In this document: one piece after another, positions 1 through 64,000 of the stretch
How the letters are laid out: the number at the start of each line of letters is the position of its first letter
Numbering within the stretch: position 1 is the first letter of the stretch
Origin: Acidimicrobiales bacterium
GTDB taxonomy: Bacteria > Actinomycetota > Acidimicrobiia > Acidimicrobiales > Bin134
DNA length: 64,000 nt
Assembly (NCBI GenBank): GCA_965208785.1
Contig: OZ242356.1
Coordinates: 2,562,929-2,626,928, forward strand
Direction of reading: 5' to 3'
Made by a program: the position numbers and the translations under genes
Notes under the pieces: generated by a model
Seen by the model: only the letters and a program-made list of their open reading frames with translations
Told to the model about the DNA's origin: nothing
Databases searched by the model: none

Positions 1-62
1 ATGGTGCCCATGTCCATCCGCATCTGCGGCATGAACACGCTGAACTGCGGTGTGCTGGTCAT
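1..62 (-). CDS. 5' end of an unidentified gene running off the window (MTSTPQFSVFMPQMRMDMGT...)
   Basis: ATG at 60-62 on the minus strand, one nt after the TAA of the upstream crotonase gene. The frame stays open to the window edge. Too short to assign a family. Confidence 0.3.
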   Translation of the reverse strand, partial: MTSTPQFSVFMPQMRMDMGT

Positions 63-63
63 C

Positions 64-843
64 TTAGGATCCCTTGCCCAGGCCGCGGCGCTGCATGTCT
101 TCGGTGTCTACCGTCCATCTGCGCATGGCTTCTTCTTCGACCTCTTTGGCCTCAGTGAAGCTCATTCCGTCGGTGTCGTCGTAGATCCGCATGGTGGCCG
201 CGGTGGCCGGAGTGGTGGCGGCCACCATCTGGGCCGCTAGATCCCGTGCGTGGGCTAGCAGCTCTCCGTGGGGGACCACGTGGTTGACCAGTCCGATGCG
301 CAGGGCTTCTTCGGCGTAGACGAAGCGGGCGGTGGCGGTCATCTCCTTGGCCATGCGCTTGCCCACCGCTCGGGGCAATAGCGCGGTCATGCCCCAGGCG
401 GCGATAACCCCGATCTTGGCGTGGGTGTCGGCGAATCGGGCTTGGTCGGAGGCCACGATGAAGTCGCAGCTCAGGGCGATCTCCAGGCCGCCGGTGACGC
501 AGGTTCCGTTCACCGCGCAGATCAATGGCTTGGCGGTGTCCCTACAGGACTGAGCCGGGTCCTCAGCCTGGCGCTTGTCCCCGCCGGGGGTTTCCGAGAC
601 CCCGTCGGCGGCCACCTCACGCAGGTCCACGCCGCCAGTGAACACCGGGTCGGCCCCGGTCAAGATGATGGCCTCGACCCCGTCGTCAGCGTCGCAGCCC
701 CGCAACGCGGCGCACAAGTCGTTGCGCATCCGCTTGGTCATGGCATTGCGGGCCTCGGGGCGGTTCAAAGTGATGGTGGCGATGCGGTCGCTGACCTCGA
801 CGAGCAGGTGCTGGTCTTCGAGGGTGATGGCTTTGTCGGTCAT
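64..843 (-). CDS. enoyl-CoA hydratase/isomerase (crotonase) family protein
   Basis: ORF 64..963 trimmed to the ATG at 843 (MTDKAITLED...). Crotonase-type segments ITLNRPEARNAM, ILTGADPVFTGGVDL and CAVNGTCVTGGLEIALSCDF. Lies 11 nt downstream of the aroC stop. Confidence 0.85.
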   Translation of the reverse strand: MTDKAITLEDQHLLVEVSDRIATITLNRPEARNAMTKRMRNDLCAALRGCDADDGVEAIILTGADPVFTGGVDLREVAADGVSETPGGDKRQAEDPAQSCRDTAKPLICAVNGTCVTGGLEIALSCDFIVASDQARFADTHAKIGVIAAWGMTALLPRAVGKRMAKEMTATARFVYAEEALRIGLVNHVVPHGELLAHARDLAAQMVAATTPATAATMRIYDDTDGMSFTEAKEVEEEAMRRWTVDTEDMQRRGLGKGS

Positions 844-854
844 GTGTTCGACAG

Positions 855-1952
855 TCAGCCTTCGCAGTCGATCACGCCCACCGCCTGCTGGCGCAGCCAG
901 TGATCGGCCAGCACCAGCAGCACCTGGGCCTCCACCATGGGCACTGCCCGAGGCAGCACGCACGGATCGTGGCGGCCCCTGGCCGCCAGCGTGACCGGGT
1001 TGTTATCCCGGTCCACGGTCTCCTGGGCCGAGGCGATGGTGGCGGTGGGCTTGAACCCCACTCGGATCACTATGTCCTCGCCGTTGCTGATGCCGCCCTG
1101 CACGCCGCCGGATCGGTTGGTGGCGGTGCGGGGACGGCCGTCGGGACCAGGGGTGAACGGGTCGTTGTGCTCCCGGCCGGTCATGGTCACCCCGGCGAAG
1201 CCCGAGCCGATCTCGAACCCCTTGGCCGCGGGCAGCGACAAGGCGGCCTTGGCCAAATCGGCATCCAACTTGTCGAACACCGGTTCGCCCAGGCCGGGGG
1301 GCACCTTTCGGGCCACGCATTCGACAATCCCGCCCAGGGAGTTGCCGTCGCGTCGAGCCGCCTCGATGGCCTCGGTCATGGCCTCCGCTTGCTCAGGAGA
1401 AGGACAGCGGGTGGCGTCGGCCTCCACATCGGCCAGAGTCACCGCCGCGAGGTCGACATCGGCAGTGATGGTGCCCACCTGGCGGACCCAGGCCAATACC
1501 TCGATGTCAGCCGCGGCCGCCAAGAGCTGGCGGGCGATGGCGCCGGCTGCCACTCGGCCGATGGTCTCCCGGGCGCTGGCCCGGCCTCCGCCCTGCCAGT
1601 TGCGGATGCCGTACTTGGCCTCGGTGGTGTAGTCGGCGTGGGAGGGGCGGTACATGTCCTTGAAGTCTTCGTAGGCGTTGGGCCGGGCATCGGTGTTGCC
1701 CACCAGCATGGCGATGGGCGACCCCAGTGTTCGGCCCTCGAACAACCCCGAGAGGATCGTCACTTTGTCGGCCTCGTCCCGCAAGGTGGTGAGCCGGCTC
1801 TGTCCTGGACGCCTCCGGTCCAGATCGTGCTGGACCATCTCCTCGTCCAGCGGAAGCCGGGGCGGGCAGCCGTCCACCACCGCGCCGATGCCGCCGCCGT
1901 GGGACTCCCCAAACGTCGTGACCCGGAACAACTGCCCCGTCGAACTGCTCAT
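855..1952 (-). CDS. aroC: chorismate synthase
   Basis: 365 aa. [24 protein letters not shown]-terminus, GGISNGE and GRHDPCV segments typical of AroC. Confidence 0.95.
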
Positions 1953-2191
1953 AGCGACACGATGGAAGGAAGGTCGATCGACGCAATCGGTGCTTCATCG
2001 GCATCCGGATCGCTCACCACGATCACCTCAGGTGAAGCGCCGCTCTCCGCGGCGGCCTCTGCGATCAACGTGGTCAGCTCTTCAAGGGTGTCAGCTCCCG
2101 CGTAGTAGGAGAAGTCGCCCATCTCGCCTTCCGCGCACCACGCGGATCCCCTGTCTGGGTTCTCATAGGCCTTTATCCTGGACATATTCAC
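1949..2191 (-). CDS. hicB: HicB-like antitoxin (N-terminal HicB/UPF0150 fold only, acidic tail)
   Basis: 80 aa, located 14 nt downstream of hicA. The ...[31 protein letters not shown] segment resembles the HicB antitoxin core. Its stop overlaps the aroC ATG (ATGA). No recognisable RHH/HTH tail. Confidence 0.65.
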
Positions 2192-2205
2192 CCTTCTGTC
2201 GAAGC

Positions 2206-2406
2206 TCAGAGTAGCGCGTCGATTTCAGGGTCAGACAGACCCGCGTCCTCGACGAGCAACTGCCGTAGAAGCCTCGGTGACAATTCTCGCCCCTTGTGCA
2301 TCGGCAAACAGATTGATTTTCTACCCTCTGCTCGCAGCCAAACGTGAGATCCCTTTCCCAGTCCTGGAACTTCCCGGTATCCGATCTTGTGCAACAGGCG
2401 CAGCAC
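2206..2406 (-). CDS. hicA: HicA-family mRNA interferase toxin
   Basis: 66 aa with a GTG start. The LLHKIGYREVPGLGKGSHVWLR...LPMHKGRELSPRLLRQLL segment matches the HicA pattern (G[FY]...GSH...P.H...l..g.l). Visibly lower GC than its neighbours. Confidence 0.75.
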   Translation of the reverse strand: MLRLLHKIGYREVPGLGKGSHVWLRAEGRKSICLPMHKGRELSPRLLRQLLVEDAGLSDPEIDALL

Positions 2407-2534
2407 TTTCGTGACCTTGAGGGCGGGAAATCTTGAAACAGGTCTAGGGATTAGATGAGAATATATCGATAGTGATTGAAAAGCTAACGATTTCCCTGAT
2501 GGTCGCGAGCCACACGCCTCTGTGCCAGAATTGG

Positions 2535-3320
2535 ATGATGGATTTGGGACTATCGGGCAAGGTGGCTTTGGTCACAGGGAGCTATCGGGGGACGGGGAGT
2601 GGGATTGCCCGGGTGTTGGCTGCTGAGGGTGCCGAGGTGGTGGTTCACGGCTTTGAGGAGGGGCAGGCCGATTGGTTGGCCGACGAGATGGGGTCGCCGG
2701 CTCGGGCGGTATGGGGGGATATCTGCACCGATGAAGGGGCTGAAGCGGTGGCCAGCCAGTGCGGCCCGGCGGACATCCTGGTCAACAACTACGGGGTGGC
2801 GGTGGGCGGCACGTGGGGGGACGACGGCACCGATGTGTGGGTTGACGCCTACAACCGCAACGTATTGAGCGCGGTGCGGATGACCCGGCTCATGGTTCCC
2901 GCCATGATGGAGCGGGGCTGGGGCCGAATTGTGCTGGTGTCCACGGTGGGGGCGACCCGCCCTGGCGACCGCATTCCGGGCTACTACGCGGCGAAAGGCG
3001 CCCTGCCTGCCATGACGGTAAGCCTGGCCCGGGAGCTGGCTGGCACTGGAGTGACGGTGAACTGTGTGAGCCCAGGGGCCATTGCCACTCCGGAATTGGT
3101 GGAGATGTGGACCCGCCAAGCCGAGCGGGAGGGCCGCTCCACCGATTGGAGCGATATCGAGCGCCATGTCACCACGGTGCAGATGCCTACGCTCACCGGG
3201 CGCATCGCTACCGTGTCCGACGTGGGGGAGCTGGTGGCCTTCGTGTGCAGCGACCGGGCCCGCCAGATCCACGGTGCCCACCTCCGTATCGACGGGGGTG
3301 CGGCCGACGTGGTGACGTGA
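2535..3320 (+). CDS. short-chain dehydrogenase/reductase (SDR)
   Basis: ORF 2472..3320 trimmed to ATG 2535 (MMDLGLSGKVALVTGSYRGTGSGIA). Rossmann TGxxxGxG and a YxxxK region (YYAAKGAL). Confidence 0.85.
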   Translation: MMDLGLSGKVALVTGSYRGTGSGIARVLAAEGAEVVVHGFEEGQADWLADEMGSPARAVWGDICTDEGAEAVASQCGPADILVNNYGVAVGGTWGDDGTDVWVDAYNRNVLSAVRMTRLMVPAMMERGWGRIVLVSTVGATRPGDRIPGYYAAKGALPAMTVSLARELAGTGVTVNCVSPGAIATPELVEMWTRQAEREGRSTDWSDIERHVTTVQMPTLTGRIATVSDVGELVAFVCSDRARQIHGAHLRIDGGAADVVT

Positions 3321-3348
3321 CCAAGCGGTCGGTCTAGGCTGCCCGGCG

Positions 3349-4866
3349 ATGCCGACCCTCTATGACGTTGTCCGGGATTTCAGTCGCACCTGGCCCGACA
3401 AGCTGGCCGTGCTCACCGAGCAGGACGGCCATCGCACCTACCAGGAGTTGGCCGCTCACGGTGGGGCGCTGGCTCACCAATTCCAAACCCGCTTCGGTCT
3501 GGGTTTGGGCGATCGGGCCTGCATCTGGATGCAAAACCGCCCCGAGTACATCGAGTGCCAGTTGGGAATGCAGGCCATCGGCCTAGCCGGTGTGCCAATA
3601 AACCCCGAGTGGACCGACCCGGAATTGGAGTTTGTGCTCAACCACTCCCGTTGTCGGCTGGTGTTCGCCGAGGCCGAGCGGGCCGAGCGGGCGGTGGCCC
3701 TGACCGCGGGAATGGACTCAATCGAGGCAGTGGTGAGCGTGGATGAGCCGGTGGACGGGGCCCTACTGCTGGCAGACCTCATCGGCGAATCGCCGGAGGG
3801 CGCTGGACTGGACCTGCCTCCGGTGGACGGGTTCGTGGAGGGCAACGTGCTCTACACATCGGGCACCACCACTGGGCGGCCCAAGGCGGTGCCGATGAGC
3901 CCCGAGCTGTTCGCCGGGGGAGCCGTGCCCTATGAGGAGATGTTCGGCCTGAGCCACACTGATCGGTCGCTGGTGGTGACCCCGCTGTTCCACGGCAACG
4001 CCATGGGCGGGGCCATGTCGGCGCTGAGCCGGGGGGCCAGCGTGGTCATGCCCCGCAAGTTCTCGGCGTCGCGCTTCTGGTCGCTGGTCGATCTGTACCG
4101 CCCCACCTACTTTCTCACCCTGGTGCCCATCATCAACATCTTGATGGCCCAGCCCCCCGGTCCCCACGAGAAGTCGCATTCGTTGCGGGTGATGATTCCG
4201 CTGGGCTGCGCGCCGATCATCGAGCAGATCGAGGAGCGCTACGGGGTGCCGTGCATGGACTGGTACGGCATGACCGAGGCGGGGTCGGGCACCTATACCC
4301 GGCTGGACGAGCCCCGCCGCCCCGGCTCAGTGGGCAAGCCGTTCGAGGGGTCGGTGCTGCGGATCTTCTTGCCTGATGGCTCAGAAGCGCCCACGGGGGA
4401 GACGGGGGAGATCTGCTTTCTGCGGTCCACCATCGGCTTCAACGGCTATATCGAAGACCCGGAGGCCACCGAGGCCGCCACCTCGGGCGACTGGTTCCGC
4501 ACCGGCGACCTGGGCTACGTGGACGACGACGGCTACCTCTACTTCGTGGACCGCCAGAAGGACATCGTGCGCCGGGGCGGAGAGAACCTCTCCACCATCG
4601 AGGTGGAAACCGCGCTGCGCACCCACCCCGCCGTGGGCGACATCGCCGTGGTGGCCCGCCCCGACCCGGTGCTGGGGGAGACGGTGGCCGCCTTCATCGT
4701 GGTGGCTGACGGCTGCGACCTCCCTACTGAGGACGACCTGCGGACCCACACCGAGGGAACCCTGGCCCCCTACAAGGTGCCCACCACCATTCAGCCCATC
4801 GACGAGCTCCCCCGCACCGGCAACGGCAAAGTAGAGAAGTTCCGCCTCCGCCATCAGTTCACCTGA
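3349..4866 (+). CDS. AMP-dependent acyl-CoA synthetase/ligase
   Basis: 505 aa. YTSGTTGRPKAV AMP-binding motif and WFRTGDLGYVDDDGYLYFVDRQKD. Confidence 0.9.
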   Translation: MPTLYDVVRDFSRTWPDKLAVLTEQDGHRTYQELAAHGGALAHQFQTRFGLGLGDRACIWMQNRPEYIECQLGMQAIGLAGVPINPEWTDPELEFVLNHSRCRLVFAEAERAERAVALTAGMDSIEAVVSVDEPVDGALLLADLIGESPEGAGLDLPPVDGFVEGNVLYTSGTTTGRPKAVPMSPELFAGGAVPYEEMFGLSHTDRSLVVTPLFHGNAMGGAMSALSRGASVVMPRKFSASRFWSLVDLYRPTYFLTLVPIINILMAQPPGPHEKSHSLRVMIPLGCAPIIEQIEERYGVPCMDWYGMTEAGSGTYTRLDEPRRPGSVGKPFEGSVLRIFLPDGSEAPTGETGEICFLRSTIGFNGYIEDPEATEAATSGDWFRTGDLGYVDDDGYLYFVDRQKDIVRRGGENLSTIEVETALRTHPAVGDIAVVARPDPVLGETVAAFIVVADGCDLPTEDDLRTHTEGTLAPYKVPTTIQPIDELPRTGNGKVEKFRLRHQFT

Positions 4867-6317
4867 TCCGCTGACCAGGGAAAACCGACAACATCTGCTA
4901 ATTTGACATCAACTAGTGGTGTTTCTTTGATGGCATTTGCGGTTTCGTTGGCTTGGGCTGCCTCTTGGGGCTCAATGAGGGCGAAGAGTCGATCTTGGAA
5001 ATCGTGGGCGGGGTGAAACTCGAACTTATTGCCTGCTTTGCTCTTGGTAAAGAGCCCTAGTTCCTCCAACCCGAGCAAGTCGGTGCGGGCTGATTGGTAC
5101 ACAACCCGATGGAGTTGTGCTTGACCTCCGATGGTGAATGTCTGGTACGGATCATTCAATGCGTCGCTGATGATGGAGAGTTGACGGTTGTTGAGTCCTA
5201 CAACGCTTTGCAGGAACTGCTTGGTCTTAGCGATCTCTGCTGTCTTCCGAGTCAGGTAGTCCCGGAGGCTGTCGATGGCCTGTTCGATAACCTCAAGCTG
5301 ATAGATGACGAAGTAGGTGGCGTCGTTGTTGTCGGTTTCGGCCTTCAAGTACGACTTCACATATTGCCCGGGCGCCTTTCTCAGAATCGCGGAGATGGAG
5401 ATGTACTGGGCCAGCCAGTAGCCCGACCGCAGCATGGACCAATAGAACAGCGCTCGAGCGGTGCGTCCGTTGCCGTCGACAAACGGATGGTCATAACCAA
5501 CCCAGAAGTGGACGAGAATCGCCCGTATCACAGGGTGGAGGAAGCCTTCTACGTTCTCACCGTTGGCGAAGGCGCATAGCTGTTCCAGCCGCTTTGGCAG
5601 TTCCTCGGCGGGCGGTGGCATGTGGAGCACCTTGTCGTCGAGGCCGACGACAAAGACTCGCTCTTCGTCTGGCTGTTGGAGGCGACCGGCATCCGAGTCG
5701 TTCTCCAGAGTGCCGTCGGTGACGACGCGGTGCAATTCCAACACATCGTCTGGTGTCAGCGGCCTGTGTTCGCGGGCCATTCGCTCGACTTCGAGCATCC
5801 CATTGAAGTTGTTGAAAACCATGCGCTCCCCATGGGTTCGAGGAGGTCGGCGGGTCTTCAGCATTTCTTTGGCGACTCGTCGGGTAGTCGCTGCGCCTTC
5901 CAACATGCTGGAAGTGATCGCCTCTTCGATAAGCGAGGAGACCAAGTAGCGATCGCTGGACTGCACGTTGGCAATCGCGTCATCTGTCTGAATCCGGCCA
6001 CCGGCGCACTTGTCGATGCTGTGGACTATTTCCTGAACGCGGTCGATATTGGAAAACCGGAATGGGTCTCCCTTCACGCTTTTCAGGGGCAGGAAGTGGG
6101 CGGAAGCAAACCTGCTGAGAGCAGTTCCCAGCCACCACTCGTCAAGGGTGAGTCCATCGGGCGGAGTCCGATGCCTCATTTCATCCCAGTGCAGGTACCT
6201 GCCCCTGGGATCGACCGGCTTCCCTGTGGAAAGCACCTCTAGGAGGCGTTGCGGACTCTCCTGGGAGTTCCTCGAGAACAGGTCGTTCCAATCCGGAGGT
6301 GGGAGCACCTTGGCCAC
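4854..6317 (-). CDS. Fic-family protein (class II, internal inhibitory helix; C-terminal wHTH-like tail)
   Basis: 487 aa with a GTG start. Fic core HPFVDGNGRTARAL. Upstream S-S-M-L-E-G fits the [ST]xxxE[GN] autoinhibition motif. Markedly A/T-richer than the flanks. Its 3' end overlaps the convergent ligase gene by 13 nt. Confidence 0.9.
   Translation of the reverse strand: MAKVLPPPDWNDLFSRNSQESPQRLLEVLSTGKPVDPRGRYLHWDEMRHRTPPDGLTLDEWWLGTALSRFASAHFLPLKSVKGDPFRFSNIDRVQEIVHSIDKCAGGRIQTDDAIANVQSSDRYLVSSLIEEAITSSMLEGAATTRRVAKEMLKTRRPPRTHGERMVFNNFNGMLEVERMAREHRPLTPDDVLELHRVVTDGTLENDSDAGRLQQPDEERVFVVGLDDKVLHMPPPAEELPKRLEQLCAFANGENVEGFLHPVIRAILVHFWVGYDHPFVDGNGRTARALFYWSMLRSGYWLAQYISISAILRKAPGQYVKSYLKAETDNNDATYFVIYQLEVIEQAIDSLRDYLTRKTAEIAKTKQFLQSVVGLNNRQLSIISDALNDPYQTFTIGGQAQLHRVVYQSARTDLLGLEELGLFTKSKAGNKFEFHPAHDFQDRLFALIEPQEAAQANETANAIKETPLVDVKLADVVGFPWSADQVN
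4867..4880. repeat. left copy of the imperfect direct repeat bracketing the Fic islet (TCCGCTGACCAGGG)
   Basis: Begins immediately after the stop codon of the ligase gene. Pairs with 6411..6426 (TCCGCTGGCCAAGGGG): 13 identical positions, one substitution and one 1-nt indel. Confidence 0.45.
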
Positions 6318-6350
6318 GTTGCCATTTTAGGGCCATTGCACGAGTGTTGC

Positions 6351-6384
6351 TACTAATTTTATATGAATTAGTACAAATTAGTAC
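6351..6384. promoter_or_regulatory. three copies of a 9-mer (one inverted TACTAATT, two direct AATTAGTAC) in the A/T-rich Fic upstream region
   Basis: GCTACTAATTTTATATGAATTAGTACAAATTAGTAC sits 34-67 nt upstream of the Fic GTG. Direct copies at 6366..6374 and 6376..6384, inverted copy at 6351..6358. Confidence 0.5.
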
Positions 6385-6410
6385 TTCACTGGTGTGGTTC
6401 GACCACCAAC

Positions 6411-6426
6411 TCCGCTGGCCAAGGGG
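6411..6426. repeat. right copy of the direct repeat bracketing the Fic islet (TCCGCTGGCCAAGGGG)
   Basis: See 4867..4880. Lies where base composition returns to high GC. Confidence 0.45.
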
Positions 6427-6525
6427 CTGCCTCCCATTTTCGGGGGGAACCTCGACAGCACCAGCGAGATCGGCTATGTCACACACCAATGGGACCGCAG
6501 TGCCACAGCGACACTTTTCTCACCG

Positions 6526-7689
6526 TCATTTGGGCGCAGCGAATTCGGCTCGGAGTTGGGGGCCGTGCTGGTTGAGGGCGGGGAGGGTGGGGGCGGTGTC
6601 GCCGGTGGGATTGTCCCAGTCGGCGGTGGTGGCGGGGGCGGGGAGGTCGACGGTGCCGTCGGGGTGGGTGACGGTGATCCGGTCGAGTTGGGGGTGAGCG
6701 GAGAGCCCGGCCACATCGTTGACTGCGCCGAAGGCCATGCGGCTCTTGGTGAGCTTGTCGCGGAGCGCGTCGGTGGGCAATAGGGCGAAAACCTCCCCGA
6801 CTGCTTCGTCTGTCTCCGCCCGGTTGGCGACTCGGGCCTTGTTGGTGGCGAAGCGGGGATGGTGGGCCAGCTCCGGCCGGTCGAGCACCTTCTCGCAAAG
6901 GGTGGCCCATTCCCGGTCGGACTGCACCGCGATGAGCAGGGTGGTGCCATCGGCGGTGGTGAAGCCGCCGTAGGGGGCGATGGACGGGTGGGCCAAACCC
7001 AATCGCTGGGGGCCATGCCCGAGGTAGTCGTGGTGCAGAAGAGGCACCGTCATCCATTCGGCCATGGTGGAGAACAGCGAGACCTCGATGCTGGCGCCCT
7101 CGCCAGTACGGGCCTGGCGGACCAGCGCCTGGCTGATGGCTCGGGCCGCGGCCTCGCCGGTGGCGATGTCGGCCACCGACACCCCGACTCGGCCCAGCGG
7201 CCCCGGTGCCCCGGACACTGAGACCAAGCCGCTTTCGGCCTGCACCAGGAGGTCGTATGCCTTCATGTCGGCATAGGGCCCGGTCGGCCCGTACCCCGAG
7301 ATATCGCAGGTGACCAGCCGGGGGTGCTGCTGGCGCAGAGCCTCAGAGCCGAATCCCAGCCGCTTTGCCGCACCCACGGCCAGGTTCTGGATGCAGACGT
7401 CGGCTTGGGCGACCATCCGACCCAGCATCGCTTGATCTTCATCGCCTTTGAGGTCGAGGACGATCGACTCCTTGCCCCGGTTCAACCAGGCGAAATAGCT
7501 GGCCAGCCCATCGGCGGCGGCGTCGTAGCCCCGGGAGAAGTCGCCCTCGGCCCGCTCTATCTTGATGACCCTGGCTCCGGCATCGGCCAACCGGCAGGAC
7601 GCCAATGGTCCCGCCACCGCTTGTTCGACAGAGACCACCAGCACGCCATCCAGAGGCTTTGCCGAGCTCACTCCAGCAACGTACCCCAC
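6526..7689 (-). CDS. CoA-transferase family III (CaiB/BaiF-type)
   Basis: 387 aa. The PLDGVLVVSVEQAVAGPLASCRLADAGARVIKIERAEGDFSRGYD N-terminus is typical of family III CoA-transferases. Confidence 0.9.
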   Translation of the reverse strand: MGYVAGVSSAKPLDGVLVVSVEQAVAGPLASCRLADAGARVIKIERAEGDFSRGYDAAADGLASYFAWLNRGKESIVLDLKGDEDQAMLGRMVAQADVCIQNLAVGAAKRLGFGSEALRQQHPRLVTCDISGYGPTGPYADMKAYDLLVQAESGLVSVSGAPGPLGRVGVSVADIATGEAAARAISQALVRQARTGEGASIEVSLFSTMAEWMTVPLLHHDYLGHGPQRLGLAHPSIAPYGGFTTADGTTLLIAVQSDREWATLCEKVLDRPELAHHPRFATNKARVANRAETDEAVGEVFALLPTDALRDKLTKSRMAFGAVNDVAGLSAHPQLDRITVTHPDGTVDLPAPATTADWDNPTGDTAPTLPALNQHGPQLRAEFAAPK

Positions 7690-7728
7690 TCGCCTATTGC
7701 AACTGCCAACGGGAATGGCCCTCGACAG

Positions 7729-7915
7729 CTAGTGGTCCGTCTGTGAACTGGCAGGGGCGGATTGCGACGGCAGGGGCGGATTGCGACGGCAGCGGCGTTC
7801 CTCGCAAGGCGCGCCGACGCAGCCATACCCGGAGTGTACGGCAAGGAGGAGCAACGCCGCGAGGGGCGTCGCTGCCTAGCAGGACGCCCTGACCAATTTG
7901 CAGACGGACCACTAG
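7729..7915. repeat. 187-bp inverted-repeat intergenic element (MITE-like, or a long rod-like RNA structure)
   Basis: Perfect 15-bp terminal inverted repeats CTAGTGGTCCGTCTG (7729..7743) and CAGACGGACCACTAG (7901..7915), extendable to 23 bp. Internal 19-bp tandem repeat GGCAGGGGCGGATTGCGAC x2.5 (7750..7797). Inner 18-bp stem 7788..7805 / 7859..7876. Confidence 0.55.
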
Positions 7916-7939
7916 GTCAGAGCACATCGCAATATCAGC

Positions 7940-9055
7940 TCAGTCGGGGCCTTCGGAGCTTGGCGCAATCGGCTTGGTGAGGCCGATCCGCTCGTAGGCC
8001 TCCGCGGGAATGGCCTCCAGGGACTTGTAGATCGTCCAGGTGCATTTTTTCGGCTCGGGACCAGACGTCTCCTCGGGATAGAGCGGAGAGTCGACCACTC
8101 TGATGGGATGACCCCACTGGCGGGCGGGCCACAGCTCCAAGGTGTAGCAGCAGTGGGCGCAGTAGTAGCAGACTCCCTTCTCGTTCCACGCCCAGTCATG
8201 TTCTTCGGAGGTGACTCCGAAGTTGTATGGCGGCGCCGAGCGGCTACCAGTTCCCTCGACGGGATCACCCCGCTGTCCCCGGTTCCCCGAGCCGCAGGGG
8301 TCGAATGAGATCACGTATTTGTCATCCTGTTCGGAGACCTCAATGTCGCCGGTTCGGTCAGGCCCGACGAGATGGGCCCGCATCCCCTCGAACGACAGAT
8401 AGAGGTTGCGGTAGAGGGTGTCCTCATAGGACTGGAGGCGCAGGTCGAAGGGTTGATAGCGCTCTTCGAGGTAGGGGGCAAGCACTTCGGAGTAGGCCTC
8501 ACCCACCGCGACCTCACCCAAGCGGTGGGCGACGAAGGTCAGCATACCCGATTGAAAGTCGGCGCCCCGGTCGTGGAGCTGACGCCATGCCTCTCGCAAC
8601 CGTTCCAAACGAATTAGTGCTTCTGACGCCTCGATCTCATAGGCCCGCAAGCCGTTGCCCAGCTCCCCGGCTTGCCGGGCCAGCTCTGCCCACCGGGGAT
8701 GGGAGTCAAACGGCTCATCGTCGGGAAAGGCCAGCAGTTCCCGCAAGCGAGCGGTTTCGCTGTCCAAGTCGTCTTCGCTGACACCCCGACTCGCCAGGAA
8801 CGAGCCCCAGCCCTCCCCCCACACCTGATAGATGACGTGGACCACTTTGGCCTCTTCCATCCAGTAATCCACGAGTTGGGCCGCGGTCTCCCAGTCTCCG
8901 GCATCGATGGCTTCGGTGATCTTGGCTGTGGTGGACACGGCTTGGTCGGTCCAGTCCCCGGTGCGGACCCGCTTGTTTATCTCCGTCGACCAGCTGAGGT
9001 GGGTCGGCGGGGCGGCAGATGTGCCAGAGATGCTTTTCTTGTGCTTCTGATCCAT
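7940..9055 (-). CDS. conserved cysteine-rich protein of unknown function (paralog A)
   Basis: ORF 7940..9514 trimmed to ATG 9055 (MDQKHKK...), with GGAG 8 nt upstream; the longer form would overlap the upstream SDR. 371 aa. Motifs GDWETAA, HLVGPDRTGD, FDPCGSG, GVCYYCAHC and KKCTW are shared with 30790..31908. Confidence 0.8.
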   Translation of the reverse strand: MDQKHKKSISGTSAAPPTHLSWSTEINKRVRTGDWTDQAVSTTAKITEAIDAGDWETAAQLVDYWMEEAKVVHVIYQVWGEGWGSFLASRGVSEDDLDSETARLRELLAFPDDEPFDSHPRWAELARQAGELGNGLRAYEIEASEALIRLERLREAWRQLHDRGADFQSGMLTFVAHRLGEVAVGEAYSEVLAPYLEERYQPFDLRLQSYEDTLYRNLYLSFEGMRAHLVGPDRTGDIEVSEQDDKYVISFDPCGSGNRGQRGDPVEGTGSRSAPPYNFGVTSEEHDWAWNEKGVCYYCAHCCYTLELWPARQWGHPIRVVDSPLYPEETSGPEPKKCTWTIYKSLEAIPAEAYERIGLTKPIAPSSEGPD

Positions 9056-9075
9056 CGGGGCTCCGGGAAGGCGAA

Positions 9076-9843
9076 TCAATACATCAGCATGGCACCGCTC
9101 ACGTTGATGGTGGCGCCGGAGATGAAAGAGGCGTGCCTGCTGGCCAGGAATACCACCGTGCCGGCCATTTCCTCGGGTTCGGCCACCCGACCCAGCGGGG
9201 TGGCATCGGTTAGTTGCTCGAACAGCTCGGGATCCAGGTCGGTGGTCAGCATCGGTGTGTTGATCTGGCCTGGCGACACGGCATTGACGGTGATCTGGTC
9301 GGGGCCGTAGGTGCGGGCCAGGCCGCGGACCATGGAGACGATGCCACCCTTGGATGCGCAGTAGACCACCGAGCCGCCGAACCCCCCTGTCCACCACCCC
9401 TGAGACGTGAATGCGATGATGCGACCGCCATCGCCTGCGTCGCGCATGGCGGAGGCTGCCGCCCGGCACAGAAAAAACGTGGCCTTCAGGTTGGTGTCCA
9501 CCTGGAAATCCCAATCCTGCTCGGTTACCTCGTCCACCGATGCCCGTCGTTTGAGAACCGCGGCGAGATGGGCCAAAACGTACACCTCTCCCAGGTGTCG
9601 CCGAGCCCGGTCGATCAGATCGCGGTGACCGTCCAAGTCGGAGAGATCAGCACCGACGCCGACATGGCCGGTCCCCTCCAGACCGGCGGCCACCTCCTCC
9701 GCGGCCTGCTGGCGGAGATCGACGGCCATGACCTTGGCGCCGGTGGAGGCAAATGCCTCGGCCACTGGCCGTCCCATGCCTCCCGCGGCGCCGGTCACGA
9801 TCACCCCCCGGCCCTCCAGTCCTGCTCCGACGCTCCATGTCAT
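9076..9843 (-). CDS. short-chain dehydrogenase/reductase (SDR)
   Basis: 255 aa. GVIVTGAAGGMGRPVA Rossmann motif and YCASKGG catalytic region. Confidence 0.9.
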   Translation of the reverse strand: MTWSVGAGLEGRGVIVTGAAGGMGRPVAEAFASTGAKVMAVDLRQQAAEEVAAGLEGTGHVGVGADLSDLDGHRDLIDRARRHLGEVYVLAHLAAVLKRRASVDEVTEQDWDFQVDTNLKATFFLCRAAASAMRDAGDGGRIIAFTSQGWWTGGFGGSVVYCASKGGIVSMVRGLARTYGPDQITVNAVSPGQINTPMLTTDLDPELFEQLTDATPLGRVAEPEEMAGTVVFLASRHASFISGATINVSGAMLMY

Positions 9844-9889
9844 GGCGCGACCCCCTTCGCTTCTTGGCCAGTGGCCTGGTCGGACCTGT

Positions 9890-11026
9890 TCAGCCCAGAA
9901 CCTTCTCGCTTCGGTACCGGTCTATCACCCGCTCGTCCACGTCGATGCCCAGTCCCGAGCCCGTGGGCGGGTAGACCCATCCATCGATGTGGACCAGGGG
10001 ATCAGGCACTAGCTCGTGTTGCATGGGGTTCTCCAGCGGCTTCAGCTCGAATAGGGTGCATGCCGAGCTGGAGAAGCTCACCGCCAGGCTGGCGGCCGAA
10101 ACGATGGCCGACGACCAGGCATGGGCGTTGGCCCGACGCCGGTGCAGCTCCACCAGATCGGTCACCCGCTTGAAGCCGGTGATCCCCTCGGCTCGACCGG
10201 GGTCGCACCCGACCACGTCTACCGTGCCGGTAGCCAGCACACGCTCGTACCCCTCTATGGTCCATTCCTTTTCGCCGTAGGCCATGGCGGCGACGGATTG
10301 GCTTCGCAATTCGGCGTAGCCCTGTGGATCCCAAGCGCCCAAAGGCTCCTCGATCCAGGCGATCCCATACTCGTCGAATGCCTGAGTTCGGCTCACCGCG
10401 GTGGGCACGTCCCATTTGATCACCCAGCCCAAATCGATCATGAGGTGTTTGGTCGGCCCAATGGCCTCCCGCATGGCTTTGACATAAGCCACATCGCGAT
10501 CATGCTCGAAGCCGAGGTGGGCGTTGCCTCGCTTGCCGAATCCGACCTTCATTCCCTGCAAGCCGGTGGACAGCCATTCGGAGGCCTCAACCGCCATGTC
10601 GGGAATGGACTCGTAGTGGGCGTGGGACGATGCGATGGCCGGCAAGCGTTCATGCACCGGGCCGCCCAACAGGTCCAGGACGCTGCACCCCAGCGCTTTG
10701 CCTTTCAAATCCCACAGCGCGATGTCGATGGCCGAGATGGCGAACGACGCGATGCCCCCGCCGTACCCGTACCACCACGCTCGGTCCTTGAGCGACCGGT
10801 AGATGGCGTCCAGGTGAAGCGGGCTCTGGCCGATCACCAGATCGGACATGCCCTCAATGACGGCTTTGGCGGCAAAGCTCGACTCCGGCCACATGGTGAC
10901 CGACTCGCCCCAGCCCACGGTGCCGTCGTCGGCTGTGATCTTGGCCAAGCACAGGTGGCGGATGGCGTCGAAATCGTTGGGCTCGGGGTAGCTGACCGGG
11001 ATGGCTTCGACGGAGGCTATTTTCAT
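9890..11026 (-). CDS. enolase-superfamily enzyme (mandelate racemase/muconate lactonizing family, acid-sugar dehydratase-like)
   Basis: 378 aa. MKIASVEAIPVSYPE...DGTVGWGES capping domain, followed by a barrel domain with MIDLGW / IEEP / GEKEW type segments. Confidence 0.9.
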   Translation of the reverse strand: MKIASVEAIPVSYPEPNDFDAIRHLCLAKITADDGTVGWGESVTMWPESSFAAKAVIEGMSDLVIGQSPLHLDAIYRSLKDRAWWYGYGGGIASFAISAIDIALWDLKGKALGCSVLDLLGGPVHERLPAIASSHAHYESIPDMAVEASEWLSTGLQGMKVGFGKRGNAHLGFEHDRDVAYVKAMREAIGPTKHLMIDLGWVIKWDVPTAVSRTQAFDEYGIAWIEEPLGAWDPQGYAELRSQSVAAMAYGEKEWTIEGYERVLATGTVDVVGCDPGRAEGITGFKRVTDLVELHRRRANAHAWSSAIVSAASLAVSFSSSACTLFELKPLENPMQHELVPDPLVHIDGWVYPPTGSGLGIDVDERVIDRYRSEKVLG

Positions 11027-11088
11027 GGCGTCTCGGGTTTCATGGCGTCTCGGGTTTCATGGCGTCTCGGGTTTCATGGCGTCTCGGG
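11021..11088. repeat. 4 x 17-bp perfect tandem repeat (coding-strand unit CCCGAGACGCCATGAAA) of a stop/start ATGA gene junction
   Basis: Copies at 11021-11037, 11038-11054, 11055-11071 and 11072-11088. The first copy on the minus strand supplies the VOC gene stop. The last copy supplies the enolase-family ATG. Confidence 0.95.
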
Positions 11089-11562
11089 CGGTGGTTGGAA
11101 CAGTTCGATGGTGATGCCGTCCAAGTCTCGAAGGTACCCGGCTTTGGCCCCCCGGTTGGGGCCGGTGGTGACCAGATTCGGCTCGGGGCTCATGGGTGTT
11201 GCCCCTGCGGCCACCGCGCGCTGCCACAGTGTGTCGATGTCGTCAACCCGCAAGCACAGGTGGACGTTGCCCGGGTTGGCGGTGCCCATGTCATTGGGGG
11301 CTTTGTCCTCGGTTTGGTAGTCGAGCAGTTCGAGGATCGCCCCTCCGGGCAACTCCACAATGCTGGCGTCAAGCTTCACCCCCGGATAACCGGTAACACC
11401 GGCCAGGTAGTCTCCGTCGAGCACCCGCCGCCATCGAGGCTCCGCACCCAGGAACTCCTTCCAGAAGGCCAGCGTCCTGTCGACGCTGGCCACGGTCATA
11501 CCGATGTGGTGTACGGCAACCGCGGTAGCCGGCGGGTGGTTTGTCGTCTGCGTGCTCACCAT
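11074..11562 (-). CDS. VOC (glyoxalase/bleomycin-resistance/dioxygenase) family protein
   Basis: 162 aa. VHHIGMTVASVDRTLAFWKEFLG ... HLCLRVDDID ... ELFQ pattern of VOC beta-alpha-beta-beta-beta modules. Confidence 0.8.
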   Translation of the reverse strand: MVSTQTTNHPPATAVAVHHIGMTVASVDRTLAFWKEFLGAEPRWRRVLDGDYLAGVTGYPGVKLDASIVELPGGAILELLDYQTEDKAPNDMGTANPGNVHLCLRVDDIDTLWQRAVAAGATPMSPEPNLVTTGPNRGAKAGYLRDLDGITIELFQPPPETP

Positions 11563-12302
11563 GTGACTAGTCCTCCGTCGAAGTTGATGGCCTGTCCGGT
11601 CATGTATCCGGCACCGTCAGAGAGCAAAAACCAGATCAGCTCGGCAATCTCATCCGGTGTGGCGCCGCGGCCGAGGGGCACCGATTCCTGCCGCTGATCG
11701 GAGAGCTGCTGGGGGCTGATCCCCCGCAGAGCCGATACCTGGTCAAGCACGGCGTCTTGCATGGGCGTGTCGATGATTCCTGGACAGATGGCGTTGACCC
11801 GTACCGGGATCGACGACAGGGCGTAGGCGAATGACCGGGTGATGGACAGCACGCCCGCCTTGGTAGCGGCGTAAGAGGCAGCCTCGGTTGTGTTGGACAA
11901 CTTGGCCGACGAGGACGAGATGTTCACGATCGCGCCCCCCGGCGGCATGGTGGGGCCGATGCCCTGGCAGCAGAAGAACACCGCCTCAGCATTGACCTGA
12001 AAGAGCTCACGCCAGTCTTCGACCGTGATGTCTGCTATGTCCTTCAGGCGGATGATCCCTGCGGCCTGCACGAGCCAGTCGACCCCTCGAGCCGCTTCGA
12101 TCACCTTGGATCGATCATCCGGGTCGCCCAAGTCGGCGACGAGGGGGGCGGCCCCTTGCTCTGCGAGCGCGTCGAGGCCCTGGGGGTTGACGTCGGCGGC
12201 GATCACGTCGGCGCCCGACTTGAGCAGGAACCGAGCGGCGCCTGCGCCGATCCCGCTGGCTGCCCCGGTTACCAGTGCTCGCCGCGTTCTCGGGCTGCTC
12301 AT
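11556..12302 (-). CDS. short-chain dehydrogenase/reductase (SDR)
   Basis: ORF 11556..12752 trimmed to ATG 12302 (MSSPRTRRALVTGAASGIGAGAA). YAATKAG catalytic region. Its 3' end overlaps the VOC start by 7 nt. Confidence 0.85.
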   Translation of the reverse strand: MSSPRTRRALVTGAASGIGAGAARFLLKSGADVIAADVNPQGLDALAEQGAAPLVADLGDPDDRSKVIEAARGVDWLVQAAGIIRLKDIADITVEDWRELFQVNAEAVFFCCQGIGPTMPPGGAIVNISSSSAKLSNTTEAASYAATKAGVLSITRSFAYALSSIPVRVNAICPGIIDTPMQDAVLDQVSALRGISPQQLSDQRQESVPLGRGATPDEIAELIWFLLSDGAGYMTGQAINFDGGLVTW

Positions 12303-12347
12303 GTCGATCTCCGTGTTCCGGTGTGCATTGCTCTCCAACCGGGCGGT

Positions 12348-12361
12348 TGGAAACGATTCTA
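12348..12361. promoter_or_regulatory. LacI-type operator candidate O1 (TGGAAACGATTCTA)
   Basis: 46-59 nt upstream of the SDR-VOC-dehydratase-SDR-Cys-rich operon. Member of the 7-site motif family. Confidence 0.6.
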
Positions 12362-12450
12362 GGGCAGCTTGGACGATAGCACCGGAACCGAGACAGGCCA
12401 TTGGAGCGGGGCCGATGACATGGGCAATCGACGGTCGGCTCGCTGAGCAG

Positions 12451-12478
12451 GTTGCATCGAGGGCCAAACGTGCTAGCT
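12451..12478 (+). promoter_or_regulatory. candidate sigma-70-type promoter TTGCAT-16 nt-TAGCTT for the ABC importer operon
   Basis: Hexamers read directly from the sequence. Operator O2 lies 8 nt downstream of the -10 element. Confidence 0.35.
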
Positions 12479-12485
12479 TTTCGCC

Positions 12486-12499
12486 TAGAAACGTTTCCA
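12486..12499. promoter_or_regulatory. LacI-type operator candidate O2 (TAGAAACGTTTCCA)
   Basis: 33-46 nt upstream of the SBP start. The core GAAACGTTTC is a perfect palindrome. Confidence 0.65.
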
Positions 12500-12531
12500 G
12501 CCACCGTAGTGTGTGACTGAGGGGGAGCAAA

Positions 12532-13659
12532 ATGATGAGCAAGAGCCTCAAGAGACTGATCGCTTTATTGGCAGTCATTGCCCTGTTTGTGGCGGCGTGC
12601 GGCAACGATGACGATGCCGCTGACGAGCCTGCGGCACCGGAGGCCACTGAGGCGCCGGCCGCACCGGAGGCCACTGAAGCGCCCGCGCCCACCGAGCCGC
12701 CCCCGCCGCCTCTTCCCGAAGTGTGCCAGGAGCAGGACGGCACCGGCCTCAAGGTGGGCTATGGCGATCTGACCGCTGGCATTCCCTTCGTGACCCAGGT
12801 GTTGGACAACATCAACGAAGTGGCTGAAGCGTGCAACTTGGAAATCGTCTACGCCGACAACAACCTCGACGGCGAGACGGCCTTGGAGAACGCCCGCACA
12901 TTCGTGTTGCAAGACGTGGACGGAGTGATCGAATTCCAGATCGACGCCGGCATTGAAGCTGCGCTGTGCGAAGAGCTGCGGTCAGAGAAGCCGGATCTTC
13001 CGGTCATCGCAATCGATATTGCCCACCCGTCATGTGCCCTGTTCTTCGGGGCTGACAACGGCTACGCGGGCGAGTTGGCCGGCGAGGCTCTCGGCCAATG
13101 GGCTCAGGAGAACTGGGGCTGCGAGGTGGACCTGATCGTCACCATGGAATCCTTCGTAGTGGGGCAGGTGAACATTGATCGGGCCAACGGTATGGTCCGC
13201 GGCATCTCGAATGTGTGCTCGGATCTGGCATTCGGCGATTTCGAGAACTGGGCCCCCGAAGTGTCTGACTCAATCGTCACTCGCATCAACGGCGGCGGCA
13301 CCACCGACGGCGCCTTCCCGCTGGTGCTGGACACGTTCACGGCCAACTCCAACGCCCGCATTCTGGTGGTAAGCCTCAACGACGACATGGGCTTGGCCGC
13401 ACTGGCCGCGGCCAACGAGTTGGGCATCGCCGACAATGTGGCCATTGCCAGCCAGGGTGCAGATGCAACCATCCACGAGGAGATCCGCGAGAACCCGAAT
13501 TACATCGGCTCTACCGGATACTTCCCGGAGTCATACGGCACGTATGTGGTGCCCGCCATCATGAAGATGATCAACGGCATCTCGGTGCCAGATCCGCTCT
13601 TTGTTGATCACGTTCTAATCAGCGAAGACAACATCGACGATTATTATCCGGCCGGCTGA
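12532..13659 (+). CDS. ABC sugar-binding lipoprotein (CUT2 / periplasmic-binding-protein type I)
   Basis: 375 aa. Signal peptide plus lipobox LFVAAC, then a Pro/Ala/Glu linker and a ribose-binding-protein-like fold (LKVGYGDL..., VVSLNDDMGLAALAAA). GGGGGAG Shine-Dalgarno sequence. Confidence 0.9.
   Translation: MMSKSLKRLIALLAVIALFVAACGNDDDAADEPAAPEATEAPAAPEATEAPAPTEPPPPPLPEVCQEQDGTGLKVGYGDLTAGIPFVTQVLDNINEVAEACNLEIVYADNNLDGETALENARTFVLQDVDGVIEFQIDAGIEAALCEELRSEKPDLPVIAIDIAHPSCALFFGADNGYAGELAGEALGQWAQENWGCEVDLIVTMESFVVGQVNIDRANGMVRGISNVCSDLAFGDFENWAPEVSDSIVTRINGGGTTDGAFPLVLDTFTANSNARILVVSLNDDMGLAALAAANELGIADNVAIASQGADATIHEEIRENPNYIGSTGYFPESYGTYVVPAIMKMINGISVPDPLFVDHVLISEDNIDDYYPAG
12634..12687 (+). 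repeat. 2 x 27-bp tandem repeat encoding APEATEAPA in the lipoprotein linker
   Basis: GCACCGGAGGCCACTGA(G/A)GCGCC... occurs twice in tandem. Confidence 0.85.
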
Positions 13660-13697
13660 CGCAGCAAGGGTGAGCACCCCGAGTTGCAGGCAAGCCG

Positions 13698-14696
13698 ATG
13701 ACCACAACCGAAACTGAGCACCCGCAAGCCGGGGCGGCGGGAGAAACGCTGGCCCAACGGGCGTCGCGCCTTTTCATCTCGGTGCCTCCAGAAGCAGTCC
13801 TGCTTGCGGTGCTCTTGGCCATGGGCGGGTGGTTCTGGAACAGCTCCGAAGTGTTCATGACCACCATCAACATGCGCAACGTGCTGTTGTCGGTATCGGT
13901 CTTGGGCATCTTGGCCGCCCCGTCCACGCTTCTTTTGATTTCAGGCAATTTCGACCTGTCCATTGCCTCCAACGCGGCCATGTGCGGCGTGGCTGTGGCC
14001 ATGGTTGCCGACGGGCATTCCACCGCGCTGGCCATCTTTGTCGCGGTTATCGCCGGCCTCCTGGCGGGGGCACTCAACGGCCTTCTGGTCTCCGGGCTGG
14101 GCATCGCATCCATCATCGTCACGCTGGGCACCTTCCAGGCCTATCGGGGGATCGCCCGATTGATGGCCAACGGTCAGACAATCCGGCTTCGGGGGGAGAT
14201 CGACTTCATTACCGATCGGATAGTCGGAATCCCTACCCAAGTAGTGCTGTTCATCATCATCACGGCAATCACCATGTTCGTTGTCCGCTACACCCGATTC
14301 GGCCGGGCGGTGTATGCCATCGGGTCCAATTTGGTTGCCGCCCGCCTGGCCGGCATCCGGCAGCGTCCAACGGTGTTCGTGCTGTTTTTGGTGAGCGGGG
14401 TGATGGCTGCTCTGGCCGGTTTGATCTTGGCCTCGCAGCTAGACGCCGCATCTCCCAACGCCGCGACCGGTGACGAGCTGAAGGTGGTGGCCGCGGTGAT
14501 TCTCGGTGGCGCCAGTCTCTCGGGGGGCCGGGGCACGATTATTGGAACACTGCTGGGAGTGCTGATTCTGGGGGTGCTGCAAAACGGCCTCACCCTGCTG
14601 AGCGTGACGTCGTTCTGGCGGGATGTGGCGACCGGCACCGTGCTCATCGCCGCGGTCGGCCTCGACCGCGTGCGGGTCATGCTCGGCGGGCAATAG
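13698..14696 (+). CDS. ABC sugar transporter permease (RbsC/AraH-like)
   Basis: 332 aa, multi-pass hydrophobic. GGASLSGGRGTIIGTLLG segment typical of CUT2 permeases. Confidence 0.9.
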   Translation: MTTTETEHPQAGAAGETLAQRASRLFISVPPEAVLLAVLLAMGGWFWNSSEVFMTTINMRNVLLSVSVLGILAAPSTLLLISGNFDLSIASNAAMCGVAVAMVADGHSTALAIFVAVIAGLLAGALNGLLVSGLGIASIIVTLGTFQAYRGIARLMANGQTIRLRGEIDFITDRIVGIPTQVVLFIIITAITMFVVRYTRFGRAVYAIGSNLVAARLAGIRQRPTVFVLFLVSGVMAALAGLILASQLDAASPNAATGDELKVVAAVILGGASLSGGRGTIIGTLLGVLILGVLQNGLTLLSVTSFWRDVATGTVLIAAVGLDRVRVMLGGQ

Positions 14697-14701
14697 CCGC
14701 G

Positions 14702-16246
14702 ATGGAAGGACAACCCGACTCTGGGCCACTGCGAGTGGCCGGGCGCGCCCTGCGCAAGAGCTTCGGGGGAATAGAGGTTCTGCACGGAGTGGATTTGGAG
14801 GCGGTGGGGGGCAGGGTTCTCGCCCTTCTGGGAGAGAACGGCGCAGGGAAGTCCACTGCGGTGAAGATCCTGGCGGGCGACTACCGCAGGGACAGCGGCG
14901 AGATTCTGGTGAACGATCAGCCGGTGGTCATTCGCTCGCCGCGCGATGCCTCCGATTTGGGCATCCGGGTGATCTACCAGGAGTTCTCCGATGCCCCCGA
15001 CCTGACTGTGTCCGAAAACCTCTCACTCGGCAATCTGCCTCGCAATCGCCTGGGCCTGGTGGACTGGGCCGCGATGCGGAGTGACGCCGAGGCCATCCTC
15101 GATGAGCTGGGCATCAATCTGGACCCCAAAGCAATCGTCGGGTCGCTGAGGGTGGCCGAGCGCCAAATCCTGGAGATCGCCCGAGCGCTGGCCGGCGACG
15201 CCCGAATGCTCATTCTCGACGAGCCCACCTCCGCTTTGACCATAGAGGAGACGCAGACCCTGTTCTCGTTCATCCGGCAATTGAAGGCCCAGGGAGCAGC
15301 CGTCATCTACATCACCCACCGCTTGGACGAAGTGGAGGAAATCGCCGACGACGTCTTGGTCTTCCGCGACGGTTATGTGGTCGCCGAGGGCCCTCGCTCG
15401 TCATTCACCCGCCACGACATGGCGGAAGCCATGGTGGGGGCGAAGCTGGACGAGACGGTGGCCAATCTTCATGCCGATCATGCCGAGCCCGGCCAGCCCA
15501 TGCTGGAACTGAGCGGCGTCACCATCGAGCCCTTCTTCGAGAATGTGGATCTGACGGTGAGGAGCGGTGAAATCGTCTCGCTGTTCGGCCGGTTGGGATG
15601 CGGCTCCATGGAGTTGGCCGAGTCGGTCTTCGGGCTGAAGCGGCTTGATTCGGGAGAGATGACCGTGGCCGGGGTCGAAGGCCAGGTGCGGTCGCCGACG
15701 GCTGCCGCCCGGCGAGGCGTGGGATTTGTGCCGGTGGACCGGAAGGAGGAGGGCCTGCTGACCGTTCTCTCCGTGGCGGAGAACCTCAGCGTTGCCTCGT
15801 GGTCGCTCCTCACCCGAATGGGCTTGCTGTCACCCAAAGCATCACTGAAGGTGTACGAGCGGTGGCAGGACAGGCTCGCCATCCGAGGCACTCGGGGCGC
15901 CCGCCAGGTGGTGTCGACGCTGTCGGGAGGCAACCAGCAGAAGGTGGTTCTGGGCCGCTGGCTGGAGCGGGATTCGAAGCTCTTGGTGATGGCTGAGCCC
16001 ACCAGGGGAGTGGATGTGGGCGCTCGGGCCGAAATCTACCGGGTGCTGCGGGGATTCGCCGACGAGGGACTGGCCATCCTGGTTGTGTCGTCGGACATCG
16101 AAGAAGTGCTGCGAATTTCCGACCGCATCATCGTCATGTCCAGGGGCGTGGTCGTGGCTGAGCATCCGGCGGGAGGAGTGGATCGGGCTCGGCTGGTGCG
16201 AGAGGCTGCCGCCAGCCACCACGAAGCCGCCGCGACGGGGGGATGA
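14702..16246 (+). CDS. ABC sugar transporter ATP-binding protein (duplicated ATPase, RbsA/MglA-like)
   Basis: 514 aa. Walker A GENGAGKST, signature LSGGNQQKVVLGRWL, two nucleotide-binding domains. Confidence 0.9.
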   Translation: MEGQPDSGPLRVAGRALRKSFGGIEVLHGVDLEAVGGRVLALLGENGAGKSTAVKILAGDYRRDSGEILVNDQPVVIRSPRDASDLGIRVIYQEFSDAPDLTVSENLSLGNLPRNRLGLVDWAAMRSDAEAILDELGINLDPKAIVGSLRVAERQILEIARALAGDARMLILDEPTSALTIEETQTLFSFIRQLKAQGAAVIYITHRLDEVEEIADDVLVFRDGYVVAEGPRSSFTRHDMAEAMVGAKLDETVANLHADHAEPGQPMLELSGVTIEPFFENVDLTVRSGEIVSLFGRLGCGSMELAESVFGLKRLDSGEMTVAGVEGQVRSPTAAARRGVGFVPVDRKEEGLLTVLSVAENLSVASWSLLTRMGLLSPKASLKVYERWQDRLAIRGTRGARQVVSTLSGGNQQKVVLGRWLERDSKLLVMAEPTRGVDVGARAEIYRVLRGFADEGLAILVVSSDIEEVLRISDRIIVMSRGVVVAEHPAGGVDRARLVREAAASHHEAAATGG

Positions 16247-17718
16247 CGGGACCAGGCCGGGTTGCGGTTGGCCAATTTCTGCTGGAGGCCAACACCTTTA
16301 CGCCACTGCGGTCAGAGCTTGACATCTTCGCGGCCGCCGGCCTTCTGGAGGGGCCTGGACTCGTTCGGGAAGGTTTGCCCGACGATGAGTTGGCGGCGGC
16401 TTGGGATGGTCTGGTCGCCCGCGGGTTTACGCCGGTTCCCACGGTGCGAGCATGGGCCGGGGCCGGTCCTCCCCTGACCGCCGCGGCCTTTGAGCAGATC
16501 ATGTCGGCCATCGTCGAGCCGATGGAGCCGACGCTGGCCGGCGTGCTGCTCTCTCTGCACGGCGCATCGGCAGCCGAGGGGGTGGACGATCCAGAGGGCG
16601 TGATCTTGGAGGAAGTCCGTCGTCGAATCGGAGGCGGTGTGCCGATGGCCGTGACGCTGGACTGCCACGCCGGCCTCACTGCTCGAATGCTCGAGAACGT
16701 CGACATCATCACCGGCTATCGCACCGTCCCCCATGTGGACCTGGCGCGAACCGGCGCCCAGGCAGCCCAACTGCTGTGTGATGCCATCGACGGTCTCATA
16801 CGCCCGGTGGTAAGGCATGCGGCCATTCCCATGCTTGCTCCGGCTGACCGCCAGAACAACGACCTTGAGCCCTTCCGGTCTCTCATGGGGGGTTGCACCG
16901 TCGCCGAGCAGCACCCCGGTGTGCTGGCCACTGCCTTTTTCCCCTCCCATCCTTGGCGTGACGTGCCCGAATTGGGGTGGAGCACCTGTTGCACCACCGA
17001 TGGAGACCCCGAGTTGGCCGCTGAGACGGCGTCAAGTCTGGCGGTGGCGGTCTGGGCGGCCCGAGAGGAGATGATCGGCGGCCGCCGGCCTCCATTGGAC
17101 AAGGCATTGACTGAGGCGCTGGATGGCACCGCGCCGTTTGTGGTGGCCGATGCCGGAGACAGCCCCAGCGGAGGCTCGCCGGGGGATTCCACCGAACTGC
17201 TGCGAACAGCCGACCGGATGAAGGACCGGGCCATTTGGCTTACCGTGCGGGATCCTGAGGCTGCTGAAGCAGCCGCGGCTGCCGGTGTGGGCGCGACTGT
17301 CAATGTGAGCCTGGGCCGCGGGGGAGCAGGAGAGTACAACCAGACCACCCGGCTGGAAGCCGAGGTGCTGGCCATTCCCGAAGGGAGCTTCGCCTATACC
17401 GGGTCGCTGGCCATGGGCAAGACCGGTGATCTCGGGGTTGCTGTGTTGTTGGCTGCGGGGAAGATGCGGGTGGTTGTCCACAGCCAGACAGTCATGGTGA
17501 TCGATCCCGCCCCCTATGTGGCTGCTGGATTGGACCCGGCCCAAGCGGAGGTCTTGCAAGCCAAGTCGCACGTTAGCTATCGAGAGGGCTTCGCCCCGAT
17601 CACCACCAGAAGCGTGGTTGCCAACACGGGCGGGCCCACTGCGGCCGATTTGGGGTTGCTGGAGTATCGGCGAAGGCCTGTTCCCATGTTCCCGTTCGAA
17701 TCCGACGTCCGCTTCTGA
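16243..17718 (+). CDS. M81 / MlrC-like (microcystinase C family) metallopeptidase-like protein
   Basis: 491 aa. RVAVGQFLLEANTFTP N-terminus typical of the MlrC/DUF1485 family. ATGA overlap with the ATPase gene. Confidence 0.75.
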   Translation: MTGPGRVAVGQFLLEANTFTPLRSELDIFAAAGLLEGPGLVREGLPDDELAAAWDGLVARGFTPVPTVRAWAGAGPPLTAAAFEQIMSAIVEPMEPTLAGVLLSLHGASAAEGVDDPEGVILEEVRRRIGGGVPMAVTLDCHAGLTARMLENVDIITGYRTVPHVDLARTGAQAAQLLCDAIDGLIRPVVRHAAIPMLAPADRQNNDLEPFRSLMGGCTVAEQHPGVLATAFFPSHPWRDVPELGWSTCCTTDGDPELAAETASSLAVAVWAAREEMIGGRRPPLDKALTEALDGTAPFVVADAGDSPSGGSPGDSTELLRTADRMKDRAIWLTVRDPEAAEAAAAAGVGATVNVSLGRGGAGEYNQTTRLEAEVLAIPEGSFAYTGSLAMGKTGDLGVAVLLAAGKMRVVVHSQTVMVIDPAPYVAAGLDPAQAEVLQAKSHVSYREGFAPITTRSVVANTGGPTAADLGLLEYRRRPVPMFPFESDVRF

Positions 17719-17739
17719 CCCCGCCCTAGACCGGCCAAA

Positions 17740-18450
17740 TCACCCCATAGACCAGCCGCCGCTGATATCGATTGTCGCCCCGTTGACAAAGCTGGCTTGG
17801 TCGCTGGCAAGAAAGGCCACCACGTCGCCAACATCGCGGCCCTCGCCCATCCGGCCGACCGGAATCTGGGACAGCACCCGCTCCAGGAGATCGGGATCCC
17901 GCTCGATCTGCATTTGAGCCATGGGCGTGTTGATGCCTCCGGGAAGTACCGCGTTGACCGTTATGCCTTGCGGTCCGTAGTGGCGGGCCAACGATTTGGT
18001 GAGGGCCACCAGTCCGGCCTTGGATGCGGCATAGGCCGCCGCGTGGGAGATCGCGCCAGTTCGGGCAGCCACACTGGCCACGTTGACAATCCGGCCCCAT
18101 CCTCTGCGGCCCATCGGCCCGATCAATCCCTGCGCCAACAGGAACGGGGCCCGCAGATTGACGGCGATCGTCTCGTTGAACTGCTCCAAGGTCACAGATT
18201 CGAATGGCACTTCGTGCAGGACGGCGGCGTTGTTCACCAGCACGTCCACCGGGGGAAGGTTGTCGATCAGCTCGGCGCAGGCGTTTGGATCGCCGAGATC
18301 GACCGCATGGGTCGAAAGAAACGGTCCCTCTTCGTGCTCGATGACGTCTACGCCGACGACCTGGTGGCCGAAACCGCTCAGCGCACTGGCACAGGCCAAG
18401 CCGATTCCCCGAGCTGATCCGGTGACCAGGGCGGTACGGGTTTTGCTCAT
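17740..18450 (-). CDS. short-chain dehydrogenase/reductase (SDR)
   Basis: 236 aa. ALVTGSARGIGLA Rossmann motif and YAASKAG catalytic region. Confidence 0.9.
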   Translation of the reverse strand: MSKTRTALVTGSARGIGLACASALSGFGHQVVGVDVIEHEEGPFLSTHAVDLGDPNACAELIDNLPPVDVLVNNAAVLHEVPFESVTLEQFNETIAVNLRAPFLLAQGLIGPMGRRGWGRIVNVASVAARTGAISHAAAYAASKAGLVALTKSLARHYGPQGITVNAVLPGGINTPMAQMQIERDPDLLERVLSQIPVGRMGEGRDVGDVVAFLASDQASFVNGATIDISGGWSMG

Positions 18451-18497
18451 GCTGCCTCCTGGCGATCAAGGGTGATCCCGCTCCCTGAGGGAAGGGC

Positions 18498-18511
18498 TGG
18501 AAACGTTTCGA
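18498..18511. promoter_or_regulatory. LacI-type operator candidate O3 (TGGAAACGTTTCGA)
   Basis: Lies in the divergent gap between SDR (start 18450) and amidohydrolase (start 18552). Core GAAACGTTTC is perfect. Confidence 0.65.
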
Positions 18512-18551
18512 GTAAGGTAGCGGGCCAAGCAATTTCAAGAAAGGACCGAGC

Positions 18552-19439
18552 ATGGCCGAACGGCTTGACTTCGTCGACACCCATGTCCACTTTTGGGAGC
18601 GACCGCATCCGAAGCTCCAATGGGCCTGGCTGGCCCCCGATGCTGTGCATCCGCTCTTGGGCGAGATCAAGCCGCTCAAAGAACTGACCAAGTACGTGGT
18701 CGATGATCTGCGGGCCGACACCGACGGCCTGAACGTCACCAAGATCGTTCACGTCCAAGCCGCCATTGGCTCCGCCGATCCAGTGGGCGAGACGGAGTGG
18801 TTGCAGGAGATGGCTGACGCCACCGGCTGGCCGACCGGCATCACCGGGGATGCCCGGCTTCAGCACGCCGATGTGGAGGGGGTGCTCGAACGCCACTGCG
18901 AGTTCCCCATCATGCGGGGCCTGCGCGACTTCGCCGAAGGCGACTATCTCGCAGACCCTGCCTTCCATCGGGGCTATGCCCTGTTGGAGAAGCACAACCT
19001 GGTCTACGACCTAGACGTGACCTGGGAGGACATGGGCAAGGCCGCTGATCTGGCCCGCAAGTTTCCGAACATCATCTTGATCTGCGACCACGCCGGCTTC
19101 CCCCACGAGCGCAATGACGAGTTTCTGGCCAATTGGCGGAAAGGCATCGCGGCACTGGCCGAAGCCGACAATGCAGTGGTGAAGATCTCCGGTTTGGGCA
19201 TGGGCGACCAGATGGCCGGCGGCAACTGGACCGTCGACAGTATTCGCCCCTACGTACACGGCTGCATCGAGGCATTCGGAGTGGAGCGGTCGTTTTTCGG
19301 CAGCAACTGGCCGGTAGATCGGATGTACTCCACGTACCAGGTCATGCTCGATGCCTATGTGGAGTTGGTGGCCGACTTCTCTCGAGACGAGCAGGTGGCG
19401 TTGTTCTCGGGCAACGCGGAGCGCATCTACCGGATCTAA
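18552..19439 (+). CDS. amidohydrolase-2 family metal-dependent hydrolase (sugar-lactonase-like)
   Basis: 295 aa. The FVDTHVHFW N-terminal metal motif and the DHAG / NWPVD segments match the family that includes L-fucono-1,5-lactonase. Confidence 0.8.
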   Translation: MAERLDFVDTHVHFWERPHPKLQWAWLAPDAVHPLLGEIKPLKELTKYVVDDLRADTDGLNVTKIVHVQAAIGSADPVGETEWLQEMADATGWPTGITGDARLQHADVEGVLERHCEFPIMRGLRDFAEGDYLADPAFHRGYALLEKHNLVYDLDVTWEDMGKAADLARKFPNIILICDHAGFPHERNDEFLANWRKGIAALAEADNAVVKISGLGMGDQMAGGNWTVDSIRPYVHGCIEAFGVERSFFGSNWPVDRMYSTYQVMLDAYVELVADFSRDEQVALFSGNAERIYRI

Positions 19440-19482
19440 GCGACTCTGGAGCAGGAGTCTTCGAACTCCGGCGGCCGCGCCG

Positions 19483-20601
19483 CTACTTGTCGTCGCGGTG
19501 GTGCTCGACGTAGTCCCAATCCAATTCCAACCCCCATCCCGGTCCTGACGGAACGGTGTACCTGCCGTTGGCAATTGGGGGGCGGTTGGCGATCAATTCC
19601 CAAAACAGGGGATCGCGGGTGGGGTGGAACACCTCCACATAAGTTCCGTGGGGCACCGAAGCCAGCATGTGGGCGGCGATCTGGGCTTCCTCGTGATGGC
19701 CCATCTCTACCCCGTAGACCTGGGCCATTCCCGCGATCCGGCGCCATTCAGTAGGCCCTCCCCCCCATGAGGCGTCGTAGTTGCACACGTCTATGGCCCC
19801 GGAGCTGATCAGCCCTCCAGCGCCTTGGCGGTTGAACTCGCTTTGACCGGCGGCTACCTGCACTCCGGCCATGAACCTCACGTCGCGCATCCCTCTCACG
19901 TCGTTGTACCAGCGCACCGGCTCTTCGAACCATCGGATGTGTTCGACTCCAACCAGGCGCACAAACTCCACTGCCTCAGTCACTGAATACCCCTGATTGG
20001 CGTCCACCGTGAACACGAAGTCGTCCCCGGCGGCGGCTTGGGCCACCTTGAAGCGATGAGCATCTTCGGCAGGGGAGAGGCCGCCGATCTTGAGCTTGCA
20101 ACCGCATAGATCCATATCGCGGTAGTCCTGCATCTCAGCGGCCAACTGGGCGTCGGTCTTGCCGTAGTATCCGCCGATGGCCATGATTGGCAGCTCGCGT
20201 CGATAACCGCCCCAGAGCTCGCTGACGGACAAGCCGGCTACTTTGCCGACAAGGTCCCACAAGGCGGAGTCAACTGCGGCGATGGCCATCACCACCAGCT
20301 TGCGGTTGCGGAGGATGTCGTAGGTGGGCGGCAGCATTGCCTCCCAGCACTGCTCCACCATGAGGGGATCGCGGCCCATGACGAGCGGCTGGAGCTCGTC
20401 GAGAATGATTCGGGCGATCTCGTGTTGGGTGTCGGGTTCGTCGCCGTTGTATGCCTCGCCCACCACGCCGTCATCGGTGAAGACGCGGGTGATCAGCGTG
20501 GCCCTTTCCGACATAGAGTATTTCGACCCTCGAAATGTCTCCGCCAACGGGACCACGATGGGGATGACCTCGATGTGCTTGATCTTCACGGCCTCGGCCA
20601 T
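19483..20601 (-). CDS. enolase-superfamily enzyme (acid-sugar dehydratase-like), second copy
   Basis: ORF 19483..20691 trimmed to ATG 20601 (MAEAVKIKHIEVIPIVVPL...). FTVDANQGY, WFEEP and AAGQSE segments are consistent with MR-subgroup metal ligands. Confidence 0.85.
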   Translation of the reverse strand: MAEAVKIKHIEVIPIVVPLAETFRGSKYSMSERATLITRVFTDDGVVGEAYNGDEPDTQHEIARIILDELQPLVMGRDPLMVEQCWEAMLPPTYDILRNRKLVVMAIAAVDSALWDLVGKVAGLSVSELWGGYRRELPIMAIGGYYGKTDAQLAAEMQDYRDMDLCGCKLKIGGLSPAEDAHRFKVAQAAAGDDFVFTVDANQGYSVTEAVEFVRLVGVEHIRWFEEPVRWYNDVRGMRDVRFMAGVQVAAGQSEFNRQGAGGLISSGAIDVCNYDASWGGGPTEWRRIAGMAQVYGVEMGHHEEAQIAAHMLASVPHGTYVEVFHPTRDPLFWELIANRPPIANGRYTVPSGPGWGLELDWDYVEHHRDDK

Positions 20602-20628
20602 CTCTTCGTCACTTGGTTCAAACAGTAC

Positions 20629-20642
20629 TGGTAACGTTTTCA
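20629..20642. promoter_or_regulatory. LacI-type operator candidate O4 (TGGTAACGTTTTCA)
   Basis: Divergent gap between the dehydratase-like gene (start 20601) and the LacI gene (start 20703). 10/14 palindromic. Confidence 0.55.
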
Positions 20643-20702
20643 GCAGACCAACCTGCCTATGATTTCTGGCTTGAGCGTCTGCCGCCGACAAGGAAGTGGC
20701 GC

Positions 20703-21740
20703 ATGAAACACGAGTACGTCACGATGAAGGGCGCCACCATGAAGGAGGTGGCGGCCCATGCCGGGGTGGCCTTGTCCTCAGTGTCGCGAGTGCTCAACAA
20801 CCACCCGGATGTCAGCGAGGCCATGCAGCGGCAAGTACACGATGCCATCGCCGCTGTCGGCTACGAGCCCAACCTCTTGGCCTCCAGTTTGCGGCGGGGA
20901 TCCACCGAGACAGTGGGCTTCATCGCCAGCGACATCTCCAACCCGCTCTTCGCCGAGATCGTCCTCGGGGCAGAGCGCAGACTGGACGAATCCGGGTATT
21001 CCATGGTTCTCACCAACTCTGAGGGCAATCCCGAGCGCGATGAGGCCATGATCCGCCTCTTGAGGCGCCGGCGCATCGACGGGCTCATCTTGTCGGTGGC
21101 CGACGAGGACAGGCCGGGGACGATAGCCGAATTGTCCAAGCTGGCTGAGCCGGTGGTGCTCATCGACCGCGAGGTCAGCGGCTTCCACACCGCTTCGGCG
21201 GTATTCACTGATCATTCCGGCGGTATGCGGGCAGCCAGCGAGCACCTGCTCAGCCTGGGACATCGTCGAATTGCATTGATCTCAGGAGCTCGCAGCTTGC
21301 GCCCGGTTCGTGAGCGGCTCAAGGGCTTCGAAGCGGCCTTTGCAACTCGGGGCCTTCAGGTTCCCGAAGACCTCCTTCGCTTCGGCAGCTTCTCAGCGCC
21401 GTTCGGCCAGCAGGCCACCGCCGAACTGCTGGCCCTGGATGATCCGCCCACCGCAATCATCTCTGGCGGCAATCTCTTGCTCACCGGGGTGCTGCGAGCC
21501 CTGCAAGCGGGCCAACGGTCGGTTGGCGGGGATATCTCGCTCATATCCTGCGACGACGTCCCACTGGCTGAGCTCCACACACCTCCCATTTCCGTCGTCG
21601 ACCGAGACGCGGTGCAGATGGGCGATGCCGCCGCTAGTTTGCTGCTCGATCTTCTGGCTGGCGGGGATCGTCCCCGCGTGGCCGAAGTGCCCACCCATCT
21701 GCTTCTACGGGGTTCTACGCAACCGCTGGCCGTCGATTGA
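20703..21740 (+). CDS. LacI-family transcriptional regulator
   Basis: ATG 20703 has AAGGAAG 6 nt upstream. HTH segment ATMKEVAAHAGVALSSVSRVLNN...YEPNLLASSLRRG followed by a periplasmic-binding-protein-like effector domain. Confidence 0.9.
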   Translation: MKHEYVTMKGATMKEVAAHAGVALSSVSRVLNNHPDVSEAMQRQVHDAIAAVGYEPNLLASSLRRGSTETVGFIASDISNPLFAEIVLGAERRLDESGYSMVLTNSEGNPERDEAMIRLLRRRRIDGLILSVADEDRPGTIAELSKLAEPVVLIDREVSGFHTASAVFTDHSGGMRAASEHLLSLGHRRIALISGARSLRPVRERLKGFEAAFATRGLQVPEDLLRFGSFSAPFGQQATAELLALDDPPTAIISGGNLLLTGVLRALQAGQRSVGGDISLISCDDVPLAELHTPPISVVDRDAVQMGDAAASLLLDLLAGGDRPRVAEVPTHLLLRGSTQPLAVD

Positions 21741-21754
21741 GGGACTGCTATTGC

Positions 21755-21994
21755 TCAGTCGGAGGCGATGATGGCGATAGGAGCGCCAATGCCCACCTCA
21801 TCGTCCACGGCGACAAGGTGCTCGGCGAGCGTTCCCGACACCGGCGAGGGAACGTCGGAGTCCACCTTGTCGGTCTCGACCCGCAGCAAATCGTCCCCAG
21901 CGGCCACGGTGTCTCCAACCTCAGCGAGCCACTCCAGAACCACCACTTCTTCGGTGGTGTCGCCGAGCTTGGGAAGCTTGATGGTGAAACGCAT
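21755..21994 (-). CDS. free-standing lipoyl-attachment domain protein (79 aa)
   Basis: MRFTIKLPKLGDTTEEVVVLEWL...LLRVETDKVDSDVPSPVSG contains the ETDKV lipoyl-lysine motif. No E2 catalytic domain follows. An alternative TTG start at 22009 overlaps the E1-alpha stop. Confidence 0.8.
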   Translation of the reverse strand: MRFTIKLPKLGDTTEEVVVLEWLAEVGDTVAAGDDLLRVETDKVDSDVPSPVSGTLAEHLVAVDDEVGIGAPIAIIASD

Positions 21995-22005
21995 GGTGGG
22001 CGGGG

Positions 22006-22998
22006 TCAAGGAGCGAGCACGTTGTCGAACATGGCGGCCAACGGGGGTGGCGGGCTGGACAGGACGGTCTCTACCGCGGCGGCGATGCTCTCGTCGACCA
22101 GAGTCTTCACCGCATCCAATTCGTCACCGCTCAACAGCCCCTCGTCTACCAGTCGGCGGCCGTAGTTGACGATCGGATCCTTCTCGTACCACCGCTCGAA
22201 CTCGCCTTCCGGACGATAAGGCGCGGTGTCGGCCCGGGAGTGGCCCGCATACCGGTATGTCTTCATCTCGACCAGGGTGGGGCCGCCGCCGGCTCGGGCT
22301 CGCTCAAGTGCGGCGGCGACCGCGGCGGCCGCATTGTCGGGGTCCTGCCCGTCGACGACCTCGCAGGGCAGGTCATAGGCCTGGGCTCGCACGGCGATGT
22401 CGTCCACCGGCGTGGTCAGATCGATGCGGCTGTACTCACCGTATTGGTTGTTCTCGCAGACGAAAACCACCGGCAAGTTCCATACAGAGGCCAAGTTGAG
22501 CGCCTCGTGAAAGGCGCCGATATTGGTGGCGCCGTCGCCGAACACTGCTAGTGCGGCATCGTCGGTTCCCCGCACCTGGGCGGTGAGAGCGGCCCCGGCG
22601 GCGACCGGGATCCCCGCGCCGACGATGGCGAAGGTGGGCAGCAACCCGACATCGGGTTCGCTGAGGTGCATGGAGCCGCCAATGCCACCGATCGACCCGG
22701 CTTCTCGGCCCAGTATCTCGCCCAGCAGATCGACTGGGGTCAATCCCAGGGCTAAGGCCACACCGTGGCCCCGATAGGTGCAGGTCACGGTGTCGGACAC
22801 CCGGGCGGCCGCGGCCACGCCAACGGCGACGGCCTCCTGGCCGAGGCACAGATGGGTGGTGCCGTGGACCAGTCCTTCGTCGAAGAGGTCTTGGACCTTG
22901 TTCTCCAAGGCCCTTATCTCAACCATCCGCTCGTAACGGGCGCGTCGGTCGTCTTGTAGCGCTTGGCGCCTTTCCAATCGATTGGCGGGCATGCTCAT
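22006..22998 (-). CDS. thiamine-diphosphate-dependent 2-oxoacid/acetoin dehydrogenase E1 alpha subunit
   Basis: ORF trimmed to ATG 22998 (MSMPANR...), which overlaps the E1-beta stop as ATGA. TPP motif GDGATNIGAFHEALNLASVWNLPVVFVCENN. Confidence 0.9.
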   Translation of the reverse strand: MSMPANRLERRQALQDDRRARYERMVEIRALENKVQDLFDEGLVHGTTHLCLGQEAVAVGVAAAARVSDTVTCTYRGHGVALALGLTPVDLLGEILGREAGSIGGIGGSMHLSEPDVGLLPTFAIVGAGIPVAAGAALTAQVRGTDDAALAVFGDGATNIGAFHEALNLASVWNLPVVFVCENNQYGEYSRIDLTTPVDDIAVRAQAYDLPCEVVDGQDPDNAAAAVAAALERARAGGGPTLVEMKTYRYAGHSRADTAPYRPEGEFERWYEKDPIVNYGRRLVDEGLLSGDELDAVKTLVDESIAAAVETVLSSPPPPLAAMFDNVLAP

Positions 22999-24011
22999 GG
23001 GCTTCCTTTCTCTGCCTCCCACCAGGGGGGCGGAACCCGACCGGTTTGCAACAGCCCGGCGACTTGCTCGTCGATGTAGTCCGAAGACGGCATGTACCGT
23101 TCTTCGAGTTCCTTCCCGAAGGGGACCGGCACGTCGGGTGCGGTGATCCGCAGGGGAGGCCCCTCGAGCTCGCCGAACAGGTCGGCGGCCACCGCAGCAA
23201 CGATGTCGGCCCCCCATCCCCCGAACAGCGGATTCTCCTCTACCGTCACCAATCGACCGGTGCGGGCCACTGACTCATAGACCATGTCGCGGTCCCAGGG
23301 TTGGAGGCTCTGGAGATCAATGACTTCGGCAGACCACGAGGCCGCGGCTTCAGCCTGCGCGGCGGTGCCCACGGTGGACCCCAGCGCCACAATTGTGGCG
23401 TCGTTGCCGCCGACTACCTGGCGAGCTGTTCCCAGGGGGATTACACCCTCGGGTCCGGTGGTGACGTTCTCGCGTTGGGCGTACAGCCGCCGGGGCTCGA
23501 GCACCACGGTGGGGTTGTCGTCTCGGATGGCGGCCCGCATGAGTCCGTAGGCTGTGGCTGGGCCCGAGGCCACCGCCAGCTTGAGGCCGGGCGTGCCCAT
23601 CACCCAGCCTTCCAGCGTCTGCGAATGCTGGGTGCCGAATCCCAATCCGGCGCCTACCGAGGCCCGGACGGTGAGGGGGACGGTGACCCGCCCGCCCGAC
23701 AGGTAGTGGAACTTGGCTCCTTCGGTAGACAGCTGATCCAGTGCGACGCCTAGGAACTCCACGAACATGATCTCGACCACCGGCCTCAGGCCCGTGGCGG
23801 CAGCGCCTACTGCTGCGCCCAGAAAACCCATCTCGGAGATGGGGGTGTCTCGGACCCGAAGCGGTCCGAACTCGTCCAGCAAGCCGGCTGAAGTCTTGAA
23901 CGGCCCCTCGGCCACCGCCACGTCTTCACCCAAGACGATCACATCGGGATCAGCCCGCATTTCGTCGGCGATGGCCGCCGAAATGGCCTGGTTCATTCTC
24001 ATCCGGGGCAC
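22995..24011 (-). CDS. 2-oxoacid/acetoin dehydrogenase E1 beta subunit (transketolase-like)
   Basis: 338 aa. GTG start with AAGGAGGA 5 nt upstream. VIVLGEDVA...RVRDTPISEMGFLGAAVGAA...VVEIMFVEF. Confidence 0.9.
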   Translation of the reverse strand: MPRMRMNQAISAAIADEMRADPDVIVLGEDVAVAEGPFKTSAGLLDEFGPLRVRDTPISEMGFLGAAVGAAATGLRPVVEIMFVEFLGVALDQLSTEGAKFHYLSGGRVTVPLTVRASVGAGLGFGTQHSQTLEGWVMGTPGLKLAVASGPATAYGLMRAAIRDDNPTVVLEPRRLYAQRENVTTGPEGVIPLGTARQVVGGNDATIVALGSTVGTAAQAEAAASWSAEVIDLQSLQPWDRDMVYESVARTGRLVTVEENPLFGGWGADIVAAVAADLFGELEGPPLRITAPDVPVPFGKELEERYMPSSDYIDEQVAGLLQTGRVPPPWWEAEKGSP

Positions 24012-24087
24012 GGAATCCTCCTTGTTTCACAGTTCGCCGAAGAACCGGTGGCACGAGTAGCTGTCTACGCCGATTCGCACGCCGGCC

Positions 24088-25185
24088 TCAGCCGCCGATT
24101 CGAATCACAGCACCCGTCTGGGCGCTGCGAACCGCGGCGTCCACCACCTCCACAGTGCGGGCACCGAGATCGGCAGTTGAGCGGTTGGGGGCGCCTCGGC
24201 CCAGGGTGAGGTCGATCAGTGTGTCTGGCGGTCCCACACACTGGTAGAGGCCGGCATGGCGAGGCAGGTCGACTTTGAGGTCGAGCCCGTCTTCTCGGTA
24301 GAGCCACAGGAAGTCTCGCTCCAAATCGGCAATCAGCTGCCCTTCCGATCCGAAGATTCGGACTTGGAGCTGATGTCGGGACCACGGCTCGTCGGGGTCG
24401 TCGATGGCGTTGGCCGTTGCCGGACAGCTTGCTCCGCTTATCGAACCGGTTGCGCCCGACTGATAGCGCATCGAGATGGCGTCATGCATGTCGACTCGGG
24501 CGCTCAGGTTGTTCATAAATGCGAACACCTCTTGGGCCCGGTCGCCGGTCAGCCACATGGCCAGCCCCATGGCGTGCGAGATCTGAGCGGGGGCATATCC
24601 GCCTCCCGACACTCCCGGATCGGTCCAAGTCTCGGCTTCGGGAGCGAAGCCCTCGGCCGACCCCTCGTAGCCGCCACCGCCGGTCGAGGTGAGCAGCTCT
24701 CTGGTCCCCGATGCCATCGCCACCAAAACGTGCTCGACTTGGCCCACGCCGCCCTCGGACTCCATCAAGCGCTTGGCCTCGATCCCAAGCGGTCCATAGT
24801 TCCAGCCAAAAGACAACAGCAGGTGGCGGCCCAAACGCTCGGCGGTGTGGTGCAGATCCCAGGCATCGTCGGGGTCGACGGTGAAGGGCTTCTCGCACAG
24901 CACGTTGGCGCCCGACTCCATGGCCGCCTTGGCGTGCTCATGGTGCAGACCTGATGGGCTGGCCACGATCACGGCGTCGAGCCCTTGGTCCAAGGCGTCT
25001 CGGTAGTCCTCGCTTACATGGGCGAAGCCGAACCGGTCGCCAATGGCCTCCAGCGCCTCACGTCCCTTGCGCACGGCAGAGACCAGTTCGACATCGTCTC
25101 TCTCTGCCAAGACAGGAATGTGGTTGCTGACGGCCCACGACCCTGCACCAATGACCCCCACACGGACCTTTCTGCTGGTCGCCAC
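24088..25185 (-). CDS. Gfo/Idh/MocA-family NAD(P)-dependent oxidoreductase
   Basis: ORF 24088..26133 trimmed to GTG 25185 (GGGAGGA 7 nt upstream). KVRVGVIGAGSWAVSNHIP Rossmann motif and CEKPF segment. Confidence 0.85.
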   Translation of the reverse strand: MATSRKVRVGVIGAGSWAVSNHIPVLAERDDVELVSAVRKGREALEAIGDRFGFAHVSEDYRDALDQGLDAVIVASPSGLHHEHAKAAMESGANVLCEKPFTVDPDDAWDLHHTAERLGRHLLLSFGWNYGPLGIEAKRLMESEGGVGQVEHVLVAMASGTRELLTSTGGGGYEGSAEGFAPEAETWTDPGVSGGGYAPAQISHAMGLAMWLTGDRAQEVFAFMNNLSARVDMHDAISMRYQSGATGSISGASCPATANAIDDPDEPWSRHQLQVRIFGSEGQLIADLERDFLWLYREDGLDLKVDLPRHAGLYQCVGPPDTLIDLTLGRGAPNRSTADLGARTVEVVDAAVRSAQTGAVIRIGG

Positions 25186-25204
25186 GGTCGTCCTCCCTCT
25201 GCGC

Positions 25205-25218
25205 CGGTAACGTTTCCA
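25205..25218. promoter_or_regulatory. LacI-type operator candidate O5 (CGGTAACGTTTCCA)
   Basis: Divergent 63-bp gap between the Gfo/Idh/MocA gene and the SDR gene. Confidence 0.6.
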
Positions 25219-25248
25219 AGCGTAGAAGGCGAGCAAGGAGCGGGCAAA

Positions 25249-25995
25249 GTGGTCTCCAATGGGATGGCACAGGGGAAAGGGGTGGCCGGGAGGACGGCCG
25301 CGGTCACCGGCGCAGCCCGGGGCATTGGCCGGGCGGTGGCCGAATGCCTGGTGGACGGCGGTGCTCGAGTGGCCCTGCTCGACATCCAGGCGCCGACCGA
25401 CGAAGCGGCCCTGAATCAGTCTGACGACACGATGTTCGTGTTGTGCGACGTGACCGATGAGCAGTCTGTCGGCCACGCGGTCCGGCAAATCGAAGCGGTG
25501 TGGGACGGGGTGGACATCCTGGTCAACAATGCGGGGATCTTCGCCATTGAACCGCTGGAGCAGACCACGCTGGAGGGCTGGAACCGCATGCTCGCGGTCA
25601 ACCTCACGGGGAGCTTCCTGTGCAGTCGACGAGTCTTGCCCGGGATGCGCGACCAGGGGTGGGGCCGGATCATCTCCATGGGGTCGAGCGCGGGCAAGAC
25701 AGGCGGGTCGAAGAACACCGCGGCTTACGGCGCGGCCAAGGCGGGTGTCATGGCACTGGCAAAAGCCATCGCCACCGAATATGCCCCGTGGGGGATCACG
25801 TCGAACGCGATGGCGCCGGCGCTCATAGAAACCGACATGGTGGCAGGAATAGCCGACCTGGCTGATGGCATTCCAGTGGGGCGCCTCGGCCAACCGGCCG
25901 ATGTCGCCCATGCCGTGCGGTTCCTGGCCAGTGAAGAGGCGGGCTACATCACCGGCGAGGTGATGGATGTCAACGGGGGGTTCCTGATCGACTGA
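25249..25995 (+). CDS. short-chain dehydrogenase/reductase (SDR)
   Basis: GTG 25249 with AAGGAG 8 nt upstream; the in-frame ATG 25264 is an alternative start. AAVTGAARGIGRA Rossmann motif and YGAAKAG catalytic region. Confidence 0.85.
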   Translation: MVSNGMAQGKGVAGRTAAVTGAARGIGRAVAECLVDGGARVALLDIQAPTDEAALNQSDDTMFVLCDVTDEQSVGHAVRQIEAVWDGVDILVNNAGIFAIEPLEQTTLEGWNRMLAVNLTGSFLCSRRVLPGMRDQGWGRIISMGSSAGKTGGSKNTAAYGAAKAGVMALAKAIATEYAPWGITSNAMAPALIETDMVAGIADLADGIPVGRLGQPADVAHAVRFLASEEAGYITGEVMDVNGGFLID

Positions 25996-26067
25996 CGCGC
26001 ATGACGCGGGGCGGGTTGGGCCAGACCTGCTGGCAACGCTTCCCGGTGGGCGATAGCTTGCCTGGCC

Positions 26068-26382
26068 ATGGAACGCGCCTGCTTCACCTTCGAGATCTAC
26101 CCCGACGCCGCCGACGAGTACAAGAAGCGCCACGACGAGATCTGGCCTGAGCTCGTTGAGGCCATTCAGGCGGCCGGGCTCAAGAACTACTCCCTATTCC
26201 GCCGGGGGACTCAGGTCATCGCCTATGTGGAATGCCACCCTGACGTGGAGACGGCGTTCGGCAAGATCGGTGAAACCGAGGTCAATGGACGCTGGGCGAC
26301 GTGGTTCGAGGATGTGATCGTCTCCCTGGCCGACGACGACGGCAACCTGTACTGGGCCGACGAGGTGTGGCACTTGGATTGA
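26068..26382 (+). CDS. rhaM: L-rhamnose mutarotase family protein
   Basis: 104 aa. YKKRHDEIWPEL...AGLKNYSLF...WHLD pattern typical of the RhaM/YiiL family. Confidence 0.75.
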   Translation: MERACFTFEIYPDAADEYKKRHDEIWPELVEAIQAAGLKNYSLFRRGTQVIAYVECHPDVETAFGKIGETEVNGRWATWFEDVIVSLADDDGNLYWADEVWHLD

Positions 26383-26409
26383 GGAGATGGCACGGCCTGC
26401 CTTGGCCGC

Positions 26410-27828
26410 TCAGTGCGTGACGGCGATCAGCTCCACGCAGGTGTCCACCAGGATCTGCTCGCTCTCAGGGGCGATCTGCTCGACGAGGCCATACGAGTGG
26501 TGGGCGTAGTCGCATTCGTAGCCCCCGTCGGGATATTCCACGGCAGTGGGCAAATAGGTGAGCACGCCGTTCGTGTAGCCCGCGAACAGCGTGGTGGCCG
26601 CAACAGAGCGCCGCTTGACCTCGATGGCCAATTCTGAGAATGCCTCGCCGGGCATGGTGGCAATGACCGTGTCTCCAATCCGCATGGCTTGCAGGAACGC
26701 CGGAACTTGTGACGCAGTGTCGCCGCGGCGTGTCTGCTCGATGGCGTCTTCAGCCCAGTTGAGGTGGTACTCGACGGGGTTGAGTGCCACCTGATCAGCG
26801 CCGGACGACCGAATCCGATCTACTTCTTTCTGGTAGCCGTCCCGTTCGGCCTCAAGTTGGGCCAGAGTGGGGAGAGGTTTGAGGGGAAGCTGCACGGTGC
26901 GACCGCAGGCGGCCAGCGTTTGCACCGGTTGGGGATCGGCGGCCACCTGACGGTGCAGCACGATAGGGGTGACCGAGCCGTAGTCGATGCGCTCGATGCG
27001 GAGCTCAGTGGGAGTGAGCTGCTCGAGGACATGCAGCACTTCCACCCCTAGCTTGCGGCCGAATGCCACTTCGGGACCGGTGTGGTCGAAGAATCCTTCG
27101 AGCGGGAGCACGTTTCCGCAGGCCCCTTGCAAGAACAGGCACGTCGCGCCGGTCACTTGTTCGACCAGGTCGCGCATTGGGCCGGGATAATCGGGGTTCA
27201 CCCCGGCATCCTCCGGGCCGACCACCACCGGGTGGCAGGCGTAGCTGACCAGCACGGCGAGCGTCGAGCCGTCCAAACGGTCGATGCGCAGCACTCCCAC
27301 GTCACGGTCCACTGCCTTGTCGGGGTTCCAACCCAAGATCACCCGCCCCTCGGCGTTCTTCTCCCGCCGGTTCACTGCCAGATCCAAGGTTCCGACCCCA
27401 CCGGCGACTCGGACCGGTTCAAGCTGGGCCGCGGCTTGGGTGGCGACTTCTTTGATCTGCCGAGGAAAGGAGTCTATGAAGGCCAGCTCATTGGCGGATC
27501 GCGCTCGCTGCTGCCCGCCGATTTTCACACCCTGGGAATCGGTCATCGGGCCGGCATGGGTGTGGCTCACCCCGATCATGACGTGATCGGGAGAAGTGTC
27601 AATAGCGGCACCGATCTCCGCCCGCAAGCGGTCGGCATGATGGGGGGTCAGGAAGGGCACATCGGCGGCCAATATGGCCACCCGGGTGGGGCCCAACTCC
27701 ACAACCAACGCGGTGGCCGTGAGCCGGCCTCGAATTTCCGAGGCCGGCTCGACTCGTCGGGAATAACCCACCACATCAATTGGAACCGATGGGGTGATGT
27801 CGACACGGGAGACCCCGGCACTAAGCAT
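26410..27828 (-). CDS. neutral/alkaline ceramidase-like amidohydrolase
   Basis: 472 aa. RVDITPSVPIDVVGYSRR N-terminus and GVSHTHAGP zinc-site-like motif resemble the neutral ceramidase N-terminal domain. Confidence 0.65.
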   Translation of the reverse strand: MLSAGVSRVDITPSVPIDVVGYSRRVEPASEIRGRLTATALVVELGPTRVAILAADVPFLTPHHADRLRAEIGAAIDTSPDHVMIGVSHTHAGPMTDSQGVKIGGQQRARSANELAFIDSFPRQIKEVATQAAAQLEPVRVAGGVGTLDLAVNRREKNAEGRVILGWNPDKAVDRDVGVLRIDRLDGSTLAVLVSYACHPVVVGPEDAGVNPDYPGPMRDLVEQVTGATCLFLQGACGNVLPLEGFFDHTGPEVAFGRKLGVEVLHVLEQLTPTELRIERIDYGSVTPIVLHRQVAADPQPVQTLAACGRTVQLPLKPLPTLAQLEAERDGYQKEVDRIRSSGADQVALNPVEYHLNWAEDAIEQTRRGDTASQVPAFLQAMRIGDTVIATMPGEAFSELAIEVKRRSVAATTLFAGYTNGVLTYLPTAVEYPDGGYECDYAHHSYGLVEQIAPESEQILVDTCVELIAVTH

Positions 27829-27841
27829 GGGGGCATTGTGC

Positions 27842-27855
27842 CAGAATCGTTTCCA
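27842..27855. promoter_or_regulatory. LacI-type operator candidate O6 (CAGAATCGTTTCCA)
   Basis: Divergent 56-bp gap between the ceramidase-like and isomerase-like genes. An extra TGGAAA half-site lies at 27862..27867. Confidence 0.5.
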
Positions 27856-27884
27856 GAGTGTTGGAAAGAGAGAGGCGGAAAGGG

Positions 27885-29285
27885 ATGACTCCCCTAAAGA
27901 TCGGCCAATTGTCTGCGTATTTCGGACTGTTCGATGAAGCTATGCCGGCCGGGTTCCGCCAAACGCGCCGAGACTATGCCGCCGCGGTTGGCGACATGCT
28001 GGCGGCGTACGGTGAAGTCGTTGCGCCCGGTCTGGTGGACAACCTGGACAGCGCCGCTGAAGCGAACGAAGCGTTCGTCAAAGAAGGGGTGGACGTTGTG
28101 GTCTTCGCTCCCACCATGGCGGCGCCCCCCGGATGGGCGGCGCGGGCATTGGATGGCTTGGATGTGCCGGTTGTCGTGCTAGGGGCCCAGGAGAGCGGGA
28201 CTGTGCCCGACGACTACGACACCGAGACGGCCACCGCTCGCAGTCTGCCGGTGGGGCTGGTCATGTTCACCAATGTGCTTGTCCGGCGACGGCGGTCGTT
28301 CACCGCTGTGGTAGGCGAGTTGGGGTCGCCGACGCTGACAGTCTCGCTGGGCCGGGCCATGAGGGCAGCAGCGGCCGTAGCCACCATTCGCGGCCGGCCC
28401 ATTGCCCAAGTTGGCGAGGCCATCGGGGGCTACGACGATGTCATGGCCTCTGAGCAGGAGCTGGCCTTGCTGGGAGTGCGAACGGTGTCGATCACGGCCG
28501 AGAAGCTGACTGAGGCGTTCCAGTCGGTCTCGCCAACCCGGGTGAAGGCGGTTGCCGACGAGGTCCGGGCGACCGCAGACGCCGACGCGGTTCCCCCCGA
28601 GGTCTTGGACAGGTCGTGCCAGCTGAGCGCGGCGCTGGAAGACCTGTGTGATGCCTATCGGGTTTGCGGTGGGACGGTGAACTGCCACGGGCCGGTGATG
28701 CGCTGGAACCCGGGAGTGGGAATCACCGCGTGTTTGGGCGTCACCCGGCTCAGCGAGCGGGGCATCCCGTTCTCCTGCACCGGCGATGTCCCCACGGCCA
28801 TTGCGCTCTCGCTATGCAAGTCGGTGGCCGGGGCCGCGTTGTACTGCGAGCTGTATCAGATGGACTTCGCCGGAGACTGGATCCTGGTGGCCAACGGCGG
28901 GGAGGGAGATCCAACCGGCCGCGCCCCGGGGTCGGCGATACGCTTGCTGCCCGAGGACCACTATTCGGGAGAGCATGGCCCCGGTACCGCCTCGGCTTTC
29001 GAGCTGGCTGAAGGCCCGTCCACCTTGGTGAGCCTGACTCCGGCCGCAGCCGCTGTGGGCGGCTGGCTCTTGGTCGTGGCCGAGGGCGAGATCATCGGCG
29101 CACGCCATCGCCGAATGGAGGGGCCAAACGGCATGTTCCGGTTTTCTGCCGCGCCAGTGGCTGAGGCTTATCAGGCCTGGTGCCAGGCAGGCGCTACCCA
29201 CCATGCGGTGCTGGTGCCCGGGGCTCGTCAAGATGATCTGGCGTGCGTTGCCGATCTGTTGGGAATTGAGCTGGCCGCGGTCTAG
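27885..29285 (+). CDS. L-arabinose/L-fucose isomerase-family protein (putative sugar isomerase), paralog 1
   Basis: ATG 27885 with GGAAAGGG upstream. 466 aa. Overall pattern (N-terminal Rossmann-like VVVFAPTMA..., central CHGP, GDVPTA, C-terminal HHAVLVPG) resembles the AraA/FucI superfamily. The assignment is tentative. Confidence 0.55.
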   Translation: MTPLKIGQLSAYFGLFDEAMPAGFRQTRRDYAAAVGDMLAAYGEVVAPGLVDNLDSAAEANEAFVKEGVDVVVFAPTMAAPPGWAARALDGLDVPVVVLGAQESGTVPDDYDTETATARSLPVGLVMFTNVLVRRRRSFTAVVGELGSPTLTVSLGRAMRAAAAVATIRGRPIAQVGEAIGGYDDVMASEQELALLGVRTVSITAEKLTEAFQSVSPTRVKAVADEVRATADADAVPPEVLDRSCQLSAALEDLCDAYRVCGGTVNCHGPVMRWNPGVGITACLGVTRLSERGIPFSCTGDVPTAIALSLCKSVAGAALYCELYQMDFAGDWILVANGGEGDPTGRAPGSAIRLLPEDHYSGEHGPGTASAFELAEGPSTLVSLTPAAAAVGGWLLVVAEGEIIGARHRRMEGPNGMFRFSAAPVAEAYQAWCQAGATHHAVLVPGARQDDLACVADLLGIELAAV

Positions 29286-29308
29286 AAAGTGAAGGCGGAC
29301 TGGCCGGA

Positions 29309-30754
29309 TTACACCACGGTGCAGTCAACGTTTGCGAAATTGGCTACTGCGGCCACTGCTGATGCCAAGTGCCCAGGGGAGATGGCACTGTGGTGGTTGA
29401 CCCCGGAAGCCGTCCACCGGGCCCATGCTTCGGCCACTGACCCGTTGGAGAAGCGGAACACGCCTCCGACGGTGGGGTTGGCGGGCAGTTCTCGGCCGGT
29501 GATCTCCCCTTCGGCCACGACGAAGCCGAACCCTGACGGATGTTCCGGTTGGGGGGCGAACCCGACCAGCGATGCCGGCCCAGTCGGCAATTCGAAATGG
29601 GCCCGATACCCGGTGCGCTGATCGGCGTCATACCAGGGGTTGGGTCCCAGCTTCGGCACTCGGCCATCCGAGCACCAGTCCAGGTCATGCTCCCCTGAGT
29701 TGGCCACCGCCACCTCACCGGTCTTGAAGTCGATGGCCTCGATTTCGTGGTAGAGGGCCGCACCGGAAAGCTGCTTGGCCACCAGCATGGCCACTGCGGT
29801 GAGCACATCCCCGGTACACGTCCAAGGCACTCCCCGAGTGGTTTCGCAGCCCAGCCCGAAACAAGGTGTCAGTCCGGGGTCGGGTCCGAAGCGGATCTCC
29901 GGAACATGGCAGTTCATTGCTCCGGCGGCGAAATCGCCCTCTCGGTCCAGGGCCTCGAGTGCGGCCGCCAGACGAAGGGACCTGTCGAGGTCGTCCTCCG
30001 GTCCCGGTTCTATCTCAAATGAGCCGACCACCCGTTGGCGCCAAGAGGCGGCCTGGGCGTCGTCGACCGCGGCGTAGTGCCGCAGCACATCGTGTGGGGT
30101 CAGGGCTACGACTTCTATCCCCAGAGACCGCCCCAGTTCTTCGTCGTCGGCGTCGACGCATCCGTAGCCATCCAGGGGGCGGCCGACCCGAGCCAATCGA
30201 GCTCGGCGCAAGCGAGTCGCCACGGCTGCGGCTCGAAGCCGGTCGGCCACCTCGGCTGCGCCCCGCTCGCTCCCTTCGGGGGAGACCACCAGCTCGAAAG
30301 CTCGCCGGGTCCGGTGGAGCATGTTGGTGATCATCGGAGTGCCCACGGTCGCCCCCAGAGACGTGACATGACCAGCATTGAAGTCAGCAGGGATGACCGC
30401 CGACCTCTGCACCGCCCAGATGACGACCGGCCGAGGGAGATGATCGAGGAGGCCTAATGCATGAGAGGGAGGCACTGCCATCGACTGAACTACCAATACA
30501 GCTTCGGGGCCGCGGGCCGCGGCCTCTTCAGCGCCGCGGACGCCCTGTTCGGGACCGTCGACCAGTCCCTGCCAAACGACATCGATGTTCCGTTCTCCAA
30601 GGAGGTCACCCACAGACCGCAGCAGATTCTCGCGGTCACTTCGAAAATCTGGCCCGACGCTCGATTCCCAAAAATCCCAATAGGGAACGACGACTGCGGC
30701 TCTCGGCGCGGCCTTCTGGTGGTAGCCAGGCTCGCCATCGATCGGTATAGTCAT
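29309..30754 (-). CDS. L-arabinose/L-fucose isomerase-family protein, paralog 2
   Basis: ATG 30754 (MTIPIDG...). 481 aa. Colinear with 27885..29285 (MNCHVPE.., CTGDVLTAVAML, NHHSAISPGH). Confidence 0.55.
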   Translation of the reverse strand: MTIPIDGEPGYHQKAAPRAAVVVPYWDFWESSVGPDFRSDRENLLRSVGDLLGERNIDVVWQGLVDGPEQGVRGAEEAAARGPEAVLVVQSMAVPPSHALGLLDHLPRPVVIWAVQRSAVIPADFNAGHVTSLGATVGTPMITNMLHRTRRAFELVVSPEGSERGAAEVADRLRAAAVATRLRRARLARVGRPLDGYGCVDADDEELGRSLGIEVVALTPHDVLRHYAAVDDAQAASWRQRVVGSFEIEPGPEDDLDRSLRLAAALEALDREGDFAAGAMNCHVPEIRFGPDPGLTPCFGLGCETTRGVPWTCTGDVLTAVAMLVAKQLSGAALYHEIEAIDFKTGEVAVANSGEHDLDWCSDGRVPKLGPNPWYDADQRTGYRAHFELPTGPASLVGFAPQPEHPSGFGFVVAEGEITGRELPANPTVGGVFRFSNGSVAEAWARWTASGVNHHSAISPGHLASAVAAVANFANVDCTVV

Positions 30755-30757
30755 TGC

Positions 30758-30771
30758 TGGAAACGTTACCA
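30758..30771. promoter_or_regulatory. LacI-type operator candidate O7 (TGGAAACGTTACCA)
   Basis: Fills most of the 35-bp divergent gap between isomerase-like paralog 2 and Cys-rich paralog B. Confidence 0.6.
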
Positions 30772-30789
30772 AGGAGAAGGAAACGGCAG

Positions 30790-31908
30790 ATGTCAGAGAC
30801 CAGGATCGAATTCTCCGAAGTGCTGGGGCGACGGGTGCGCCTGGGGCCCTGGGAAGATCAGAAGATCTCGACTTATCGAAAGATAATAGAGAGCATTGAC
30901 CAAGGGGATTGGGAGACAGCGGCCGATCTTGCCGACTACTTCACCGACGAGGCCAACGTCTGCTTCACCCTCTACCGCCAATGGATCAATGATTTGCGCG
31001 GGTTTCTGCGGGATAGCGGTGCATCCGCTGAAGAGGTGGCATCCATTGATGCCGATGTTCAATCCAAGCTCACCTGCCCCGACGGACGGGAGTGGAATGC
31101 CCACCGCCATTGGGACCAGTACCGAGATGAACAGCGCCGACTCTTGGCCACCATCTACCGGGAAGATGCCGAGCAGGCCCGAGAGCACCTGGCGACCATG
31201 AAGGAGACCTGGCGCCAGACCCACGACCGTGATGTGGATCACACATATGGGCTCATGTCAGCCATTCAGGCCCGCCACGGAGCCCAGGGCATCGCCGATA
31301 TGTACCAACGGGTGCTCGTGCCGCTCTTCTCGTGGCGGTACAACAAGTTCGATATCGACCAGCATCCGTGGGACGAGGCGTTGGAGACGCTGATGCTGGT
31401 GGCCTGCGAAGCCATGAGAGGCCATTTGGTCGGACCGGAGCGCACCGGTGACTTTGAACTGATCGAGGCCGATGACCGCTTCATCCTGCGGTTCGATCCC
31501 TGCGGGTCGGGTCAGCGGATTGTCCGCGGCGACTGGATCGAAGACACCCCGGCCCGGATAGAGCCCCCCTACAACTGGGAGGTGGCAAAAGAGGAGGCAT
31601 CTTGGAACCACTTCACAAAGGGGGTCTGCCTCTATTGCGCCCACTGCATTGTGCTGATGGAAGAACTGCCCATCGACCGCTTCGGCTATCCGGTGCGAGT
31701 GATCGACCCGCCGGTGTACCCCGACACCGACCCTGACCCTGAGGTGCGTCAGAAGTGTCAATGGCAGATGTTCAAGGATCCCACCACCGTTCCTGAGGAG
31801 TATTACCTTCGGGTGGGCCGGAAAAAGCCCAAAGTATTCGGGTCGAGCAACTTTGATGCCCCCGAACTGCCCGACGCCGGAGCACTCGGGCTCCCTGGCA
31901 CAGGCTGA
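30790..31908 (+). CDS. conserved cysteine-rich protein of unknown function (paralog B)
   Basis: ATG 30790 preceded by AAGGAGAAGGA. 372 aa. GDWETAA, HLVGPERTGD, FDPCGSG, GVCLYCAHC and QKCQW are colinear with 7940..9055. Confidence 0.8.
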   Translation: MSETRIEFSEVLGRRVRLGPWEDQKISTYRKIIESIDQGDWETAADLADYFTDEANVCFTLYRQWINDLRGFLRDSGASAEEVASIDADVQSKLTCPDGREWNAHRHWDQYRDEQRRLLATIYREDAEQAREHLATMKETWRQTHDRDVDHTYGLMSAIQARHGAQGIADMYQRVLVPLFSWRYNKFDIDQHPWDEALETLMLVACEAMRGHLVGPERTGDFELIEADDRFILRFDPCGSGQRIVRGDWIEDTPARIEPPYNWEVAKEEASWNHFTKGVCLYCAHCIVLMEELPIDRFGYPVRVIDPPVYPDTDPDPEVRQKCQWQMFKDPTTVPEEYYLRVGRKKPKVFGSSNFDAPELPDAGALGLPGTG

Positions 31909-31914
31909 CCTTCC

Positions 31915-32937
31915 ATGAAGGCAGCAGTGCTTCGCGGCTATGGAGAACCCCTGGAGCTGGTCGAGCGCGAGCCGCTAATGCCCGGCACCGGCCAAGTGGT
32001 GGTTGAGGTCAAGGCCTGCGGCGTCTGCGGCAGCGACGTGTTCCTTCGCAAGGGAGGGTTCGACTCGGTGCTGCCGATTGTGCCCGGTCACGAGGCATCC
32101 GGCGTGGTGGCTCGTGTCGGCCCCGACGTGGAAGGTCTACGGGTTGGCGATCCGGTAGCCGCCTACTACATCGAGCACTGCGGGCAATGCCCCCTGTGCG
32201 TTCAGGGGCGGGTGAACATGTGCTTGTCTGTGCGGCGCATGGGGGTGGAGTTCGACGGGGCCTTTGCCGGCGAAGTGCTGATTCCGGCGCGCAACGCCAT
32301 AGCAGTAGAGCCGGGCGACGATCTTGCCGCGGTGGCGGTGCTGACCGACGCGGTTGCCACTCCGTACCACGCCCTGGTCCGCGTGGCCGGAGTTGAGCCG
32401 GGGATGACGGTTGTCGTGCTGGGGGTGGGGGGAATCGGCTCAAACGCGGTGCAGTTGGCTGCTCACCTTGGCTGCGAAGTGATCGCGGTGAGCCGCTCGC
32501 CGGCCAAGCTGGACCTCGCGGAGCAACTCGGGGCTCGGGCCGTGGTTTCGGCCGCGGATGGCGAGGGCAGGATGCTCGACGGAATCAGACAGGCTTGCAG
32601 CCCAGCCGGGCCCCAGGTTGTGGTCCAGACGGTGGGATCAGCGGATGTGGACTCCCAGGCGCTAGAAGCGGTGGGCATCGGGGGCAAGGTATTGCTCATC
32701 GGGGCCAGCATGGAGCCGTTCTCCGTTCGGGCGGTGGATCTCATCTGGAAGGAGGCGTCCGTCCACGGTTCGCGGGGTTTCGTGCCCGATGATATTCGCG
32801 AGGTTTTGGATCTCTACCGACACGGTGCGGTACGCGTCGACCACTTGTTGCGCAGGCAGCGACCGCTTGAGGAGGCAAACCAGGCCCTCGACGAGCTTGA
32901 AGCCGGCCAAGTGCTCCGGTCGGTGTTGATCCCCTAG
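31915..32937 (+). CDS. zinc-dependent alcohol dehydrogenase (MDR family)
   Basis: 340 aa. CGVCGSD and GHEASGVV zinc motifs, GVGGIG NAD-binding motif. Confidence 0.9.
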   Translation: MKAAVLRGYGEPLELVEREPLMPGTGQVVVEVKACGVCGSDVFLRKGGFDSVLPIVPGHEASGVVARVGPDVEGLRVGDPVAAYYIEHCGQCPLCVQGRVNMCLSVRRMGVEFDGAFAGEVLIPARNAIAVEPGDDLAAVAVLTDAVATPYHALVRVAGVEPGMTVVVLGVGGIGSNAVQLAAHLGCEVIAVSRSPAKLDLAEQLGARAVVSAADGEGRMLDGIRQACSPAGPQVVVQTVGSADVDSQALEAVGIGGKVLLIGASMEPFSVRAVDLIWKEASVHGSRGFVPDDIREVLDLYRHGAVRVDHLLRRQRPLEEANQALDELEAGQVLRSVLIP

Positions 32938-32941
32938 TGGT

Positions 32942-33049
32942 GTGTCCCCGCGGTTGGAGCGGGTCGAGTACGAGTTCTGGCCGATGGGCATGGGGTTCAC
33001 CGGCGGCGATCTGGCCCGGGCTTTCTATCTGGAGCAGTATCCGCTCTAG
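32942..33049 (+). CDS. possible 35-aa small ORF or gene remnant (VSPRLERVEYEFWPMGMGFTGGDLARAFYLEQYPL)
   Basis: GTG start. Third-codon positions are almost all G/C, like real genes here. Fills the 108-bp convergent gap, and its TAG overlaps the TAG of the opposing ligase gene. Confidence 0.3.
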   Translation: MSPRLERVEYEFWPMGMGFTGGDLARAFYLEQYPL

Positions 33050-34545
33050 CCCAGCAGGTGCTTCTGCACCTTGCCCAGGGCGTTGCGGGGGAGTTCTTCG
33101 ACGAGGTGGAGGAGGCGGGGGTGTTTGAAGTCGGCGCACACGCCTTCTAGGTGGGATCGCAGATCTTTCAGCTTTGGGGACTTGCCAGGGGCGGGTACTA
33201 CCCAGGCGGTGACCTGCTCGCCCCATTCTTCGTCGGGGGTCCCGGTGATGGCTACATCGTCGACTTCGGGGTGGGAGCGCAGGGCGTCCTCTACTTCGCG
33301 GGGGTAGACGTTCAGGCCTCCGGAGATCACCAATTCCTTGGCCCGGCCCCGCAGCCGTAGATAGCCGTCCTCGTCGAACTCACCGAGGTCGCCGGTGCGG
33401 AACCAGCCATCTAGGTCAAATGCCTCCTCGGTGGCCTCGGGGCGGCGCCAGTATCCGGCAAATACGTTTGGCCCCCGCACCATCACTTCGCCACTGTCGG
33501 GAGCCAACCGCAGCTCCACGCCGGGGAGGGGGAATCCCACTGTTCCGGCGCGGCGCTCCTCGTCGTAGGGATTGGACACCAGCATGATGGTCTCGGTCAT
33601 GCCGTAGCGCTCCAGCACCCGCACTCCGGCGGCCTCTTGCAGGCGGCGATGCAGATCAGCCGACAGGGGAGCGGAGCCGGCTACGCATAATCGCAGCCGG
33701 GAAAGCTCCCCGGTCCTGTCCGATTGGGCCAGCCGGGTGTACATGGTGGGCACGCCGAAGAACAGGGTGGCGTCGTGGGCTTGGGCTGCATCCAGCACGG
33801 CGTCGGGGGAGAACCCATCGAGCAGCACTGCGGAAGCGCCGGTCAAGAGAGTGCCATGCAGGCCGACGCCTAGGCCGTGCATGTGAAATAGGGGCAGCGC
33901 CAGAACTAGGCGGTCGTCGGGCGTCCACCGCCAGGCAATGCGCACCGACTCGGCCCCGGCCAGCAAGTTACCGTGGGTCAGCACCGCTCCTTTGGGCACT
34001 CCAGTGGTTCCCGATGTATAGCCCAGCAGTGCGGGATCGCCGGCGGAGAGCTGGTCAAGACTGGGAGCCTGGCCCTCGTCGATGTCCAGCCGGGGGGATA
34101 CCACGGTCATCTCGGGGGCAAGCTCGGCCAGCCACCGCACCCATTCGGGCTTGTCCACCACCGCGGCCCGAGGATCGGCGTCCCCCACGATGTGGGCCAA
34201 CTCGGCCTGCTGGTAGGCCCCGTTCACCGGCACCACGATCAGCCCCAACCGCAGGGCAGCTATATGGGCCACCGCCAAATCGACCGACGCCGCGGCCGAG
34301 AGGATGATCCGGTCGCCCTTGCGAAGTCCTGCACCGTAGAGCCGCCCGGCTGCGGCCTTCGTACGCTGAGCCAGGTCGCCCCTTGTGATCCACCCAGTTC
34401 CCGGGTCCCACAACGTCGGCTTGGATGCCCCGGAAGCCCAGCGCTTGCTCCATGCCGCTGGCAGGCTGATTTCGTCCAACAAGTCCCCGCCATCGGGGTC
34501 GACCCCCCTTGGGAAGTGGACAGCATCGGCTCGGGCAGTGCTCAC
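33046..34545 (-). CDS. AMP-dependent acyl-CoA synthetase/ligase
   Basis: 499 aa. GYTSGTTGVPKGAVLTH and WFRTGDLGEFDEDGYLRLRGRAKE. Confidence 0.9.
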   Translation of the reverse strand: MSTARADAVHFPRGVDPDGGDLLDEISLPAAWSKRWASGASKPTLWDPGTGWITRGDLAQRTKAAAGRLYGAGLRKGDRIILSAAASVDLAVAHIAALRLGLIVVPVNGAYQQAELAHIVGDADPRAAVVDKPEWVRWLAELAPEMTVVSPRLDIDEGQAPSLDQLSAGDPALLGYTSGTTGVPKGAVLTHGNLLAGAESVRIAWRWTPDDRLVLALPLFHMHGLGVGLHGTLLTGASAVLLDGFSPDAVLDAAQAHDATLFFGVPTMYTRLAQSDRTGELSRLRLCVAGSAPLSADLHRRLQEAAGVRVLERYGMTETIMLVSNPYDEERRAGTVGFPLPGVELRLAPDSGEVMVRGPNVFAGYWRRPEATEEAFDLDGWFRTGDLGEFDEDGYLRLRGRAKELVISGGLNVYPREVEDALRSHPEVDDVAITGTPDEEWGEQVTAWVVPAPGKSPKLKDLRSHLEGVCADFKHPRLLHLVEELPRNALGKVQKHLLG

Positions 34546-34556
34546 GACTCACGATA

Positions 34557-36200
34557 ATGTCACTCCCCGTGCCCTTGAACCTGGCCACAGCGTGGGAAGC
34601 GGCTGCGGAGGTGGTGCCGGACGCTGACGCGGTGGTGTGCGATCCGGTGACACGGACATGGCGAGAGTTCGAGGATCGGGCCGCTCGACTAGCGACTGCT
34701 CTGGGAGAACTCGGCATCTGTGCGGGCGACAACGTGGGGTTGTACCTGTACAACGGCAATCCCTACTCCGAGATCACCTTCGGGTCGTTCAAGTCGAGGG
34801 TTGCCCCCTGCAACGTGAATTACCGCTACCTGGCGGGGGAGTTGCGCCATCTGTTGGAGGACGCTGACGCCAAGGCGGTGTTCTTCTCTCCCGAGCTGGC
34901 CGACCGGGTGGACGAGGCCAGAGCAGACCTTCCCCTGTTGCGGGCGGCTGTCCAGGTGGGCGGGGCGGGCGATCCAGTGCCCGACTGGGCGTTGGACTAC
35001 GAACAGGTGATCGCCGGCCACGAGCCGGCTCCGCCCATCGACCGCAGCTCCGACGACCTTTGGATCCTCTACACCGGCGGCACCACCGGCAATCCCAAGG
35101 GGGTCATGTGGCCCCACAGCTCGCTGATCGGCGCCATGGCCCCCAACTTCAAGGCGTTGAAGCTGCCGGTCCCGGAGAATCTGGAGCAGGTTAAGTCCAA
35201 CATCGCCGCCATCTACGACAGCAACCGGGTGTCCCGTCAGCTTGCCGCCTCTCCGCTGATGCACGGCACGGCCAGCATCGTGTCGCTGTCGACCTTCACC
35301 CAGGGCGGATCGGTGATCACCATGGCCGAGCGCAGCTTCGACGCCGACGCGCTGTGGCGCTGTGTAGCGCGCGACCGGGCATCGGTGCTCACCATCGTGG
35401 GCGACGCCTTCGGCCGACCCATGGCAAAGGCGCTGGACGCAGCCGCCGCCCGGGGCGAGCCCTACGACCTGTCGTCGGTGTTCATGATCATGTCGTCGGG
35501 GGTGATCTGGAGCCAGCCTGCCAAAGAGGCCTTGCTGGTGCACAAAAACATGAAACTGGTGGACTCCTTGGGCTCCAGTGAGGGCACCGGTACCGGCATG
35601 AGGATCAGCGACCGGGAGGGCGGATCAGCAACCGCTCGGTTCACCCTGGGGGAGAACGCCGCGGTGTTCGACGAGGACGGCCTCCCGGTCGAGCCGGGCT
35701 CAGGGCAGCAGGGCATGGTGGCGGTAGGCGGCCCCATCCCCATCGGCTACTACAAGGACCCGGAGAAGACGGCAGCCACGTTTCGCACTATCGGCGGGCG
35801 GCGCTGGTCGGTGCCTGGGGATTGGGCCACTGTTGAAGCCGATGGAACCATCACGCTGCTGGGCCGGGGCTCTGCCTGCATCAACAGCGCGGGAGAGAAG
35901 ATCTATCCCGAGGAAGTGGAAGAGGCGGTGAAGGCCCATCCCGCAGTGGCCGACTGCCTGGTAGTGGGAGTGCCCGATCCGAAGTGGGGCGAGGCTGTCA
36001 CTGCGGTGGTGCAGTTGGCCGGCGACCCGGCGTCTCAAGCGGTGGGCGACGACGAGGTCATTGCCGACGCCCGCACCCGCTTGGCGGCCTACAAGCTCCC
36101 CAAGTCGCTCATCCGGGCCGATGCCGTCCAGCGTGGAGCCAATGGCAAGCCCGACTACCAGTGGGCTAAGCAGTTCGCCCTCGACTCTCTGTCGGAGTAG
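34557..36200 (+). CDS. AMP-dependent acyl-CoA synthetase/ligase
   Basis: ATG 34557 (MSLPVPLN...). ILYTGGTTGNPKGVMWPH and GDWATVEADGTITLLGRGS. Confidence 0.9.
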   Translation: MSLPVPLNLATAWEAAAEVVPDADAVVCDPVTRTWREFEDRAARLATALGELGICAGDNVGLYLYNGNPYSEITFGSFKSRVAPCNVNYRYLAGELRHLLEDADAKAVFFSPELADRVDEARADLPLLRAAVQVGGAGDPVPDWALDYEQVIAGHEPAPPIDRSSDDLWILYTGGTTGNPKGVMWPHSSLIGAMAPNFKALKLPVPENLEQVKSNIAAIYDSNRVSRQLAASPLMHGTASIVSLSTFTQGGSVITMAERSFDADALWRCVARDRASVLTIVGDAFGRPMAKALDAAAARGEPYDLSSVFMIMSSGVIWSQPAKEALLVHKNMKLVDSLGSSEGTGTGMRISDREGGSATARFTLGENAAVFDEDGLPVEPGSGQQGMVAVGGPIPIGYYKDPEKTAATFRTIGGRRWSVPGDWATVEADGTITLLGRGSACINSAGEKIYPEEVEEAVKAHPAVADCLVVGVPDPKWGEAVTAVVQLAGDPASQAVGDDEVIADARTRLAAYKLPKSLIRADAVQRGANGKPDYQWAKQFALDSLSE

Positions 36201-36224
36201 GCCCCGATCTGGAAACATAGAGCC

Positions 36225-37034
36225 ATGAGCATCAAAGTGACTGCGCTGCCGGCGGCCTTGGGCGCCACGGTGGAAGGGCTCGATGCCGATCACCTCGACG
36301 ACGGGGCAGCGGCCGAGTTGCGGGAGGCGTTCTGGGCCCACAAAGTGCTGTTCTTCCCCCAGATTCACCTGACCGACGAACAGCACGTGGCCCTGGGCTC
36401 GCTGTTCGGCGACCTGGAGGCGGTGAGCAACGATGACACCGACCATCGAGATCATCACACGGTGGACGACGAGGGAAAGATCCTGGTGTTGGACAGCTCC
36501 AACGAATACTCGCGGGCCAACTTCTGGCACACCGACGTGACGTTCGCCCGCCAGCCCCCGCTGGGGTCTCTGCTGTCTATGAAGGAGTCACCGCCCTCCG
36601 GTGGCGACACCATGTGGGCCAACACCCAGGCCGCCTACGAGGGCCTGTCCGATCCGATCAAGGCGGCTCTCGAAGGGGTTGTCGCCCGCCACGGCCGGGC
36701 CGGTCTGACCGAGTTCACCGATCACCCGGCGATAACCACCCACCCCGAGACCGGCAAGCGGATCCTGTTTGTGAACCGGGGCTGGACGTCATCGCTTCAG
36801 GGCATGAGCCACCTGGAGAGCAGGTGCCTATTGGCGCTGCTGTGCGATCACATGGAGCAGCCCGAATACGTTGTGAGATGGCGATGGAGCGACGGAGACG
36901 CTGCCTTGTGGGACAACCGCTGCACTATGCACTACGCCATCGACGACTACGGCACCGACCACCGCCGCATCCACAGGGTCACCATCTACGACCCCTCCGG
37001 CGCGGGCCCGGTGGCCGCCGCCCCTGCGGCGTAG
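36225..37034 (+). CDS. TauD/TfdA-family Fe(II)/2-oxoglutarate dioxygenase
   Basis: 269 aa. WHTDVTF (HxD) and GGDTMWAN segments. Confidence 0.85.
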   Translation: MSIKVTALPAALGATVEGLDADHLDDGAAAELREAFWAHKVLFFPQIHLTDEQHVALGSLFGDLEAVSNDDTDHRDHHTVDDEGKILVLDSSNEYSRANFWHTDVTFARQPPLGSLLSMKESPPSGGDTMWANTQAAYEGLSDPIKAALEGVVARHGRAGLTEFTDHPAITTHPETGKRILFVNRGWTSSLQGMSHLESRCLLALLCDHMEQPEYVVRWRWSDGDAALWDNRCTMHYAIDDYGTDHRRIHRVTIYDPSGAGPVAAAPAA

Positions 37035-38393
37035 CTAGAGCTCCAAGAGCGCCTGTTCGACCACCTCGGTCAACGCGGGGTGGATGTAGAGCTGGCCTCG
37101 GGCCATCTCCTCCACGGTGAGACCGAACTGCATTCCCTGGATGAGCTGCTGGATCAAGGTGGGGGCCTGAGGGCCGATGATGTGGGCGCCCAGCAAGAGC
37201 CGGGTATCGGGATCGGCCAGCACCTTGGCGAAGCTGGTGGTGTCCTCCATGGCCCAGCCATAGGCGGTACCGCTGTAAGGGCGAACGGCTCGGAGATAGG
37301 GCCGCCCCTCGGCTCGCAATGCCTGCTCAGTAGCTCCGACCGCGGCCACCTGCGGATAAGCGAACACCGCGTGGGGAATGCCGGAGTGATCGGGCGCCCG
37401 CAGGTCGTCGGGGTGGGCGATGTTGTGGGCCACCGCCCGGGTGTCCTCGTTGGCGGTGTGCTTGAGCTGGGCCGCATGGCAGATGTCGCCCAGCGCCCAC
37501 ACCCCTTCGACACTGGTGCGGAGAAACTCATCGGTCGCCACATAGCCGGAGTCGTCCAATTCAATTCCTGAGCGGGTCACGCCGAGCTGCTCGCCGTTGG
37601 GTATCCGGCCGGTGGCCAGCAGCAGCACATCGCCGGCCACATCCCGGGCTTCGGTGTGGACGGTGATCTGCGACCCACCCTGGGACACGCCGGCGATGGG
37701 GGATCCCAAGGCGCAGTCCATCCGCTGGGACACGATGTCGGTGAACGCGGCCGACACCTCCTCGTCCTCGGCCCGCAGCAACCGGTCTGAGCGGTTCACG
37801 ATGGACACCGACACCCCCATGGCCTCGAACACGTGGCCCAGCTCGGCGGCGATGTAGCCCCCGCCCAGGATCACCAGCCGCTCGGGCAGCGACTCCAGGC
37901 GCATGACGGTGTCGGAGGTGTGGTAGGGAACCTGGTCCAAACCGGGGATCGGGGGGATGAACGGCCGGGCCCCGGCGGCCAGCACGATGTGGTCGCCGGT
38001 GAGCTGGCGCCCGTTCACCTCCAGCGCCTTGTGGCCGACAAAGCGGGCGTCGCCGTTGAACACGGTGATGTTGTCGAGGCTGTGGCGGTAGTCCTCCCCG
38101 CCCTGGGCGATGGGGTCGATGCGCCCGAACACCCGGCCCACGATCTCGGGCCAGCGCACCCCGTCCAGCGAGCTGTCCACCCCCAAGTGCCCGGTGCGGC
38201 CGGCCTGGTGGGCCGTGTCGGCGGCGTACACGAACATCTTGGAGGGGATGCAGCCCCGGTTGAGGCAGGTGCCGCCGAAGGCGTCCCGTTCGATCAGCGC
38301 CACCCGCCAGTGGTCGAAATCGGGGGTCAAGACGCTGTTGCCCGACCCGGTTCCCACCACCACCAGGTCGAAGTGCTCGGGTGACTCAGGCAT
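37035..38393 (-). CDS. mtr: mycothione reductase-like pyridine nucleotide-disulfide oxidoreductase
   Basis: 452 aa. FDLVVVGTGSGNS...GGTCLNRGCIPSKMFVYAAD closely resembles the actinobacterial Mtr N-terminus as I recall it, with a CxxxxC redox centre. Confidence 0.7.
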   Translation of the reverse strand: MPESPEHFDLVVVGTGSGNSVLTPDFDHWRVALIERDAFGGTCLNRGCIPSKMFVYAADTAHQAGRTGHLGVDSSLDGVRWPEIVGRVFGRIDPIAQGGEDYRHSLDNITVFNGDARFVGHKALEVNGRQLTGDHIVLAAGARPFIPPIPGLDQVPYHTSDTVMRLESLPERLVILGGGYIAAELGHVFEAMGVSVSIVNRSDRLLRAEDEEVSAAFTDIVSQRMDCALGSPIAGVSQGGSQITVHTEARDVAGDVLLLATGRIPNGEQLGVTRSGIELDDSGYVATDEFLRTSVEGVWALGDICHAAQLKHTANEDTRAVAHNIAHPDDLRAPDHSGIPHAVFAYPQVAAVGATEQALRAEGRPYLRAVRPYSGTAYGWAMEDTTSFAKVLADPDTRLLLGAHIIGPQAPTLIQQLIQGMQFGLTVEEMARGQLYIHPALTEVVEQALLEL

Positions 38394-38430
38394 GATCAGG
38401 AGTGCCAGGCCTCTTGAGGGACGTCAGCCA

Positions 38431-39321
38431 TCAGCCGGCTTGGGGTGGCCCCTTGGCGGTTTGGTCCTCGTCTATGAGCTGGCCCCGGAAGCTGGGGTTG
38501 CGGCCCTGCTGGATGTCCTCGTGGCGCTTCATGATGGCCGGGGCGTACACATAGTCGGTCCAGATGTAGAACTGCTCGTCGAGCACGGCCTGATACACCA
38601 GCTCGGCCACCTCGGGCGGCTTGATCGCATCCTCGTAGATGGCCAGCATCATCTGTGCCCGCTCTTCGTCTTCAGGGGTGGGGTCGGGCGGGATGATCGG
38701 CGAGCGCAGCGTTTCGGGGCGGTTGCGCTCTGAGGTGATGATGTTGGTGTGTACCAGCCCGGGGCACAGCACCGACACCCCCACGGTGGAGCCCTGGTCT
38801 TGGAGCTCGTTGTAGAGCGTCTCGGAGATGGTCACCACCGCATGCTTGGAGGCGTTGTAGGGGCCGATGTTGGGGTACGAGGTGTGGCCGGCCACCGAGC
38901 CGGTGTTCACGATGTGGCCGTCGCCGTGCTCCATCATGTGGGGCAGGAACACCCGGATGCCGTGGATCACCCCCCACAGGTTCACCCCGAGAATCCACTG
39001 CCAGTCGGCGGTGGTCAGGGTGTGCATCAGGCCGCCCGAACCCACCCCGGCGTTGTTGCACACCACGTTGACCTGCCCGAACCGGGAGAAGGCCGCCTCG
39101 GCCAGATCGTCCATGTCCCGCTCCGAGCTCACGTCGGTGAGCACCCCCACCGCGTCCACCCCGGCGTCGTTCAACTCGGCCACCGCGGCGTCCATGGCCG
39201 GGCCCTCCACGTCGGCGATCATGAGGCGGGCCCCGGCTGCTCCGAACCGGTCGGCCATGGCCCGGCCCATACCGCTGGCCCCGCCGGTGATGACTGCTGC
39301 TTTGCCCTCAAGAGTGTCCAT
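38431..39321 (-). CDS. short-chain dehydrogenase/reductase (SDR) with C-terminal extension
   Basis: 296 aa. AAVITGGASGMGRA Rossmann motif and YNASKHA catalytic region. Confidence 0.9.
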   Translation of the reverse strand: MDTLEGKAAVITGGASGMGRAMADRFGAAGARLMIADVEGPAMDAAVAELNDAGVDAVGVLTDVSSERDMDDLAEAAFSRFGQVNVVCNNAGVGSGGLMHTLTTADWQWILGVNLWGVIHGIRVFLPHMMEHGDGHIVNTGSVAGHTSYPNIGPYNASKHAVVTISETLYNELQDQGSTVGVSVLCPGLVHTNIITSERNRPETLRSPIIPPDPTPEDEERAQMMLAIYEDAIKPPEVAELVYQAVLDEQFYIWTDYVYAPAIMKRHEDIQQGRNPSFRGQLIDEDQTAKGPPQAG

Positions 39322-39353
39322 GAGCCGACGCTACTGGTTGCCTGCGGTGGGAG

Positions 39354-40421
39354 ATGGTGTCGGAAACTAGGGTTCCCGCCGTGACCAAGCTCAACGCGGT
39401 TGTGATGTACCCGCTGGCCATGGATGAGTCGGAGCTCGACGAACTGCACCGGCGATTCCCAGGCGTGCAGTTCCACAACATCGCCTACTTCGAGCCCCAT
39501 GGGCTGCGAGACGCCAAGGCCAAAGGCCGTGTCACCGAGGGGCTGTTGGCCACGGCGCCGTCGCTGACAGAGTCCGAGAGGGAGACCATCGCAGGTGCCG
39601 ATGTGCTGATGGCCCTAGACCTGCCTCCGGGGATCAGGGATTGGGCGCCCCGACTGCGGTGGGTGCAGGCCATCGGGGCGGGTATCGGCCAACTGGAGCC
39701 GGCCAAGCTGACAGCCAAGGGCATTGCATTGACCAACGCGGCCGGGGTGGCCTCTGCCCCCATCGCCGAGTTCGCCATCGGCCGCCTGCTGGAGGTGTGG
39801 AAGGACATCAGGGTGCTGGAGCGCCAGCAGAGGGATCACCACTGGCAGATGCACCAGGGGCTGCTGGTGAAAGGGAAGACCGTCGGCATAGTTGGCCTGG
39901 GGGCCATCGGACGGGACGTGGCCCGTCGGGCCAGAGCCTTTGAGACCACCGTGCTGGGCAACCGCCGATCGGCCCGACCCGGCGACTCCGATCCCGACGT
40001 CGACGAGCTTTATGGCCTCGACGGCCTCGACGAGATGCTGTCCCGCTGCGATGCGGTGGTGCTGTGCGCGCCGCACACTCCGGAAACCATCGACTTGTTA
40101 GACGCAGAGCGCCTGGGTCGGCTCAAGCCGGGGGCTGTGGTGGTAAACGTGGGACGGGGATCGATCATCGACGAGGCCGCGCTGGTAGGCGCATTGAAGT
40201 CGGGACAGGTGGGCGCCGCAGTGCTGGACGTGACGCGCGAGGAGCCACTGCCGGCGGACAGTCCCTTGTGGGACGCGCCCAACATGTACTTGTCGCCCCA
40301 TTGCTCCACTGCCCGAGAGGGCTACAACGAAGCGCTGATGGAGCTGTTCTGCGAAAATCTGGAGCGCTTTCTGGCCAACGAGCCGCTACGCAACGTGGTA
40401 GACTCCGACCGGGGCTACTGA
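39354..40421 (+). CDS. D-isomer-specific 2-hydroxyacid dehydrogenase family protein
   Basis: 355 aa. GKTVGIVGLGAIGRDVA NAD-binding motif and VVNVGRGSIIDE...AVLDV. Confidence 0.85.
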   Translation: MVSETRVPAVTKLNAVVMYPLAMDESELDELHRRFPGVQFHNIAYFEPHGLRDAKAKGRVTEGLLATAPSLTESERETIAGADVLMALDLPPGIRDWAPRLRWVQAIGAGIGQLEPAKLTAKGIALTNAAGVASAPIAEFAIGRLLEVWKDIRVLERQQRDHHWQMHQGLLVKGKTVGIVGLGAIGRDVARRARAFETTVLGNRRSARPGDSDPDVDELYGLDGLDEMLSRCDAVVLCAPHTPETIDLLDAERLGRLKPGAVVVNVGRGSIIDEAALVGALKSGQVGAAVLDVTREEPLPADSPLWDAPNMYLSPHCSTAREGYNEALMELFCENLERFLANEPLRNVVDSDRGY

Positions 40422-40437
40422 GAAAAGGGAGAAAGAG

Positions 40438-40581
40438 ATGCCATCAGACGCCTACAACGGTGCGGTGGAGTTCCGCCCCTGGCAGGACATGATGCACGTC
40501 TGGCACCTGTTTGCCGGTGTCGCCCCCGAAGCCGAAGAGGGCATCTCCGAGCTGGCCGCGTACATCTCGACCCGCGTCTGA
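40438..40581 (+). CDS. possible 47-aa small protein (MPSDAYNGAVEFRPWQDMMHVWHLFAGVAPEAEEGISELAAYISTRV)
   Basis: Below the ORF-track size cutoff. ATG preceded by AAAAGGGAGAAAGAG. G/C-rich third codon positions. Lies 16 nt downstream of the dehydrogenase stop. Confidence 0.4.
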   Translation: MPSDAYNGAVEFRPWQDMMHVWHLFAGVAPEAEEGISELAAYISTRV

Positions 40582-40675
40582 TGCAGCAATAGAACTACAA
40601 ATATCAGATTATACGAGCAAAATATATAGCATTACAGCTACTACAAACGCTACAATTCATGATGCGCCGACCACG

Positions 40676-41261
40676 CTAACCCCTGCTGGCTATGTCGAGC
40701 GGATCGCGGACTAGGAGATCGCCGAAGCCCTGGAGAGCGCCCCGGTAGTGGTAATCGAGGGGGCAAAGGCATGCGGCAAGACGTGGTCCGGGAGAAATCA
40801 TGCTTGTAGCGAGGCCTCGTTTGAGCAGGATGAGCAGGCGCGGACACAAGCTCGGTTGTTGCCTCGGCAATTCTTGGAGGGTCCAGAACCAAGGCTGATC
40901 GATGAGTGGCAGATCGTACCAGAGGTTTGGAACAGCATCCGTCATATGGCGGATGAGGAGCGCCGCTACGGAAGATTCATCCTCACCGGCACGGCCCGCC
41001 CGGCTGATGACGGCATTCGCCATTCGTCGGAGTGCCAGAGGTGGTACAGGAACTTTGCCGGGGTGGTTGGCGGTGGAGGTAAAACTCGGATCTATGGACG
41101 CCATCGACGAAGCCGCAGACACCCTCAACCGAGTATGTGAAAAAGTGGACTACGACTTGACCGGACCTCCCGCCCGCAAAGTAGTCATCACCGCCAGCGG
41201 CTACGGATACGACCGACCCGATGGGGTGGCGGTGGCACCGCTGACTGCGCTGACTGTGTGA
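40676..41261 (+). pseudogene. degraded AAA-ATPase (AAA_14/DUF4143-type) gene
   Basis: YVERIAD*EIAEALESAPVVVIEGAKACGKT (in-frame TAG at 40712), LIDEWQIVPEVWNSIRHMADE and GRFILTGTARP are followed by a frame change. A C-terminal piece (AVEVKLG...) sits in another frame (40902..41261). Total length is about half that of intact family members. A/T-rich patch. Confidence 0.6.
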
Positions 41262-41334
41262 ATCGCTATGGCCGTCTCGCGACATGCATGGCGCATAACC
41301 GTCGTGCCGGCAGCTCAGCGAGCGTTGTGACGGC

Positions 41335-42444
41335 TCAGCTGGCGGCTAGGCGTGCCCCCAGGGTGCGGAGCTGCTGGGTGCCGGCGCCCAGGGAGCACTC
41401 GATGTGCTTGTTCCACAGGGTGTAGCGGTGGAGGGGGTAGTCGACGCTCACCCCCATGCCGCCGTGGACGTGCTGGGTGGCGTGGGCCACATCATGGGCC
41501 CAGTGGGAGGCGTACCACTTGGCGATGGGCAGCCGTACTGAGGCGTCGTTGCCCTTGGTCAGGTCGTAGAGAACGGCGTTGGCACACAGCCGCACCGCCT
41601 CCACATGCATGAACTGGTCGGCGAGGCGCTGGGTGACAGCTTGGAAGGTGGCCACCGGACGGCCGAACTGCTCGCGCTCGGTGGTGTAGTCGGCGGCCAG
41701 GCGCAGCGCCCGGTCGACCACGCCCGCCTGGGTGGCGCACAGCAGGGCCACGGCTCGATCGGCCAGCCACGCCACTGAGACGCCATCGGCCGGACCCAGA
41801 GGCTCGCAGGGTGCCCCGTAGAAGCTCACCTGATGCACAGGCTGAAGCCGGGTGGACACGCCCGGTTCCATGGTGATCCCGGGGTCGGACAGGTCCACCA
41901 CGAACAGCCCGGTTCCGCTGATGATGCCGTTGTCAGTGCCGTCGTCGAGGCCGGCCACCACCACGATCTTGGACGACTCGGCGGCGAACTCCACCACCTC
42001 TTTGGTTCCCACCATCTTGCCGTCCACCACCCGAGCCGTGGGGCTGGTGATGTCGTCGTTCAAGTACTCCTGGAGACCGAGGGTCAGCAGGTTCGACCCG
42101 TCGGCGCAGCCGGGCAGTTCTCGCCGGCGCTGCTCGTCGGATCCGAAGGCGTCCACCGCCAGCGCGGCCAGCATTCCGTTCCACAGCGGCAGCGGGGCCA
42201 CATGGCGGCCCTGGGCCTCCAGCACCTGGCCGACGGCGATCAGGTCGAGGCCGCCGCCACCCACGTCCTCGCCCAGGCCGATGCCCACGAGCCCGGCCGC
42301 GGCCAGCTCGCCGTAGAGAGCCCGGTCGAACCACTCGTCGGCGGCTTCGATCTCCATGAGCCGCTCCATGCCGAGACGGTCGCCCATGATCCGATCGGCC
42401 AGATCGGCCACCGCCTGCTGCTCTTCGTTGAGGGTGAAATCCAT
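41335..42444 (-). CDS. acyl-CoA dehydrogenase family protein
   Basis: 369 aa. ACAD N/M/C-domain pattern (REQFGRPVATFQAV, HGGMG). Confidence 0.9.
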   Translation of the reverse strand: MDFTLNEEQQAVADLADRIMGDRLGMERLMEIEAADEWFDRALYGELAAAGLVGIGLGEDVGGGGLDLIAVGQVLEAQGRHVAPLPLWNGMLAALAVDAFGSDEQRRRELPGCADGSNLLTLGLQEYLNDDITSPTARVVDGKMVGTKEVVEFAAESSKIVVVAGLDDGTDNGIISGTGLFVVDLSDPGITMEPGVSTRLQPVHQVSFYGAPCEPLGPADGVSVAWLADRAVALLCATQAGVVDRALRLAADYTTEREQFGRPVATFQAVTQRLADQFMHVEAVRLCANAVLYDLTKGNDASVRLPIAKWYASHWAHDVAHATQHVHGGMGVSVDYPLHRYTLWNKHIECSLGAGTQQLRTLGARLAAS

Positions 42445-42462
42445 CGCCTTGCCTCCTGCCTG

Positions 42463-43650
42463 CTACTTGCGGCGCTTCTCGCGGGGCAGGCCGAGGCCGG
42501 CCATGCCGATGATGTCGCGCTGGATCTCGTTGGTTCCACCGCCGAAGGTCAAGATCCAACAACCCCGGTACGACTCCTCCATCCGGTGGGAGAAGTCGGC
42601 GTGGGGCGAGCCCTTCTTCAGATGCCCGGTGGCCCCCACCACCTCGGTCAGCCCCGAGTAGATGAGATGCATCGATTCTGAGCCCCACACCTTGATGGTG
42701 GATGCCAATGCGGGGTTCAAGTTGGCGCCCACCGTGGACTCGTAGGCCACCTTCCAGTTCAGCAGGTCCAAGAACTCCACCCGGGCCCGGCACTCGGCCA
42801 GCTTCACCTGCACCCACTCCTGGTCGATCACCCGGCGGCCGTCGGACAGCTTGGCCTCTTTGGCCCACTCAACCGCTTGGTTGACCAGGTTGGCGATTCC
42901 ACCGGAGGCGCACAGCGACACCCGCTCGTGGTTGAGCTGGTTGGTGATGAGGCCCCAGCCCCCGTTCACCTCGCCCACCCGCAGCCAGTCGGGCACCCGC
43001 ACGTTGTCGTAGAACGTGGCCGTGGTGTGGCTGTTGCCCATGGTGATGAACGGCTGGATGTCGAAGCCGGGATCGTCGGTGGGGGCCAAGAACATGGTGA
43101 TGCCCTTGTGGGCCGGGGCGTCGGGGTCGGTGCGGGCGGCCAGCCAGATGTAGTCGGCGTCGTAGGCCAGGCTGGTGAACATCTTCTGCCCGTTGATGAT
43201 CCACTCGTCGCCGTCTCGCACCGCCCGGGTTTTGAGCGCGGCCAGGTCGGTTCCCGCGGTGGGCTCGGAGTAGCCGATGGAGAAGTGCATCTCGCCGGCC
43301 AGGATCTTCTTCAAGAAGAAGTCCTTCTGGCGGTCGGTGCCGTAATCCCGGATGGTGGGGCCCACGGTGTTGATGGTGAGGAACGGCACCGGCACCTGGG
43401 CGGCCCACGACTCGTTGAAGAAGATGTACTGCTCGATGGGGGTGAAACCCTTGCCGCCGTATTCCACGGGCCAACCCACCCCCAGCCAGCCGTCGCGTCC
43501 GATCTGGCGGATCAGCGTCTTGTAGTCCTCGTTGGCCTCGGTCTCGGCGTGGCGGATCTTCTCGCGCACCTCGTCGGTCATGAGGTTGGCGAAATACGTC
43601 CGCAGCTCCTGCTGGAGCTCCAGTTGGTCATCGGTCAACTCGACGCGCAT
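42463..43650 (-). CDS. acyl-CoA dehydrogenase family protein
   Basis: 395 aa. GWLGVGWPVEYGG, INGQKMFTS and FGGGTNEIQRDII. Lies 18 nt upstream of the next ACAD. Confidence 0.9.
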   Translation of the reverse strand: MRVELTDDQLELQQELRTYFANLMTDEVREKIRHAETEANEDYKTLIRQIGRDGWLGVGWPVEYGGKGFTPIEQYIFFNESWAAQVPVPFLTINTVGPTIRDYGTDRQKDFFLKKILAGEMHFSIGYSEPTAGTDLAALKTRAVRDGDEWIINGQKMFTSLAYDADYIWLAARTDPDAPAHKGITMFLAPTDDPGFDIQPFITMGNSHTTATFYDNVRVPDWLRVGEVNGGWGLITNQLNHERVSLCASGGIANLVNQAVEWAKEAKLSDGRRVIDQEWVQVKLAECRARVEFLDLLNWKVAYESTVGANLNPALASTIKVWGSESMHLIYSGLTEVVGATGHLKKGSPHADFSHRMEESYRGCWILTFGGGTNEIQRDIIGMAGLGLPREKRRK

Positions 43651-43722
43651 GGCCCAAGTCTGGCAGCCCCGGCCAGATTAGGGCTATCCAGGGTTGACGG
43701 CTATGCCGATAGCCTCTCGGCA

Positions 43723-44334
43723 ATGCTGGTCATTGGGCTCACGGGGGGGATCGGGGCGGGGAAGTCCACCGCGGCGGCCCGGTTTGCCGAGTTGGGGGCG
43801 GCGGTGATCGACGTGGACGCCATCGGGCGCGACGTGCTGGCCCCCCGAGGGAGGGCCGAGCGGGAGGTGATCGACGCCTTCGGGCCGGGGATTCTGGGCG
43901 AGGACGGCCATATCGATCGGGCCAAGGTGGCCGCCGAGGTGTTTGGGCGGCCCGAGCGGCTGACTGCGCTGGAGGCCATCAGCCATCCGGCCATCAACGC
44001 CGAACTGGAAATCAGGCTTCGGGGCTTGGCTGATGGGGGAGAGGCGCAGGTGGCGGTGCTCGACATGGCGGTTTTGACCGAGAGCCGGCTAGGGCAACTG
44101 GAGTCGGGGAGGGGCTACACCCAGGTGGTGGTGGTGGAAGCGCCTGAGGAAGTGCGCTTGCCCCGGCTTCTTGAGCGAGGCCTCACCAAGGAGCAGGCCC
44201 GGGCCCGCATGGCCAGCCAGGCCACCGACCGACAGCGCCGGGCGGCGGCCGATTACGTGATCGTGAACGACGGCACTCCCGAGGAGCTGTCGGCGGCCGT
44301 CGACGAAGTTTGGGCAGGGCTGACCGGCGGTTAG
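43723..44334 (+). CDS. coaE: dephospho-CoA kinase
   Basis: ORF 42877..44334 trimmed to ATG 43723. MLVIGLTGGIGAGKST P-loop and ISHPAI segment. Confidence 0.9.
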   Translation: MLVIGLTGGIGAGKSTAAARFAELGAAVIDVDAIGRDVLAPRGRAEREVIDAFGPGILGEDGHIDRAKVAAEVFGRPERLTALEAISHPAINAELEIRLRGLADGGEAQVAVLDMAVLTESRLGQLESGRGYTQVVVVEAPEEVRLPRLLERGLTKEQARARMASQATDRQRRAAADYVIVNDGTPEELSAAVDEVWAGLTGG

Positions 44335-44344
44335 ACCGAGCCGG

Positions 44345-45553
44345 TCAGGAGCGGGGGACCTGCTCCCACGGCTGTCCCTTGAAGGGATCGGGTTCTTTGG
44401 GCAAGCCCAGAACCCGCTCGCCGATGATGTTGCGCTGCACCTCGTTGGTGCCCCCGGCGATGGCCATGGCCGGCGCGCCGATGACGGCGCTGGCCCATTC
44501 GCCGGCGCCGTCTTCGGCGGCATCCCAGGCCTGGCCGGACGCCCCGGCCAGCTCGATGGCCACATTGGACGCCTGCCGGCTCAACAGAGCCGCGTTCAGC
44601 TTGGCGATGGAGCCCTCGGGCCCCGGTGCTCGGCCCGACTCAGCCGCCTGGCGGATCCGCATGCCGATGAAGCTCTGGATGCGCTCGCGTATGTAGAGGT
44701 CGGCCAGCGCGTCGCGCACCACCGGGTCGCCGTTGCGGTCCCTCTGCCGGGCCTCTTCGATGAGCGTGGCGCTGCCCATGGATCGGGACATGGCCCCGCT
44801 GCCCCCGGCCCCGATGGCCACCCGCTCGTACATGAGCATGGCCACCGCCACGTTCCAGCCGTTTCCCTCGCCCCCGACCAGGCAATCGTGGCCCACGCTC
44901 ACATCGGTGAGGTAGATCTCGTTGAAATGCGAGCTCCCGCTGATCTGGCGCAGCGGCCTGATGTCCACGCCGGGCAGCGACAGGTCCACTATGAACATGG
45001 ACAGCCCCCGGTGCTTGGGCTGGGCGGGGTCGGTGCGGGCCACGCACAGCCCGTACTCGCAGTACTGGGCGCCCGAGGTCCACACCTTCTGGCCGTTCAG
45101 CACCCACTGGTCGCCGTCGCGCACCGCCCGGGTGGACAGCGAGGCCACATCGGAGCCGGCGCCGGGCTCGGAGAACATCTGGCACCAGATCTCGTCGCAC
45201 CGGATGATCCGGGCCTGGTGGCGGGCCTTCTGCTCGGGGGCGCCGAAGTCGTTCATCACCGGCAGGCACATTCCATGCGAGATGGCGGCGGGCACCAGGG
45301 GCGCCTGGTATTGGGACAGCTCCCGGTTGAACACCTCCAGATAGCTCTTGTCGAGGCCCTGTCCGCCGTACTCCGCCGGGTAGGTGATGCCCCCCAGCCC
45401 GGCGTCGGCCAGCGCCTGGTGGAACAGGCGGCATTCGGCCACCAGCGATTCTTCGGTCCACTCCACCGGCGGCTGGCTGCGGGGCACGGCGTTGGCCTCG
45501 AGGAACTCCCTGGCCCGCTCTTGGAAGTCCTCGTGGGTGATGGTCATGGCCAA
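44345..45553 (-). CDS. acyl-CoA dehydrogenase family protein
   Basis: 402 aa. LNGQKVWTSGA and AGGTNEVQRNIIGERVLGLP. Confidence 0.9.
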   Translation of the reverse strand: MAMTITHEDFQERAREFLEANAVPRSQPPVEWTEESLVAECRLFHQALADAGLGGITYPAEYGGQGLDKSYLEVFNRELSQYQAPLVPAAISHGMCLPVMNDFGAPEQKARHQARIIRCDEIWCQMFSEPGAGSDVASLSTRAVRDGDQWVLNGQKVWTSGAQYCEYGLCVARTDPAQPKHRGLSMFIVDLSLPGVDIRPLRQISGSSHFNEIYLTDVSVGHDCLVGGEGNGWNVAVAMLMYERVAIGAGGSGAMSRSMGSATLIEEARQRDRNGDPVVRDALADLYIRERIQSFIGMRIRQAAESGRAPGPEGSIAKLNAALLSRQASNVAIELAGASGQAWDAAEDGAGEWASAVIGAPAMAIAGGTNEVQRNIIGERVLGLPKEPDPFKGQPWEQVPRS

Positions 45554-45617
45554 AGACTATGAAAGAGCGGGCGGTCCGAACTAGTGGTGCGTCCCGGAAA
45601 CAGCAGCTCGTGTCCTC

Positions 45618-46820
45618 CTAGGCGGCGGGCCGAACGGCCTCGGCGGGATCCATGCGGGAAGCCCGCCATGAGGGATACATTCCGGCCACCAGCCCCACTC
45701 CCAGGGTGACTCCCAGGCCGATGCCGATGAACGACAACTCCACCATCATCGGCCAGTCCAGTATTCGGGTGGCCGCGGCCACCACGGCGACACCGAGCAC
45801 GGTGCCCGCCAGGCCGCCGAGCAGGGTCAGCAGCATCGACTCGATGAGGAACTGCGCGGCGATGTGCTTCTTCTGGGCGCCGAGAGCCCGACGCACCCCG
45901 ATCTCACCCCGCCGCTCCAGCACCGAGATCAGCATGATGTTGCCCACCCCGATGGCGCCCACCACGATGATCACCACCACCAGCAGGCTGAGCAGCGACT
46001 CGAAGTTCTCGCTGATGATCTCCCGGGCCTCGAGATCAAGCGATGACACCGCCACCTCGCCGGGCGCCTCGGGGTTGGCCTGGCGGGGCAGCAACTGCCG
46101 AACCTGCTCGATCACGTCGAGGTCGGCCTGCACCCAGATGCGCTCGGGGTTGTCGTCGGCGTCGTAGAGCTCTTCGGCGACGGGGAATCCAATCAGGGCG
46201 GCCCGGTTCAAGGTGAGCCCCTGGCTGATGGTGAAGGGTTCCAGCACGCCGATCACCGCGAACTCGTGACCGGAGATGTGGACGGTGGGATTGGCGTAGA
46301 GCTGGTCGAAACCCAGAACCCCGGCGGTGTCGGACCCGAGGACAACCGTGGGCACCTGCAAGGTGGCGGCATCGTGAAACCGGCCGTGTGCCACTCCGCC
46401 CCGCAGCGGAATCATAAGGTCCAAGTCGTCGACTCCTACCGCGAACAGGCGGATGCCTCCCGTCTCCACTTCAGGGATGAGGTCGGTCTTGCGCATCGTG
46501 GCCGGTACCCGGCGGATGGATGCCACCGCATCCACCAGATCCCGCATGTGGGTGTCGATGGCGGCGGCGGCCCCGGGCAGCAGCTCGGGATCTTCGGCAA
46601 AAGAGGTGCCAGGGGTCAGCTCAAGCACGTCGATGCCCTGCTCCAGCAGATCCCGCTGGGCGTCGGCCTCCCCGGAGTTGATGATGCCGACCAACGCCAC
46701 CAGCGAGGCCACGCCGATGGCGATGCCGACTGCGGCCATGGCCGTGCGGCCCTTGCGGGTACGGAGTCCCAGCGTCCCCAATGACAGCGCATCGCGGGCT
46801 CGCAGTTTGCTGCGCGCCAT
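45618..46820 (-). CDS. ABC exporter permease (FtsX/MacB-type)
   Basis: Trimmed to ATG 46820 (MARSKLRARDAL...), 1 nt after the ATPase stop. N-terminal TM helix, large extracytoplasmic domain, and a C-terminal FtsX 3-TM bundle with RRGEIGVRRALGA. Confidence 0.85.
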   Translation of the reverse strand: MARSKLRARDALSLGTLGLRTRKGRTAMAAVGIAIGVASLVALVGIINSGEADAQRDLLEQGIDVLELTPGTSFAEDPELLPGAAAAIDTHMRDLVDAVASIRRVPATMRKTDLIPEVETGGIRLFAVGVDDLDLMIPLRGGVAHGRFHDAATLQVPTVVLGSDTAGVLGFDQLYANPTVHISGHEFAVIGVLEPFTISQGLTLNRAALIGFPVAEELYDADDNPERIWVQADLDVIEQVRQLLPRQANPEAPGEVAVSSLDLEAREIISENFESLLSLLVVVIIVVGAIGVGNIMLISVLERRGEIGVRRALGAQKKHIAAQFLIESMLLTLLGGLAGTVLGVAVVAAATRILDWPMMVELSFIGIGLGVTLGVGLVAGMYPSWRASRMDPAEAVRPAA

Positions 46821-46821
46821 A

Positions 46822-47559
46822 TCAGGCTTCCGCCGAGTCTCGGCTGCCGGCCGCGGGGTCACTCGGATCGGTTGCCGAGTCGTGGCTGATGCGGCCGTCG
46901 AGAATGGCCACCGATCGGGGCATCCGGGCGGCCAGATCCCGATCGTGGGTGATTATCACGATGGTGGAGCCCGCTCGATTGAGCTCCAAGAAGAGCCCCA
47001 CGATCTCCTCGGTGGTCTGGGAGTCGAGGTTGCCGGTGGGCTCGTCGGCCAGCACAATGGCCGGGTCGCCCAGCAGGGCGCGTGCGATGGCCACCCGCTG
47101 GCGCTCACCGCCGGAGAGCTTTCCCGGCCGATGGCCCACTCGCTGGCCGAGCCCGACCCGCTCCAGCACCTCGCGGGCCATCTGCCGCCGCCAACGCAGG
47201 CTGGCTCCCTGATAGAGGGCGCCGGTGGCCACGTTGTCGAGCGCCGACAACCCCTCCAACAGGTGGAACTGCTGGAACACGAAGCCGATGCGCCGTCCTC
47301 GGACCGCGGCCACCTCCCGGTCGCGGACCCGCGACAGCGACTGCCCGTCCACCACCACCTCGCCCGAGCTGGGGCGGTCGAGCGCCCCCATGATGTTCAA
47401 CATGGTGCTCTTGCCCGACCCCGAGGGGCCGACCACCGCCACCAGCTCGCCGGCTCGAATCACCAGGTCGACCCCGTCTAGGGCCCGAACCGGCGGCGAG
47501 CCCGGATAGTGCTTTACCACCTGGTGCAGCTCCAGCACCTTGCGGGGCTCAATCGTCAT
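46822..47559 (-). CDS. ABC exporter ATP-binding protein (MacB/LolD-like)
   Basis: 245 aa. GPSGSGKST and [15 protein letters not shown]. Confidence 0.9.
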
Positions 47560-47604
47560 CAGGACTCGCCTTTGGCTGCTGTACGGCTCGGGGCCGTACC
47601 GGCA

Positions 47605-49452
47605 TCAGGGGATGCGCACCAGGTCGCCCACCTCGAGGTCGCCGGCAGTGATCTCGACGAAGGCATCGACGAACGTGCCCACCTCAACCGGCACCAAGGT
47701 GGTCGACCCGTTGGCGACCACCTCCACCGCGAAGTCGCCGTCCACCGTGGCGATCAGCGCCGATGCGGGCACCACCAGGGCGTCGGGGGTTACCTGCTTG
47801 GTGATGGTCCAATTGACCGGCGCCGCGTCGAAGCGGGCAGAGGCCTCCTCGTCCAGCAAGATGATGATGACCTCGATGGTGGGATCGGCCAGCCCGCCGG
47901 TCTGAGCATTGGGCAGCCGCTTGGCCACCCTGGCCACCTCCGACACGATGCCGGGACTGACCCGGCCATCGGGCAGCTCCACCTCCACCTCGTCCATTTC
48001 GTTCACGATCTCGGCATCGCCGGGATCGATGTTGCTGACGATCTCCTGGTACTGGCCGGTGATGGAGAACGCGGCCGCTTGGGGGCCCAATTGCTGGCCC
48101 ACCGTGACATTCACCGACGAGATGCGGAAGGGCTCTTCGATGAACACCACGAAGCCCATGTCGATGATGCCGGTCTCGTCCACACCCAGGCGGTTCTGCC
48201 ACTCTTGCACCACATCCTCGGTGACCGGGGTGAAGTTCTCGTTGACGGTCATCTCCTCATAGCCGGGAATCTCCATGTCGGCCAGCGCCTGCTCGAGCTG
48301 CTGAACGTCGGGCCCGTCTTCCATCTGGCTCTGGAAGGGCCGGTACATGGGGCGGTCTCCCCGCAGCAAAACAACCGGATAGCTGTTCACCTCGAAGAGG
48401 GTGGCGCCCACGTCGAGCACCTCGCCCTCTTCGGGCAGGCGCCCGGTGACGATGCCGGAGGTGTTGGTGTAGAGCGGTTCGGGGTCGCCGAAGCCCAGCG
48501 TGCCCGAGAACTCCTCGGTGTCGATCAGATCGCGCCGCACCACTTCTGCGGTGTTCAGCTCCTCGGTGTCGCGCAGGATCCTCTCAGGGATCGAAGAAGA
48601 GGCCGAAGGCGTAGTCACGCCATCGGTTCTCGGCGCGGGGAGTTGGGTTCTGGCGATGCTCTGGGTGGCTGTTGTGGTGGCCGGCACCGGAGGGGCTGGG
48701 GTTTCGGGAGGCGCAGCAGCGGCTTGGTTGGGCTCGGCTCCCCCAAGCACCGGCAGGCACACCCGCAACGCCGCCTGGATCTCATCGGTTGCGCCGGAGC
48801 CGTCGCCTTGTCCGGGGAAGCCGGTGTTGGGATATTGGCCGAAGTCGGGGTCGGGGAAGTCGTCCACCCCCTGATTCCGCATGCACTGGGAGAACGCCAC
48901 CGCGTTCTCTTCTCGTTCCGCCTGTTGCACGTTGGCGTCCTGCTGGGGCGCGAGGGCGATCAGCTCGCTGAAGACGCTGGCGCAGGTTTGGAGCGCGGGG
49001 GCCAAACCGGGCTGGGTGAAGCTCACGCCGGCCTCCTGCATGGCTCTGAGGAACGAGGCCTGGTCCACGATCTGCGAGCTGTCGATGTCGGGGAAGTCGG
49101 GGAAACCCTCGTCGCGGATGCAGCGGGAGAAGTCCACGAAAACCTCGTCGCGCAGCCTCAGCAGCTCTTCCTCGGACAGCTCGGCCTCGCCTTCGGTGTC
49201 GGCTTGGGCGGGAACCAGCGGTTCCACCGCTTCGTCCGGCTGCACTTCAGCCGGAGCGGGCGCCGGCGTGGGCGCAACCGGGGGATTGGCCGCGTTCTCC
49301 AGGGCCTCGAACAGCCCATCGGGCAGCACCTCGCCCAAGTCGGTGGTGGTTACCTCGTTGGTCTCTTGGCCCGCGGCACCACAGGCACCGGCAACCAAGG
49401 CCAGGGCCAGCAGGGCGGCGGACATCCATCGGATTTGTCTTGAGTGCTTCAT
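47605..49452 (-). CDS. lipoprotein periplasmic-adaptor (HlyD/MFP-like) with a long N-terminal extension
   Basis: Start at ATG 49452 (MKHSRQIRWMSAALLALALVAGAC lipobox). The C-terminal beta-barrel-like segment (ALVVPASALIATVDGDFAVEVV...VEVGTFVDAFVEITAGDLEVGDLVRIP) is typical of membrane-fusion proteins. Confidence 0.7.
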   Translation of the reverse strand: MKHSRQIRWMSAALLALALVAGACGAAGQETNEVTTTDLGEVLPDGLFEALENAANPPVAPTPAPAPAEVQPDEAVEPLVPAQADTEGEAELSEEELLRLRDEVFVDFSRCIRDEGFPDFPDIDSSQIVDQASFLRAMQEAGVSFTQPGLAPALQTCASVFSELIALAPQQDANVQQAEREENAVAFSQCMRNQGVDDFPDPDFGQYPNTGFPGQGDGSGATDEIQAALRVCLPVLGGAEPNQAAAAPPETPAPPVPATTTATQSIARTQLPAPRTDGVTTPSASSSIPERILRDTEELNTAEVVRRDLIDTEEFSGTLGFGDPEPLYTNTSGIVTGRLPEEGEVLDVGATLFEVNSYPVVLLRGDRPMYRPFQSQMEDGPDVQQLEQALADMEIPGYEEMTVNENFTPVTEDVVQEWQNRLGVDETGIIDMGFVVFIEEPFRISSVNVTVGQQLGPQAAAFSITGQYQEIVSNIDPGDAEIVNEMDEVEVELPDGRVSPGIVSEVARVAKRLPNAQTGGLADPTIEVIIILLDEEASARFDAAPVNWTITKQVTPDALVVPASALIATVDGDFAVEVVANGSTTLVPVEVGTFVDAFVEITAGDLEVGDLVRIP

Positions 49453-49466
49453 GATGTTGGACACAA

Positions 49467-50267
49467 TCACCTCCGTTTGAACTCCGGCTTCCTCTTCTGG
49501 CTGAAGGCTAGAGGCCCCTCTTTGGAGTCCTCGCTCTGGAATACCCTCCAGCCGTACTCGAACTCGTGATCCAGGGCCTCTTGCTCGGTCATGCCGTCGG
49601 TCTCGTGCAGGGTGCGCAGAATGGCCTCCACCGCCAGGGGCCCGTTCTCGCAGATTGTCGCCGCGATCTCCTTGGCTTTGGCCAGGGCCTGGCCGTCGGG
49701 GACGACATGGCCGATGAGGCCGATGTCTTTGGCCTCGGCCGCGGTGATGTGCTTGCCGGTGAGCAGGATCTCTGCGGCGTGGGTGTAGGGGATCTGGCGG
49801 CGCAGCCGCACCGCCGAGCCACCCATCGGATACAGCGACCAGCGGGCCTCCGACACCCCGAACCGGGCGCTCTCACCGGCCACTCTGATGTCCATGGCCT
49901 GGAGTATCTCGGTGCCCCCGGCGATGGCCACCCCCTCGACGGCGGCGATGATCGGCTTGGTGGGCCGGTAGCTGCGCAACAGCGCCTTCCAGTGGAGCTC
50001 GGGGTCGGCAGCTTGGCGGGCGGCCATATCGATCTCGGGGTCGGAGTTGCCGGCGTCGCCGCTCATGGCCTTGAGGTCGGCGCCCGAGCTGAAGTTGCCC
50101 CCCGCGCCGGTCACGATGATGCAGCGGATGTCGTCGCTGTTGGATGCCTCCTCGTAGGCGTCCAGCATTCGCACCAGCATCGCCCCCGACAAGGCGTTGT
50201 ACCGCTCGGGGCGGTTCATGGTGATGATGATGGTTTGACCATCTCGTTCCACAATTGCGTCGGGCAC
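49467..50267 (-). CDS. enoyl-CoA hydratase/isomerase (crotonase) family protein
   Basis: 266 aa. [27 protein letters not shown] and [15 protein letters not shown]. Confidence 0.9.
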
Positions 50268-50352
50268 CGGCTCATCTCCTTTGTCGTGCCTTGGCCCGCG
50301 GCCCCGCGCACCTTGGCAAACTAGTGGGCCGGCCGTTGCCGGAGCAAAACGG

Positions 50353-53259
<2,907 letters not shown>

Positions 53260-53274
53260 GGGCGATCGGATGGC

Positions 53275-54372
53275 TCAGGGGGCAACCGCAGCCGCGTCGG
53301 TCAGCCCGTAGCGGTTGAAGGGCCCGAAGAAGCCGTGCTCATACAGGCCGTAGCCCACGTTGCCGTCGTAGGTGTAGCGGGCCACATGATCCACCACCCC
53401 GTATTGGCCGATCGGCTTGACCTCTTTCTCCACGCTCAGCACCTTGCCCTGCACTACCAGGTCGGGCCCCTGGTACATGCCATGGCGCCAGTCGGCGTCC
53501 ATGCCGTATCCGGTGCCCACAGATACGAAGTTTACCAGCAGGGGCTGGCAGTCGATCTCGATACCGGCTTCGGGGAACGTGATAGCGGAGTGGGTGAGCA
53601 CCCGGGTGCCCGACTCGAAGGTGTGGCTGTGCTCGGGACGGCCCAAGTCCTCGTCGGGGCGGCCGTCGGCCCACACCCGCCTGCCCTCCACCAGCCGCCG
53701 GCTGCCGTCGTCAGCCTCGTTGTTCATGTAGAGCACGGCGTGGTCGTCGAAACCCATCGGAAAGTAGTTCCACATGCCGGACATCACGTTGACCCCCTGG
53801 CGGATGCCGTCGCCTTCGGGCTCGCCCACTGGGCGGATCCCCCACGAGCGGTCTCGGGCGCCGCCCCACCGGTCGGGGGTTACCGCGTAGTCCTCACCGC
53901 CCACCGACAGGGTGCCCTCCCACCGGCCGAGTTGGGCGAAACGCTGGGTGTTGAACACCACCCGCCCTTCGCTGCGGATGAACTGGTTGGGCTCCTCGAT
54001 GGCCCGGATGGCGGCGTCCCAGGTCACATCCATGGCGATGGTGTGCTCGTTGGGCTCCACGATGAAGCGCACCTTCTGGAGGGGTTCGATCACCTCGATC
54101 CGCATGGGGCCTACCGACATGTCCATGCGGTCGGTGAGGGGCCGGGAGCCTCGGATCACATGGTGCTCGTCGCCCCGGCGCACACAGCAGAAGGCGTCGT
54201 GGACGCCCAGATTGGGATACTGGCCCATGCCGAAGATGGCGAAAAGCTCGTCGCTGGAGCCGTGCATGCAGAAGTAGTTGCGGTCGTAGAAGTTCCGGTC
54301 GGAAGTGGCGGCGTTGCGGATCCAGTCAGGGGACTGGTGAACCGGGAACTCATCCCAAGAGGAGATGGCCAT
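53275..54372 (-). CDS. conserved hypothetical protein (365 aa)
   Basis: Long ORF with the codon bias of neighbouring genes, ending 15 nt upstream of gcvP. I could not assign a family (WDEFPVHQSPDWIRN..., RDRSWGIRP...). Confidence 0.7.
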   Translation of the reverse strand: MAISSWDEFPVHQSPDWIRNAATSDRNFYDRNYFCMHGSSDELFAIFGMGQYPNLGVHDAFCCVRRGDEHHVIRGSRPLTDRMDMSVGPMRIEVIEPLQKVRFIVEPNEHTIAMDVTWDAAIRAIEEPNQFIRSEGRVVFNTQRFAQLGRWEGTLSVGGEDYAVTPDRWGGARDRSWGIRPVGEPEGDGIRQGVNVMSGMWNYFPMGFDDHAVLYMNNEADDGSRRLVEGRRVWADGRPDEDLGRPEHSHTFESGTRVLTHSAITFPEAGIEIDCQPLLVNFVSVGTGYGMDADWRHGMYQGPDLVVQGKVLSVEKEVKPIGQYGVVDHVARYTYDGNVGYGLYEHGFFGPFNRYGLTDAAAVAP

Positions 54373-54467
54373 TGCTGTCCTTTCAGTAGCCGTTGCGCGG
54401 TGGCCTACCTTATGCCCTCGCAGCGACAGCTACAGAAGGAAGGCAGCAATGGCAGACATGGTGGCCT

Positions 54468-54490
54468 TGGTTGCCAGCGGTGGTTGCCAG
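54468..54490. promoter_or_regulatory. 10-bp direct repeat TGGTTGCCAG x2 (3-bp spacer) in a divergent promoter gap
   Basis: Copies at 54468..54477 and 54481..54490. Lies between the hypothetical-gcvP operon and the DUF35-thiolase-P450 operon. Confidence 0.3.
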
Positions 54491-54533
54491 TGGTGTTGGC
54501 GGGCCGAGTGCAGTTCGTGCCTAAGCTTCGGCC

Positions 54534-54986
54534 ATGACGAGGCGCCAAATGGCCGCGGTGGAGGGGCTGTTTACGCTGGATGCTGATGAGCCTCGGTTGA
54601 TCGGGGGAAGGGCTCGTAGCCGGGGCTCTTACTTCTTTCCTAAATCGTTGGCGGGCTCGGATCCGGCTTGTCTGGGCGACGAGATCGACGAAGTGCTGCT
54701 GAGCCGCACTGGGCGGCTGTGGTCGTTCACCACCGGTGAGTACGCCCCGCCCGCGCCCTATGTGATTCCCGACGACGAGTTCGAACCCTACGTCGTTGCC
54801 GCGGTGCGGCTGGCCGAGGAGAGCTTGGTGGTGCTGGGCCAAGTGGTGGCGGGCGTTTCGGTGAGTGATCTTTCGGTGGGAATGGAGATGGAATTGGCCC
54901 TTGGTGTGCTCTATTCCGACGACGAGCATGACTACTTGGTGTGGAAGTGGGCGCCAGTGGGGATGAGCGAGAACGGAGAAGGGTGA
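54534..54986 (+). CDS. DUF35 OB-fold / zinc-ribbon acyl-CoA-associated protein
   Basis: 150 aa. Size, OB-like C-terminal half and position directly upstream of an SCPx-type thiolase match the usual DUF35-thiolase pairing. Confidence 0.75.
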   Translation: MTRRQMAAVEGLFTLDADEPRLIGGRARSRGSYFFPKSLAGSDPACLGDEIDEVLLSRTGRLWSFTTGEYAPPAPYVIPDDEFEPYVVAAVRLAEESLVVLGQVVAGVSVSDLSVGMEMELALGVLYSDDEHDYLVWKWAPVGMSENGEG

Positions 54987-55014
54987 TGGACGAGGTTGGT
55001 CAGAAGGGAAGCGG

Positions 55015-56214
55015 GTGAACCAGAAGATGGACGAGATCGCCATTCTCGGGGTGGGCATGCACCCGTGGGGCAAGTGGGGCCGCAACTTCGTGGAGTACGG
55101 GGTGAAGGCGGCCCGCGACGCGCTGGCCGACGCCGAGGTGGGCTGGGACGAGATCCAGTTCGTGTCAGGGGCCAACAGCGTGCGCTGCGGCTACCCCGGT
55201 TATGTGTCGGCATCCACCTTCGCCAACGCTCTGGGGTTCACCGGTTGCCAGCTGGCCAGCTCTTATGCGGCCTGTGCTTCGGGGGCCACTGCGCTCAGCA
55301 TCGCCCGTGCCCAGATTCTGTCGGGGGTGTGCGACGTGGCTCTGGTGGTGGGTGCTGAGTCAACCCCCAAGGGGTTTTTCGCGCCCAACGCCGGGGAGCG
55401 CCATGAAGACCCCGATTGGCTCCGGTTCCATCTGGTGGGAGCTACCAATCCGACGTATTTCGCCCTCTATGCCCGGCGTCGAATGGAGTTGTATGGCGAC
55501 ACGTCCGAGGACTTTGCCGCGGTCAAGGTGAAAAATTCCCGCCACGGGGTGTTCAACCCCAACGCCCGCTACACCAAGGAATACGACGCCGAAGACATCG
55601 CCAACTCCCCGATGGTGGCCGACCCGCTGCGGCTGCTGGAGATCTGCGCCACCTCCGACGGGGGCGCAGCGCTGGTGGTGTCCAGTCTGGAATGGGCCGC
55701 CGGCCGGGGGATCGACGACCCGGTGCGGGTGTCGGGCATCTCCACGGTGAGCCCGACCTATCCCAACAGCGTGATCGAACTGCCATATCTGGCGTCGGAC
55801 TCGTGGGCCGCGGTGGGCGATGAGACCATGACATTCAAGGACAACATCGCCTCCCGGGCTTACGAGGAGGCCTCGGTTTCGCCCGACGACCTGGACTTCG
55901 CCGAGGTGTACGACCTGTCTTCCGCCTACGAGCTCGACTGGTACGAGCACATAGGGCTGTGCGAGCGGGGCGACGCCGCCAAACTGCTGCGGGCCGGCGA
56001 CACATCGCTGGGCGGGCGCATCCCGGTGAACCCGTCGGGCGGGCTGGGGGCCTTCGGGGAAGCGGTACCCGCCCAGGCCATCGCCCAGGTGTGCGAGATG
56101 GTGTGGCAGCTACGGGGCGAGGCCGGCCACCGTCAGGTGGACGGCGCCAAAGTGGGCCTGTCCATCAACCACGGCATGTTCGGCCACGGATCGTCGGTGA
56201 TCTGCACCCGCTGA
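55015..56214 (+). CDS. thiolase-like protein (SCP-x / nonspecific lipid-transfer type)
   Basis: GTG 55015 with AAGGGA upstream. 399 aa. IAILGVGMHPWGKW, CASGATAL and NPSGGL segments. Confidence 0.85.
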   Translation: MNQKMDEIAILGVGMHPWGKWGRNFVEYGVKAARDALADAEVGWDEIQFVSGANSVRCGYPGYVSASTFANALGFTGCQLASSYAACASGATALSIARAQILSGVCDVALVVGAESTPKGFFAPNAGERHEDPDWLRFHLVGATNPTYFALYARRRMELYGDTSEDFAAVKVKNSRHGVFNPNARYTKEYDAEDIANSPMVADPLRLLEICATSDGGAALVVSSLEWAAGRGIDDPVRVSGISTVSPTYPNSVIELPYLASDSWAAVGDETMTFKDNIASRAYEEASVSPDDLDFAEVYDLSSAYELDWYEHIGLCERGDAAKLLRAGDTSLGGRIPVNPSGGLGAFGEAVPAQAIAQVCEMVWQLRGEAGHRQVDGAKVGLSINHGMFGHGSSVICTR

Positions 56215-56249
56215 TCGGACAGCCCCACTCTGGGAGGCACCGGAGTCCA

Positions 56250-57485
56250 ATGGCTAAAGTGCCTGTCATGGCGCCACCTGATCTGCTCAGCTCCGACGAA
56301 GACCGCTACGAGGTGTATCGGGTCTACCGGGACGAATACCCGTGCTTCCACGACGAGGCTTCCGATACCTGGTTCGTGAGCCGCTACGCCGACGTGGAGC
56401 ACGTGTTCAAGAATCCGGAATTCAGCACCGACATGTACGAATGGATGATCGAGCCGGCCCATGGGCCGACACTGCTGTCCAAGCACGGCGCCGAGCACTC
56501 CCGCTACCGCAACCTGGTGGCACCCTTCTTTCGGGGGGCATTGCTGGAGGCCGACTTCATGCCCATGATCGAGGCCCAGGCCAAGTCGATGATCGGCCAG
56601 TGGCTGGCTGACGGGAGCTGCGACCTGGTCGAGGGGCTCTCGCGGTACCTGCCCATCAAGGTGATCGTGGCCATGCTGGGCCTGCCCGACGAGGACCACC
56701 CCAAGTTCCAGAACTGGTACGAGTCGATCAACCGGTTCGTGTCCAACATCAACCAGGATCCCGACATCATCGCCGAGGGAGAGCAGACCCGGGCGGAGTT
56801 CGAGGAGTACCTGATGCCGGTGATCGCCGAGCGCCGCCGCAACCCCGCCGACGACCTGCTGTCGAACCTGGCCACCGCCGAGATCGACGGCAGCGGCCTT
56901 TCCGACATCGAGGTCAAGTCGTTCACCAGCCTGCTGTTGACCGCCGGGGGAGAGACCACCGACAAAGCCATCGCCAGCTTGTTCAAGAACCTGCTGGAGC
57001 ACCCCGACCAGCTCGATCAGGTGCGCGACGACCGCTCCATGGTCACAATGGCAGTGGCCGAGACCCTGCGCTACAGCCCCCCGGCCCACTGGATCCAGCG
57101 TCTGCCCCATGAGGAGGCCGAGCTGCCGTCGGGCACCGGCACCATCCCGGCCGGGGCCACGGTGACCGGGATCATCGGGGCGGCCAACCGGGACGAGCGC
57201 AAGTACACCCACACCGATCCCGAACTGTTCGACATCAACCGCAAAGACCTGCCCGCAGCCAGCGCTTTCGCGGCCAACGCCGAGCACACCACCTTCTGCT
57301 TCGGGCGGCACCACTGCGTGGGCTCGTATTTGGCCAAAGCCGAGATTGAGGCCGCGCTCAATATTGTCCTCGATTGCACCGAGAACCTTCGCCTGGCCGA
57401 GGGCTTCAAGGCCAAAGAGGTGGGCGTGTTCCTGAGGGCTCCCGCCGAGCTTCAAGTGGAGTTCGACCCAGTGGCGAGCCGATGA
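56250..57485 (+). CDS. cytochrome P450
   Basis: ORF 55959..57485 trimmed to ATG 56250. I-helix LLTAGGETT, EXXR (ETLR) and heme loop FCFGRHHCVGSYLA. Confidence 0.9.
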   Translation: MAKVPVMAPPDLLSSDEDRYEVYRVYRDEYPCFHDEASDTWFVSRYADVEHVFKNPEFSTDMYEWMIEPAHGPTLLSKHGAEHSRYRNLVAPFFRGALLEADFMPMIEAQAKSMIGQWLADGSCDLVEGLSRYLPIKVIVAMLGLPDEDHPKFQNWYESINRFVSNINQDPDIIAEGEQTRAEFEEYLMPVIAERRRNPADDLLSNLATAEIDGSGLSDIEVKSFTSLLLTAGGETTDKAIASLFKNLLEHPDQLDQVRDDRSMVTMAVAETLRYSPPAHWIQRLPHEEAELPSGTGTIPAGATVTGIIGAANRDERKYTHTDPELFDINRKDLPAASAFAANAEHTTFCFGRHHCVGSYLAKAEIEAALNIVLDCTENLRLAEGFKAKEVGVFLRAPAELQVEFDPVASR

Positions 57486-57578
57486 GGAGTCAGGGGATTG
57501 GTACTGCATAGACGGATTTCCTACTATTAGAAGCTCACACCTTGGACAGCTCTTGAATCGTCCAGAGAGGGGAAAACA

Positions 57579-58883
57579 ATGAAACGATCCTTGTGGAAAC
57601 TGCTCGCTGTCTTGCTGGCGTTCACCCTCATTGCTGTCTCGTGCGGTAATGACGATGACGACGCTGCCGACGAGCCGGCTCCGGCTCCGGCCGCCGAGGA
57701 GCCCATGGATGACGCCGAGGAGCCCATGGATGACGCCGAGGAGCCCATGGACGACGAGCCCATGGATGACGCCGAGGAGCCCATGGACGACGAGCCCATG
57801 GATGACGCCGAGGAGCCCATGGACGACGAGCCCATGGATGACGCCGAGGAGCCCATGGACGACGAGCCCATGGACGACGAGCCCATGTCCTCCGAGCTGC
57901 CGCATATCAAGATCGGCTATCTCCAGTGGATTTACGCTGATGAGGCCGGCAAGCGCATCGAAGATGCGGCCAAAGAGGCGGTTGACTTCCTCGGTTGGGA
58001 CTACGAGACCTGTGATGCGGCTGGCGACCCGGCCCAAATGCCGGTCTGTGGCAACCAGCTCCTAGATGCTGACATCGATGTGATGCTCACTGACGGCATC
58101 CCTGAGGCGTTTATCACCGACGTGCTTGAGCGGGCCGAAGAAGAGGGTATCCCTGTGTTGTCGGCAGGCGGCGAGGTGGACCCCCGCGACTTCTACATCG
58201 CCAGCTTTGCCTCTGACGACACCGACCTAGGTGTGCAGCTCGCGAACTACCTGCTTGAGCAATTCCCCGATGGCGCACGCATCATTGTTCAGGAGGTGCC
58301 GACCGCTTGGAGCGATAAGCGCATTGAGGGACTCAACTCCGTAATCGACGGCAACAACATCGAGATTGTGGATCTCTGGGAAGGTGATTTCAACAACCTG
58401 GTAGCTGGAACAGAGGCCGACGTCACTACCAAGCTCCAGCAGTTCGAGGACATCGACGCTGTGTGGATCAACTTCTCGGTGGCGTCCATCGGAGCGGCGT
58501 CGGCCATTGGCGCCCTTTACCCCGATGGCGATGATCCCGACCGTCCGCAACTGCTGACGTTCTACGCCAACCCAACCACTGTGAATGACATTCGCGGTGG
58601 ACGCGTGGATGCCGCGGTGGACGAGAAGCTGGAGTGGCAGAGTTGGGCCCAGGTGGATGCTGTTGCCGAATGGCTAGTATTCGGCACCACCCCGAGCCAG
58701 GAGCGGGCTCCGGATTATGACGGGCGGAACTTCTCTGTGCGGCAGGTGGTGACCATTGACACAGTCAATGCGATGCCAGCCGACAGCACCGAGGTGCCTG
58801 CGCCCGACCCCCCAGGTGACTACGAGGAACACTTCCGCAACAAGTGGTGCGGACAATTCACCGGAATTGCAAACTGCGGCTGA
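57579..58883 (+). CDS. ABC sugar-binding lipoprotein (type I PBP) with an acidic EPMDD-repeat tether
   Basis: 434 aa. Lipobox LIAVSC, then the repeat tract, then a PBP-like domain (IKIGYLQW..., IPVLSAGG). Confidence 0.85.
   Translation: MKRSLWKLLAVLLAFTLIAVSCGNDDDDAADEPAPAPAAEEPMDDAEEPMDDAEEPMDDEPMDDAEEPMDDEPMDDAEEPMDDEPMDDAEEPMDDEPMDDEPMSSELPHIKIGYLQWIYADEAGKRIEDAAKEAVDFLGWDYETCDAAGDPAQMPVCGNQLLDADIDVMLTDGIPEAFITDVLERAEEEGIPVLSAGGEVDPRDFYIASFASDDTDLGVQLANYLLEQFPDGARIIVQEVPTAWSDKRIEGLNSVIDGNNIEIVDLWEGDFNNLVAGTEADVTTKLQQFEDIDAVWINFSVASIGAASAIGALYPDGDDPDRPQLLTFYANPTTVNDIRGGRVDAAVDEKLEWQSWAQVDAVAEWLVFGTTPSQERAPDYDGRNFSVRQVVTIDTVNAMPADSTEVPAPDPPGDYEEHFRNKWCGQFTGIANCG
57696..57887 (+). repeat. 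in-frame tandem repeat tract (21-bp EEPMDDA units and 36-bp EEPMDDEPMDDA units)
   Basis: GAGGAGCCCATGGATGACGCC x2, then GAGGAGCCCATGGACGACGAGCCCATGGATGACGCC x3, then a partial unit. Total 192 bp = 64 codons. Confidence 0.95.
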
Positions 58884-58925
58884 AGATCTGAACTAGCACC
58901 ATTGGTGTAGGAGAATGCGACCAAT

Positions 58926-58957
58926 GGGCCGGTGGCGAGTTTGACCGCCACCGGCCC
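58926..58957 (+). other. intercistronic stem-loop (12-bp perfect stem, 8-nt loop) between the SBP and permease genes
   Basis: GGGCCGGTGGCG-AGTTTGAC-CGCCACCGGCCC. No U-tract follows. Preceded by a second 8-bp stem (58899..58906 / 58920..58927). Confidence 0.5.
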
Positions 58958-58991
58958 AGTCGCTTTCTAGCGACAACAGGAGGCTTTAGAC

Positions 58992-60005
58992 GTGTCTGAA
59001 ACGGCTTCTACTCCGAAGACATCGGGCCGTTTGGGGAGTTGGCGGGGAGAATTTGATCTTCTTGGGGTGATTTCGCGGTACGGAGTGATCATCACCCTGC
59101 TGGGCAGCATCCTGACCTTCACCGTCCTCAACGACCGATTCATTGAAATCGATGGTATTCGGACCAGTCTAAATCTGGCTTCCCCATTGCTCATGCTGGC
59201 TCTCGGCCTCACCGTCGTCCTGGCCATGGGCGATTTCGATTTATCGATTACCGGCATACAGTCTGCCGCCGGTGCCATGGTGGTGATTTTCATTGTGAAT
59301 CACGACTGGTCATGGCTGCTCGCCATTGTAGTGGGATTGCTGTTTTGCCTGTTCGCTGGATCGCTGAACGGCCTGCTCGTCTCTTATGCAGGCATGCCGT
59401 CATTCATCACCACACTGGCTACGGGCCTCATATTGATTGGGACCAGATATGAGTCAGCCGATGGACGGAATATCACAGGGTCGCAAGACCTGCCAGACAT
59501 CTATCGCGACTTTGGTGTCGGCAAACCAGATCCATGGTTAGAGCTCAATACACCGGTGTGGATTGCCGCTGGCCTAGCCATTCTGATGTGGCTGCTCATG
59601 TCCAAAACCGAGGTTGGGCGCTATATGTACGCCATCGGAGGCAATCCCGAGGCGGCACGACTGTCTGGAATAAATGTCAAGGCATTGCGGGCTTTGGGAT
59701 TTACGGCTGTAGGTTTCATGGCTCTGTTTGCCGCGGTTACTACAACGGCGAGAACTGCTTCGTCGGTGGCAGATAGCGGCTTTTCTACGCTTCTCGGGGC
59801 CTATGCAGCAGCCTTCTTGGGGGCAGCGTCCTCAAAGCGGACGTTGTTCAATGTGCCAGGAACAGTGCTAGGTGTGATCTTCCTGCAAGCAGTCGACAGA
59901 GGACTGATCTTGGAGGGGTACAGCACCGGCGTTCGGGACATTGCCAAGGGCTGCATCCTCTTGTTAGCCATGGCATTCACCCGTATCGGAGCTTCCCGAC
60001 AATGA
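58992..60005 (+). CDS. ABC sugar transporter permease (RbsC-like)
   Basis: GTG start with AGGAGG 8 nt upstream. 337 aa, multi-pass hydrophobic. Confidence 0.85.
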   Translation: MSETASTPKTSGRLGSWRGEFDLLGVISRYGVIITLLGSILTFTVLNDRFIEIDGIRTSLNLASPLLMLALGLTVVLAMGDFDLSITGIQSAAGAMVVIFIVNHDWSWLLAIVVGLLFCLFAGSLNGLLVSYAGMPSFITTLATGLILIGTRYESADGRNITGSQDLPDIYRDFGVGKPDPWLELNTPVWIAAGLAILMWLLMSKTEVGRYMYAIGGNPEAARLSGINVKALRALGFTAVGFMALFAAVTTTARTASSVADSGFSTLLGAYAAAFLGAASSKRTLFNVPGTVLGVIFLQAVDRGLILEGYSTGVRDIAKGCILLLAMAFTRIGASRQ

Positions 60006-61546
60006 CGGTTAATGTCCCAGAAGCGACCGCCCCGCTACTCGAAGTCTCTGAGGTCACCAAGCGCTATCCCGGGGTGTTGGCTGTCGACGACGTGACACTG
60101 ACATTGGCGGCAGGCCAGATCATCGGGCTGGTTGGGAAGAACGGCGCCGGAAAGAGCACGCTAATAAAGATCATTGCCGGGGCTGAGCATGCCGACGAAG
60201 GCCATTTGTGGCTCAACGGCGAGCCGCTGGTGCTGCACCGTCCCCACGATGCAACCGTGGCCGGACTGGCCTTTGTCCACCAAGACTTGCAGGACGTTGG
60301 TGATTTGTCGGTGGCCGAGAACGTGATGCTGGGCTTGGGCTATCCCCGCAAGATGGGGCTGTTTGTGGACTGGGCCGAGTTGTACCGCATGGCCGCCGAG
60401 CCCATTTCCCGGCTGGAAGCAGATATCGATCCCCGCGAACCAGTTGGAGAGCTGAGCGTGGCCAAGCAGCGACTGGTGATGATCGCCCGAGGTTTGGCTC
60501 AGCGGGCCCAGTTACTAGTGCTAGACGAGCCCAGCGCCTCGCTAACCGATGAGGAGATTGACCATCTGTTCGCGGTGGTACGGCGGTTGCGGGATGACGG
60601 AATGGCCGTTGTCTATGTGTCGCATCGGCTGGAGGAGATATTTCAGCTCACCGAGCGGGTGATTGTGATGCGCAACGGCCAACTTGTGGCTGACGAACCT
60701 ACCGCATCACTCAATCGGTCCTCGTTGATCTCTCATATCACCGGCCATGAGCACGCTCAAACAGCTGCCGAACGAAGGGCTAGCCGAGGAGTGGGCGGTC
60801 GCCCCGATACCGATGCGATGTTGGAGGTTGAAGGGCTGAATGCCGATACCGGTGTCCACGACTGCTCGTTCGACGTCCGCAAGGGAGAGATCCTTGGGTT
60901 GGGCGGACTGATGGGCAGCGGCCGAACAGAGATGGTTCGGGCGGTGTTCGGGGCCGATCACCGCCTAGAGGGCACGGTGCGGGTTCACGGCCGGGAAATA
61001 GGCGGCAACCACCCGTCAGAGTCCATGTCGGCGGGCCTGGCGTTGCTGCCCGAAGACCGCAAAACCCAGGGCAACATCATGGACTTCAGCGTGCGCAACA
61101 ACATCACGCTGGCTTCGTTGGATCGCCACCGGGTGCGGCCGCGGGTGCCTTTCCCATCGAGCAGGTCAGAGAAGCAGGCAGCCGACGGTAGAATCGGCCG
61201 CTTGAGCATCGCCACCCCCCACGACCGCCAGCTCGTTCGCCTGCTGTCGGGCGGGAACCAGCAGAAGGTGGTTATTGCCAAATGGCTGGAGCAGGGGGCC
61301 GACGTGCTGATCTTCGACGAGCCGACCATTGGAGTGGACGTGGACGGCAAGGAGGAGATCTACGACATAATGGAGGAGCTGGCCGCTGAGGGGAAGGCCG
61401 TGGTGTTCATCTCCTCGGAGTTCTCTGAGCTGGTCGGCGTGTGCCACCGGGTGCTGGTGCTGCATGAGGGCCGCATCGTGGGCGAGTTGGAGGGCGATGC
61501 TGTGACCGAGCCCGCCATCGTTGAGATCTGCTACAGCCAACACTGA
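60002..61546 (+). CDS. ABC sugar transporter ATP-binding protein (duplicated ATPase)
   Basis: 514 aa. GKNGAGKST and LSGGNQQKVVIAKWL. ATGA overlap with the permease gene. Confidence 0.9.
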   Translation: MTVNVPEATAPLLEVSEVTKRYPGVLAVDDVTLTLAAGQIIGLVGKNGAGKSTLIKIIAGAEHADEGHLWLNGEPLVLHRPHDATVAGLAFVHQDLQDVGDLSVAENVMLGLGYPRKMGLFVDWAELYRMAAEPISRLEADIDPREPVGELSVAKQRLVMIARGLAQRAQLLVLDEPSASLTDEEIDHLFAVVRRLRDDGMAVVYVSHRLEEIFQLTERVIVMRNGQLVADEPTASLNRSSLISHITGHEHAQTAAERRASRGVGGRPDTDAMLEVEGLNADTGVHDCSFDVRKGEILGLGGLMGSGRTEMVRAVFGADHRLEGTVRVHGREIGGNHPSESMSAGLALLPEDRKTQGNIMDFSVRNNITLASLDRHRVRPRVPFPSSRSEKQAADGRIGRLSIATPHDRQLVRLLSGGNQQKVVIAKWLEQGADVLIFDEPTIGVDVDGKEEIYDIMEELAAEGKAVVFISSEFSELVGVCHRVLVLHEGRIVGELEGDAVTEPAIVEICYSQH

Positions 61547-61644
61547 ATGTCTGGCGCTGGTGCGGATTATGTCACTGCTGGTCGGTACTGTGTTCGGCCA
61601 CGGGCTCATTTGAGCCGAGTGCAAGACTGGCCACAGAGGCGGCT

Positions 61645-64000
61645 ATGAAGAAACTACTAATCCTGTTGCTCAGCACAGCCTTGATCGCGTCCTCCTGCTC
61701 GGACAGCGAATCGCATATTCCGATAACCGGGCAGATGAACGCGGGCGAAGCCACGGCGACCGGCGAGGCGGAACCGACTCCTGAGGGCACCGTAGAGCCC
61801 GCAGCGCCGGCTGAGGCTGGCGAAGAAGAGGCAGAGACAGCCCAAACTGAGGCACCGCAACCAGATGACGGGTGCCAGACAACCGGATTTGACGGGGCCG
61901 CAGGCGGGGAGGGCCTCCTGCCGGTGGACCCCGACGTGAAGATCGGAGAGCTCGACAACGGACTCACGTACTACCTGCGGTCCAACGCCAGTCCGGGCAA
62001 TGCGCTGTCGTTGCGGCTGGTGGTCAACGCAGGATCCCTCAATGAGCCGATTGCCGGCGCGGGCTATGCCCATTTCTTGGAGCACATGCTGTTCAACGGC
62101 ACCGAGAAGTATCCCGGCAACGAGATCACCGACGCCCTTCAGAGCATAGGGGTGGAGTTCGGCCCCGACATCAACGCCTACACCTCCTACGACGAGACCG
62201 TCTACATGCTCGATCTGGTTATCGACGAGGAGGAGGGCTCGGTGGACACCGCCTTCGACGTGCTGGCCCAGTGGGCCCACGCCGCCACGATCACGCCCGA
62301 GGATGTGGAGGAGGAGCGGGGCATAATCCGAGATGAGTACCGCCTGGGGCGGGAGTCGGGTGACGGGATCATCTTTCAGGTATTCGATGAGATGTATACC
62401 GATGACTCCCCCTACGCGGGGATGACGCCGATCGGCACGGTGGAGGTCATCGAGGCGACCACCGCGGAGGATCTCCGAGCCTTCTATGAGACGTGGTACG
62501 TGCCCTCCAATATGGCGGTGGTGGCAGTGGGCGATCTGCCCATCGAAACGCTGGAGGCTTTGGTTGAGCAGCACTTCTGCGGCCTCGCAGCCGACGATGC
62601 CCCAGATGCCCCCGACAACTGGTCTGCACTGAACCCGCAGCCGGCATTCGACATCGCCACCTCCCCCGAGCAGCCGTATTCCTACCTCTCACTGGATATC
62701 CGCCTGCCGTCGTGGGATCCCAACACCATCGACGGGGACCGAGAGCTGTGGATCGAGCAAGTCATCAGCATCATGGTGGGAAACCGCTTGCAGGACGGCT
62801 ACGAGCAGGGCTTCTTATCGCAGATCGATCCGACGCACTGGTCGGAGTTCTCCTACACCAGGGGCCTGCGGTACTACGGCACCAACCTGCGGGCCGAGGA
62901 CTTCTCCGCCGCCCTCACCGACTACTGGTCGCTGCTGTTGAGCCTGGCCGAGCACGGCTTCGCCGACGCCGACCTGGATCGAGCGATCAACACGATCAGA
63001 GCCGATCTGCAATCGGCGGTCGAGGCAGCGCCCACCATCCAGGATCCCCAGCACGCCAGCCGGTATGCCTCGCACTTCTTGGAGGGCCGCGACATCGGGG
63101 CCATCGAGGACACCGCGGCCCGCGTAGACGCGCTGCTCGGGGAGCTTGAGGTTGACGACCTCACTGAACGCTACCGGGAGATCCTCGACGCCAGCGGAGT
63201 TATCTTGATCGCGGTGGGCCCCGGCCCCTCAGAGGTGCCCAGCATTGAGGAAATGCGGGCTGCGCTCGATGCGGCTGAGCCGGGGGAGCTGCCGGAACAG
63301 CCCGGCGAGGCCGCCGAGCTGCTGTCGGCGCCCGAACCGGTTGACCCGGCGAGCGAGGGAGTGGTCGACGCCCTGGCCGACGAGTTGGACGACGTGTATG
63401 AATGGGTGTTCGCCAACGGTGCCCGCGTGACCTATGCCTACTCCGACATAGCCGAGAACGAGGTGAACCTGGACGCGACCTCCTGGGGTGGCTGGTCGTC
63501 GCTCCAAGAAGGTGACCGGCCGCTGGCCCAGTATTTGGCCACCCGGGCCGTGGTCAACAGCGGTCTGGGCGATCTGACCCCCTCCCAGATATCCCGCTAC
63601 CTAGACGACCACAACGCCGCGGTGTCGCCGTACGTCGCGGAGACCACCGAGGGCTTCTCAGGAGCCTCCGACACTGCGGGCGTCGAAACGATGTTCCAGC
63701 TCATGCACTTGTACATGACCCAGGCCCGTATCGACGATCAGGCGTTCACAGAAGCAGCCGACATCGGTGGCATCCTCCTCTCGCTGTCGCAGGCCGATCC
63801 CGACTGGCAGGGGGCGCTGGCCTACCTGGAGGCGCGATTCGGCGATGCGTTCGGCTGGTTCAACCTGGCCGCCCCCCAGGAGAGGCTCGACACCCTGACG
63901 GCCGATGAGATTCTGGAGATTTACCGCAGCCGCTTCGGCGGAGTGGACGACCTCGAGGTGATCGTCGTCGGCGATGTGGACCGCGACACAGTGGATCGGA
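61645..64000 (+). CDS. M16 (pitrilysin/insulinase) family zinc peptidase lipoprotein, 3'-truncated by the window edge
   Basis: Not in the ORF track because no stop is reached. ATG 61645, MKKLLILLLSTALIASSC lipobox-like signal, inverted zinc motif HFLEHMLFNGT. The frame is open to position 64000 (...LEVIVVGDVDRDTVDR). Confidence 0.85.
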   Translation, partial: MKKLLILLLSTALIASSCSDSESHIPITGQMNAGEATATGEAEPTPEGTVEPAAPAEAGEEEAETAQTEAPQPDDGCQTTGFDGAAGGEGLLPVDPDVKIGELDNGLTYYLRSNASPGNALSLRLVVNAGSLNEPIAGAGYAHFLEHMLFNGTEKYPGNEITDALQSIGVEFGPDINAYTSYDETVYMLDLVIDEEEGSVDTAFDVLAQWAHAATITPEDVEEERGIIRDEYRLGRESGDGIIFQVFDEMYTDDSPYAGMTPIGTVEVIEATTAEDLRAFYETWYVPSNMAVVAVGDLPIETLEALVEQHFCGLAADDAPDAPDNWSALNPQPAFDIATSPEQPYSYLSLDIRLPSWDPNTIDGDRELWIEQVISIMVGNRLQDGYEQGFLSQIDPTHWSEFSYTRGLRYYGTNLRAEDFSAALTDYWSLLLSLAEHGFADADLDRAINTIRADLQSAVEAAPTIQDPQHASRYASHFLEGRDIGAIEDTAARVDALLGELEVDDLTERYREILDASGVILIAVGPGPSEVPSIEEMRAALDAAEPGELPEQPGEAAELLSAPEPVDPASEGVVDALADELDDVYEWVFANGARVTYAYSDIAENEVNLDATSWGGWSSLQEGDRPLAQYLATRAVVNSGLGDLTPSQISRYLDDHNAAVSPYVAETTEGFSGASDTAGVETMFQLMHLYMTQARIDDQAFTEAADIGGILLSLSQADPDWQGALAYLEARFGDAFGWFNLAAPQERLDTLTADEILEIYRSRFGGVDDLEVIVVGDVDRDTVDR

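Follow-up and report, generated by a model that had tools for sequence, protein, structure and literature searches.

A conserved Cys/His protein family of sugar-acid operons, probably an undescribed metal-dependent enzyme

The described arrangement closest to the locus analysed here is the route 3 layout, in which a gene follows that of an SDR in the company of an enolase-type aldonate dehydratase, a cog3618 lactonase and the mutarotase rhaM (PMC11199699). The protein of interest, paralog A, has the same predicted pathway position as the FAH-family L-2,4-diketo-3-deoxyfuconate/-rhamnonate hydrolases FucG and LRA6, which split a 2,4-diketo-3-deoxy acid into pyruvate and lactate; within its family, rhaM was found in relatives, in three Pfam-annotated loci. 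However, A shows no sequence or fold similarity to these hydrolases (PF01557 gave no match and Foldseek was negative), and it carries a Cys4/His site where FAH enzymes have a carboxylate metal triad (Glu/Glu/Asp). FAH genes were absent from the annotated neighbourhoods of the family, and neither these (within ±10 kb) nor DHDPS genes occurred in eleven Pfam-annotated metagenome-derived contexts. A may also have a role equivalent to that of the class II HpcH/HpaI and class I DHDPS/NAL aldolases, cleavage to pyruvate and an aldehyde, but these are unrelated to A in sequence and predicted fold (PF03328 and PF00701 without match). Unlike KD-acid aldolases, A has neither a Schiff-base lysine motif nor a TIM barrel.

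Paralog A was analysed in its genomic context within a window of 64,000 nucleotides, the whole stretch of DNA examined here (Table 1). Translation of the open reading frame placed its ATG at 9055..9053 and its TGA at 7942..7940, with GGAG at 9064..9061. The original prediction had located the gene at the correct coordinates, and only the strand had to be corrected to minus; a plus-strand reading of the interval contains stop codons and was rejected. As had been proposed, A is the fifth and last gene of an SDR-VOC-enolase-SDR operon with palindromes upstream. All five genes lie on the minus strand and are separated by a 7-nt overlap and then by gaps of 47, 46 and 20 nt, the last of these between the stop codon of the second SDR and the start of A. 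The CoA-transferase gene beyond A is possibly on a separate transcript.

Table 1. Features of the window, with positions counted from its first nucleotide.
Feature	Position	Strand	Description
Family III CoA-transferase	6526..7689	minus	Pfam CoA_transf_3, E 1e-99; 250 nt downstream of A
Paralog A (FAM_A)	7940..9055	minus	371 aa; translation and RBS
Segment encoding Cys/His site of A	8042..8296	minus	96-98% conservation in 313 members
Codons of Cys/His site residues	C254 8296..8294; C296 8170..8168; C299 8161..8159; H301 8155..8153; C302 8152..8150; C338 8044..8042	minus	
Segment encoding polar residues H161, D162, D166, E181, E223, R226, H228	8372..8575	minus	Three core helices
SDR directly upstream of A	9076..9843	minus	Pfam adh_short_C2, E 8e-52; 20-nt gap
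Enolase-superfamily acid-sugar dehydratase	9890..11026	minus	Pfam MR_MLE_N/C
VOC/glyoxalase-fold protein	11074..11562	minus	Pfam Glyoxalase
First SDR of operon	11556..12302	minus	ATG 12302..12300
LacI-type palindrome TAGAATCGTTTCCA	12348..12361		46 nt upstream of first ATG of operon
Second LacI-type palindrome	12486..12499		33 nt upstream of divergent sugar-ABC operon
LacI-family regulator	20613..21740	plus	Pfam LacI and Peripla_BP; HTH from about residue 42 of ORF; palindrome at 20629-20642
Operon of GFO/MocA dehydrogenase, E1-beta and E1-alpha (PDH-like TPP enzyme)	22006..25170	minus	Palindrome at 25205-25218
LacI-type palindrome TGGTAACGTTTCCA (minus-strand reading)	30758..30771		Perfect pattern match, 19 nt upstream of B
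Paralog B (FAM_B)	30790..31908	plus	372 aa
Zn-dependent (MDR) alcohol dehydrogenase	31915..32937	plus	Pfam ADH_N/ADH_zinc_N; 6 nt after B

The palindrome pattern was found 18 times in the window, compared with 2.0 ± 1.6 times in shuffled sequences, and it occupies six intergenic regions, those of both paralogs included. The palindromes are presumed to be bound by the LacI-family regulator encoded in the window, and the GFO/MocA-E1 operon presumably belongs to the same regulon as A. The window thus has the make-up of a LacI-regulated oxidative sugar(-acid) operon, comprising the regulator, palindromes that would act as its operators, an ABC sugar transporter, a dehydrogenase, a lactonase and an enolase-type dehydratase. 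Membership of A in such an operon, as originally predicted, was retained in related genomes, including the Poriferisocius layout. The neighbouring SDRs, Zn-ADH, GFO, enolases and lactonase gave only generic, sub-threshold matches when considered for substrate assignment, the best hint being L-fucono-1,5-lactonase at 107 bits against a cut-off of 400 bits. The best PDB and NCBIfam relatives of the enolase in the operon were galactonate-type dehydratases, all below curated cut-offs. The dehydrogenases, dehydratases and lactonase all fall below curated family cut-offs and so do not name even the sugar, which counts against the pathway proposed below; that A is the missing terminal enzyme of deoxyhexose catabolism is therefore conjecture.

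A second member of the family, paralog B, lies in the same window, where it is the first gene of an operon with the Zn-ADH, behind a palindrome of the same type. BLASTP aligned the two proteins with 139/355 identities (39%), E = 9e-94 and 3 gap positions, in agreement with the earlier claim that they are colinear over their whole length. Most of the shared motifs quoted for the pair were recovered, namely GDWETAA, WRQxHDR, HLVGP[DE]RTGD, FDPCGSG, PPYN[FW], KGVCxYCAHC and KCxW; the exception was YP[VI]RV, which reads HPIRVV in A. The wider family comprises 839 clusters at 50% identity, with 508 close homologues, and where the diverse members carry names in their sources, all are called 'hypothetical'. 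Cultured hosts with homologues include Rhodococcus jostii RHA1 (pRHL3, RHA1_RS42950; protein accession from RHA1, WP_011600302.1), R. pyridinivorans SB3094 (Y013_RS24965), Mycolicibacterium, Nocardioides and Gordonia.

The original prediction had been unable to place the protein in a named family, and searches of Pfam, NCBIfam, PDB sequences and folds were all without a match. No Pfam family scored above its cut-off with A or B (best E = 0.05, 14 bits against a 27-bit cut-off), none was found at E ≤ 0.01 in 49 diverse family members, and NCBIfam matched neither paralog. Phmmer and profile searches of PDB sequences returned coiled-coil or designed-helix noise only. A 'Rosetta stone' search for fusions among long family members gave no informative domain, except for one probable GFO read-through, and the literature on the family, Poriferisocius and pRHL3 yielded nothing relevant.

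The full-length AF2 model of A had a pLDDT of 87.2 and a pTM of 0.86, and a core domain predicted separately with AlphaFold had a pLDDT of 93.3. The predicted layout is an N-terminal beta-hairpin, a helical bundle and a small C-terminal alpha/beta domain bearing the Cys site, and is neither a barrel nor a Trx or CMD fold. Foldseek against the PDB gave no significant match, with a best E of 0.13 for the full model and 0.72 for the core, and query-normalised TM scores of ≤0.3. As part of the best overall explanation, which as a whole is tentative, A would be a cytoplasmic metalloprotein of a large uncurated family without a solved fold relative.

Conservation was then considered across 313 family members. 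The cysteines common to A and B are C254, C296, C299, C302 and C338, and A has C303 besides. All five had been described as invariant; four of them proved near-invariant, C254 (98%), C299 (96%), C302 (96%) and C338 (97%), so the lack of conservation that would have refuted the original prediction was not seen. C296 reached 82% overall and 56% in short forms, where it is usually replaced by Pro, and C303 reached 52%. H301 and H228 were conserved at 96-98%. The CxxCxxC triplet earlier put forward as the ligand arrangement was consequently replaced by the conserved set C-x44-CxHC-x35-C. This set does not conform to the ferredoxin-type CxxCxxC(x3)CP [4Fe-4S] motif, with C296 variable, CP absent and no Fer4 Pfam match. 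In all five members lacking C299 and C302, G257 had become Cys, a swap of ligands that argues for a metal site. The reading of the cysteines as metal ligands is therefore favoured by both their conservation and this swap, metal binding itself being a prediction. Judged from the sequences, the four near-invariant cysteines appear to act as one ligand set in the manner of a generic Cys4 metal protein, and would hold a single metal centre, either Zn or an Fe-S cluster. Full conservation of four cysteines is equally compatible with a catalytic, a structural or a redox centre, a point against the enzyme reading.

A set of polar residues is similarly conserved in the 313 members, including D162 (95%), E181 (97%), R226 (96%) and H228 (96%), and in A the set also takes in several Arg. 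These residues are borne on the core helices, where they appear to be spatially close and presumably mark the active-site side. The His, Asp, Glu and Arg side chains may form a pocket for an anionic carbonyl substrate.

Gene neighbourhoods were compared as raw counts over 59 genome loci, which are not phylogenetically independent. An NAD-dependent dehydrogenase was found near the family member in 49 loci, a cog3618-type Amidohydro_2 lactonase in 36, an enolase dehydratase in 32, a GFO in 26 and E1/E2/E3 components in 25. Since Amidohydro_2 and rhaM genes sit alongside the family, a lactonase or mutarotase role for the family itself was rejected. In 19 of about 50 loci, Gordonia included, the gene immediately before an A-type gene encodes an SDR, and in one locus (L067) the enolase gene precedes the family member by 8 nt; other A-type genes come after ABC permease or LacI genes, or have no characteristic gene before them. 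A Family III CoA-transferase recurs beside family members elsewhere. DHDPS homologues were found in none of the 59 genome loci and none of 80 metagenome loci, and HpcH was rare (3/59 genome loci); this scarcity of rival cleavage enzymes nearby favours C-C cleavage by A. A point on the other side is Nocardioides, where a family member has a DHDPS gene at a distance of about 6 kb. Xylose-isomerase-like TIM genes occurred in 14-17 loci and two L-arabinose/fucose-isomerase-like genes in many. The TIM proteins, the VOC protein or E1 could each carry out the 'missing' step, an observation that counts against C-C cleavage by A.

Some neighbourhoods lie outside sugar metabolism. Remote short forms occur inside E1-E2-E3 operons that also contain ACAD and AMP-ligase genes and vary in their gene order, and a Rhodococcus/Gordonia/Nocardioides subfamily is found in a gamma-glutamyl-amine/BVMO cluster without sugar genes. 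These operons and this cluster indicate that the family is not specific to sugar acids. A reaction yielding a 2-oxo acid together with a second acid would be in keeping with the E1-E2-E3 operons of the short forms.

The sugar-acid operon context, beside dehydrogenases and PDH-like complexes, suggests that the family is probably an undescribed metal-dependent enzyme. Paralog A would catalyse the step that immediately follows an NAD(P)-dependent dehydrogenase, taking that enzyme's keto product as its substrate. Our best guess, made with low confidence, is a metal-dependent enzyme for which C-C cleavage of the dehydrogenase's keto product is the probable reaction; a metalloenzyme of this kind is also the best explanation as a whole, albeit a tentative one. 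In the pathway envisaged, the part of the proposal in which confidence is lowest, the enolase would produce a 2-keto-3-deoxy sugar acid, and oxidation by the adjacent SDR would turn this into a 2,4-diketo-3-deoxy acid. Cleavage of a C-C bond by paralog A would come next, either through hydrolysis of the beta-diketone or in a retro-aldol reaction. The pyruvate released would enter the co-regulated PDH-like E1/E2/E3 complex, and the second fragment would pass to the products of neighbouring CoA-transferase, CoA-ligase and acyl-CoA dehydrogenase genes. Paralog A would in this way do the work of FAH-type FucG/LRA6 hydrolases or KD-acid aldolases without being homologous to them.

The same evidence can be read in other ways. 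In sugar-acid pathways a keto-isomerase such as OtnI, KduI or Hyi commonly connects the dehydrogenase to the enzyme that follows, and A could be a keto-acid/alpha-ketol isomerase or tautomerase that moves the carbonyl made by SDR, MDR or GFO through a metal-bound enediolate, giving a 2-oxo (or acetoin-like) substrate for a TPP-dependent E1. Dehydrogenase adjacency and E1-E2-E3 linkage favour this as they do C-C cleavage, and the conserved His/Asp/Glu pocket fits the chemistry, but the Xylose-isomerase-like TIM and L-arabinose/fucose-isomerase-like genes of many loci could supply the activity, and we consider the isomerase unlikely. The computational evidence is the same for isomerisation and for C-C cleavage. 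A could also be an Fe-S-dependent hydro-lyase comparable to IlvD/Edd, aconitase or serine dehydratase, a new enzyme that dehydrates hydroxy acids or hydroxyacyl compounds. This would account for the conserved Cys cluster and for Chloroflexota ABC-FAM-GFO clusters in which no enolase-type dehydratase is present among the recognised ORFs; IlvD/Edd and UxaA-type enzymes are likewise Cys-rich proteins of sugar-acid catabolism. In Fe-S dehydratases that work by Lewis-acid catalysis, the cluster is normally bound through three Cys so that one Fe stays free, whereas here four Cys are equally conserved. In addition, no similarity to any Fe-S lyase family was found with Pfam or Foldseek, and the loci already hold enolase-type dehydratases, in some cases directly upstream, making this reading improbable.

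Linkage to lipoyl complexes suggests two further roles. AhpD works with Lpd/DlaT and provides a precedent for a lipoyl redox partner, a role in which C299-A-H301-C302 or an Fe-S cluster of A would exchange electrons or thiols with dihydrolipoyl-E2 or E3. The family gene comes immediately after lpdA/E3 or E2, or overlaps it, in RHA1 pRHL3, L075 and 11 metagenome loci, the E1/E2/E3 association noted above points the same way, and the window and Poriferisocius each encode a free-standing lipoyl protein that has no E2 core beside it. In the window, E3 is encoded at 37035..38393. The CxHC of A also opens a helix (297-314) in the model, like CPHC in DsbA or CGHC in PDI. The AhpD/thioredoxin fold differs, however (Pfam and Foldseek without match), and the gain of C257 beside C254 when C299 and C302 are lost fits a need for a certain number of ligands, pointing to a metal centre rather than a fixed redox dyad. 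Many loci have dehydrogenases with no E1/E2/E3 within 10 kb, and the abundance of conserved Arg, His and acidic side chains would suit the binding of a small molecule; a redox partner seems quite unlikely. A non-catalytic zinc protein, whether a regulator or sensor (a distant PDK/BCKDK/histidine-kinase-like modulator of E1) or a dehydrogenase scaffold, is very improbable. For both models, the top Foldseek matches repeatedly include PDK1/2/4, BCKDK and histidine kinases (DesK, CpxA, ZraS), which are the commonest structural neighbours and share with A the helical bundle and alpha/beta domain and the E1/E2/E3 linkage. A also has an 'HD' within a long helix and, following a strand, a D-x-x-G-x-G. 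These matches were nevertheless insignificant (E 0.7-5, probability ≤0.08, TM 0.1-0.27, rmsd 9-22 Å). D252 is present in 34/49 members (~70%), and throughout the B clade N217 is replaced by Leu, so the N-box Asn and G1 Asp that a GHKL protein needs are not maintained; the G2 box residues are not conserved in the family either, and no HATPase_c or HisKA Pfam signal was found in A, B or the 49 members.

Returning to the metalloenzyme acting after a dehydrogenase, its broadest form is rather doubtful. The family would be a new metalloenzyme fold, with a Cys4 Zn/Fe-S site and a His/Asp/Glu/Arg pocket, linking dehydrogenase-made keto intermediates to PDH/acetoin-type TPP-lipoyl complexes. It would provide a hitherto undescribed, partly CoA-dependent ending of non-phosphorylative sugar-acid catabolism. 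This route would occur widely among Actinomycetota and Chloroflexota, sponge symbionts among them, and Rhodococcus, Mycolicibacterium and Gordonia would have turned it to other keto compounds. Should the family prove to be an enzyme, it would fill a missing step in the oxidative breakdown of sugar acids by abundant uncultured members of the Actinomycetota and Chloroflexota. Hosts with this gap include sponge symbionts and soil Gaiellales and Solirubrobacterales, in which dehydrogenase, lactonase and dehydratase are present and a known cleavage enzyme is absent nearby. An enzyme would also represent a new metal-binding fold without a solved structural relative, and would explain the conserved unannotated gene inside PDH/acetoin-type E1-E2-E3 operons. 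Were it merely a structural zinc protein, it would still be a well-delimited new domain family that merits a Pfam entry. The homologues in cultured hosts make the question open to direct test.

Comparison of the A and B clades showed that the key residues are all kept in both. A reading of B as an inactive subunit that partners A was therefore rejected. The two paralogs may share the same chemistry and differ in substrate. Fixed differences in the pocket, from the A to the B clade, are Y210W, N217L, Y219L, F279W, A289N, W290H, C303I and H316Y. The pairing of a B gene with a following Zn-ADH gene recurs in at least six loci.

The reading frame of paralog A is uninterrupted for 371 codons on the minus strand, from an ATG at 9055 to a TGA at 7942..7940. 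The upstream SDR gene stops 20 nt before this ATG, and GGAG stands 5 nt ahead of it. A plus-strand reading of the same interval was ruled out, as it is riddled with stop codons. Paralogs A and B aligned over 355 residues at 39% identity with three gap positions (BLASTP, E 9e-94), so that the colinearity originally predicted for the pair, with every motif quoted, holds far beyond chance. Both proteins retain all key residues, and their fixed differences, which include Y210W, N217L, F279W, W290H and H316Y (A numbering, used throughout), fit a pair with two specificities, not an active protein with a dead partner.

Pfam-A and NCBIfam gave only noise for both paralogs, and PDB sequences gave only coiled-coil noise. 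When 5.8 billion proteins were searched, 508 relatives turned up, the closest named ones from Candidatus Poriferisocius (80%) and Gaiellales; all those with a source name are called 'hypothetical protein', and none carries a precomputed Pfam domain. Profile searching was exhaustive over 1.84 billion cluster representatives and yielded 839 clusters when the limit was E ≤ 1e-3, and 513 when it was 1e-10. Individual Pfam scans of 49 diverse members yielded zero families, the family profile matched only designed helical repeats among PDB sequences, and nothing describing the family came up in the literature searched. The proteins, originally left unplaced in any named Pfam or COG family, thus stay unassigned in Pfam and NCBIfam, and no PDB sequence matched either. 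Members occur in long (~330-390 aa) and short (~250 aa) forms, the latter keeping the N-terminal hairpin and core without the helical insert (residues ~55-142).

An AlphaFold2 model of paralog A, built on a 12-sequence alignment (pLDDT 87.2, pTM 0.86), has a beta-hairpin at the N-terminus, long helices packed in a bundle, and a small alpha/beta domain formed by strands 239-251, 320-322 and 338-343 and helix 297-314; the core alone (residues 143-371) reached pLDDT 93.3 and pTM 0.88. Foldseek comparison of both models with 350,542 PDB chains, which covers solved structures only, found nothing significant (best E 0.13 and 0.72, query-normalised TM ≤ 0.3). The sequence searches proposed for the pair, and Foldseek with the models of A, matched no characterised family or PDB fold. 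We rate paralog A as a member of an uncurated, structurally unmatched family inside a known kind of operon.

Conservation figures come from 313 members aligned with MAFFT across the C-terminal region. Of the five cysteines common to A and B, which had been described as invariant and as including a CxxCxxC triplet, C254 (98%), C299 and C302 (both 96%) and C338 (97%) were retained, while C296 was conserved in only 82% overall and 56% of short forms, where it is usually Pro. Because of this difference, the conserved ligand set is taken, from the alignment, to be C-x44-C-x-H-C-x35-C and not the triplet; C296 likewise departs from a ferredoxin-type motif. H301 and Y298 (98% each), E181 (97%), H228, R226 and R259 (96% each) and D162 (95%) add conserved polar and Arg-rich positions, and C303 was found in 52%. 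Five members have lost both C299 and C302, and all five carry Cys for Gly at 257, giving C254-x-x-C257; position 257 is Gly, Ala or Thr in members with the standard set. This apparent ligand swapping argues for a metal or cluster site needing a fixed ligand count, and against a fixed redox CxxC dyad. As to Trx/AhpD-type oxidoreductases, a CxHC begins helix 297-314 of the model, in a fold that gave no Trx or AhpD match. The four cysteines would then hold one metal centre, Zn or Fe-S. The family is widespread, clearly under selection, putatively metal-binding and experimentally tractable.

Palindromes resembling TGGWAACGTTWCCA occurred 18 times in the window at ≤3 mismatches, compared with 2.0 ± 1.6 in shuffles. 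Six are intergenic. Two of them stand in the gap that divides the A operon from the ABC operon, one is flanked by an SDR and an Amidohydro_2 lactonase-like gene, one lies at an enolase/LacI divergent pair and one upstream of the GFO-E1beta-E1alpha operon; the sixth, 19 nt upstream of paralog B, is an exact match to the searched 14-mer. Since palindromes lie upstream of both paralogs, A and B appear to share one presumed LacI regulon, with these sites as its putative operators. It would also hold the sugar ABC transporter, a cog3618-type lactonase, two enolases and GFO-E1beta-E1alpha, whose E1 is a PDH-like TPP enzyme. The sole NCBIfam match of the lactonase was L-fucono-1,5-lactonase, well below cut-off. 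The E1 operon has only a small lipoyl-carrier ORF, with no adjacent E2 catalytic domain, and E3 lies 12 kb away.

Features of the window around paralogs A and B
Feature	Position	Strand	Remarks
First SDR of A operon	11556..12302	-	Pfam
VOC	11074..11562	-	Pfam
Enolase superfamily	9890..11026	-	Pfam
Second SDR	9076..9843	-	Pfam; directly upstream of A
Paralog A	7940..9055	-	371 aa
GGGGCGGATTGCGA repeats	within 7754-7767, 7773-7786, 7802-7815		spacer after A
Family III CoA-transferase	after 250-nt spacer past A	-	Pfam
Fic-domain protein	4854..6317	-	downstream of CoA-transferase
Sugar ABC transporter	divergent from A operon	+	Pfam
MlrC/M81-peptidase-like	16243..17718	+	DUF1485 + MlrC_C
PDH-like E1alpha/E1beta operon	21770..25170	-	headed by GFO dehydrogenase
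Neutral-ceramidase-N-terminal-like	26410..27828	-
Isomerase-like paralog	27858..29285	+	~480 aa
Isomerase-like paralog	29309..30772	-	487 aa; divergent from B; 35% paralog of 27858..29285
Paralog B	30790..31908	+	372 aa
Zn-dependent alcohol dehydrogenase	starts 6 nt after B
Dihydrolipoamide dehydrogenase (E3)	37035..38393	-
CoA-ester genes	33046..36200, 36225..37034, 41335..45553, 64..963
ORFs of 365 and 305 aa	53275..54372, 61657..62574	-	no Pfam match at E ≤ 1e-5
Intergenic palindromes	12348-12361, 12486-12499, 18498-18511, 20629-20642, 25205-25218, 30758-30771		LacI-type

One genome per GTDB species was scanned, giving 61 loci. Their sources are Acidimicrobiia, among them several lineages associated with sponges and the 95%-identical MAG IRC1_bin_38, together with Gaiellales, Solirubrobacterales and Chloroflexota; cultured Gordonia added genes of 31% identity. 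Neighbouring ORFs within 10 kb were labelled by BLAST against the window proteins, clustered all-against-all, and counted on 59 non-redundant loci. SDR genes were present in 46/59 and any SDR/MDR/GFO dehydrogenase in 49/59, followed by Amidohydro_2 (36/59), enolase (32/59, the co-occurrence suggested as a check on the original prediction), GFO (26/59), an E1/E2/E3 component (25/59) and Zn-ADH (14/59). A-type genes are usually the last of their operon, directly preceded by an SDR in 19 cases, and Zn-ADH follows B-type genes in at least six. Many genomes have both types adjacent or ≤2 kb apart, in the order B-ZnADH-A-isomerase-like. The weakly L-arabinose-isomerase-like paralogs (Arabinose_Iso_C weakly matched in one of the window pair, no Pfam match in the other) recur beside family genes in 18/62 loci, and the ceramidase-like protein near family genes in 10. 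Pfam-annotated contexts also contained rhaM mutarotases, in one locus an enolase gene ending 8 nt ahead of the family gene, and in one operon the order SDR-FAM-HpcH-CoA-transferase-MaoC-lipoyl-E2-E1alpha-E1beta, FAM being the family gene.

Short forms belong to operons that encode E1-E2-E3 along with ACAD, CoA-transferase and AMP-ligase. Among metagenome loci of ≥5 kb, 15/36 have E1/E2/E3 genes, and in 11 of these 15 the gene immediately before the family member is E3 or E2; several gene orders occur. One metagenome-assembled genome reads E1alpha-E1beta-ACAD-CoA transferase-E2-E3-FAM; the locus on Rhodococcus jostii RHA1 plasmid pRHL3 (NC_008271.1 20408..21175) reads ACAD-E1alpha-E1beta-E2-ZnADH-[IS]-FAM-lpdA-SDR-AMP ligase. 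There the family gene has an IS3 element just upstream and shares 8 nt with lpdA in an overlap. A third subfamily, in cultured Gordonia, Rhodococcus pyridinivorans, Mycolicibacterium, Nocardioides and Pseudonocardia, has the order GntR, then SDR-DUF1116-SDR-FAM-GS-like-GS-like-esterase-SDR-BVMO, adjoining glutaminase and gamma-glutamyl hydrolase genes. This cluster, which resembles an uncharacterised gamma-glutamylation amine/ketone pathway, is found at three loci, one on the R. pyridinivorans SB3094 plasmid (NC_023144.1 233601..243517); its DUF1116 protein is AllG-like, its GS-like proteins are glutamine-synthetase-like, and an APC permease is present. From these contexts, the family ranges beyond sugar acids. 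What stays constant is the adjacent NAD(P)-dependent alcohol/ketone dehydrogenase, very often joined by a TPP-lipoyl complex and acyl-CoA enzymes.

As an enzyme, paralog A would act on what the neighbouring dehydrogenase produces, the conserved polar and Arg residues perhaps forming a pocket for an anionic carbonyl substrate. Our single best guess, held tentatively, is C-C cleavage of a keto-deoxy or diketo acid. Pyruvate would pass to the co-regulated PDH-like complex, and the second fragment to the CoA-transferase, CoA-ligase and ACAD genes. Cleavage would explain the dehydrogenase adjacency, the E1-E2-E3, ligase and ACAD operons, and the absence of neighbouring genes for FAH or aldolases: eleven Pfam-annotated metagenome-derived contexts contained neither an FAH-family nor a DHDPS gene, and no DHDPS homologue occurred in 59 genome or 80 metagenome loci. 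HpcH was present in 3/59 genome loci, and one Nocardioides locus has a DHDPS gene ~6 kb from the family gene. By position, the closest functional analogues are the FucG/LRA6 hydrolases and KD-acid aldolases of non-phosphorylative L-fucose/L-rhamnose routes (PMC11199699; for their ecological spread, PMC10444878), though no test placed paralog A in either family.

A ketol or keto-acid isomerase feeding E1 is a less likely alternative. A redox partner of the lipoyl/E3 system, acting through a DsbA-like CxHC, seems less probable again, being weakened by the swapping at C257 and by the many family loci without E1-E3. That the putative centre serves an Fe-S dehydratase is improbable. Among the insignificant Foldseek matches, kinases of pyruvate and branched-chain ketoacid dehydrogenases come up repeatedly, as do histidine kinases, a lead only; the residues that define GHKL kinases are not conserved, D252 being kept in just 34/49 members and N217 replaced by Leu in the B clade. 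A non-catalytic regulator, kinase-like or otherwise, is the most doubtful reading.

Several minor features of the window were recorded. In the spacer after A, GGGGCGGATTGCGA occurs twice in direct orientation, both copies pairing (79%) with one inverted arm; this is possibly a terminator or regulatory hairpin, though a simple terminator scan returned nothing in the spacer. The two ORFs of 365 and 305 aa may be spurious, given the high-GC DNA. The sugar ABC operon ends with the MlrC-like gene, which is an unexpected companion for a sugar system. CoA-ester genes are dense around the regulon, with three AMP-binding ligases, a TauD-family dioxygenase, three acyl-CoA dehydrogenases and an enoyl-CoA hydratase.

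Follow-up and report, generated by a model that had tools for sequence, protein, structure and literature searches.

Seven LacI-type palindromes and a putative 24-gene regulon in an uncultured Acidimicrobiia genome

The operators of the E. coli repressors RbsR and PurR are even palindromes with a AAACGTTT core and a central CG. Across the LacI family, operators are as a rule even palindromes of 14-22 bp centred on CG, and autoregulation is found for 72% of the regulators (PMC4052901). LacI-family regulons are usually small, with 93% comprising 20 genes or fewer and 69% of regulators controlling one or two operons, and a regulator is termed 'global' when its targets number over 15 genes in seven or more operons (PMC4052901). 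A LacI-type RhaR of Actinomycetales has been described together with an outline of the non-phosphorylative L-rhamnose/L-fucose pathway (PMC3870299). Here we analyse a 64 kb stretch of an uncultured sponge-associated Acidimicrobiia MAG (the window), in which seven palindromes lie in the promoter gaps of a catabolic gene cluster. We consider it probable, at roughly 0.8, that these palindromes are the operators of a locally encoded LacI-family repressor controlling 12 transcription units, including its own gene.

Operator sites and promoter gaps

An earlier note on this DNA had listed seven copies of a 14-bp palindrome, and each of the seven 14-mers was recovered in the window with the same coordinates and sequence (Table 1). 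The 14 bp form the core of the element, whereas the consensus in full is 16 bp, C-TGGAAACGTTTCCA-G, beyond which the sites have no mutual similarity. The central CG is invariant in 7/7 sites, giving an even palindrome as expected of LacI-family operators. Within the 64 kb, matches to TGGAAACGTTTCCA with up to three mismatches number 10 against 1.3 expected, and none of 100 shuffles contained as many. The 8-mer TGGAAACG, said to occur in six sites, to be expected once or twice and never to fall in a gene, indeed has six exact copies in the window (1.6 expected), and because all six lie inside non-coding operator sites, gene interiors are free of it. Scanning the window with a palindromised matrix built from the seven sites scored them at 19.5-25.2 bits, with the next match at 11.2 bits (position 9333), a separation of ~8 bits from background. 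In leave-one-out scans each site scored 17.8-24.5 bits and ranked in the top 7, the best non-site reaching at most 11.7 bits, and coding DNA of the window did not carry matrix matches at a similar density.

Table 1. Candidate operator sites, the repressor gene and inferred transcription units (positions in the window).
Feature	Position	Strand	Score or match	Placement or remark
Operator 1, TGGAAACGATTCTA	12348..12361		22.7 bits	45 nt upstream of SDR_b start (12302, minus)
Operator 2, TAGAAACGTTTCCA	12486..12499		25.2 bits, top site	32 nt upstream of binding-protein gene start (12532, plus)
Operator 3, TGGAAACGTTTCGA	18498..18511		23.1 bits	Divergent gap SDR_c (minus) / Amidohydro_2 (plus)
Operator 4, TGGTAACGTTTTCA	20629..20642		21.6 bits	Divergent gap enolB (minus) / LacI (plus); putative autoregulatory site
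Operator 5, CGGTAACGTTTCCA	25205..25218		20.9 bits	Divergent gap GFO-E1-lipoyl operon (minus) / SDR_d (plus)
Decayed eighth site, TGGCAACGCTTCCC	26031..26044		7.8 bits	23 nt upstream of rhaM-like gene
Operator 6, CAGAATCGTTTCCA	27842..27855		19.5 bits	Divergent gap ceramidase-like (minus) / isoA (plus)
Operator 7, TGGAAACGTTACCA	30758..30771		24.2 bits	35-bp divergent gap isoB (minus) / unkA (plus)
Unit 1: SDR_b, glyoxalase-fold protein, enolase-superfamily enolA, SDR_a, unkA2	7940..12302	-	Pfam
Unit 2: sugar-type ABC importer (binding protein, permease, double ATPase), M81/MlrC-like protein	12532..17718	+	Pfam
Unit 3: SDR_c	17740..18450	-	Pfam
Unit 4: Amidohydro_2 protein	18552..19439	+	Pfam	Lactonase-like
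Unit 5: enolase-superfamily enolB	19483..20601	-	Pfam
LacI-family repressor gene	20724..21740	+	PF00356, PF13377, PF00532	Alternative start 20703
Unit 7: GFO/IDH/MocA oxidoreductase, E1 beta, E1 alpha, stand-alone lipoyl protein	21755..25185	-	Pfam
Unit 8: SDR_d, L-rhamnose-mutarotase-family protein	25264..26382	+	Pfam
Unit 9: ceramidase-like protein	26410..27828	-	PF04734, 44 bits	Like N-terminal part of neutral/alkaline ceramidase
Unit 10: isoA	27885..29285	+	PF11762, 33 bits	Arabinose/fucose isomerase-like
Unit 11: isoB	29309..30754	-	No Pfam match	isoA paralogue
Unit 12: unkA, Zn-dependent alcohol dehydrogenase	30790..32937	+		unkA: uncharacterised Cys-rich family

Non-coding DNA makes up 6.25% of the window and holds all seven sites, an outcome with a chance of ~4e-9 under random placement. 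The six divergent gaps of the cluster are very short (35-229 bp) and each carries at least one site, with gap 12303-12531 holding two that are 138 bp apart, so that seven of the seven sites, rather than the five counted previously, lie in divergent gaps. The sites do stand upstream of start codons as proposed, at measured distances of 3-81 nt instead of 4-75 nt. The matrix scan of the window found no strong site in convergent or co-directional gaps, where the gap between SDR_d and rhaM has only the decayed 7.8-bit site; the position orthologous to this site scores 13.9-17.0 bits in relatives L006, L008, L010, L011 and L013.

The operators are also positioned close to promoter-like elements. 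TANNNT hexamers, which have a background of 0.0012 per position per strand, occur within the operator or no more than 8 nt from it at 10 of the 12 units. For example, the first six bases of Operator 1 on the minus strand read TAGAAT, a -10-like hexamer, and Operator 5 includes one such hexamer, TAACGT, and borders another, TACGCT. A promoter-like TAGCCA-17-TATAGT at 30723-30751 directly precedes Operator 7 and would set transcription start at this operator, and a conserved CACAAT ending 6 nt ahead of the ceramidase-like ATG suggests a leaderless mRNA for that gene. These promoter assignments are consensus matches, and a generic sigma-70 scan found promoter-like sites to be no commoner than in shuffles.

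The repressor and its candidate targets

Pfam scans of all mapped ORFs found no second transcription factor in the window, in agreement with the claim that its LacI-family gene is the only one. The LacI-type helix-turn-helix (PF00356) spans residues 12-57 and scores 54 bits (cutoff 27), and the effector domain is periplasmic-binding-protein-like (PF13377, 110 bits; PF00532, 96 bits). The protein aligns over its full length with RbsR, PurR, CcpA and LacI; its nearest solved relatives are E. coli RbsR (176 bits) and PurR (~146 bits), in alignments that start at ATMKEV. It falls outside the RbsR equivalog, at 199.8 bits against an NCBIfam cutoff of 531, and attains no other equivalog cutoff. The putative hinge PNLLASSLRR aligns to PurR PSAVARSLKV, and the Leu at the position of PurR L54 is kept in all orthologues. 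Alignment to E. coli LacI covers residues 1-325 of its 360 and leaves over 10 C-terminal query residues. Because just these 10 residues follow the aligned part, a tetramerisation helix is predicted to be missing, and looping of the two sites in gap 12303-12531 by a tetramer is not expected. We therefore set aside an E. coli LacI-type looping tetramer, whose C-terminal leucine-heptad helix is absent here.

The 24 genes of the putative regulon fall into 12 inferred transcription units and form one 25-kb cluster from 7940 to 32937, a wider span than the 12348-30771 first given for it. The proposal that some 25 genes come under a local, autoregulated LacI through LacI-type operators stands up to the computational checks that had been set out with it as possible refutations, at a count of 24. 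Of the 'six SDRs' assigned to the set, four are SDRs and the others are one GFO/IDH/MocA protein and one Zn-ADH. Internal gaps of Unit 1 are at most 47 nt, and relatives have the same gene order minus the glyoxalase gene. EnolB scores 461 bits against PDB entries 4h83, 3no1 and 3msy, which are functionally unnamed, and isoB, 35% identical to isoA, weakly matches sulfoquinovose isomerase SftI and L-arabinose isomerase. The unkA family has 646 homologues in which five Cys and one His are invariant; it has no Pfam family and no PDB sequence match, and the structure model of unkA is confident yet finds no fold match in the PDB. Although the mechanism itself is textbook, the regulon includes enzymes without assigned function and is unusual in size.

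Together, the cluster encodes a mutarotase, SDR, GFO and Zn dehydrogenases, a lactonase-like amidohydrolase and two enolase-superfamily enzymes, in addition to an E1/lipoyl module and a pair each of isomerase-like and unkA paralogues. Most likely these genes serve the oxidative catabolism of a monosaccharide-size substrate, for which our best guess is a deoxyhexose-like aldose. Substrate and effector are guesses because no enzyme reaches an equivalog cutoff. The earlier suggestion of one complex substrate finds no support: the importer of Unit 2 is a monosaccharide-type ABC system, and relatives with 76-77% LacI identity lack the entire importer/M81/SDR block (it is missing in L007, L009, L010, L011 and L013).

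Conservation and alternative explanations

LacI identity to the window protein is 96% in L006, 76-77% in L007-L011 and L013, and 64% in L014. In L006-L011 and L013 the sites are present in the same orthologous gaps as in the window, and in the gap alignments the operator is the conserved island. Between the window and L010, 77 of 84 site bases are identical, whereas other gap sequence reaches at most ~70% even with gap-permissive alignment. Operator 5 is unchanged in L006, L008, L010, L011 and L013, Operator 7, 3 nt from the isoB ATG, has the same sequence in all relatives, and the off-consensus left half of Operator 6 is likewise kept. Operator 3 is retained together with its adjoining -10-like box (TAAGGT/TAGGGT), and Operator 4 is the sole conserved island of the enolB/LacI gap, the remainder of which is largely unalignable in relatives. 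Operator 2 is found in L006 and is missing along with the transporter block in L007, L009, L010 and L011. The distance of Operator 1 to the SDR_b ATG equals that of the single site in the 76-77% relatives. In L014, a CoA-transferase gene is preceded by a 22.2-bit site and lacI by a weak one, and this lacI again adjoins lipoyl and E1 alpha genes. The conservation predicted for true operators thus extends to relatives with LacI 76-77% and 64% identical, with the rest of the gaps divergent.

At distant loci, too, similar sites stand upstream of homologous genes. Homologues of unkA led to six such loci (GC 61-71%) in other metagenome assemblies, of which some are labelled soil or Gaiellaceae. These loci contain 13 matches of at least 12 bits, against ~0.8 expected, and 11 of the 13 lie in or at the promoter gap of a homologous gene. 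The regulon genes are heterogeneous, yet the same set is found together again in these distant genomes, which would fit one extended pathway and points to a recurrent functional association rather than a chance neighbourhood.

Our results suggest the following mechanism. The repressor would be an RbsR/PurR-type dimer that lacks a tetramerisation tail and combines a helix-turn-helix at its N-terminus with a hinge helix. With no effector present it would sit on C-TGGAAACGTTTCCA-G, with the hinge leucine expected to pry open the central CpG. Each operator is predicted to overlap or abut the -10 element or transcription start of at least one of the two divergent promoters, and because of this position a single bound dimer could obstruct RNA polymerase and so silence two transcription units. 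All 12 units and 24 genes, the repressor's own among them, would then answer to one signal, probably a sugar or an early pathway intermediate that releases the repressor.

A different protein might occupy the same operators. It is improbable, in our judgement, that these true operators are bound by another LacI-family regulator encoded elsewhere, for example a broader carbon-catabolite-type protein, so that the local LacI would control at most some of the units. The AAACGTTT core is common to many LacI-family operators, such as those of E. coli RbsR, PurR and FruR; L019, L021 and L024 carry the motif with no lacI gene within 10 kb; and the scan covered 64 kb of the genome, so further sites elsewhere, or another LacI paralogue sharing this reading head, are conceivable. 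However, wherever an orthologue of lacI occurs, the gap upstream of it carries a site (the window, L006-L011, L013, L014 with its weak site, and L022 and L023, whose MR_MLE|LacI gaps hold the counterparts of Operator 4). The recognition helix SSVSRVL does not vary among these orthologues at 49-96% identity, linkage of lacI to enolB and lipoyl-E1 genes is kept (LacI-lipoyl-E1 in L014, L022 and L023), and the matrix scan found no strong site in the window beyond the cluster (~40 kb). Slightly less probable again is that the local LacI binds in another mode, either depending on a co-repressor or activating some units. PurR, among its closest solved relatives, requires a co-repressor (PMC4052901), and the 170 nt from Operator 1 to the binding-protein gene start, together with the paired sites of that gap, leave room for complex control. 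Against such a mode, the genes are catabolic and transport genes, most LacI-family regulators bind DNA without ligand (PMC4052901), and operators that overlap or abut -10-like elements have a repressing geometry.

That the repeats have no regulatory role, being chance AT-rich palindromes or mobile-element remnants or recombination sites tied to insertion of the transporter block, we regard as very improbable. Promoter gaps are higher in A+T than coding DNA, and the importer/M81/SDR_c block is flanked by operator copies in the window. Neither shuffled sequence nor matrix background approaches the observed sites, however, five sites are kept at the same gaps in relatives without the inserted block, and similarity ends at 16 bp; the conservation data already contradict this explanation. 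We accordingly favour operators of the local LacI-family repressor.

Beyond the window, we tentatively propose, with somewhat less than even confidence, that the motif marks a catabolic pathway, widespread and uncharacterised, that uncultured Actinomycetota have in common with bacteria from the other metagenome assemblies (some labelled soil/Gaiellaceae). Its core would comprise a RhaM-type mutarotase, an isomerase-like protein without Pfam match, Zn-ADH, SDR and enolase-superfamily enzymes and the unkA family, which in some genomes may be coupled to a 2-oxoacid-dehydrogenase-like E1/lipoyl(/E2) module and CoA-transferase steps. If true, this would be a new route from sugar to acyl-CoA product, with a regulon signature for finding its members.

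Comparison with known pathways and regulators

The cluster resembles non-phosphorylative (oxidative) L-rhamnose/L-fucose catabolism in its RhaM-family mutarotase, SDR dehydrogenases, cog3618-type Amidohydro_2 lactonase-like protein and enolase-superfamily proteins like acid-sugar dehydratases. It differs in carrying modules that are foreign to that pathway, namely E1 alpha/beta and lipoyl proteins, a pair each of isomerase-like and unkA paralogues, and ceramidase-like and M81/MlrC proteins. We do not assign the cluster to it, as matches are at the family level only: the top NCBIfam match of the Unit 4 protein, L-fucono-1,5-lactonase, scores 107 bits against a cutoff of 400, and rhamnonate dehydratase 90-102 against 393 bits. 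In addition, Pfam scans found no KDR/KDF aldolase, diketo-hydrolase or FAH-type hydrolase in the window.

With RbsR and PurR the repressor shares its helix-turn-helix, hinge helix with conserved Leu, and sugar-binding core, whereas the recognition helix reads ALSSVSRVLN instead of STSTVSHVIN, the outer operator positions (TGG...CCA) differ, and 12 units rather than one operon would be controlled. The kind of inference made here is the same as for the reconstructed local LacI regulons (Ravcheev et al. 2014, PMC4052901) and the LacI-type RhaR of Actinomycetales (PMC3870299). Like the local regulons, this one has a palindromic operator with a central CG, putative autoregulation and a cluster for sugar uptake and catabolism. 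It is larger than usual at 24 genes in 12 units, though in a single 25-kb cluster, its sites lie 3-81 nt from start codons compared with the usual 30-140 nt, and it is without the canonical rhamnose genes rhaA, rhaB, rhaD and rhaEW. By size it falls with the 'global' LacI regulators (CcpA, FruR/Cra, PurR, GapR, PckR and GluR). The targets seen here, however, are contiguous and resemble one extended pathway, and the regulator gene stands among its own putative targets and would be autoregulated, in the manner of a local regulator.

Proposed shared operators and the genes they flank

All seven palindromes reported in the earlier note were recovered from the window by sequence search, exactly as listed. 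Searching for TGGAAACGTTTCCA with up to 3 mismatches gave 10 matches against 1.3 expected, a count reached by 0 of 100 dinucleotide-preserving shuffles, and the 8-mer TGGAAACG occurs six times (1.6 expected), always within a site. Under a palindromised weight matrix the seven sites score 19.5-25.2 bits, with the next-best position in the 64 kb at 11.2 bits. In leave-one-out scans of the window, each site still scored 17.8-24.5 bits and was always among the top seven. With flanking positions included, the consensus reads C-TGGAAACGTTTCCA-G. Two matches with 3 mismatches were rejected as background: one at 9333 (11.2 bits), within the SDR_a gene, and one at 6311 (7.7 bits), at the edge of a Fic-domain ORF. 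The literature searched held nothing relevant for the motif strings TGGAAACGTTTCCA and GGAAACGTTTCC, and none of the papers naming Poriferisocius is related to this locus.

Reading frames were picked by third-position GC (window G+C, 64.8%), their starts were then refined, and annotation by Pfam gave a cluster of 24 genes in 12 inferred transcription units. Every site lies in non-coding DNA, which makes up 6.25% of the window. All six divergent gaps of the cluster hold a site and no convergent or co-directional gap holds a strong one, so that all seven sites are in divergent gaps; the earlier note had counted five of seven. It had also counted six SDRs in the regulated set, where the gene map gives four, while its description of LacI as the only transcription factor of the window agrees with Pfam, which detected no other. 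An Rfam scan of the window returned 0 matches, and thus no riboswitch competes as an explanation of the long first gap.

Genes and operator sites of the LacI cluster, in window positions
Feature	Position	Strand	Basis
unkA2, SDR_a, enolase-superfamily enolA, glyoxalase-fold protein, SDR_b	7940-12302	-	Pfam gene map
Sites 1 and 2	12348, 12486		matrix
Sugar-type ABC importer, M81/MlrC protein	12532-17718	+	Pfam gene map
SDR_c	17740-18450	-	Pfam gene map
Site 3	18498		matrix
Amidohydro_2	18552-19439	+	Pfam gene map
enolB	19483-20601	-	Pfam gene map
Site 4	20629		matrix
LacI	20724-21740	+	Pfam gene map
Lipoyl protein, E1 alpha, E1 beta, GFO/IDH/MocA	21755-25185	-	Pfam gene map
Site 5	25205		matrix
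SDR_d, RhaM-family mutarotase	25264-26382	+	Pfam gene map
Ceramidase-like protein	26410-27828	-	Pfam gene map
Site 6	27842		matrix
isoA	27885-29285	+	Pfam gene map
isoB	29309-30754	-	gene map
Site 7	30758		matrix
unkA, Zn-ADH	30790-32937	+	gene map

Conservation in related and distant loci

The LacI protein is also encoded on sponge-metagenome MAG contigs (GCA_028819295.1, GCA_028820185.1 and ENA ROBB21-1 scaffolds). In genome and metagenome collections, its relatives range from 96% LacI identity (L006) through 76-77% (six loci, L007-L011 and L013) to 64% (L014); those at 76-77% are labelled Acidimicrobiia, Acidimicrobiales or Candidatus Poriferisocius, a member of Acidimicrobiales. Matrix sites occur in the same orthologous gaps of the relatives and nowhere else in their 7-21 kb. 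The earlier note had named matches at a similar density in coding DNA and a lack of conservation as grounds against the regulon, and neither was found. In gap alignments the operator forms a conserved island, the enolB/LacI gap being otherwise mostly unalignable. Between the window and L010, 77 of 84 site bases are identical, compared with at most about 70% in the remaining gap even with gap-permissive alignment. Off-consensus traits are kept as well, namely the CAGAAT of site 6 and the C at position 1 of site 5. In L014, lacI has a weak site upstream and again adjoins lipoyl and E1 alpha genes. One strain variant (L003, GCA_028820185.1) shows an apparent 164-bp insertion in the ceramidase-like gene near operator 6 (about 17020-17185), which we rejected as an assembly artefact given its N run and low complexity.

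An eighth site, upstream of the rhaM-like gene (26031-26044, TGGCAACGCTTCCC), is decayed in the window at 7.8 bits and strong in relatives at 13.9-17.0 bits (L008 7046, L010 16121, L013 16128, L011 16184 and L006 16120). This suggests that a separate control point of rhaM was lost in the window genome.

Six distant loci with a GC of 61-71%, some from assemblies labelled soil metagenome or Gaiellaceae, were found via unkA homologues. They contain 13 matrix matches scoring 12 bits or more, where about 0.8 would be expected; 11 of the 13 fall within or next to promoter gaps that belong to homologous genes (such as EamA/unkA, MR_MLE/LacI, MlrC/binding protein and upstream of rhaM). The same gene families recur together in these loci, sometimes with an E2 catalytic domain, CoA-transferase III, MaoC hydratase or HpcH lyase, and this joint recurrence argues that the heterogeneous gene set is a real functional association.

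A CoA-transferase family III gene (6526-7689, minus strand) lies 250 bp downstream of unkA2, without its own operator. In L014 (502-1742), a gene of the homologous family is preceded, at 60 nt, by a 22.2-bit site, and in L023 (14439-15668) the family is represented within the lacI-E1 operon. Given this 22-bit operator and the operon linkage, the gene in the window may be a 25th regulon member via read-through.

Predicted mode of repression

The LacI protein combines a LacI helix-turn-helix with a sugar-binding core (Pfam), and its best alignments are to E. coli RbsR and PurR. As it has no counterpart to the C-terminal helix by which E. coli LacI tetramerises, a dimer is expected, and sites 1 and 2, 138 bp apart, are not expected to be looped by a tetramer. 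Its orthologues, 49-96% identical overall, do not vary in the recognition helix (SSVSRVL) and have the hinge leucine.

The actinobacterial -10 consensus is TANNNT. This element lies inside the operator or at most 8 nt away in 10 of the 12 units (background, 0.0012 per position per strand), and a promoter-like match, TAGCCA-17-TATAGT, ends 6 nt before operator 7. A generic sigma-70 scan gave no enrichment over shuffles (2 vs 2.3) and, except for the site by operator 7, is uninformative for a high-GC actinobacterium. With -10-like elements in or near the operators, a single bound dimer is predicted to block the access of RNA polymerase to one or both of the divergent promoters in each gap. A conserved CACAAT stops 6 nt short of the ATG of the ceramidase-like gene, and operator 7 is 3 nt from that of isoB, a proximity that suggests leaderless mRNAs for both genes. 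Leaderless mRNAs are common in Actinobacteria. Site 4 would place lacI under its own control, as in the 72% of LacI-family regulators that are autoregulated (PMC4052901). Since its targets are catabolic and most regulators of the family bind DNA in the ligand-free state, we assume that an inducer releases the repressor.

The putative pathway and its standing

The importer combines a binding protein (Peripla_BP_4), a permease (BPD_transp_2) and a double ATPase (Pfam), the layout of monosaccharide ABC systems, and its binding protein is a distant relative of galactofuranose and ribose binders in the PDB. The 76-77% relatives lack the importer/M81/SDR_c block (12532-18450), and in them SDR_b and Amidohydro_2 have one operator in common (for example L010 7634-7731; also L007, L009, L011 and L013). 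In the corresponding stretch of the window (12303-18551), site 1 has retained its ancestral spacing to SDR_b and site 3 its ancestral flank towards Amidohydro_2. Hence the block either went in at an operator or was lost between operator copies, and it came with, or retained, an operator of its own, site 2. Given the importer type and the absence of the block from these relatives, the single complex substrate proposed in the earlier note lacks support. Our low-confidence guess is a substrate of monosaccharide size, possibly deoxyhexose-like. No operator accompanies a second importer of the same type (57579-61546, plus strand; Peripla_BP_4, BPD_transp_2, double ATPase): the best matrix scores in its vicinity are about 5-6 bits.

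When LacI and nine enzymes were compared with NCBIfam equivalogs, every score was below its cutoff, so that no enzyme or regulator could be named; Amidohydro_2 has L-fucono-1,5-lactonase as its best match, also below the equivalog cutoff. In PDB sequence searches, enolB is close (461 bits) to 4h83, 3no1 and 3msy, deposited merely as 'mandelate racemase/muconate lactonizing enzyme', and all its close structures are without assigned function. Only distant matches were found for enolA, Amidohydro_2 and the binding protein, and none for isoB, a 35% identical paralogue of isoA.

E1 alpha and E1 beta adjoin a stand-alone 84-aa lipoyl protein (21755-24011, minus strand); no E2 catalytic domain is encoded in the window. 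The corresponding regions of distant loci (L022 6877-9802; L023 16186-19103) include a separate 2-oxoacid_dh gene for this domain. An E3-like pyridine-nucleotide disulphide oxidoreductase gene that has no operator (37035-38393, minus strand) is located 4 kb beyond the cluster. In five relatives (L006, L008, L010, L011 and L013), E1 beta and GFO are separated by an additional gene of about 290 aa (for example L010 13266 to about 14120, minus strand), whose product looks like a xylose-isomerase-like TIM-barrel protein (AP_endonuc_2-type). It is missing in the window, where the gap (24012-24087) is just 76 bp.

The paralogues unkA (30790-31908, plus strand) and unkA2 (7940-9058, minus strand) are 39% identical and belong to a highly conserved family of 646 homologues, the top 120 being 64-90% identical, with no Pfam, NCBIfam or PDB sequence match. 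The AlphaFold2 model of unkA is confident (pLDDT 88.6, pTM 0.88). A Foldseek search against the PDB gave no fold match (best E 0.67, TM below 0.3), so no function can be transferred. Invariant residues of the family include C238, C280, C283, H285, C286 and C323, a Cys/His set that points to a metal or Fe-S site.

What makes the regulon interesting is mainly the uncharacterised pathway that it delimits. The motif is a cheap and specific signature that groups about 24 poorly annotated genes from an uncultured sponge symbiont into one functional unit. As it also occurs in other metagenome loci (some soil/Gaiellaceae), it could define the membership of an uncharacterised sugar-catabolic pathway and direct biochemistry first to the unkA family, the isomerase-like paralogues and the E1/lipoyl module. 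The regulon also exemplifies, in compact form, how two divergent promoters can share a single predicted operator in gaps down to 35 bp, with some of the promoters probably leaderless.

The cluster's mutarotase, SDRs, Amidohydro_2 and enolase-superfamily proteins resemble oxidative non-phosphorylative deoxyhexose routes (PMC3870299). The aldolase or hydrolase that ends such routes is missing here, and the E1/lipoyl module, isoA/isoB, unkA/unkA2, the ceramidase-like protein and the M81 protein do not fit into them. By NCBIfam cutoffs, the LacI protein is no equivalog of any named regulator. The system itself is a textbook LacI-type operator-repressor system, the regulatory mechanism of which is not new; comparative genomics has been used to reconstruct LacI-family systems of this kind for many hundreds of bacteria (PMC4052901). 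Of the regulons surveyed there, 93% comprise at most 20 genes and 69% control one or two operons. With 24 genes in 12 units, the regulon described here reaches the "global" size class yet forms one contiguous cluster, and it differs from standard LacI-family systems in its size and in the compactness of its shared operators.

Follow-up and report, generated by a model that had tools for sequence, protein, structure and literature searches.

In textbooks, lipoate-dependent oxidative decarboxylation is carried out by large complexes that are organized around an E2 core. The catalytic residues of the E1 components are partly established in their roles: a glutamate of the beta subunit activates the cofactor, and a histidine of the beta subunit serves as acid/base. 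In the nonphosphorylative route for L-rhamnose and L-fucose, a sugar dehydrogenase, a lactonase, and an enolase-superfamily dehydratase are followed by an aldolase or by a 4-dehydrogenase together with an FAH-family hydrolase. Free lipoylated carriers reportedly occur outside 2-oxoacid dehydrogenase complexes, namely, the LbpA lipoate-binding proteins of sHdr sulfur oxidation. For Actinobacteria, the use of lipoyl domains in trans has been proposed, with OdhA, which has no lipoyl domain of its own, thought to use those of E2p (PMC8740704).

Here, a locus is described in which genes for E1-beta, E1-alpha, and a free-standing lipoyl protein follow one another. We propose, with about even chances of being right, that this E1 is detached from an E2 core and acts within a LacI-controlled sugar-acid regulon, loading a free carrier that would be discharged by an E2 in trans and reoxidized by Lpd.

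Organization of the locus

The stretch of DNA that was analyzed, referred to as the window, comprises 64 kb (positions 2562929 to 2626928) of a 3.54-Mb genome. The host is a sponge-associated actinobacterium, and a near-identical locus is present in sponge metagenomes. Contigs from four public runs, which may be the genome's own source sample, covered positions 17000 to 31503 of the window with zero differences. The following features were identified (window coordinates).

6526 to 7644: CaiB-type CoA-transferase
17740 to 18450, minus strand: SDR oxidoreductase 1 (PF13561, PF00106)
18552 to 19439, plus strand: Amidohydrolase_2 lactonase-like protein (PF04909, 113 bits)
19483 to 20601, minus strand: enolase-superfamily (MR/MLE) acid-sugar dehydratase (PF13378, PF02746)
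20703 to 21740, plus strand: LacI-family repressor, convergent with the operon (PF00356, PF13377, PF00532)
21755 to 21994, minus strand: free-standing lipoyl carrier protein, 79 aa, with PF00364 as its sole domain (67.1 bits) and the motif VETDKV
22006 to 22998, minus strand: E1-alpha, 330 aa (PF00676, 241 bits, far above the Pfam gathering score)
22995 to 24011, minus strand: E1-beta, 338 aa (PF02779, 129.5 bits, and PF02780, 109.7 bits, far above the Pfam gathering scores)
24088 to 25185, minus strand: opening gene of the operon, encoding a Gfo/Idh/MocA NAD(P) oxidoreductase of 365 aa that starts with GTG (PF01408, 71.6 bits; PF22725, 40.5 bits)
25205 to 25218: LacI-type operator, minus-strand reading TGGAAACGTTACCG, between the divergent Gfo-E1-lipoyl operon and the SDR/rhaM genes
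25231 to 25995, plus strand: SDR oxidoreductase 2, divergent from the Gfo operon (PF13561, 200.9 bits)
26068 to 26382, plus strand: L-rhamnose-mutarotase-family protein, 104 aa (PF05336, 77.5 bits)
37035 to 38393: E3-like flavoprotein, a mycothione reductase (NCBIfam equivalog NF005884, 629 bits against a cut-off of 501)

The ATG of the E1-alpha gene and the TGA of the E1-beta gene overlap as ATGA, and the lipoyl gene starts 11 nt past the E1-alpha stop. The reading frames and Pfam profiles thus bear out the initial annotation, which had reported a beta-to-alpha gene order, ATGA coupling, and a 79-aa gene that encodes a lipoyl domain only. Its identification of the E3-like flavoprotein as mycothione reductase agrees with the NF005884 score, and the Gfo/Idh/MocA gene and the operator are located directly upstream, where it had placed them. 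The stop codons of the lipoyl gene and the convergent LacI gene are separated by 14 bp, which leaves no space for E2 remnants.

The order beta-alpha-lipoyl (72 to 83 aa) was kept in all 22 loci of the lineage, whose members are all Actinomycetota where named. Judged by this comparison, the trio is a real, conserved module. Searching 5.8 billion proteins revealed at least 120 E1 relatives at 64% identity or more among the matches listed. No description of the beta-alpha-lipoyl layout was found in the literature.

Catalytic residues and phylogeny of the E1 subunits

The pair carries the domains of an alpha/beta ThDP-dependent E1 (PF00676 with PF02779 and PF02780) and presumably forms an alpha2beta2 heterotetrameric ThDP enzyme. 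The nearest solved structure to E1-alpha is human PDHA1 (Protein Data Bank entry 1NI4; 191 bits), and E1-beta matched Thermus thermophilus 1UM9 with 249 bits. Alignment with human PDHA1 revealed that E1-alpha retains both the ThDP/Mg motif GDGATNIG...CENN and the histidine of YRYAGHS; the E1-alpha histidine of this class has been implicated in acyl transfer to lipoate (PMC2663715). Two residues of E1-beta, the ThDP-activating Glu55 (ISE) and the catalytic acid/base His124 (QHSQ), are invariant in 66 sequences. The complete set of ThDP-E1 catalytic motifs [GDG(X)nNN, the alpha His, the beta Glu, and the beta His] is therefore present.

Comparison with curated models gave 307.3 bits for E1-alpha against the pyruvate dehydrogenase (PDH) equivalog TIGR03182 (cut-off, 393.85), a score of 245.4 for the PDH equivalog TIGR03181 (cut-off, 411.35), and 286.2 bits for E1-beta against the PDH E1 subfamily model NF006667 (cut-off, 321). 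All three values are below the cut-offs, which places the pair outside the PDH E1 equivalogs.

In the E1-alpha tree, the 17 sampled beta-alpha loci formed one clade (SH-aLRT, 99), and a single change of gene order is required. The clade stands apart from the alpha-beta E1s that adjoin E2 genes; clustering with ordinary enzymes, the outcome that the initial annotation had set against its own reading, was not observed. The clade-specific residues of E1-alpha are L84, P121, T122, G129, and G187, and active-site substitutions are among the features of the clade. E1-beta has an extra C-terminal tail, ...GRVPPPWWEAEKGSP ("P..WW"). This WW tail was found in 17/17 and a further 5/5 beta-alpha loci compared to 0/49 alpha-beta loci. 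The AF2 model of E1-beta has a mean pLDDT of 91, with 88 across residues 321 to 330, and the invariant tail is predicted to be ordered. According to a published report, the PSBD binds E1-beta at its C terminus (PMC11754459). As read from its sequence and position, the tail is a signature of the clade at the E2 docking region of E1-beta.

The free-standing lipoyl carrier

The 79-aa protein has no linker, PSBD, or acyltransferase domain. Among the NCBIfam models, those of E2 proteins match it best, through their lipoyl domains (66 to 71 bits), with biotin carriers at 24 bits or less, and it shares 47% identity with the lipoyl domain of the housekeeping E2 in this genome. The Biotin_lipoyl fold is combined with a lipoyl-type DKA/DKV motif and not with the biotin-type MKM, and this lipoylation motif is retained in all orthologues. 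Orthologues of 72 to 83 aa (43 to 91% identity) follow E1-alpha directly in the 22 loci. It had been considered that the gene could be a truncated E2 pseudogene; its presence at this length in 22/22 loci argues that it is neither a pseudogene nor a truncated E2 but a conserved stand-alone gene. The motif suggests that the lysine of the carrier would be lipoylated; LipB and LipA are encoded beside the housekeeping E2.

The sugar-acid regulon

The operator palindrome lies 19 nt before the GTG start of the Gfo gene and is followed by a GGAGG ribosome-binding site. A pattern search of the window revealed 10 LacI-type sites, with 1.3 expected by chance. Together with the conserved neighboring genes, these sites confirm the sugar-catabolic regulon in which the module had been placed.

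Every one of the pathway enzymes scored far below the NCBIfam curated cut-offs. The best model for the dehydratase gave 148 bits (cut-off, 500), although PDB entries 3MSY/3NO1/4H83, for which no function was named on deposition, matched it with 461 bits. The lactonase-like protein reached 107 bits against the L-fucono-1,5-lactonase model NF052480 (cut-off, 400), and 4DLF is its only solved relative. The NCBIfam hits of the Gfo protein were all far under the cut-offs, with only 55 bits for the best solved structure. The nearest solved structures of SDR 1 are FabG and acetoacetyl-CoA reductases, a generic result. The FAH (PF01557) and HpcH (PF03328) families had no match in the window. With a lactonase and a dehydratase below the cut-offs and no terminal HpcH/FAH enzyme, the cluster was not assigned to the nonphosphorylative L-rhamnose/L-fucose pathway.

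The dehydratase is the most constant neighbor of E1. Its orthologues (49 to 87% identity) lie beside E1 in the beta-alpha lineage and in basal alpha-beta lineages, a synteny that spans classes and phyla. Gfo orthologues (52 to 85% identity) adjoin E1 in loci L010 to L017, and Pfam-called Gfo/Idh/MocA genes are also present in L095 and L096. The LacI orthologue adjoins the module in L010 to L016 and L020 (54 to 84% identity), with a Pfam-called LacI gene in L094, and SDR 2 is kept in the same position in L010 to L016 (67 to 78% identity). The rhamnose-mutarotase-family gene is beside the module in L010 to L017 and L089 (39 to 91% identity), and L095 and L096 have a Pfam-called rhaM gene. Three loci (L093, L094, and L097) carry the module without sugar-acid genes; in L094, the dehydratase is replaced by a class-III aminotransferase, which can likewise generate a 2-oxo acid. 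The product class of the dehydratase is 2-keto-3-deoxy acids, so that ordinary 2-oxo-acid chemistry is a simpler interpretation than the keto-sugar or diketo-acid substrate suggested in the initial annotation.

The same neighborhood invites a different reading, acetoin-type nondecarboxylative cleavage, which we consider quite unlikely. In that case, Gfo (with AP_endonuc_2 in relatives) would convert a 6-deoxy sugar or sugar acid to a methyl alpha-hydroxyketone or diketone, from which E1 would generate an acetyl-lipoyl carrier and an aldehyde. Gfo, with or without AP_endonuc_2, is co-operonic with the E1-beta, E1-alpha, and lipoyl genes in the window, L012, L014, L095, and L096. The rhamnose-mutarotase-family gene points to a 6-deoxy sugar, which would end in a methyl group, and an analogy may be drawn with inositol catabolism, which comprises IolG, IolE, and the ThDP enzyme IolD. 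However, among the 11 distinct beta-alpha neighborhoods compared, Gfo was found in 5 and AP_endonuc_2 in 6, with the dehydratase being steadier than both. AP_endonuc_2 is absent from the window, L093 and L094 have the module without Gfo/AP_endonuc_2 genes, and neither an AcoC-type nor an AcoL-type gene is present. The name "acetoin:DCPIP oxidoreductase," given to relatives by one source, is an automatic annotation.

In a biosynthetic role, the pair would work as an E1 carboligase without E2 and attach a two-carbon branch to a sugar, in the manner of the E1 pairs that stand alone in deoxysugar antibiotic pathways. This is scarcely credible, since a dedicated lipoyl carrier implies oxidative transfer, the neighbors are catabolic (importers, mutarotase-family protein, lactonase-like protein, dehydratase, and LacI repressor), and no nucleotide-sugar or glycosyltransferase genes are among them.

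E2 and Lpd in the locus and in the genome

The profile search for the E2 catalytic domain PF00198 gave no match in the 64-kb window and only two in the whole genome, at 2138269 and 1550080. The genome contains one AceE-Lpd-E2-LipB/LipA cluster and an OdhA-type protein (1236-aa frame), located 450 kb to 1 Mb away, and its E2 domains are exactly those of the housekeeping E2 and the OdhA-type protein. The initial statement that E2 core and E3 are lacking therefore holds for the locus but not for the genome, where a genome-wide search found both an E2 core and Lpd at a distance. The locus differs from a classical 2-oxoacid dehydrogenase operon, in which an E2 with a PSBD and a PF00198 core is encoded with E1. 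No Lpd-like gene was found in any of the compared loci, and an E2 catalytic gene within 10 kb is lacking in 20 of the 22 beta-alpha-lipoyl loci. All 12 other module-carrying genomes tested have a housekeeping E2 and an OdhA-type E2 domain, and six have only those two. In L023 (E1-alpha, 64% identical), a lipoyl-only gene, a CaiB-type CoA-transferase gene, and a gene for a 262-aa E2 catalytic domain without lipoyl domain or PSBD stand in a row. In L067, a full E2 adjoins E1. CaiB-type transferases are near the module in L018, L021, L023, and L024, and a CoA_transf_3 gene is near it in L094.

The presence of a canonical E2 and Lpd bears on the view that this is an ordinary PDH or branched-chain E1 that uses the canonical E2, with the lipoyl gene as a dispensable leftover and the sugar setting as a coincidence. 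The pair is the sole alpha/beta-type E1 of the whole genome, and PDH E1 subunits are its best NCBIfam models. However, AceE already adjoins the genome's E2, both PDH equivalog scores are below the cut-offs, and the E1 forms a separate clade with its own active-site substitutions and tail. The lipoyl gene and its motif are maintained throughout the 22 loci, the operon has a LacI operator, and the dehydratase synteny crosses classes and phyla. The view is accordingly very improbable.

In the trans-discharge mechanism that we propose, E1 would oxidatively decarboxylate a 2-oxo acid made by the pathway, most likely the 2-keto-3-deoxy acid from the co-conserved dehydratase or a derivative oxidized by an SDR or Gfo. 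E1 would reductively acylate the lipoyl-lysine of the 79-aa protein, which would act as a diffusible carrier and not as the arm of an E2 core. CoA would then receive the acyl group through an E2 catalytic domain acting in trans, for which the one housekeeping E2 and the E2-like domain in the OdhA-type protein are candidates, and the housekeeping Lpd would reoxidize the dihydrolipoyl carrier to yield NADH. Discharge by an E2 catalytic domain in trans is probable from gene content, as the stand-alone E2 domain beside the module in L023 supports it. Three points count against this mechanism: the module also occurs without sugar-acid genes (L093, L094, and L097), most loci have no E2 catalytic gene nearby, and the recurrent CoA-transferase is just as compatible with a free acid being released and subsequently activated to a CoA ester. 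Should the E1-beta tail prevent docking of the PSBD, the housekeeping E2 could be reached by free diffusion alone.

Discharge could also proceed independently of E2. The hydroxylated acyl thioester would leave the free carrier by intramolecular lactonization or through a hydrolase of the cluster (Amidohydro_2, ceramidase-like), the CaiB-type CoA-transferase would make CoA esters later where needed, and Lpd would reoxidize the carrier, in a layout like that of glycine cleavage. The scarcity of E2 catalytic genes near the module fits this route, as do the lactonase-/amidase-like hydrolases and CaiB-type transferases that recur beside it and the position of the E1-beta tail at the reported PSBD docking place. 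An acyl group derived from a 2-keto-3-deoxy sugar acid would have a gamma-hydroxyl that, on chemical grounds, should be able to attack the thioester. On the other hand, a thioesterase is not consistently present, and the lactonization is pure conjecture. E2 domains are present in every genome tested, and L023 and L067 have a dedicated E2 catalytic domain and a full E2, respectively, which makes a reaction without E2 possible but not indicated; we regard this route as unlikely. An equally doubtful version is a system that never uses E2, in which E1 would load the diffusible carrier with an acyl group from a sugar and the WW tail would replace PSBD docking. The acyl-dihydrolipoyl protein would then either be discharged by self-lactonization or serve a family-III (CaiB-type) CoA-transferase directly as the thioester donor. 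If the carrier thioester feeds the transferase directly, lipoyl-protein thioesters would be pathway intermediates, like acyl-ACPs.

Significance and comparison with described systems

A conserved lineage thus pairs E1 with a free lipoyl protein and no core, and it forms its own clade with a signature at the E2 docking site. The coreless pairing would extend an actinobacterial trend toward dismantled complexes, and the module may supply the missing terminal step in sugar-acid clusters without the usual aldolase or hydrolase. The many close E1 relatives and the presence in sponge metagenomes suggest that the pathway may matter for carbon turnover by uncultured Acidimicrobiia. Database names for the module genes ("pyruvate dehydrogenase E1," "E2 component," and "hypothetical protein") could mislead metabolic reconstructions.

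PDH and branched-chain E1s (1NI4, 1UM9, and Geobacillus stearothermophilus 1W85) share with the module the two-subunit architecture, the ThDP motif, the catalytic His/Glu/His, and a lipoyl-lysine acceptor. The module differs from them in its beta-alpha order, its scores below the PDH equivalog cut-offs, its acceptor, which is a free protein and not a domain of an E2 core, the conserved P..WW tail where the PSBD docks, and its sugar-acid regulon. The E1 of the acetoin system (AcoA/AcoB/AcoC/AcoL) is likewise an alpha/beta ThDP enzyme, belongs to the same broad family, and functions in peripheral catabolism. Compared with that system, the gene order is reversed, the E1 belongs to a separate clade, and the locus lacks AcoL and the lipoyl-acyltransferase fusion AcoC. 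The carrier covers only positions 5 to 79 of the 372 in the AcoC model NF011457 (66 bits; cut-off, 307), i.e., the lipoyl part, and with no Lpd-like gene in the loci, the module does not have the gene set of an AcoABCL system.

The nonphosphorylative routes resemble the window in combining a mutarotase-family protein, SDRs, a cog3618-type lactonase-like protein, and an MR/MLE dehydratase in one regulon; the window has the E1-lipoyl module, no HpcH-type aldolase or FAH-type hydrolase, and no enzyme at an equivalog cut-off. LbpA proteins resemble GcvH and function together with Hdr-like proteins in sulfur chemistry, without a ThDP E1. The glycine cleavage system (P, H, T, and L) likewise couples a decarboxylase to a small diffusing lipoyl protein that is reoxidized by Lpd, with no E2 core. 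Here, the decarboxylase is a ThDP E1 instead of the PLP-dependent P protein, and no analogue of the T protein was identified. The carrier is of the E2 type (PF00364, 67 bits, versus PF01597, 26.9 bits over residues 18 to 68) and lies outside the GcvH family (26 bits for the gcvH models against cut-offs of 116 to 117), so that the likeness is architectural only.

The actinobacterial PDH/ODH system, with its trimeric E2p and an OdhA/KGD without a lipoyl domain, likewise has lipoyl and acyltransferase functions on different proteins that are thought to act in trans (PMC8740704). The split is the mirror image of the one described here: OdhA combines E1 with an E2 catalytic domain and borrows a lipoyl domain, whereas the E1 of this module owns a lipoyl protein and would borrow the catalytic domain.

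Organization of the E1-lipoyl locus

Analysis of the minus strand of the window revealed four co-directional genes, which encode a Gfo/Idh/MocA oxidoreductase, both E1 subunits, and a protein consisting of a lipoyl domain only.

Genes and operator of the locus (window coordinates)
24088-25185, minus strand: Gfo/Idh/MocA oxidoreductase; GTG start with a preceding GGAGG ribosome-binding site
22995-24011, minus strand: E1-beta, 338 aa; PF02779 and PF02780
22006-22998, minus strand: E1-alpha, 330 aa; PF00676; its ATG and the E1-beta stop overlap (ATGA)
21755-21994, minus strand: lipoyl-only protein (carrier), 79 aa; PF00364 alone, 67 bits; VETDKV
25205-25218: LacI-type palindrome, 19 nt ahead of the Gfo start

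The spacing between E1-alpha and the lipoyl gene is 11 nt. The stop codon of the lipoyl gene lies 14 bp from that of a convergent LacI gene; therefore, no E2-like sequence can follow it. A pattern count gave 10 LacI-type palindromes in the window, with 1.3 expected by chance. Gene calls, domain matches, and operator count bear out in every detail the locus described in the initial annotation, i.e., an E1 pair with a stand-alone lipoyl domain in a sugar regulon. The region 17000-31503 was identical, with zero differences, in four public sequencing runs, which possibly represent the source sample. Coverage of the runs holding the locus was flat and resembled that of genomic DNA, and the search of public runs revealed no RNA runs for it. 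A near-identical locus is present in several sponge metagenomes.

Conservation of the module

At least 7,810 relatives of E1-alpha were found (E < 0.001) among 8,000 candidates scored. The 120 matches listed were all at least 64% identical, and the few sources named among them were Acidimicrobiia or just "bacterium." A scan of species-representative genomes for E1 yielded 80 loci, 16 of which have the order beta-alpha; in 15 of these, the next gene is a lipoyl-only open reading frame (ORF) of 77 to 83 aa. No lipoyl ORF was found on the 5-kb contig of the 16th (L025). The same trio was present on two identity-selected contigs (L010 and L012) and in five separately fetched loci (L093 to L097; carrier of 72 to 80 aa), which gives 22 beta-alpha-lipoyl loci as a lower bound. 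The carriers of the relatives are 43 to 91% identical to that of the window, and all keep the motif (V/I)E(T/S)DK(V/A) and stop just past the fold. The case named against this reading in the initial annotation, that the lipoyl gene is a truncated E2 pseudogene, was rejected on the basis of the 14-bp distance to the LacI stop and the retention of a stand-alone 72- to 83-aa gene in the 22 loci.

In the E1-alpha tree, 17 beta-alpha sequences formed a single clade (SH-aLRT 99), and just one change of gene order is required. All named sources in this clade are Actinomycetota (Acidimicrobiia, Nanopelagicaceae-like Actinomycetes, and Solirubrobacterales). The remaining scanned loci have the order alpha-beta, and most are adjoined by an E2 of 340 to 460 aa, which was of the classical type in the examples tested. 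Assignment of the nearest alpha-beta relatives to the Aco type was rejected, as L030 encodes a 354-aa E2 of the classical type and not AcoC. Among 401 genomes sampled evenly across the Actinomycetota, the clade was detected only in the window's own genome and in one other (G235); therefore, its prevalence in reference genomes is low.

Some variant arrangements were observed. P0006 (406 aa, single member of its cluster), from a 1992-bp ENA metagenome contig, joins E1-alpha and a lipoyl domain in one frame (...AMFAMRSNSVRYTIKLPKLGD...) and is either a natural fusion of E1-alpha and carrier or an assembly or indel artefact. In L093:9231-12573 (G235:C4), E1-beta is followed by an E1-alpha-like gene, an 80-aa lipoyl gene, and a second E1-alpha, so that one carrier lies between two alpha paralogues, in surroundings without sugar-acid genes. 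The first paralogue has FPHRVH in the TYRGHG stretch and the second has CTHRTH. In L097:7263-11092, the E1 pair is flanked on both sides by PIN-domain genes, one of which, together with an inserted 55-aa ORF, separates E1-alpha from the 72-aa lipoyl gene; this locus adjoins Wadjet-like DUF2397/DUF2398/DUF3323-JetD genes.

Clade-specific features of E1-beta and E1-alpha

Beta-alpha E1-beta proteins carry an extra C-terminal stretch of about 14 residues (G..P..WW....). Both tryptophans are invariant in 17/17 and a further 5/5 beta-alpha members, and the tail is missing from 49/49 alpha-beta proteins. In an AlphaFold2 model of the E1-beta monomer (mean pLDDT of 91), the tail is predicted to be ordered (mean pLDDT of 88 over residues 321 to 330), with a short helix at residues 325 to 329. 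Because the PSBD, the E2 domain for E1 docking, has been reported to bind at the E1-beta C terminus (PMC11754459), where this ordered, conserved addition sits, the tail may bear on docking and would be compatible with an E1 that docks differently, or no longer, on an E2 core.

In E1-alpha, clade-specific residues adjoin conserved active-site stretches: L84 (R in other relatives and in human PDHA1), P121-T122, G129 in place of H or Q, and G187 in place of M. The catalytic residues of both subunits are intact. The clade-specific residues of E1-alpha hint at a different substrate.

E2, E3, and other E1 components in the genome

The window belongs to a single 3.54-Mb contig, which was covered by the genome-wide searches. 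Two matches to PF00198, the E2 catalytic domain, were found: a 435-aa E2, which has lipoyl and catalytic parts as well as a PSBD, and a 1236-aa OdhA/KGD-type frame. The 435-aa E2 is encoded about 450 kb from the window in a cluster of AceE (898 aa), Lpd (the E3; 465 aa), E2, LipB, and LipA, which is the usual actinobacterial arrangement. The initial annotation, which saw no E2 core or E3, is thus correct for the locus and not for the cell, and the separate E2 core and lpdA that it proposed to search for are both present in this cluster. By tblastn, neither a second alpha/beta-type E1 nor a further lipoyl domain besides those of the E2 and the module was detected in the genome.

Two other candidates were rejected. 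The protein that matches PF00364 at position 367021 of the genome, considered as a second stand-alone lipoyl protein, is a biotin carboxyl carrier adjoining biotin carboxylase. The flavoprotein at 37035-38393, considered as a dedicated E3, passed the NCBIfam curated cut-off for mycothione reductase, as had been supposed.

It is unlikely that the module is an ordinary pyruvate dehydrogenase (PDH) or branched-chain E1, since the genome already has AceE, the scores are under the threshold, and the separate clade, the LacI-type operator, and the synteny all argue against it.

Proposed discharge and reoxidation of the carrier

L023, from a Solirubrobacterales MAG within the clade (E1-alpha 64% identical), has the gene row E1-beta, E1-alpha, SDR, muconolactone-isomerase-like protein, 79-aa lipoyl-only protein, 430-aa CaiB-type CoA-transferase, and 262-aa E2 catalytic domain (the last three at L023:12023-14284). 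The 262-aa protein contains the motif DHRVLYG and has neither a lipoyl domain nor a PSBD, so that the E2 of this locus is naturally split. A complete 400-aa E2 occurs in L067, which belongs to the basal alpha-beta sugar lineage. Family-III CoA-transferases are encoded near the module in L018, L021, L023, L024, and L094 and in the window at 6526-7644, although the argument from the window copy is weakened by more than 20 paralogues in the genome. The 12 other module-carrying genomes tested all encode a housekeeping E2 as well as an E2 domain of the OdhA type, and 6 of them have no E2 domains beyond these two. For Actinobacteria, a precedent for acyltransferase and lipoyl parts on separate proteins has been proposed (PMC8740704). 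Because of the E2s of L023 and L067, the nearby CoA-transferases, the E2s of the tested genomes, and this precedent, we favour discharge in trans, in which an E2 catalytic domain would transfer the acyl group of the carrier to CoA and Lpd would reoxidise the dihydrolipoyl carrier.

Alternatively, release could proceed free of E2, by lactonisation of a gamma-hydroxyacyl thioester or by hydrolysis, with CoA activation afterwards; the usual lack of an E2 gene near the module, the E1-beta tail, and the hydrolases nearby speak for this route. Pfam scans revealed no AcoC-like alpha/beta-hydrolase acyltransferase in the window proteins that they covered.

Gene neighbourhood and putative pathway

Genes were called in 18 neighbourhoods and clustered. 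The steadiest partner of the module was one orthologous enolase-superfamily (MR/MLE) group with 49 to 87% identity to the window protein at 19483-20601. In L012, L018, and L024, its gene directly follows that of the carrier; in L021, it lies ahead of E1-beta; and in the basal lineages L034, L067, and L089, it adjoins an E1 of alpha-beta order. Against PDB entries 3MSY/3NO1/4H83, which were deposited without a functional name, the window protein scored 461 bits; the function of this group, if solved, would name the pathway. SDRs were present in every neighbourhood, and Amidohydro_2, Gfo, AP_endonuc_2, rhamnose-mutarotase-family, ceramidase-like, and unclassified cysteine-rich proteins were recurrent. 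None of the pathway enzymes reached an NCBIfam equivalog cut-off, and therefore the sugar cannot be named. Solved structures for the dehydratase, the lactonase, the Gfo enzyme, and both SDRs gave only unnamed entries or generic FabG-like matches. FAH-family and HpcH-family enzymes, with which the non-phosphorylative routes known for rhamnose and fucose terminate, are present elsewhere in the genome but not in the window.

Two relatives have other settings, with a class-III aminotransferase, an alpha/beta-hydrolase, Amidohydro_1, peptide-type importers, and the CoA-transferase in L094 and an aldehyde dehydrogenase-like gene and SDRs in L093. MR/MLE-superfamily dehydratases and aminotransferases alike can yield 2-oxo acids. 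An acetoin-type reaction, in which a methyl ketone from the Gfo and AP_endonuc_2 enzymes would be cleaved, is chemically attractive for a 6-deoxy sugar; however, co-occurrence in the 18 neighbourhoods supports this reading less well than the dehydratase link. A biosynthetic carboligase does not fit the lipoyl acceptor and the catabolic gene set.

Further genes were observed around the module. Window 7940-9055 and 30790-31908 encode paralogous proteins of about 371 aa without any Pfam match, with relatives (34 to 41% identical) near the module in L011, L012, L014 to L016, L021, and L067. The convergent pair 27885-29285 and 29309-30754 (about 470 aa), conserved beside the module in the closest relatives, gave only a weak Arabinose_Iso_C match for one protein and none for the other. 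Directly beside E1 or lipoyl genes, a protein of about 100 aa that resembles muconolactone isomerase (TIGR03221, 69 bits, under the cut-off) is encoded at L019:11277-11606 and L023:11696-12022; similarity places it also in L025, L036, and L089, and L067 has an ORF of the same cluster. No such gene was noticed in the examined part of the window. The sugar regulon includes genes (16243-17718 and 26410-27828) for a homologue of M81/MlrC-type metallopeptidases and for a ceramidase-like protein; in freshwater relatives, genes of the creatininase and phosphotriesterase families are also present, along with importers of the peptide type. Because of these gene types, the nutrient may bear an amide or lactam bond.

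Comparison with known systems

The component families, alpha/beta ThDP E1 and E2-type lipoyl domain, are known. The module itself did not fall into the PDH equivalogs, the Aco system, the classical operon, or GcvH. Full-text literature searches revealed nothing relevant on an E1/free-lipoyl-carrier module, on the dehydratase structures, or on a lipoyl protein in a fuconate/rhamnonate context, and nothing on "Poriferisodalis." In databases, the genes are named "E1 component," "biotin/lipoyl-containing protein," "E2 component," or "hypothetical." These results indicate that the module is real, conserved, and so far undescribed in the literature found. A free lipoyl carrier is likewise used by the glycine cleavage system, and the module would graft such an architecture onto 2-oxoacid dehydrogenase chemistry.
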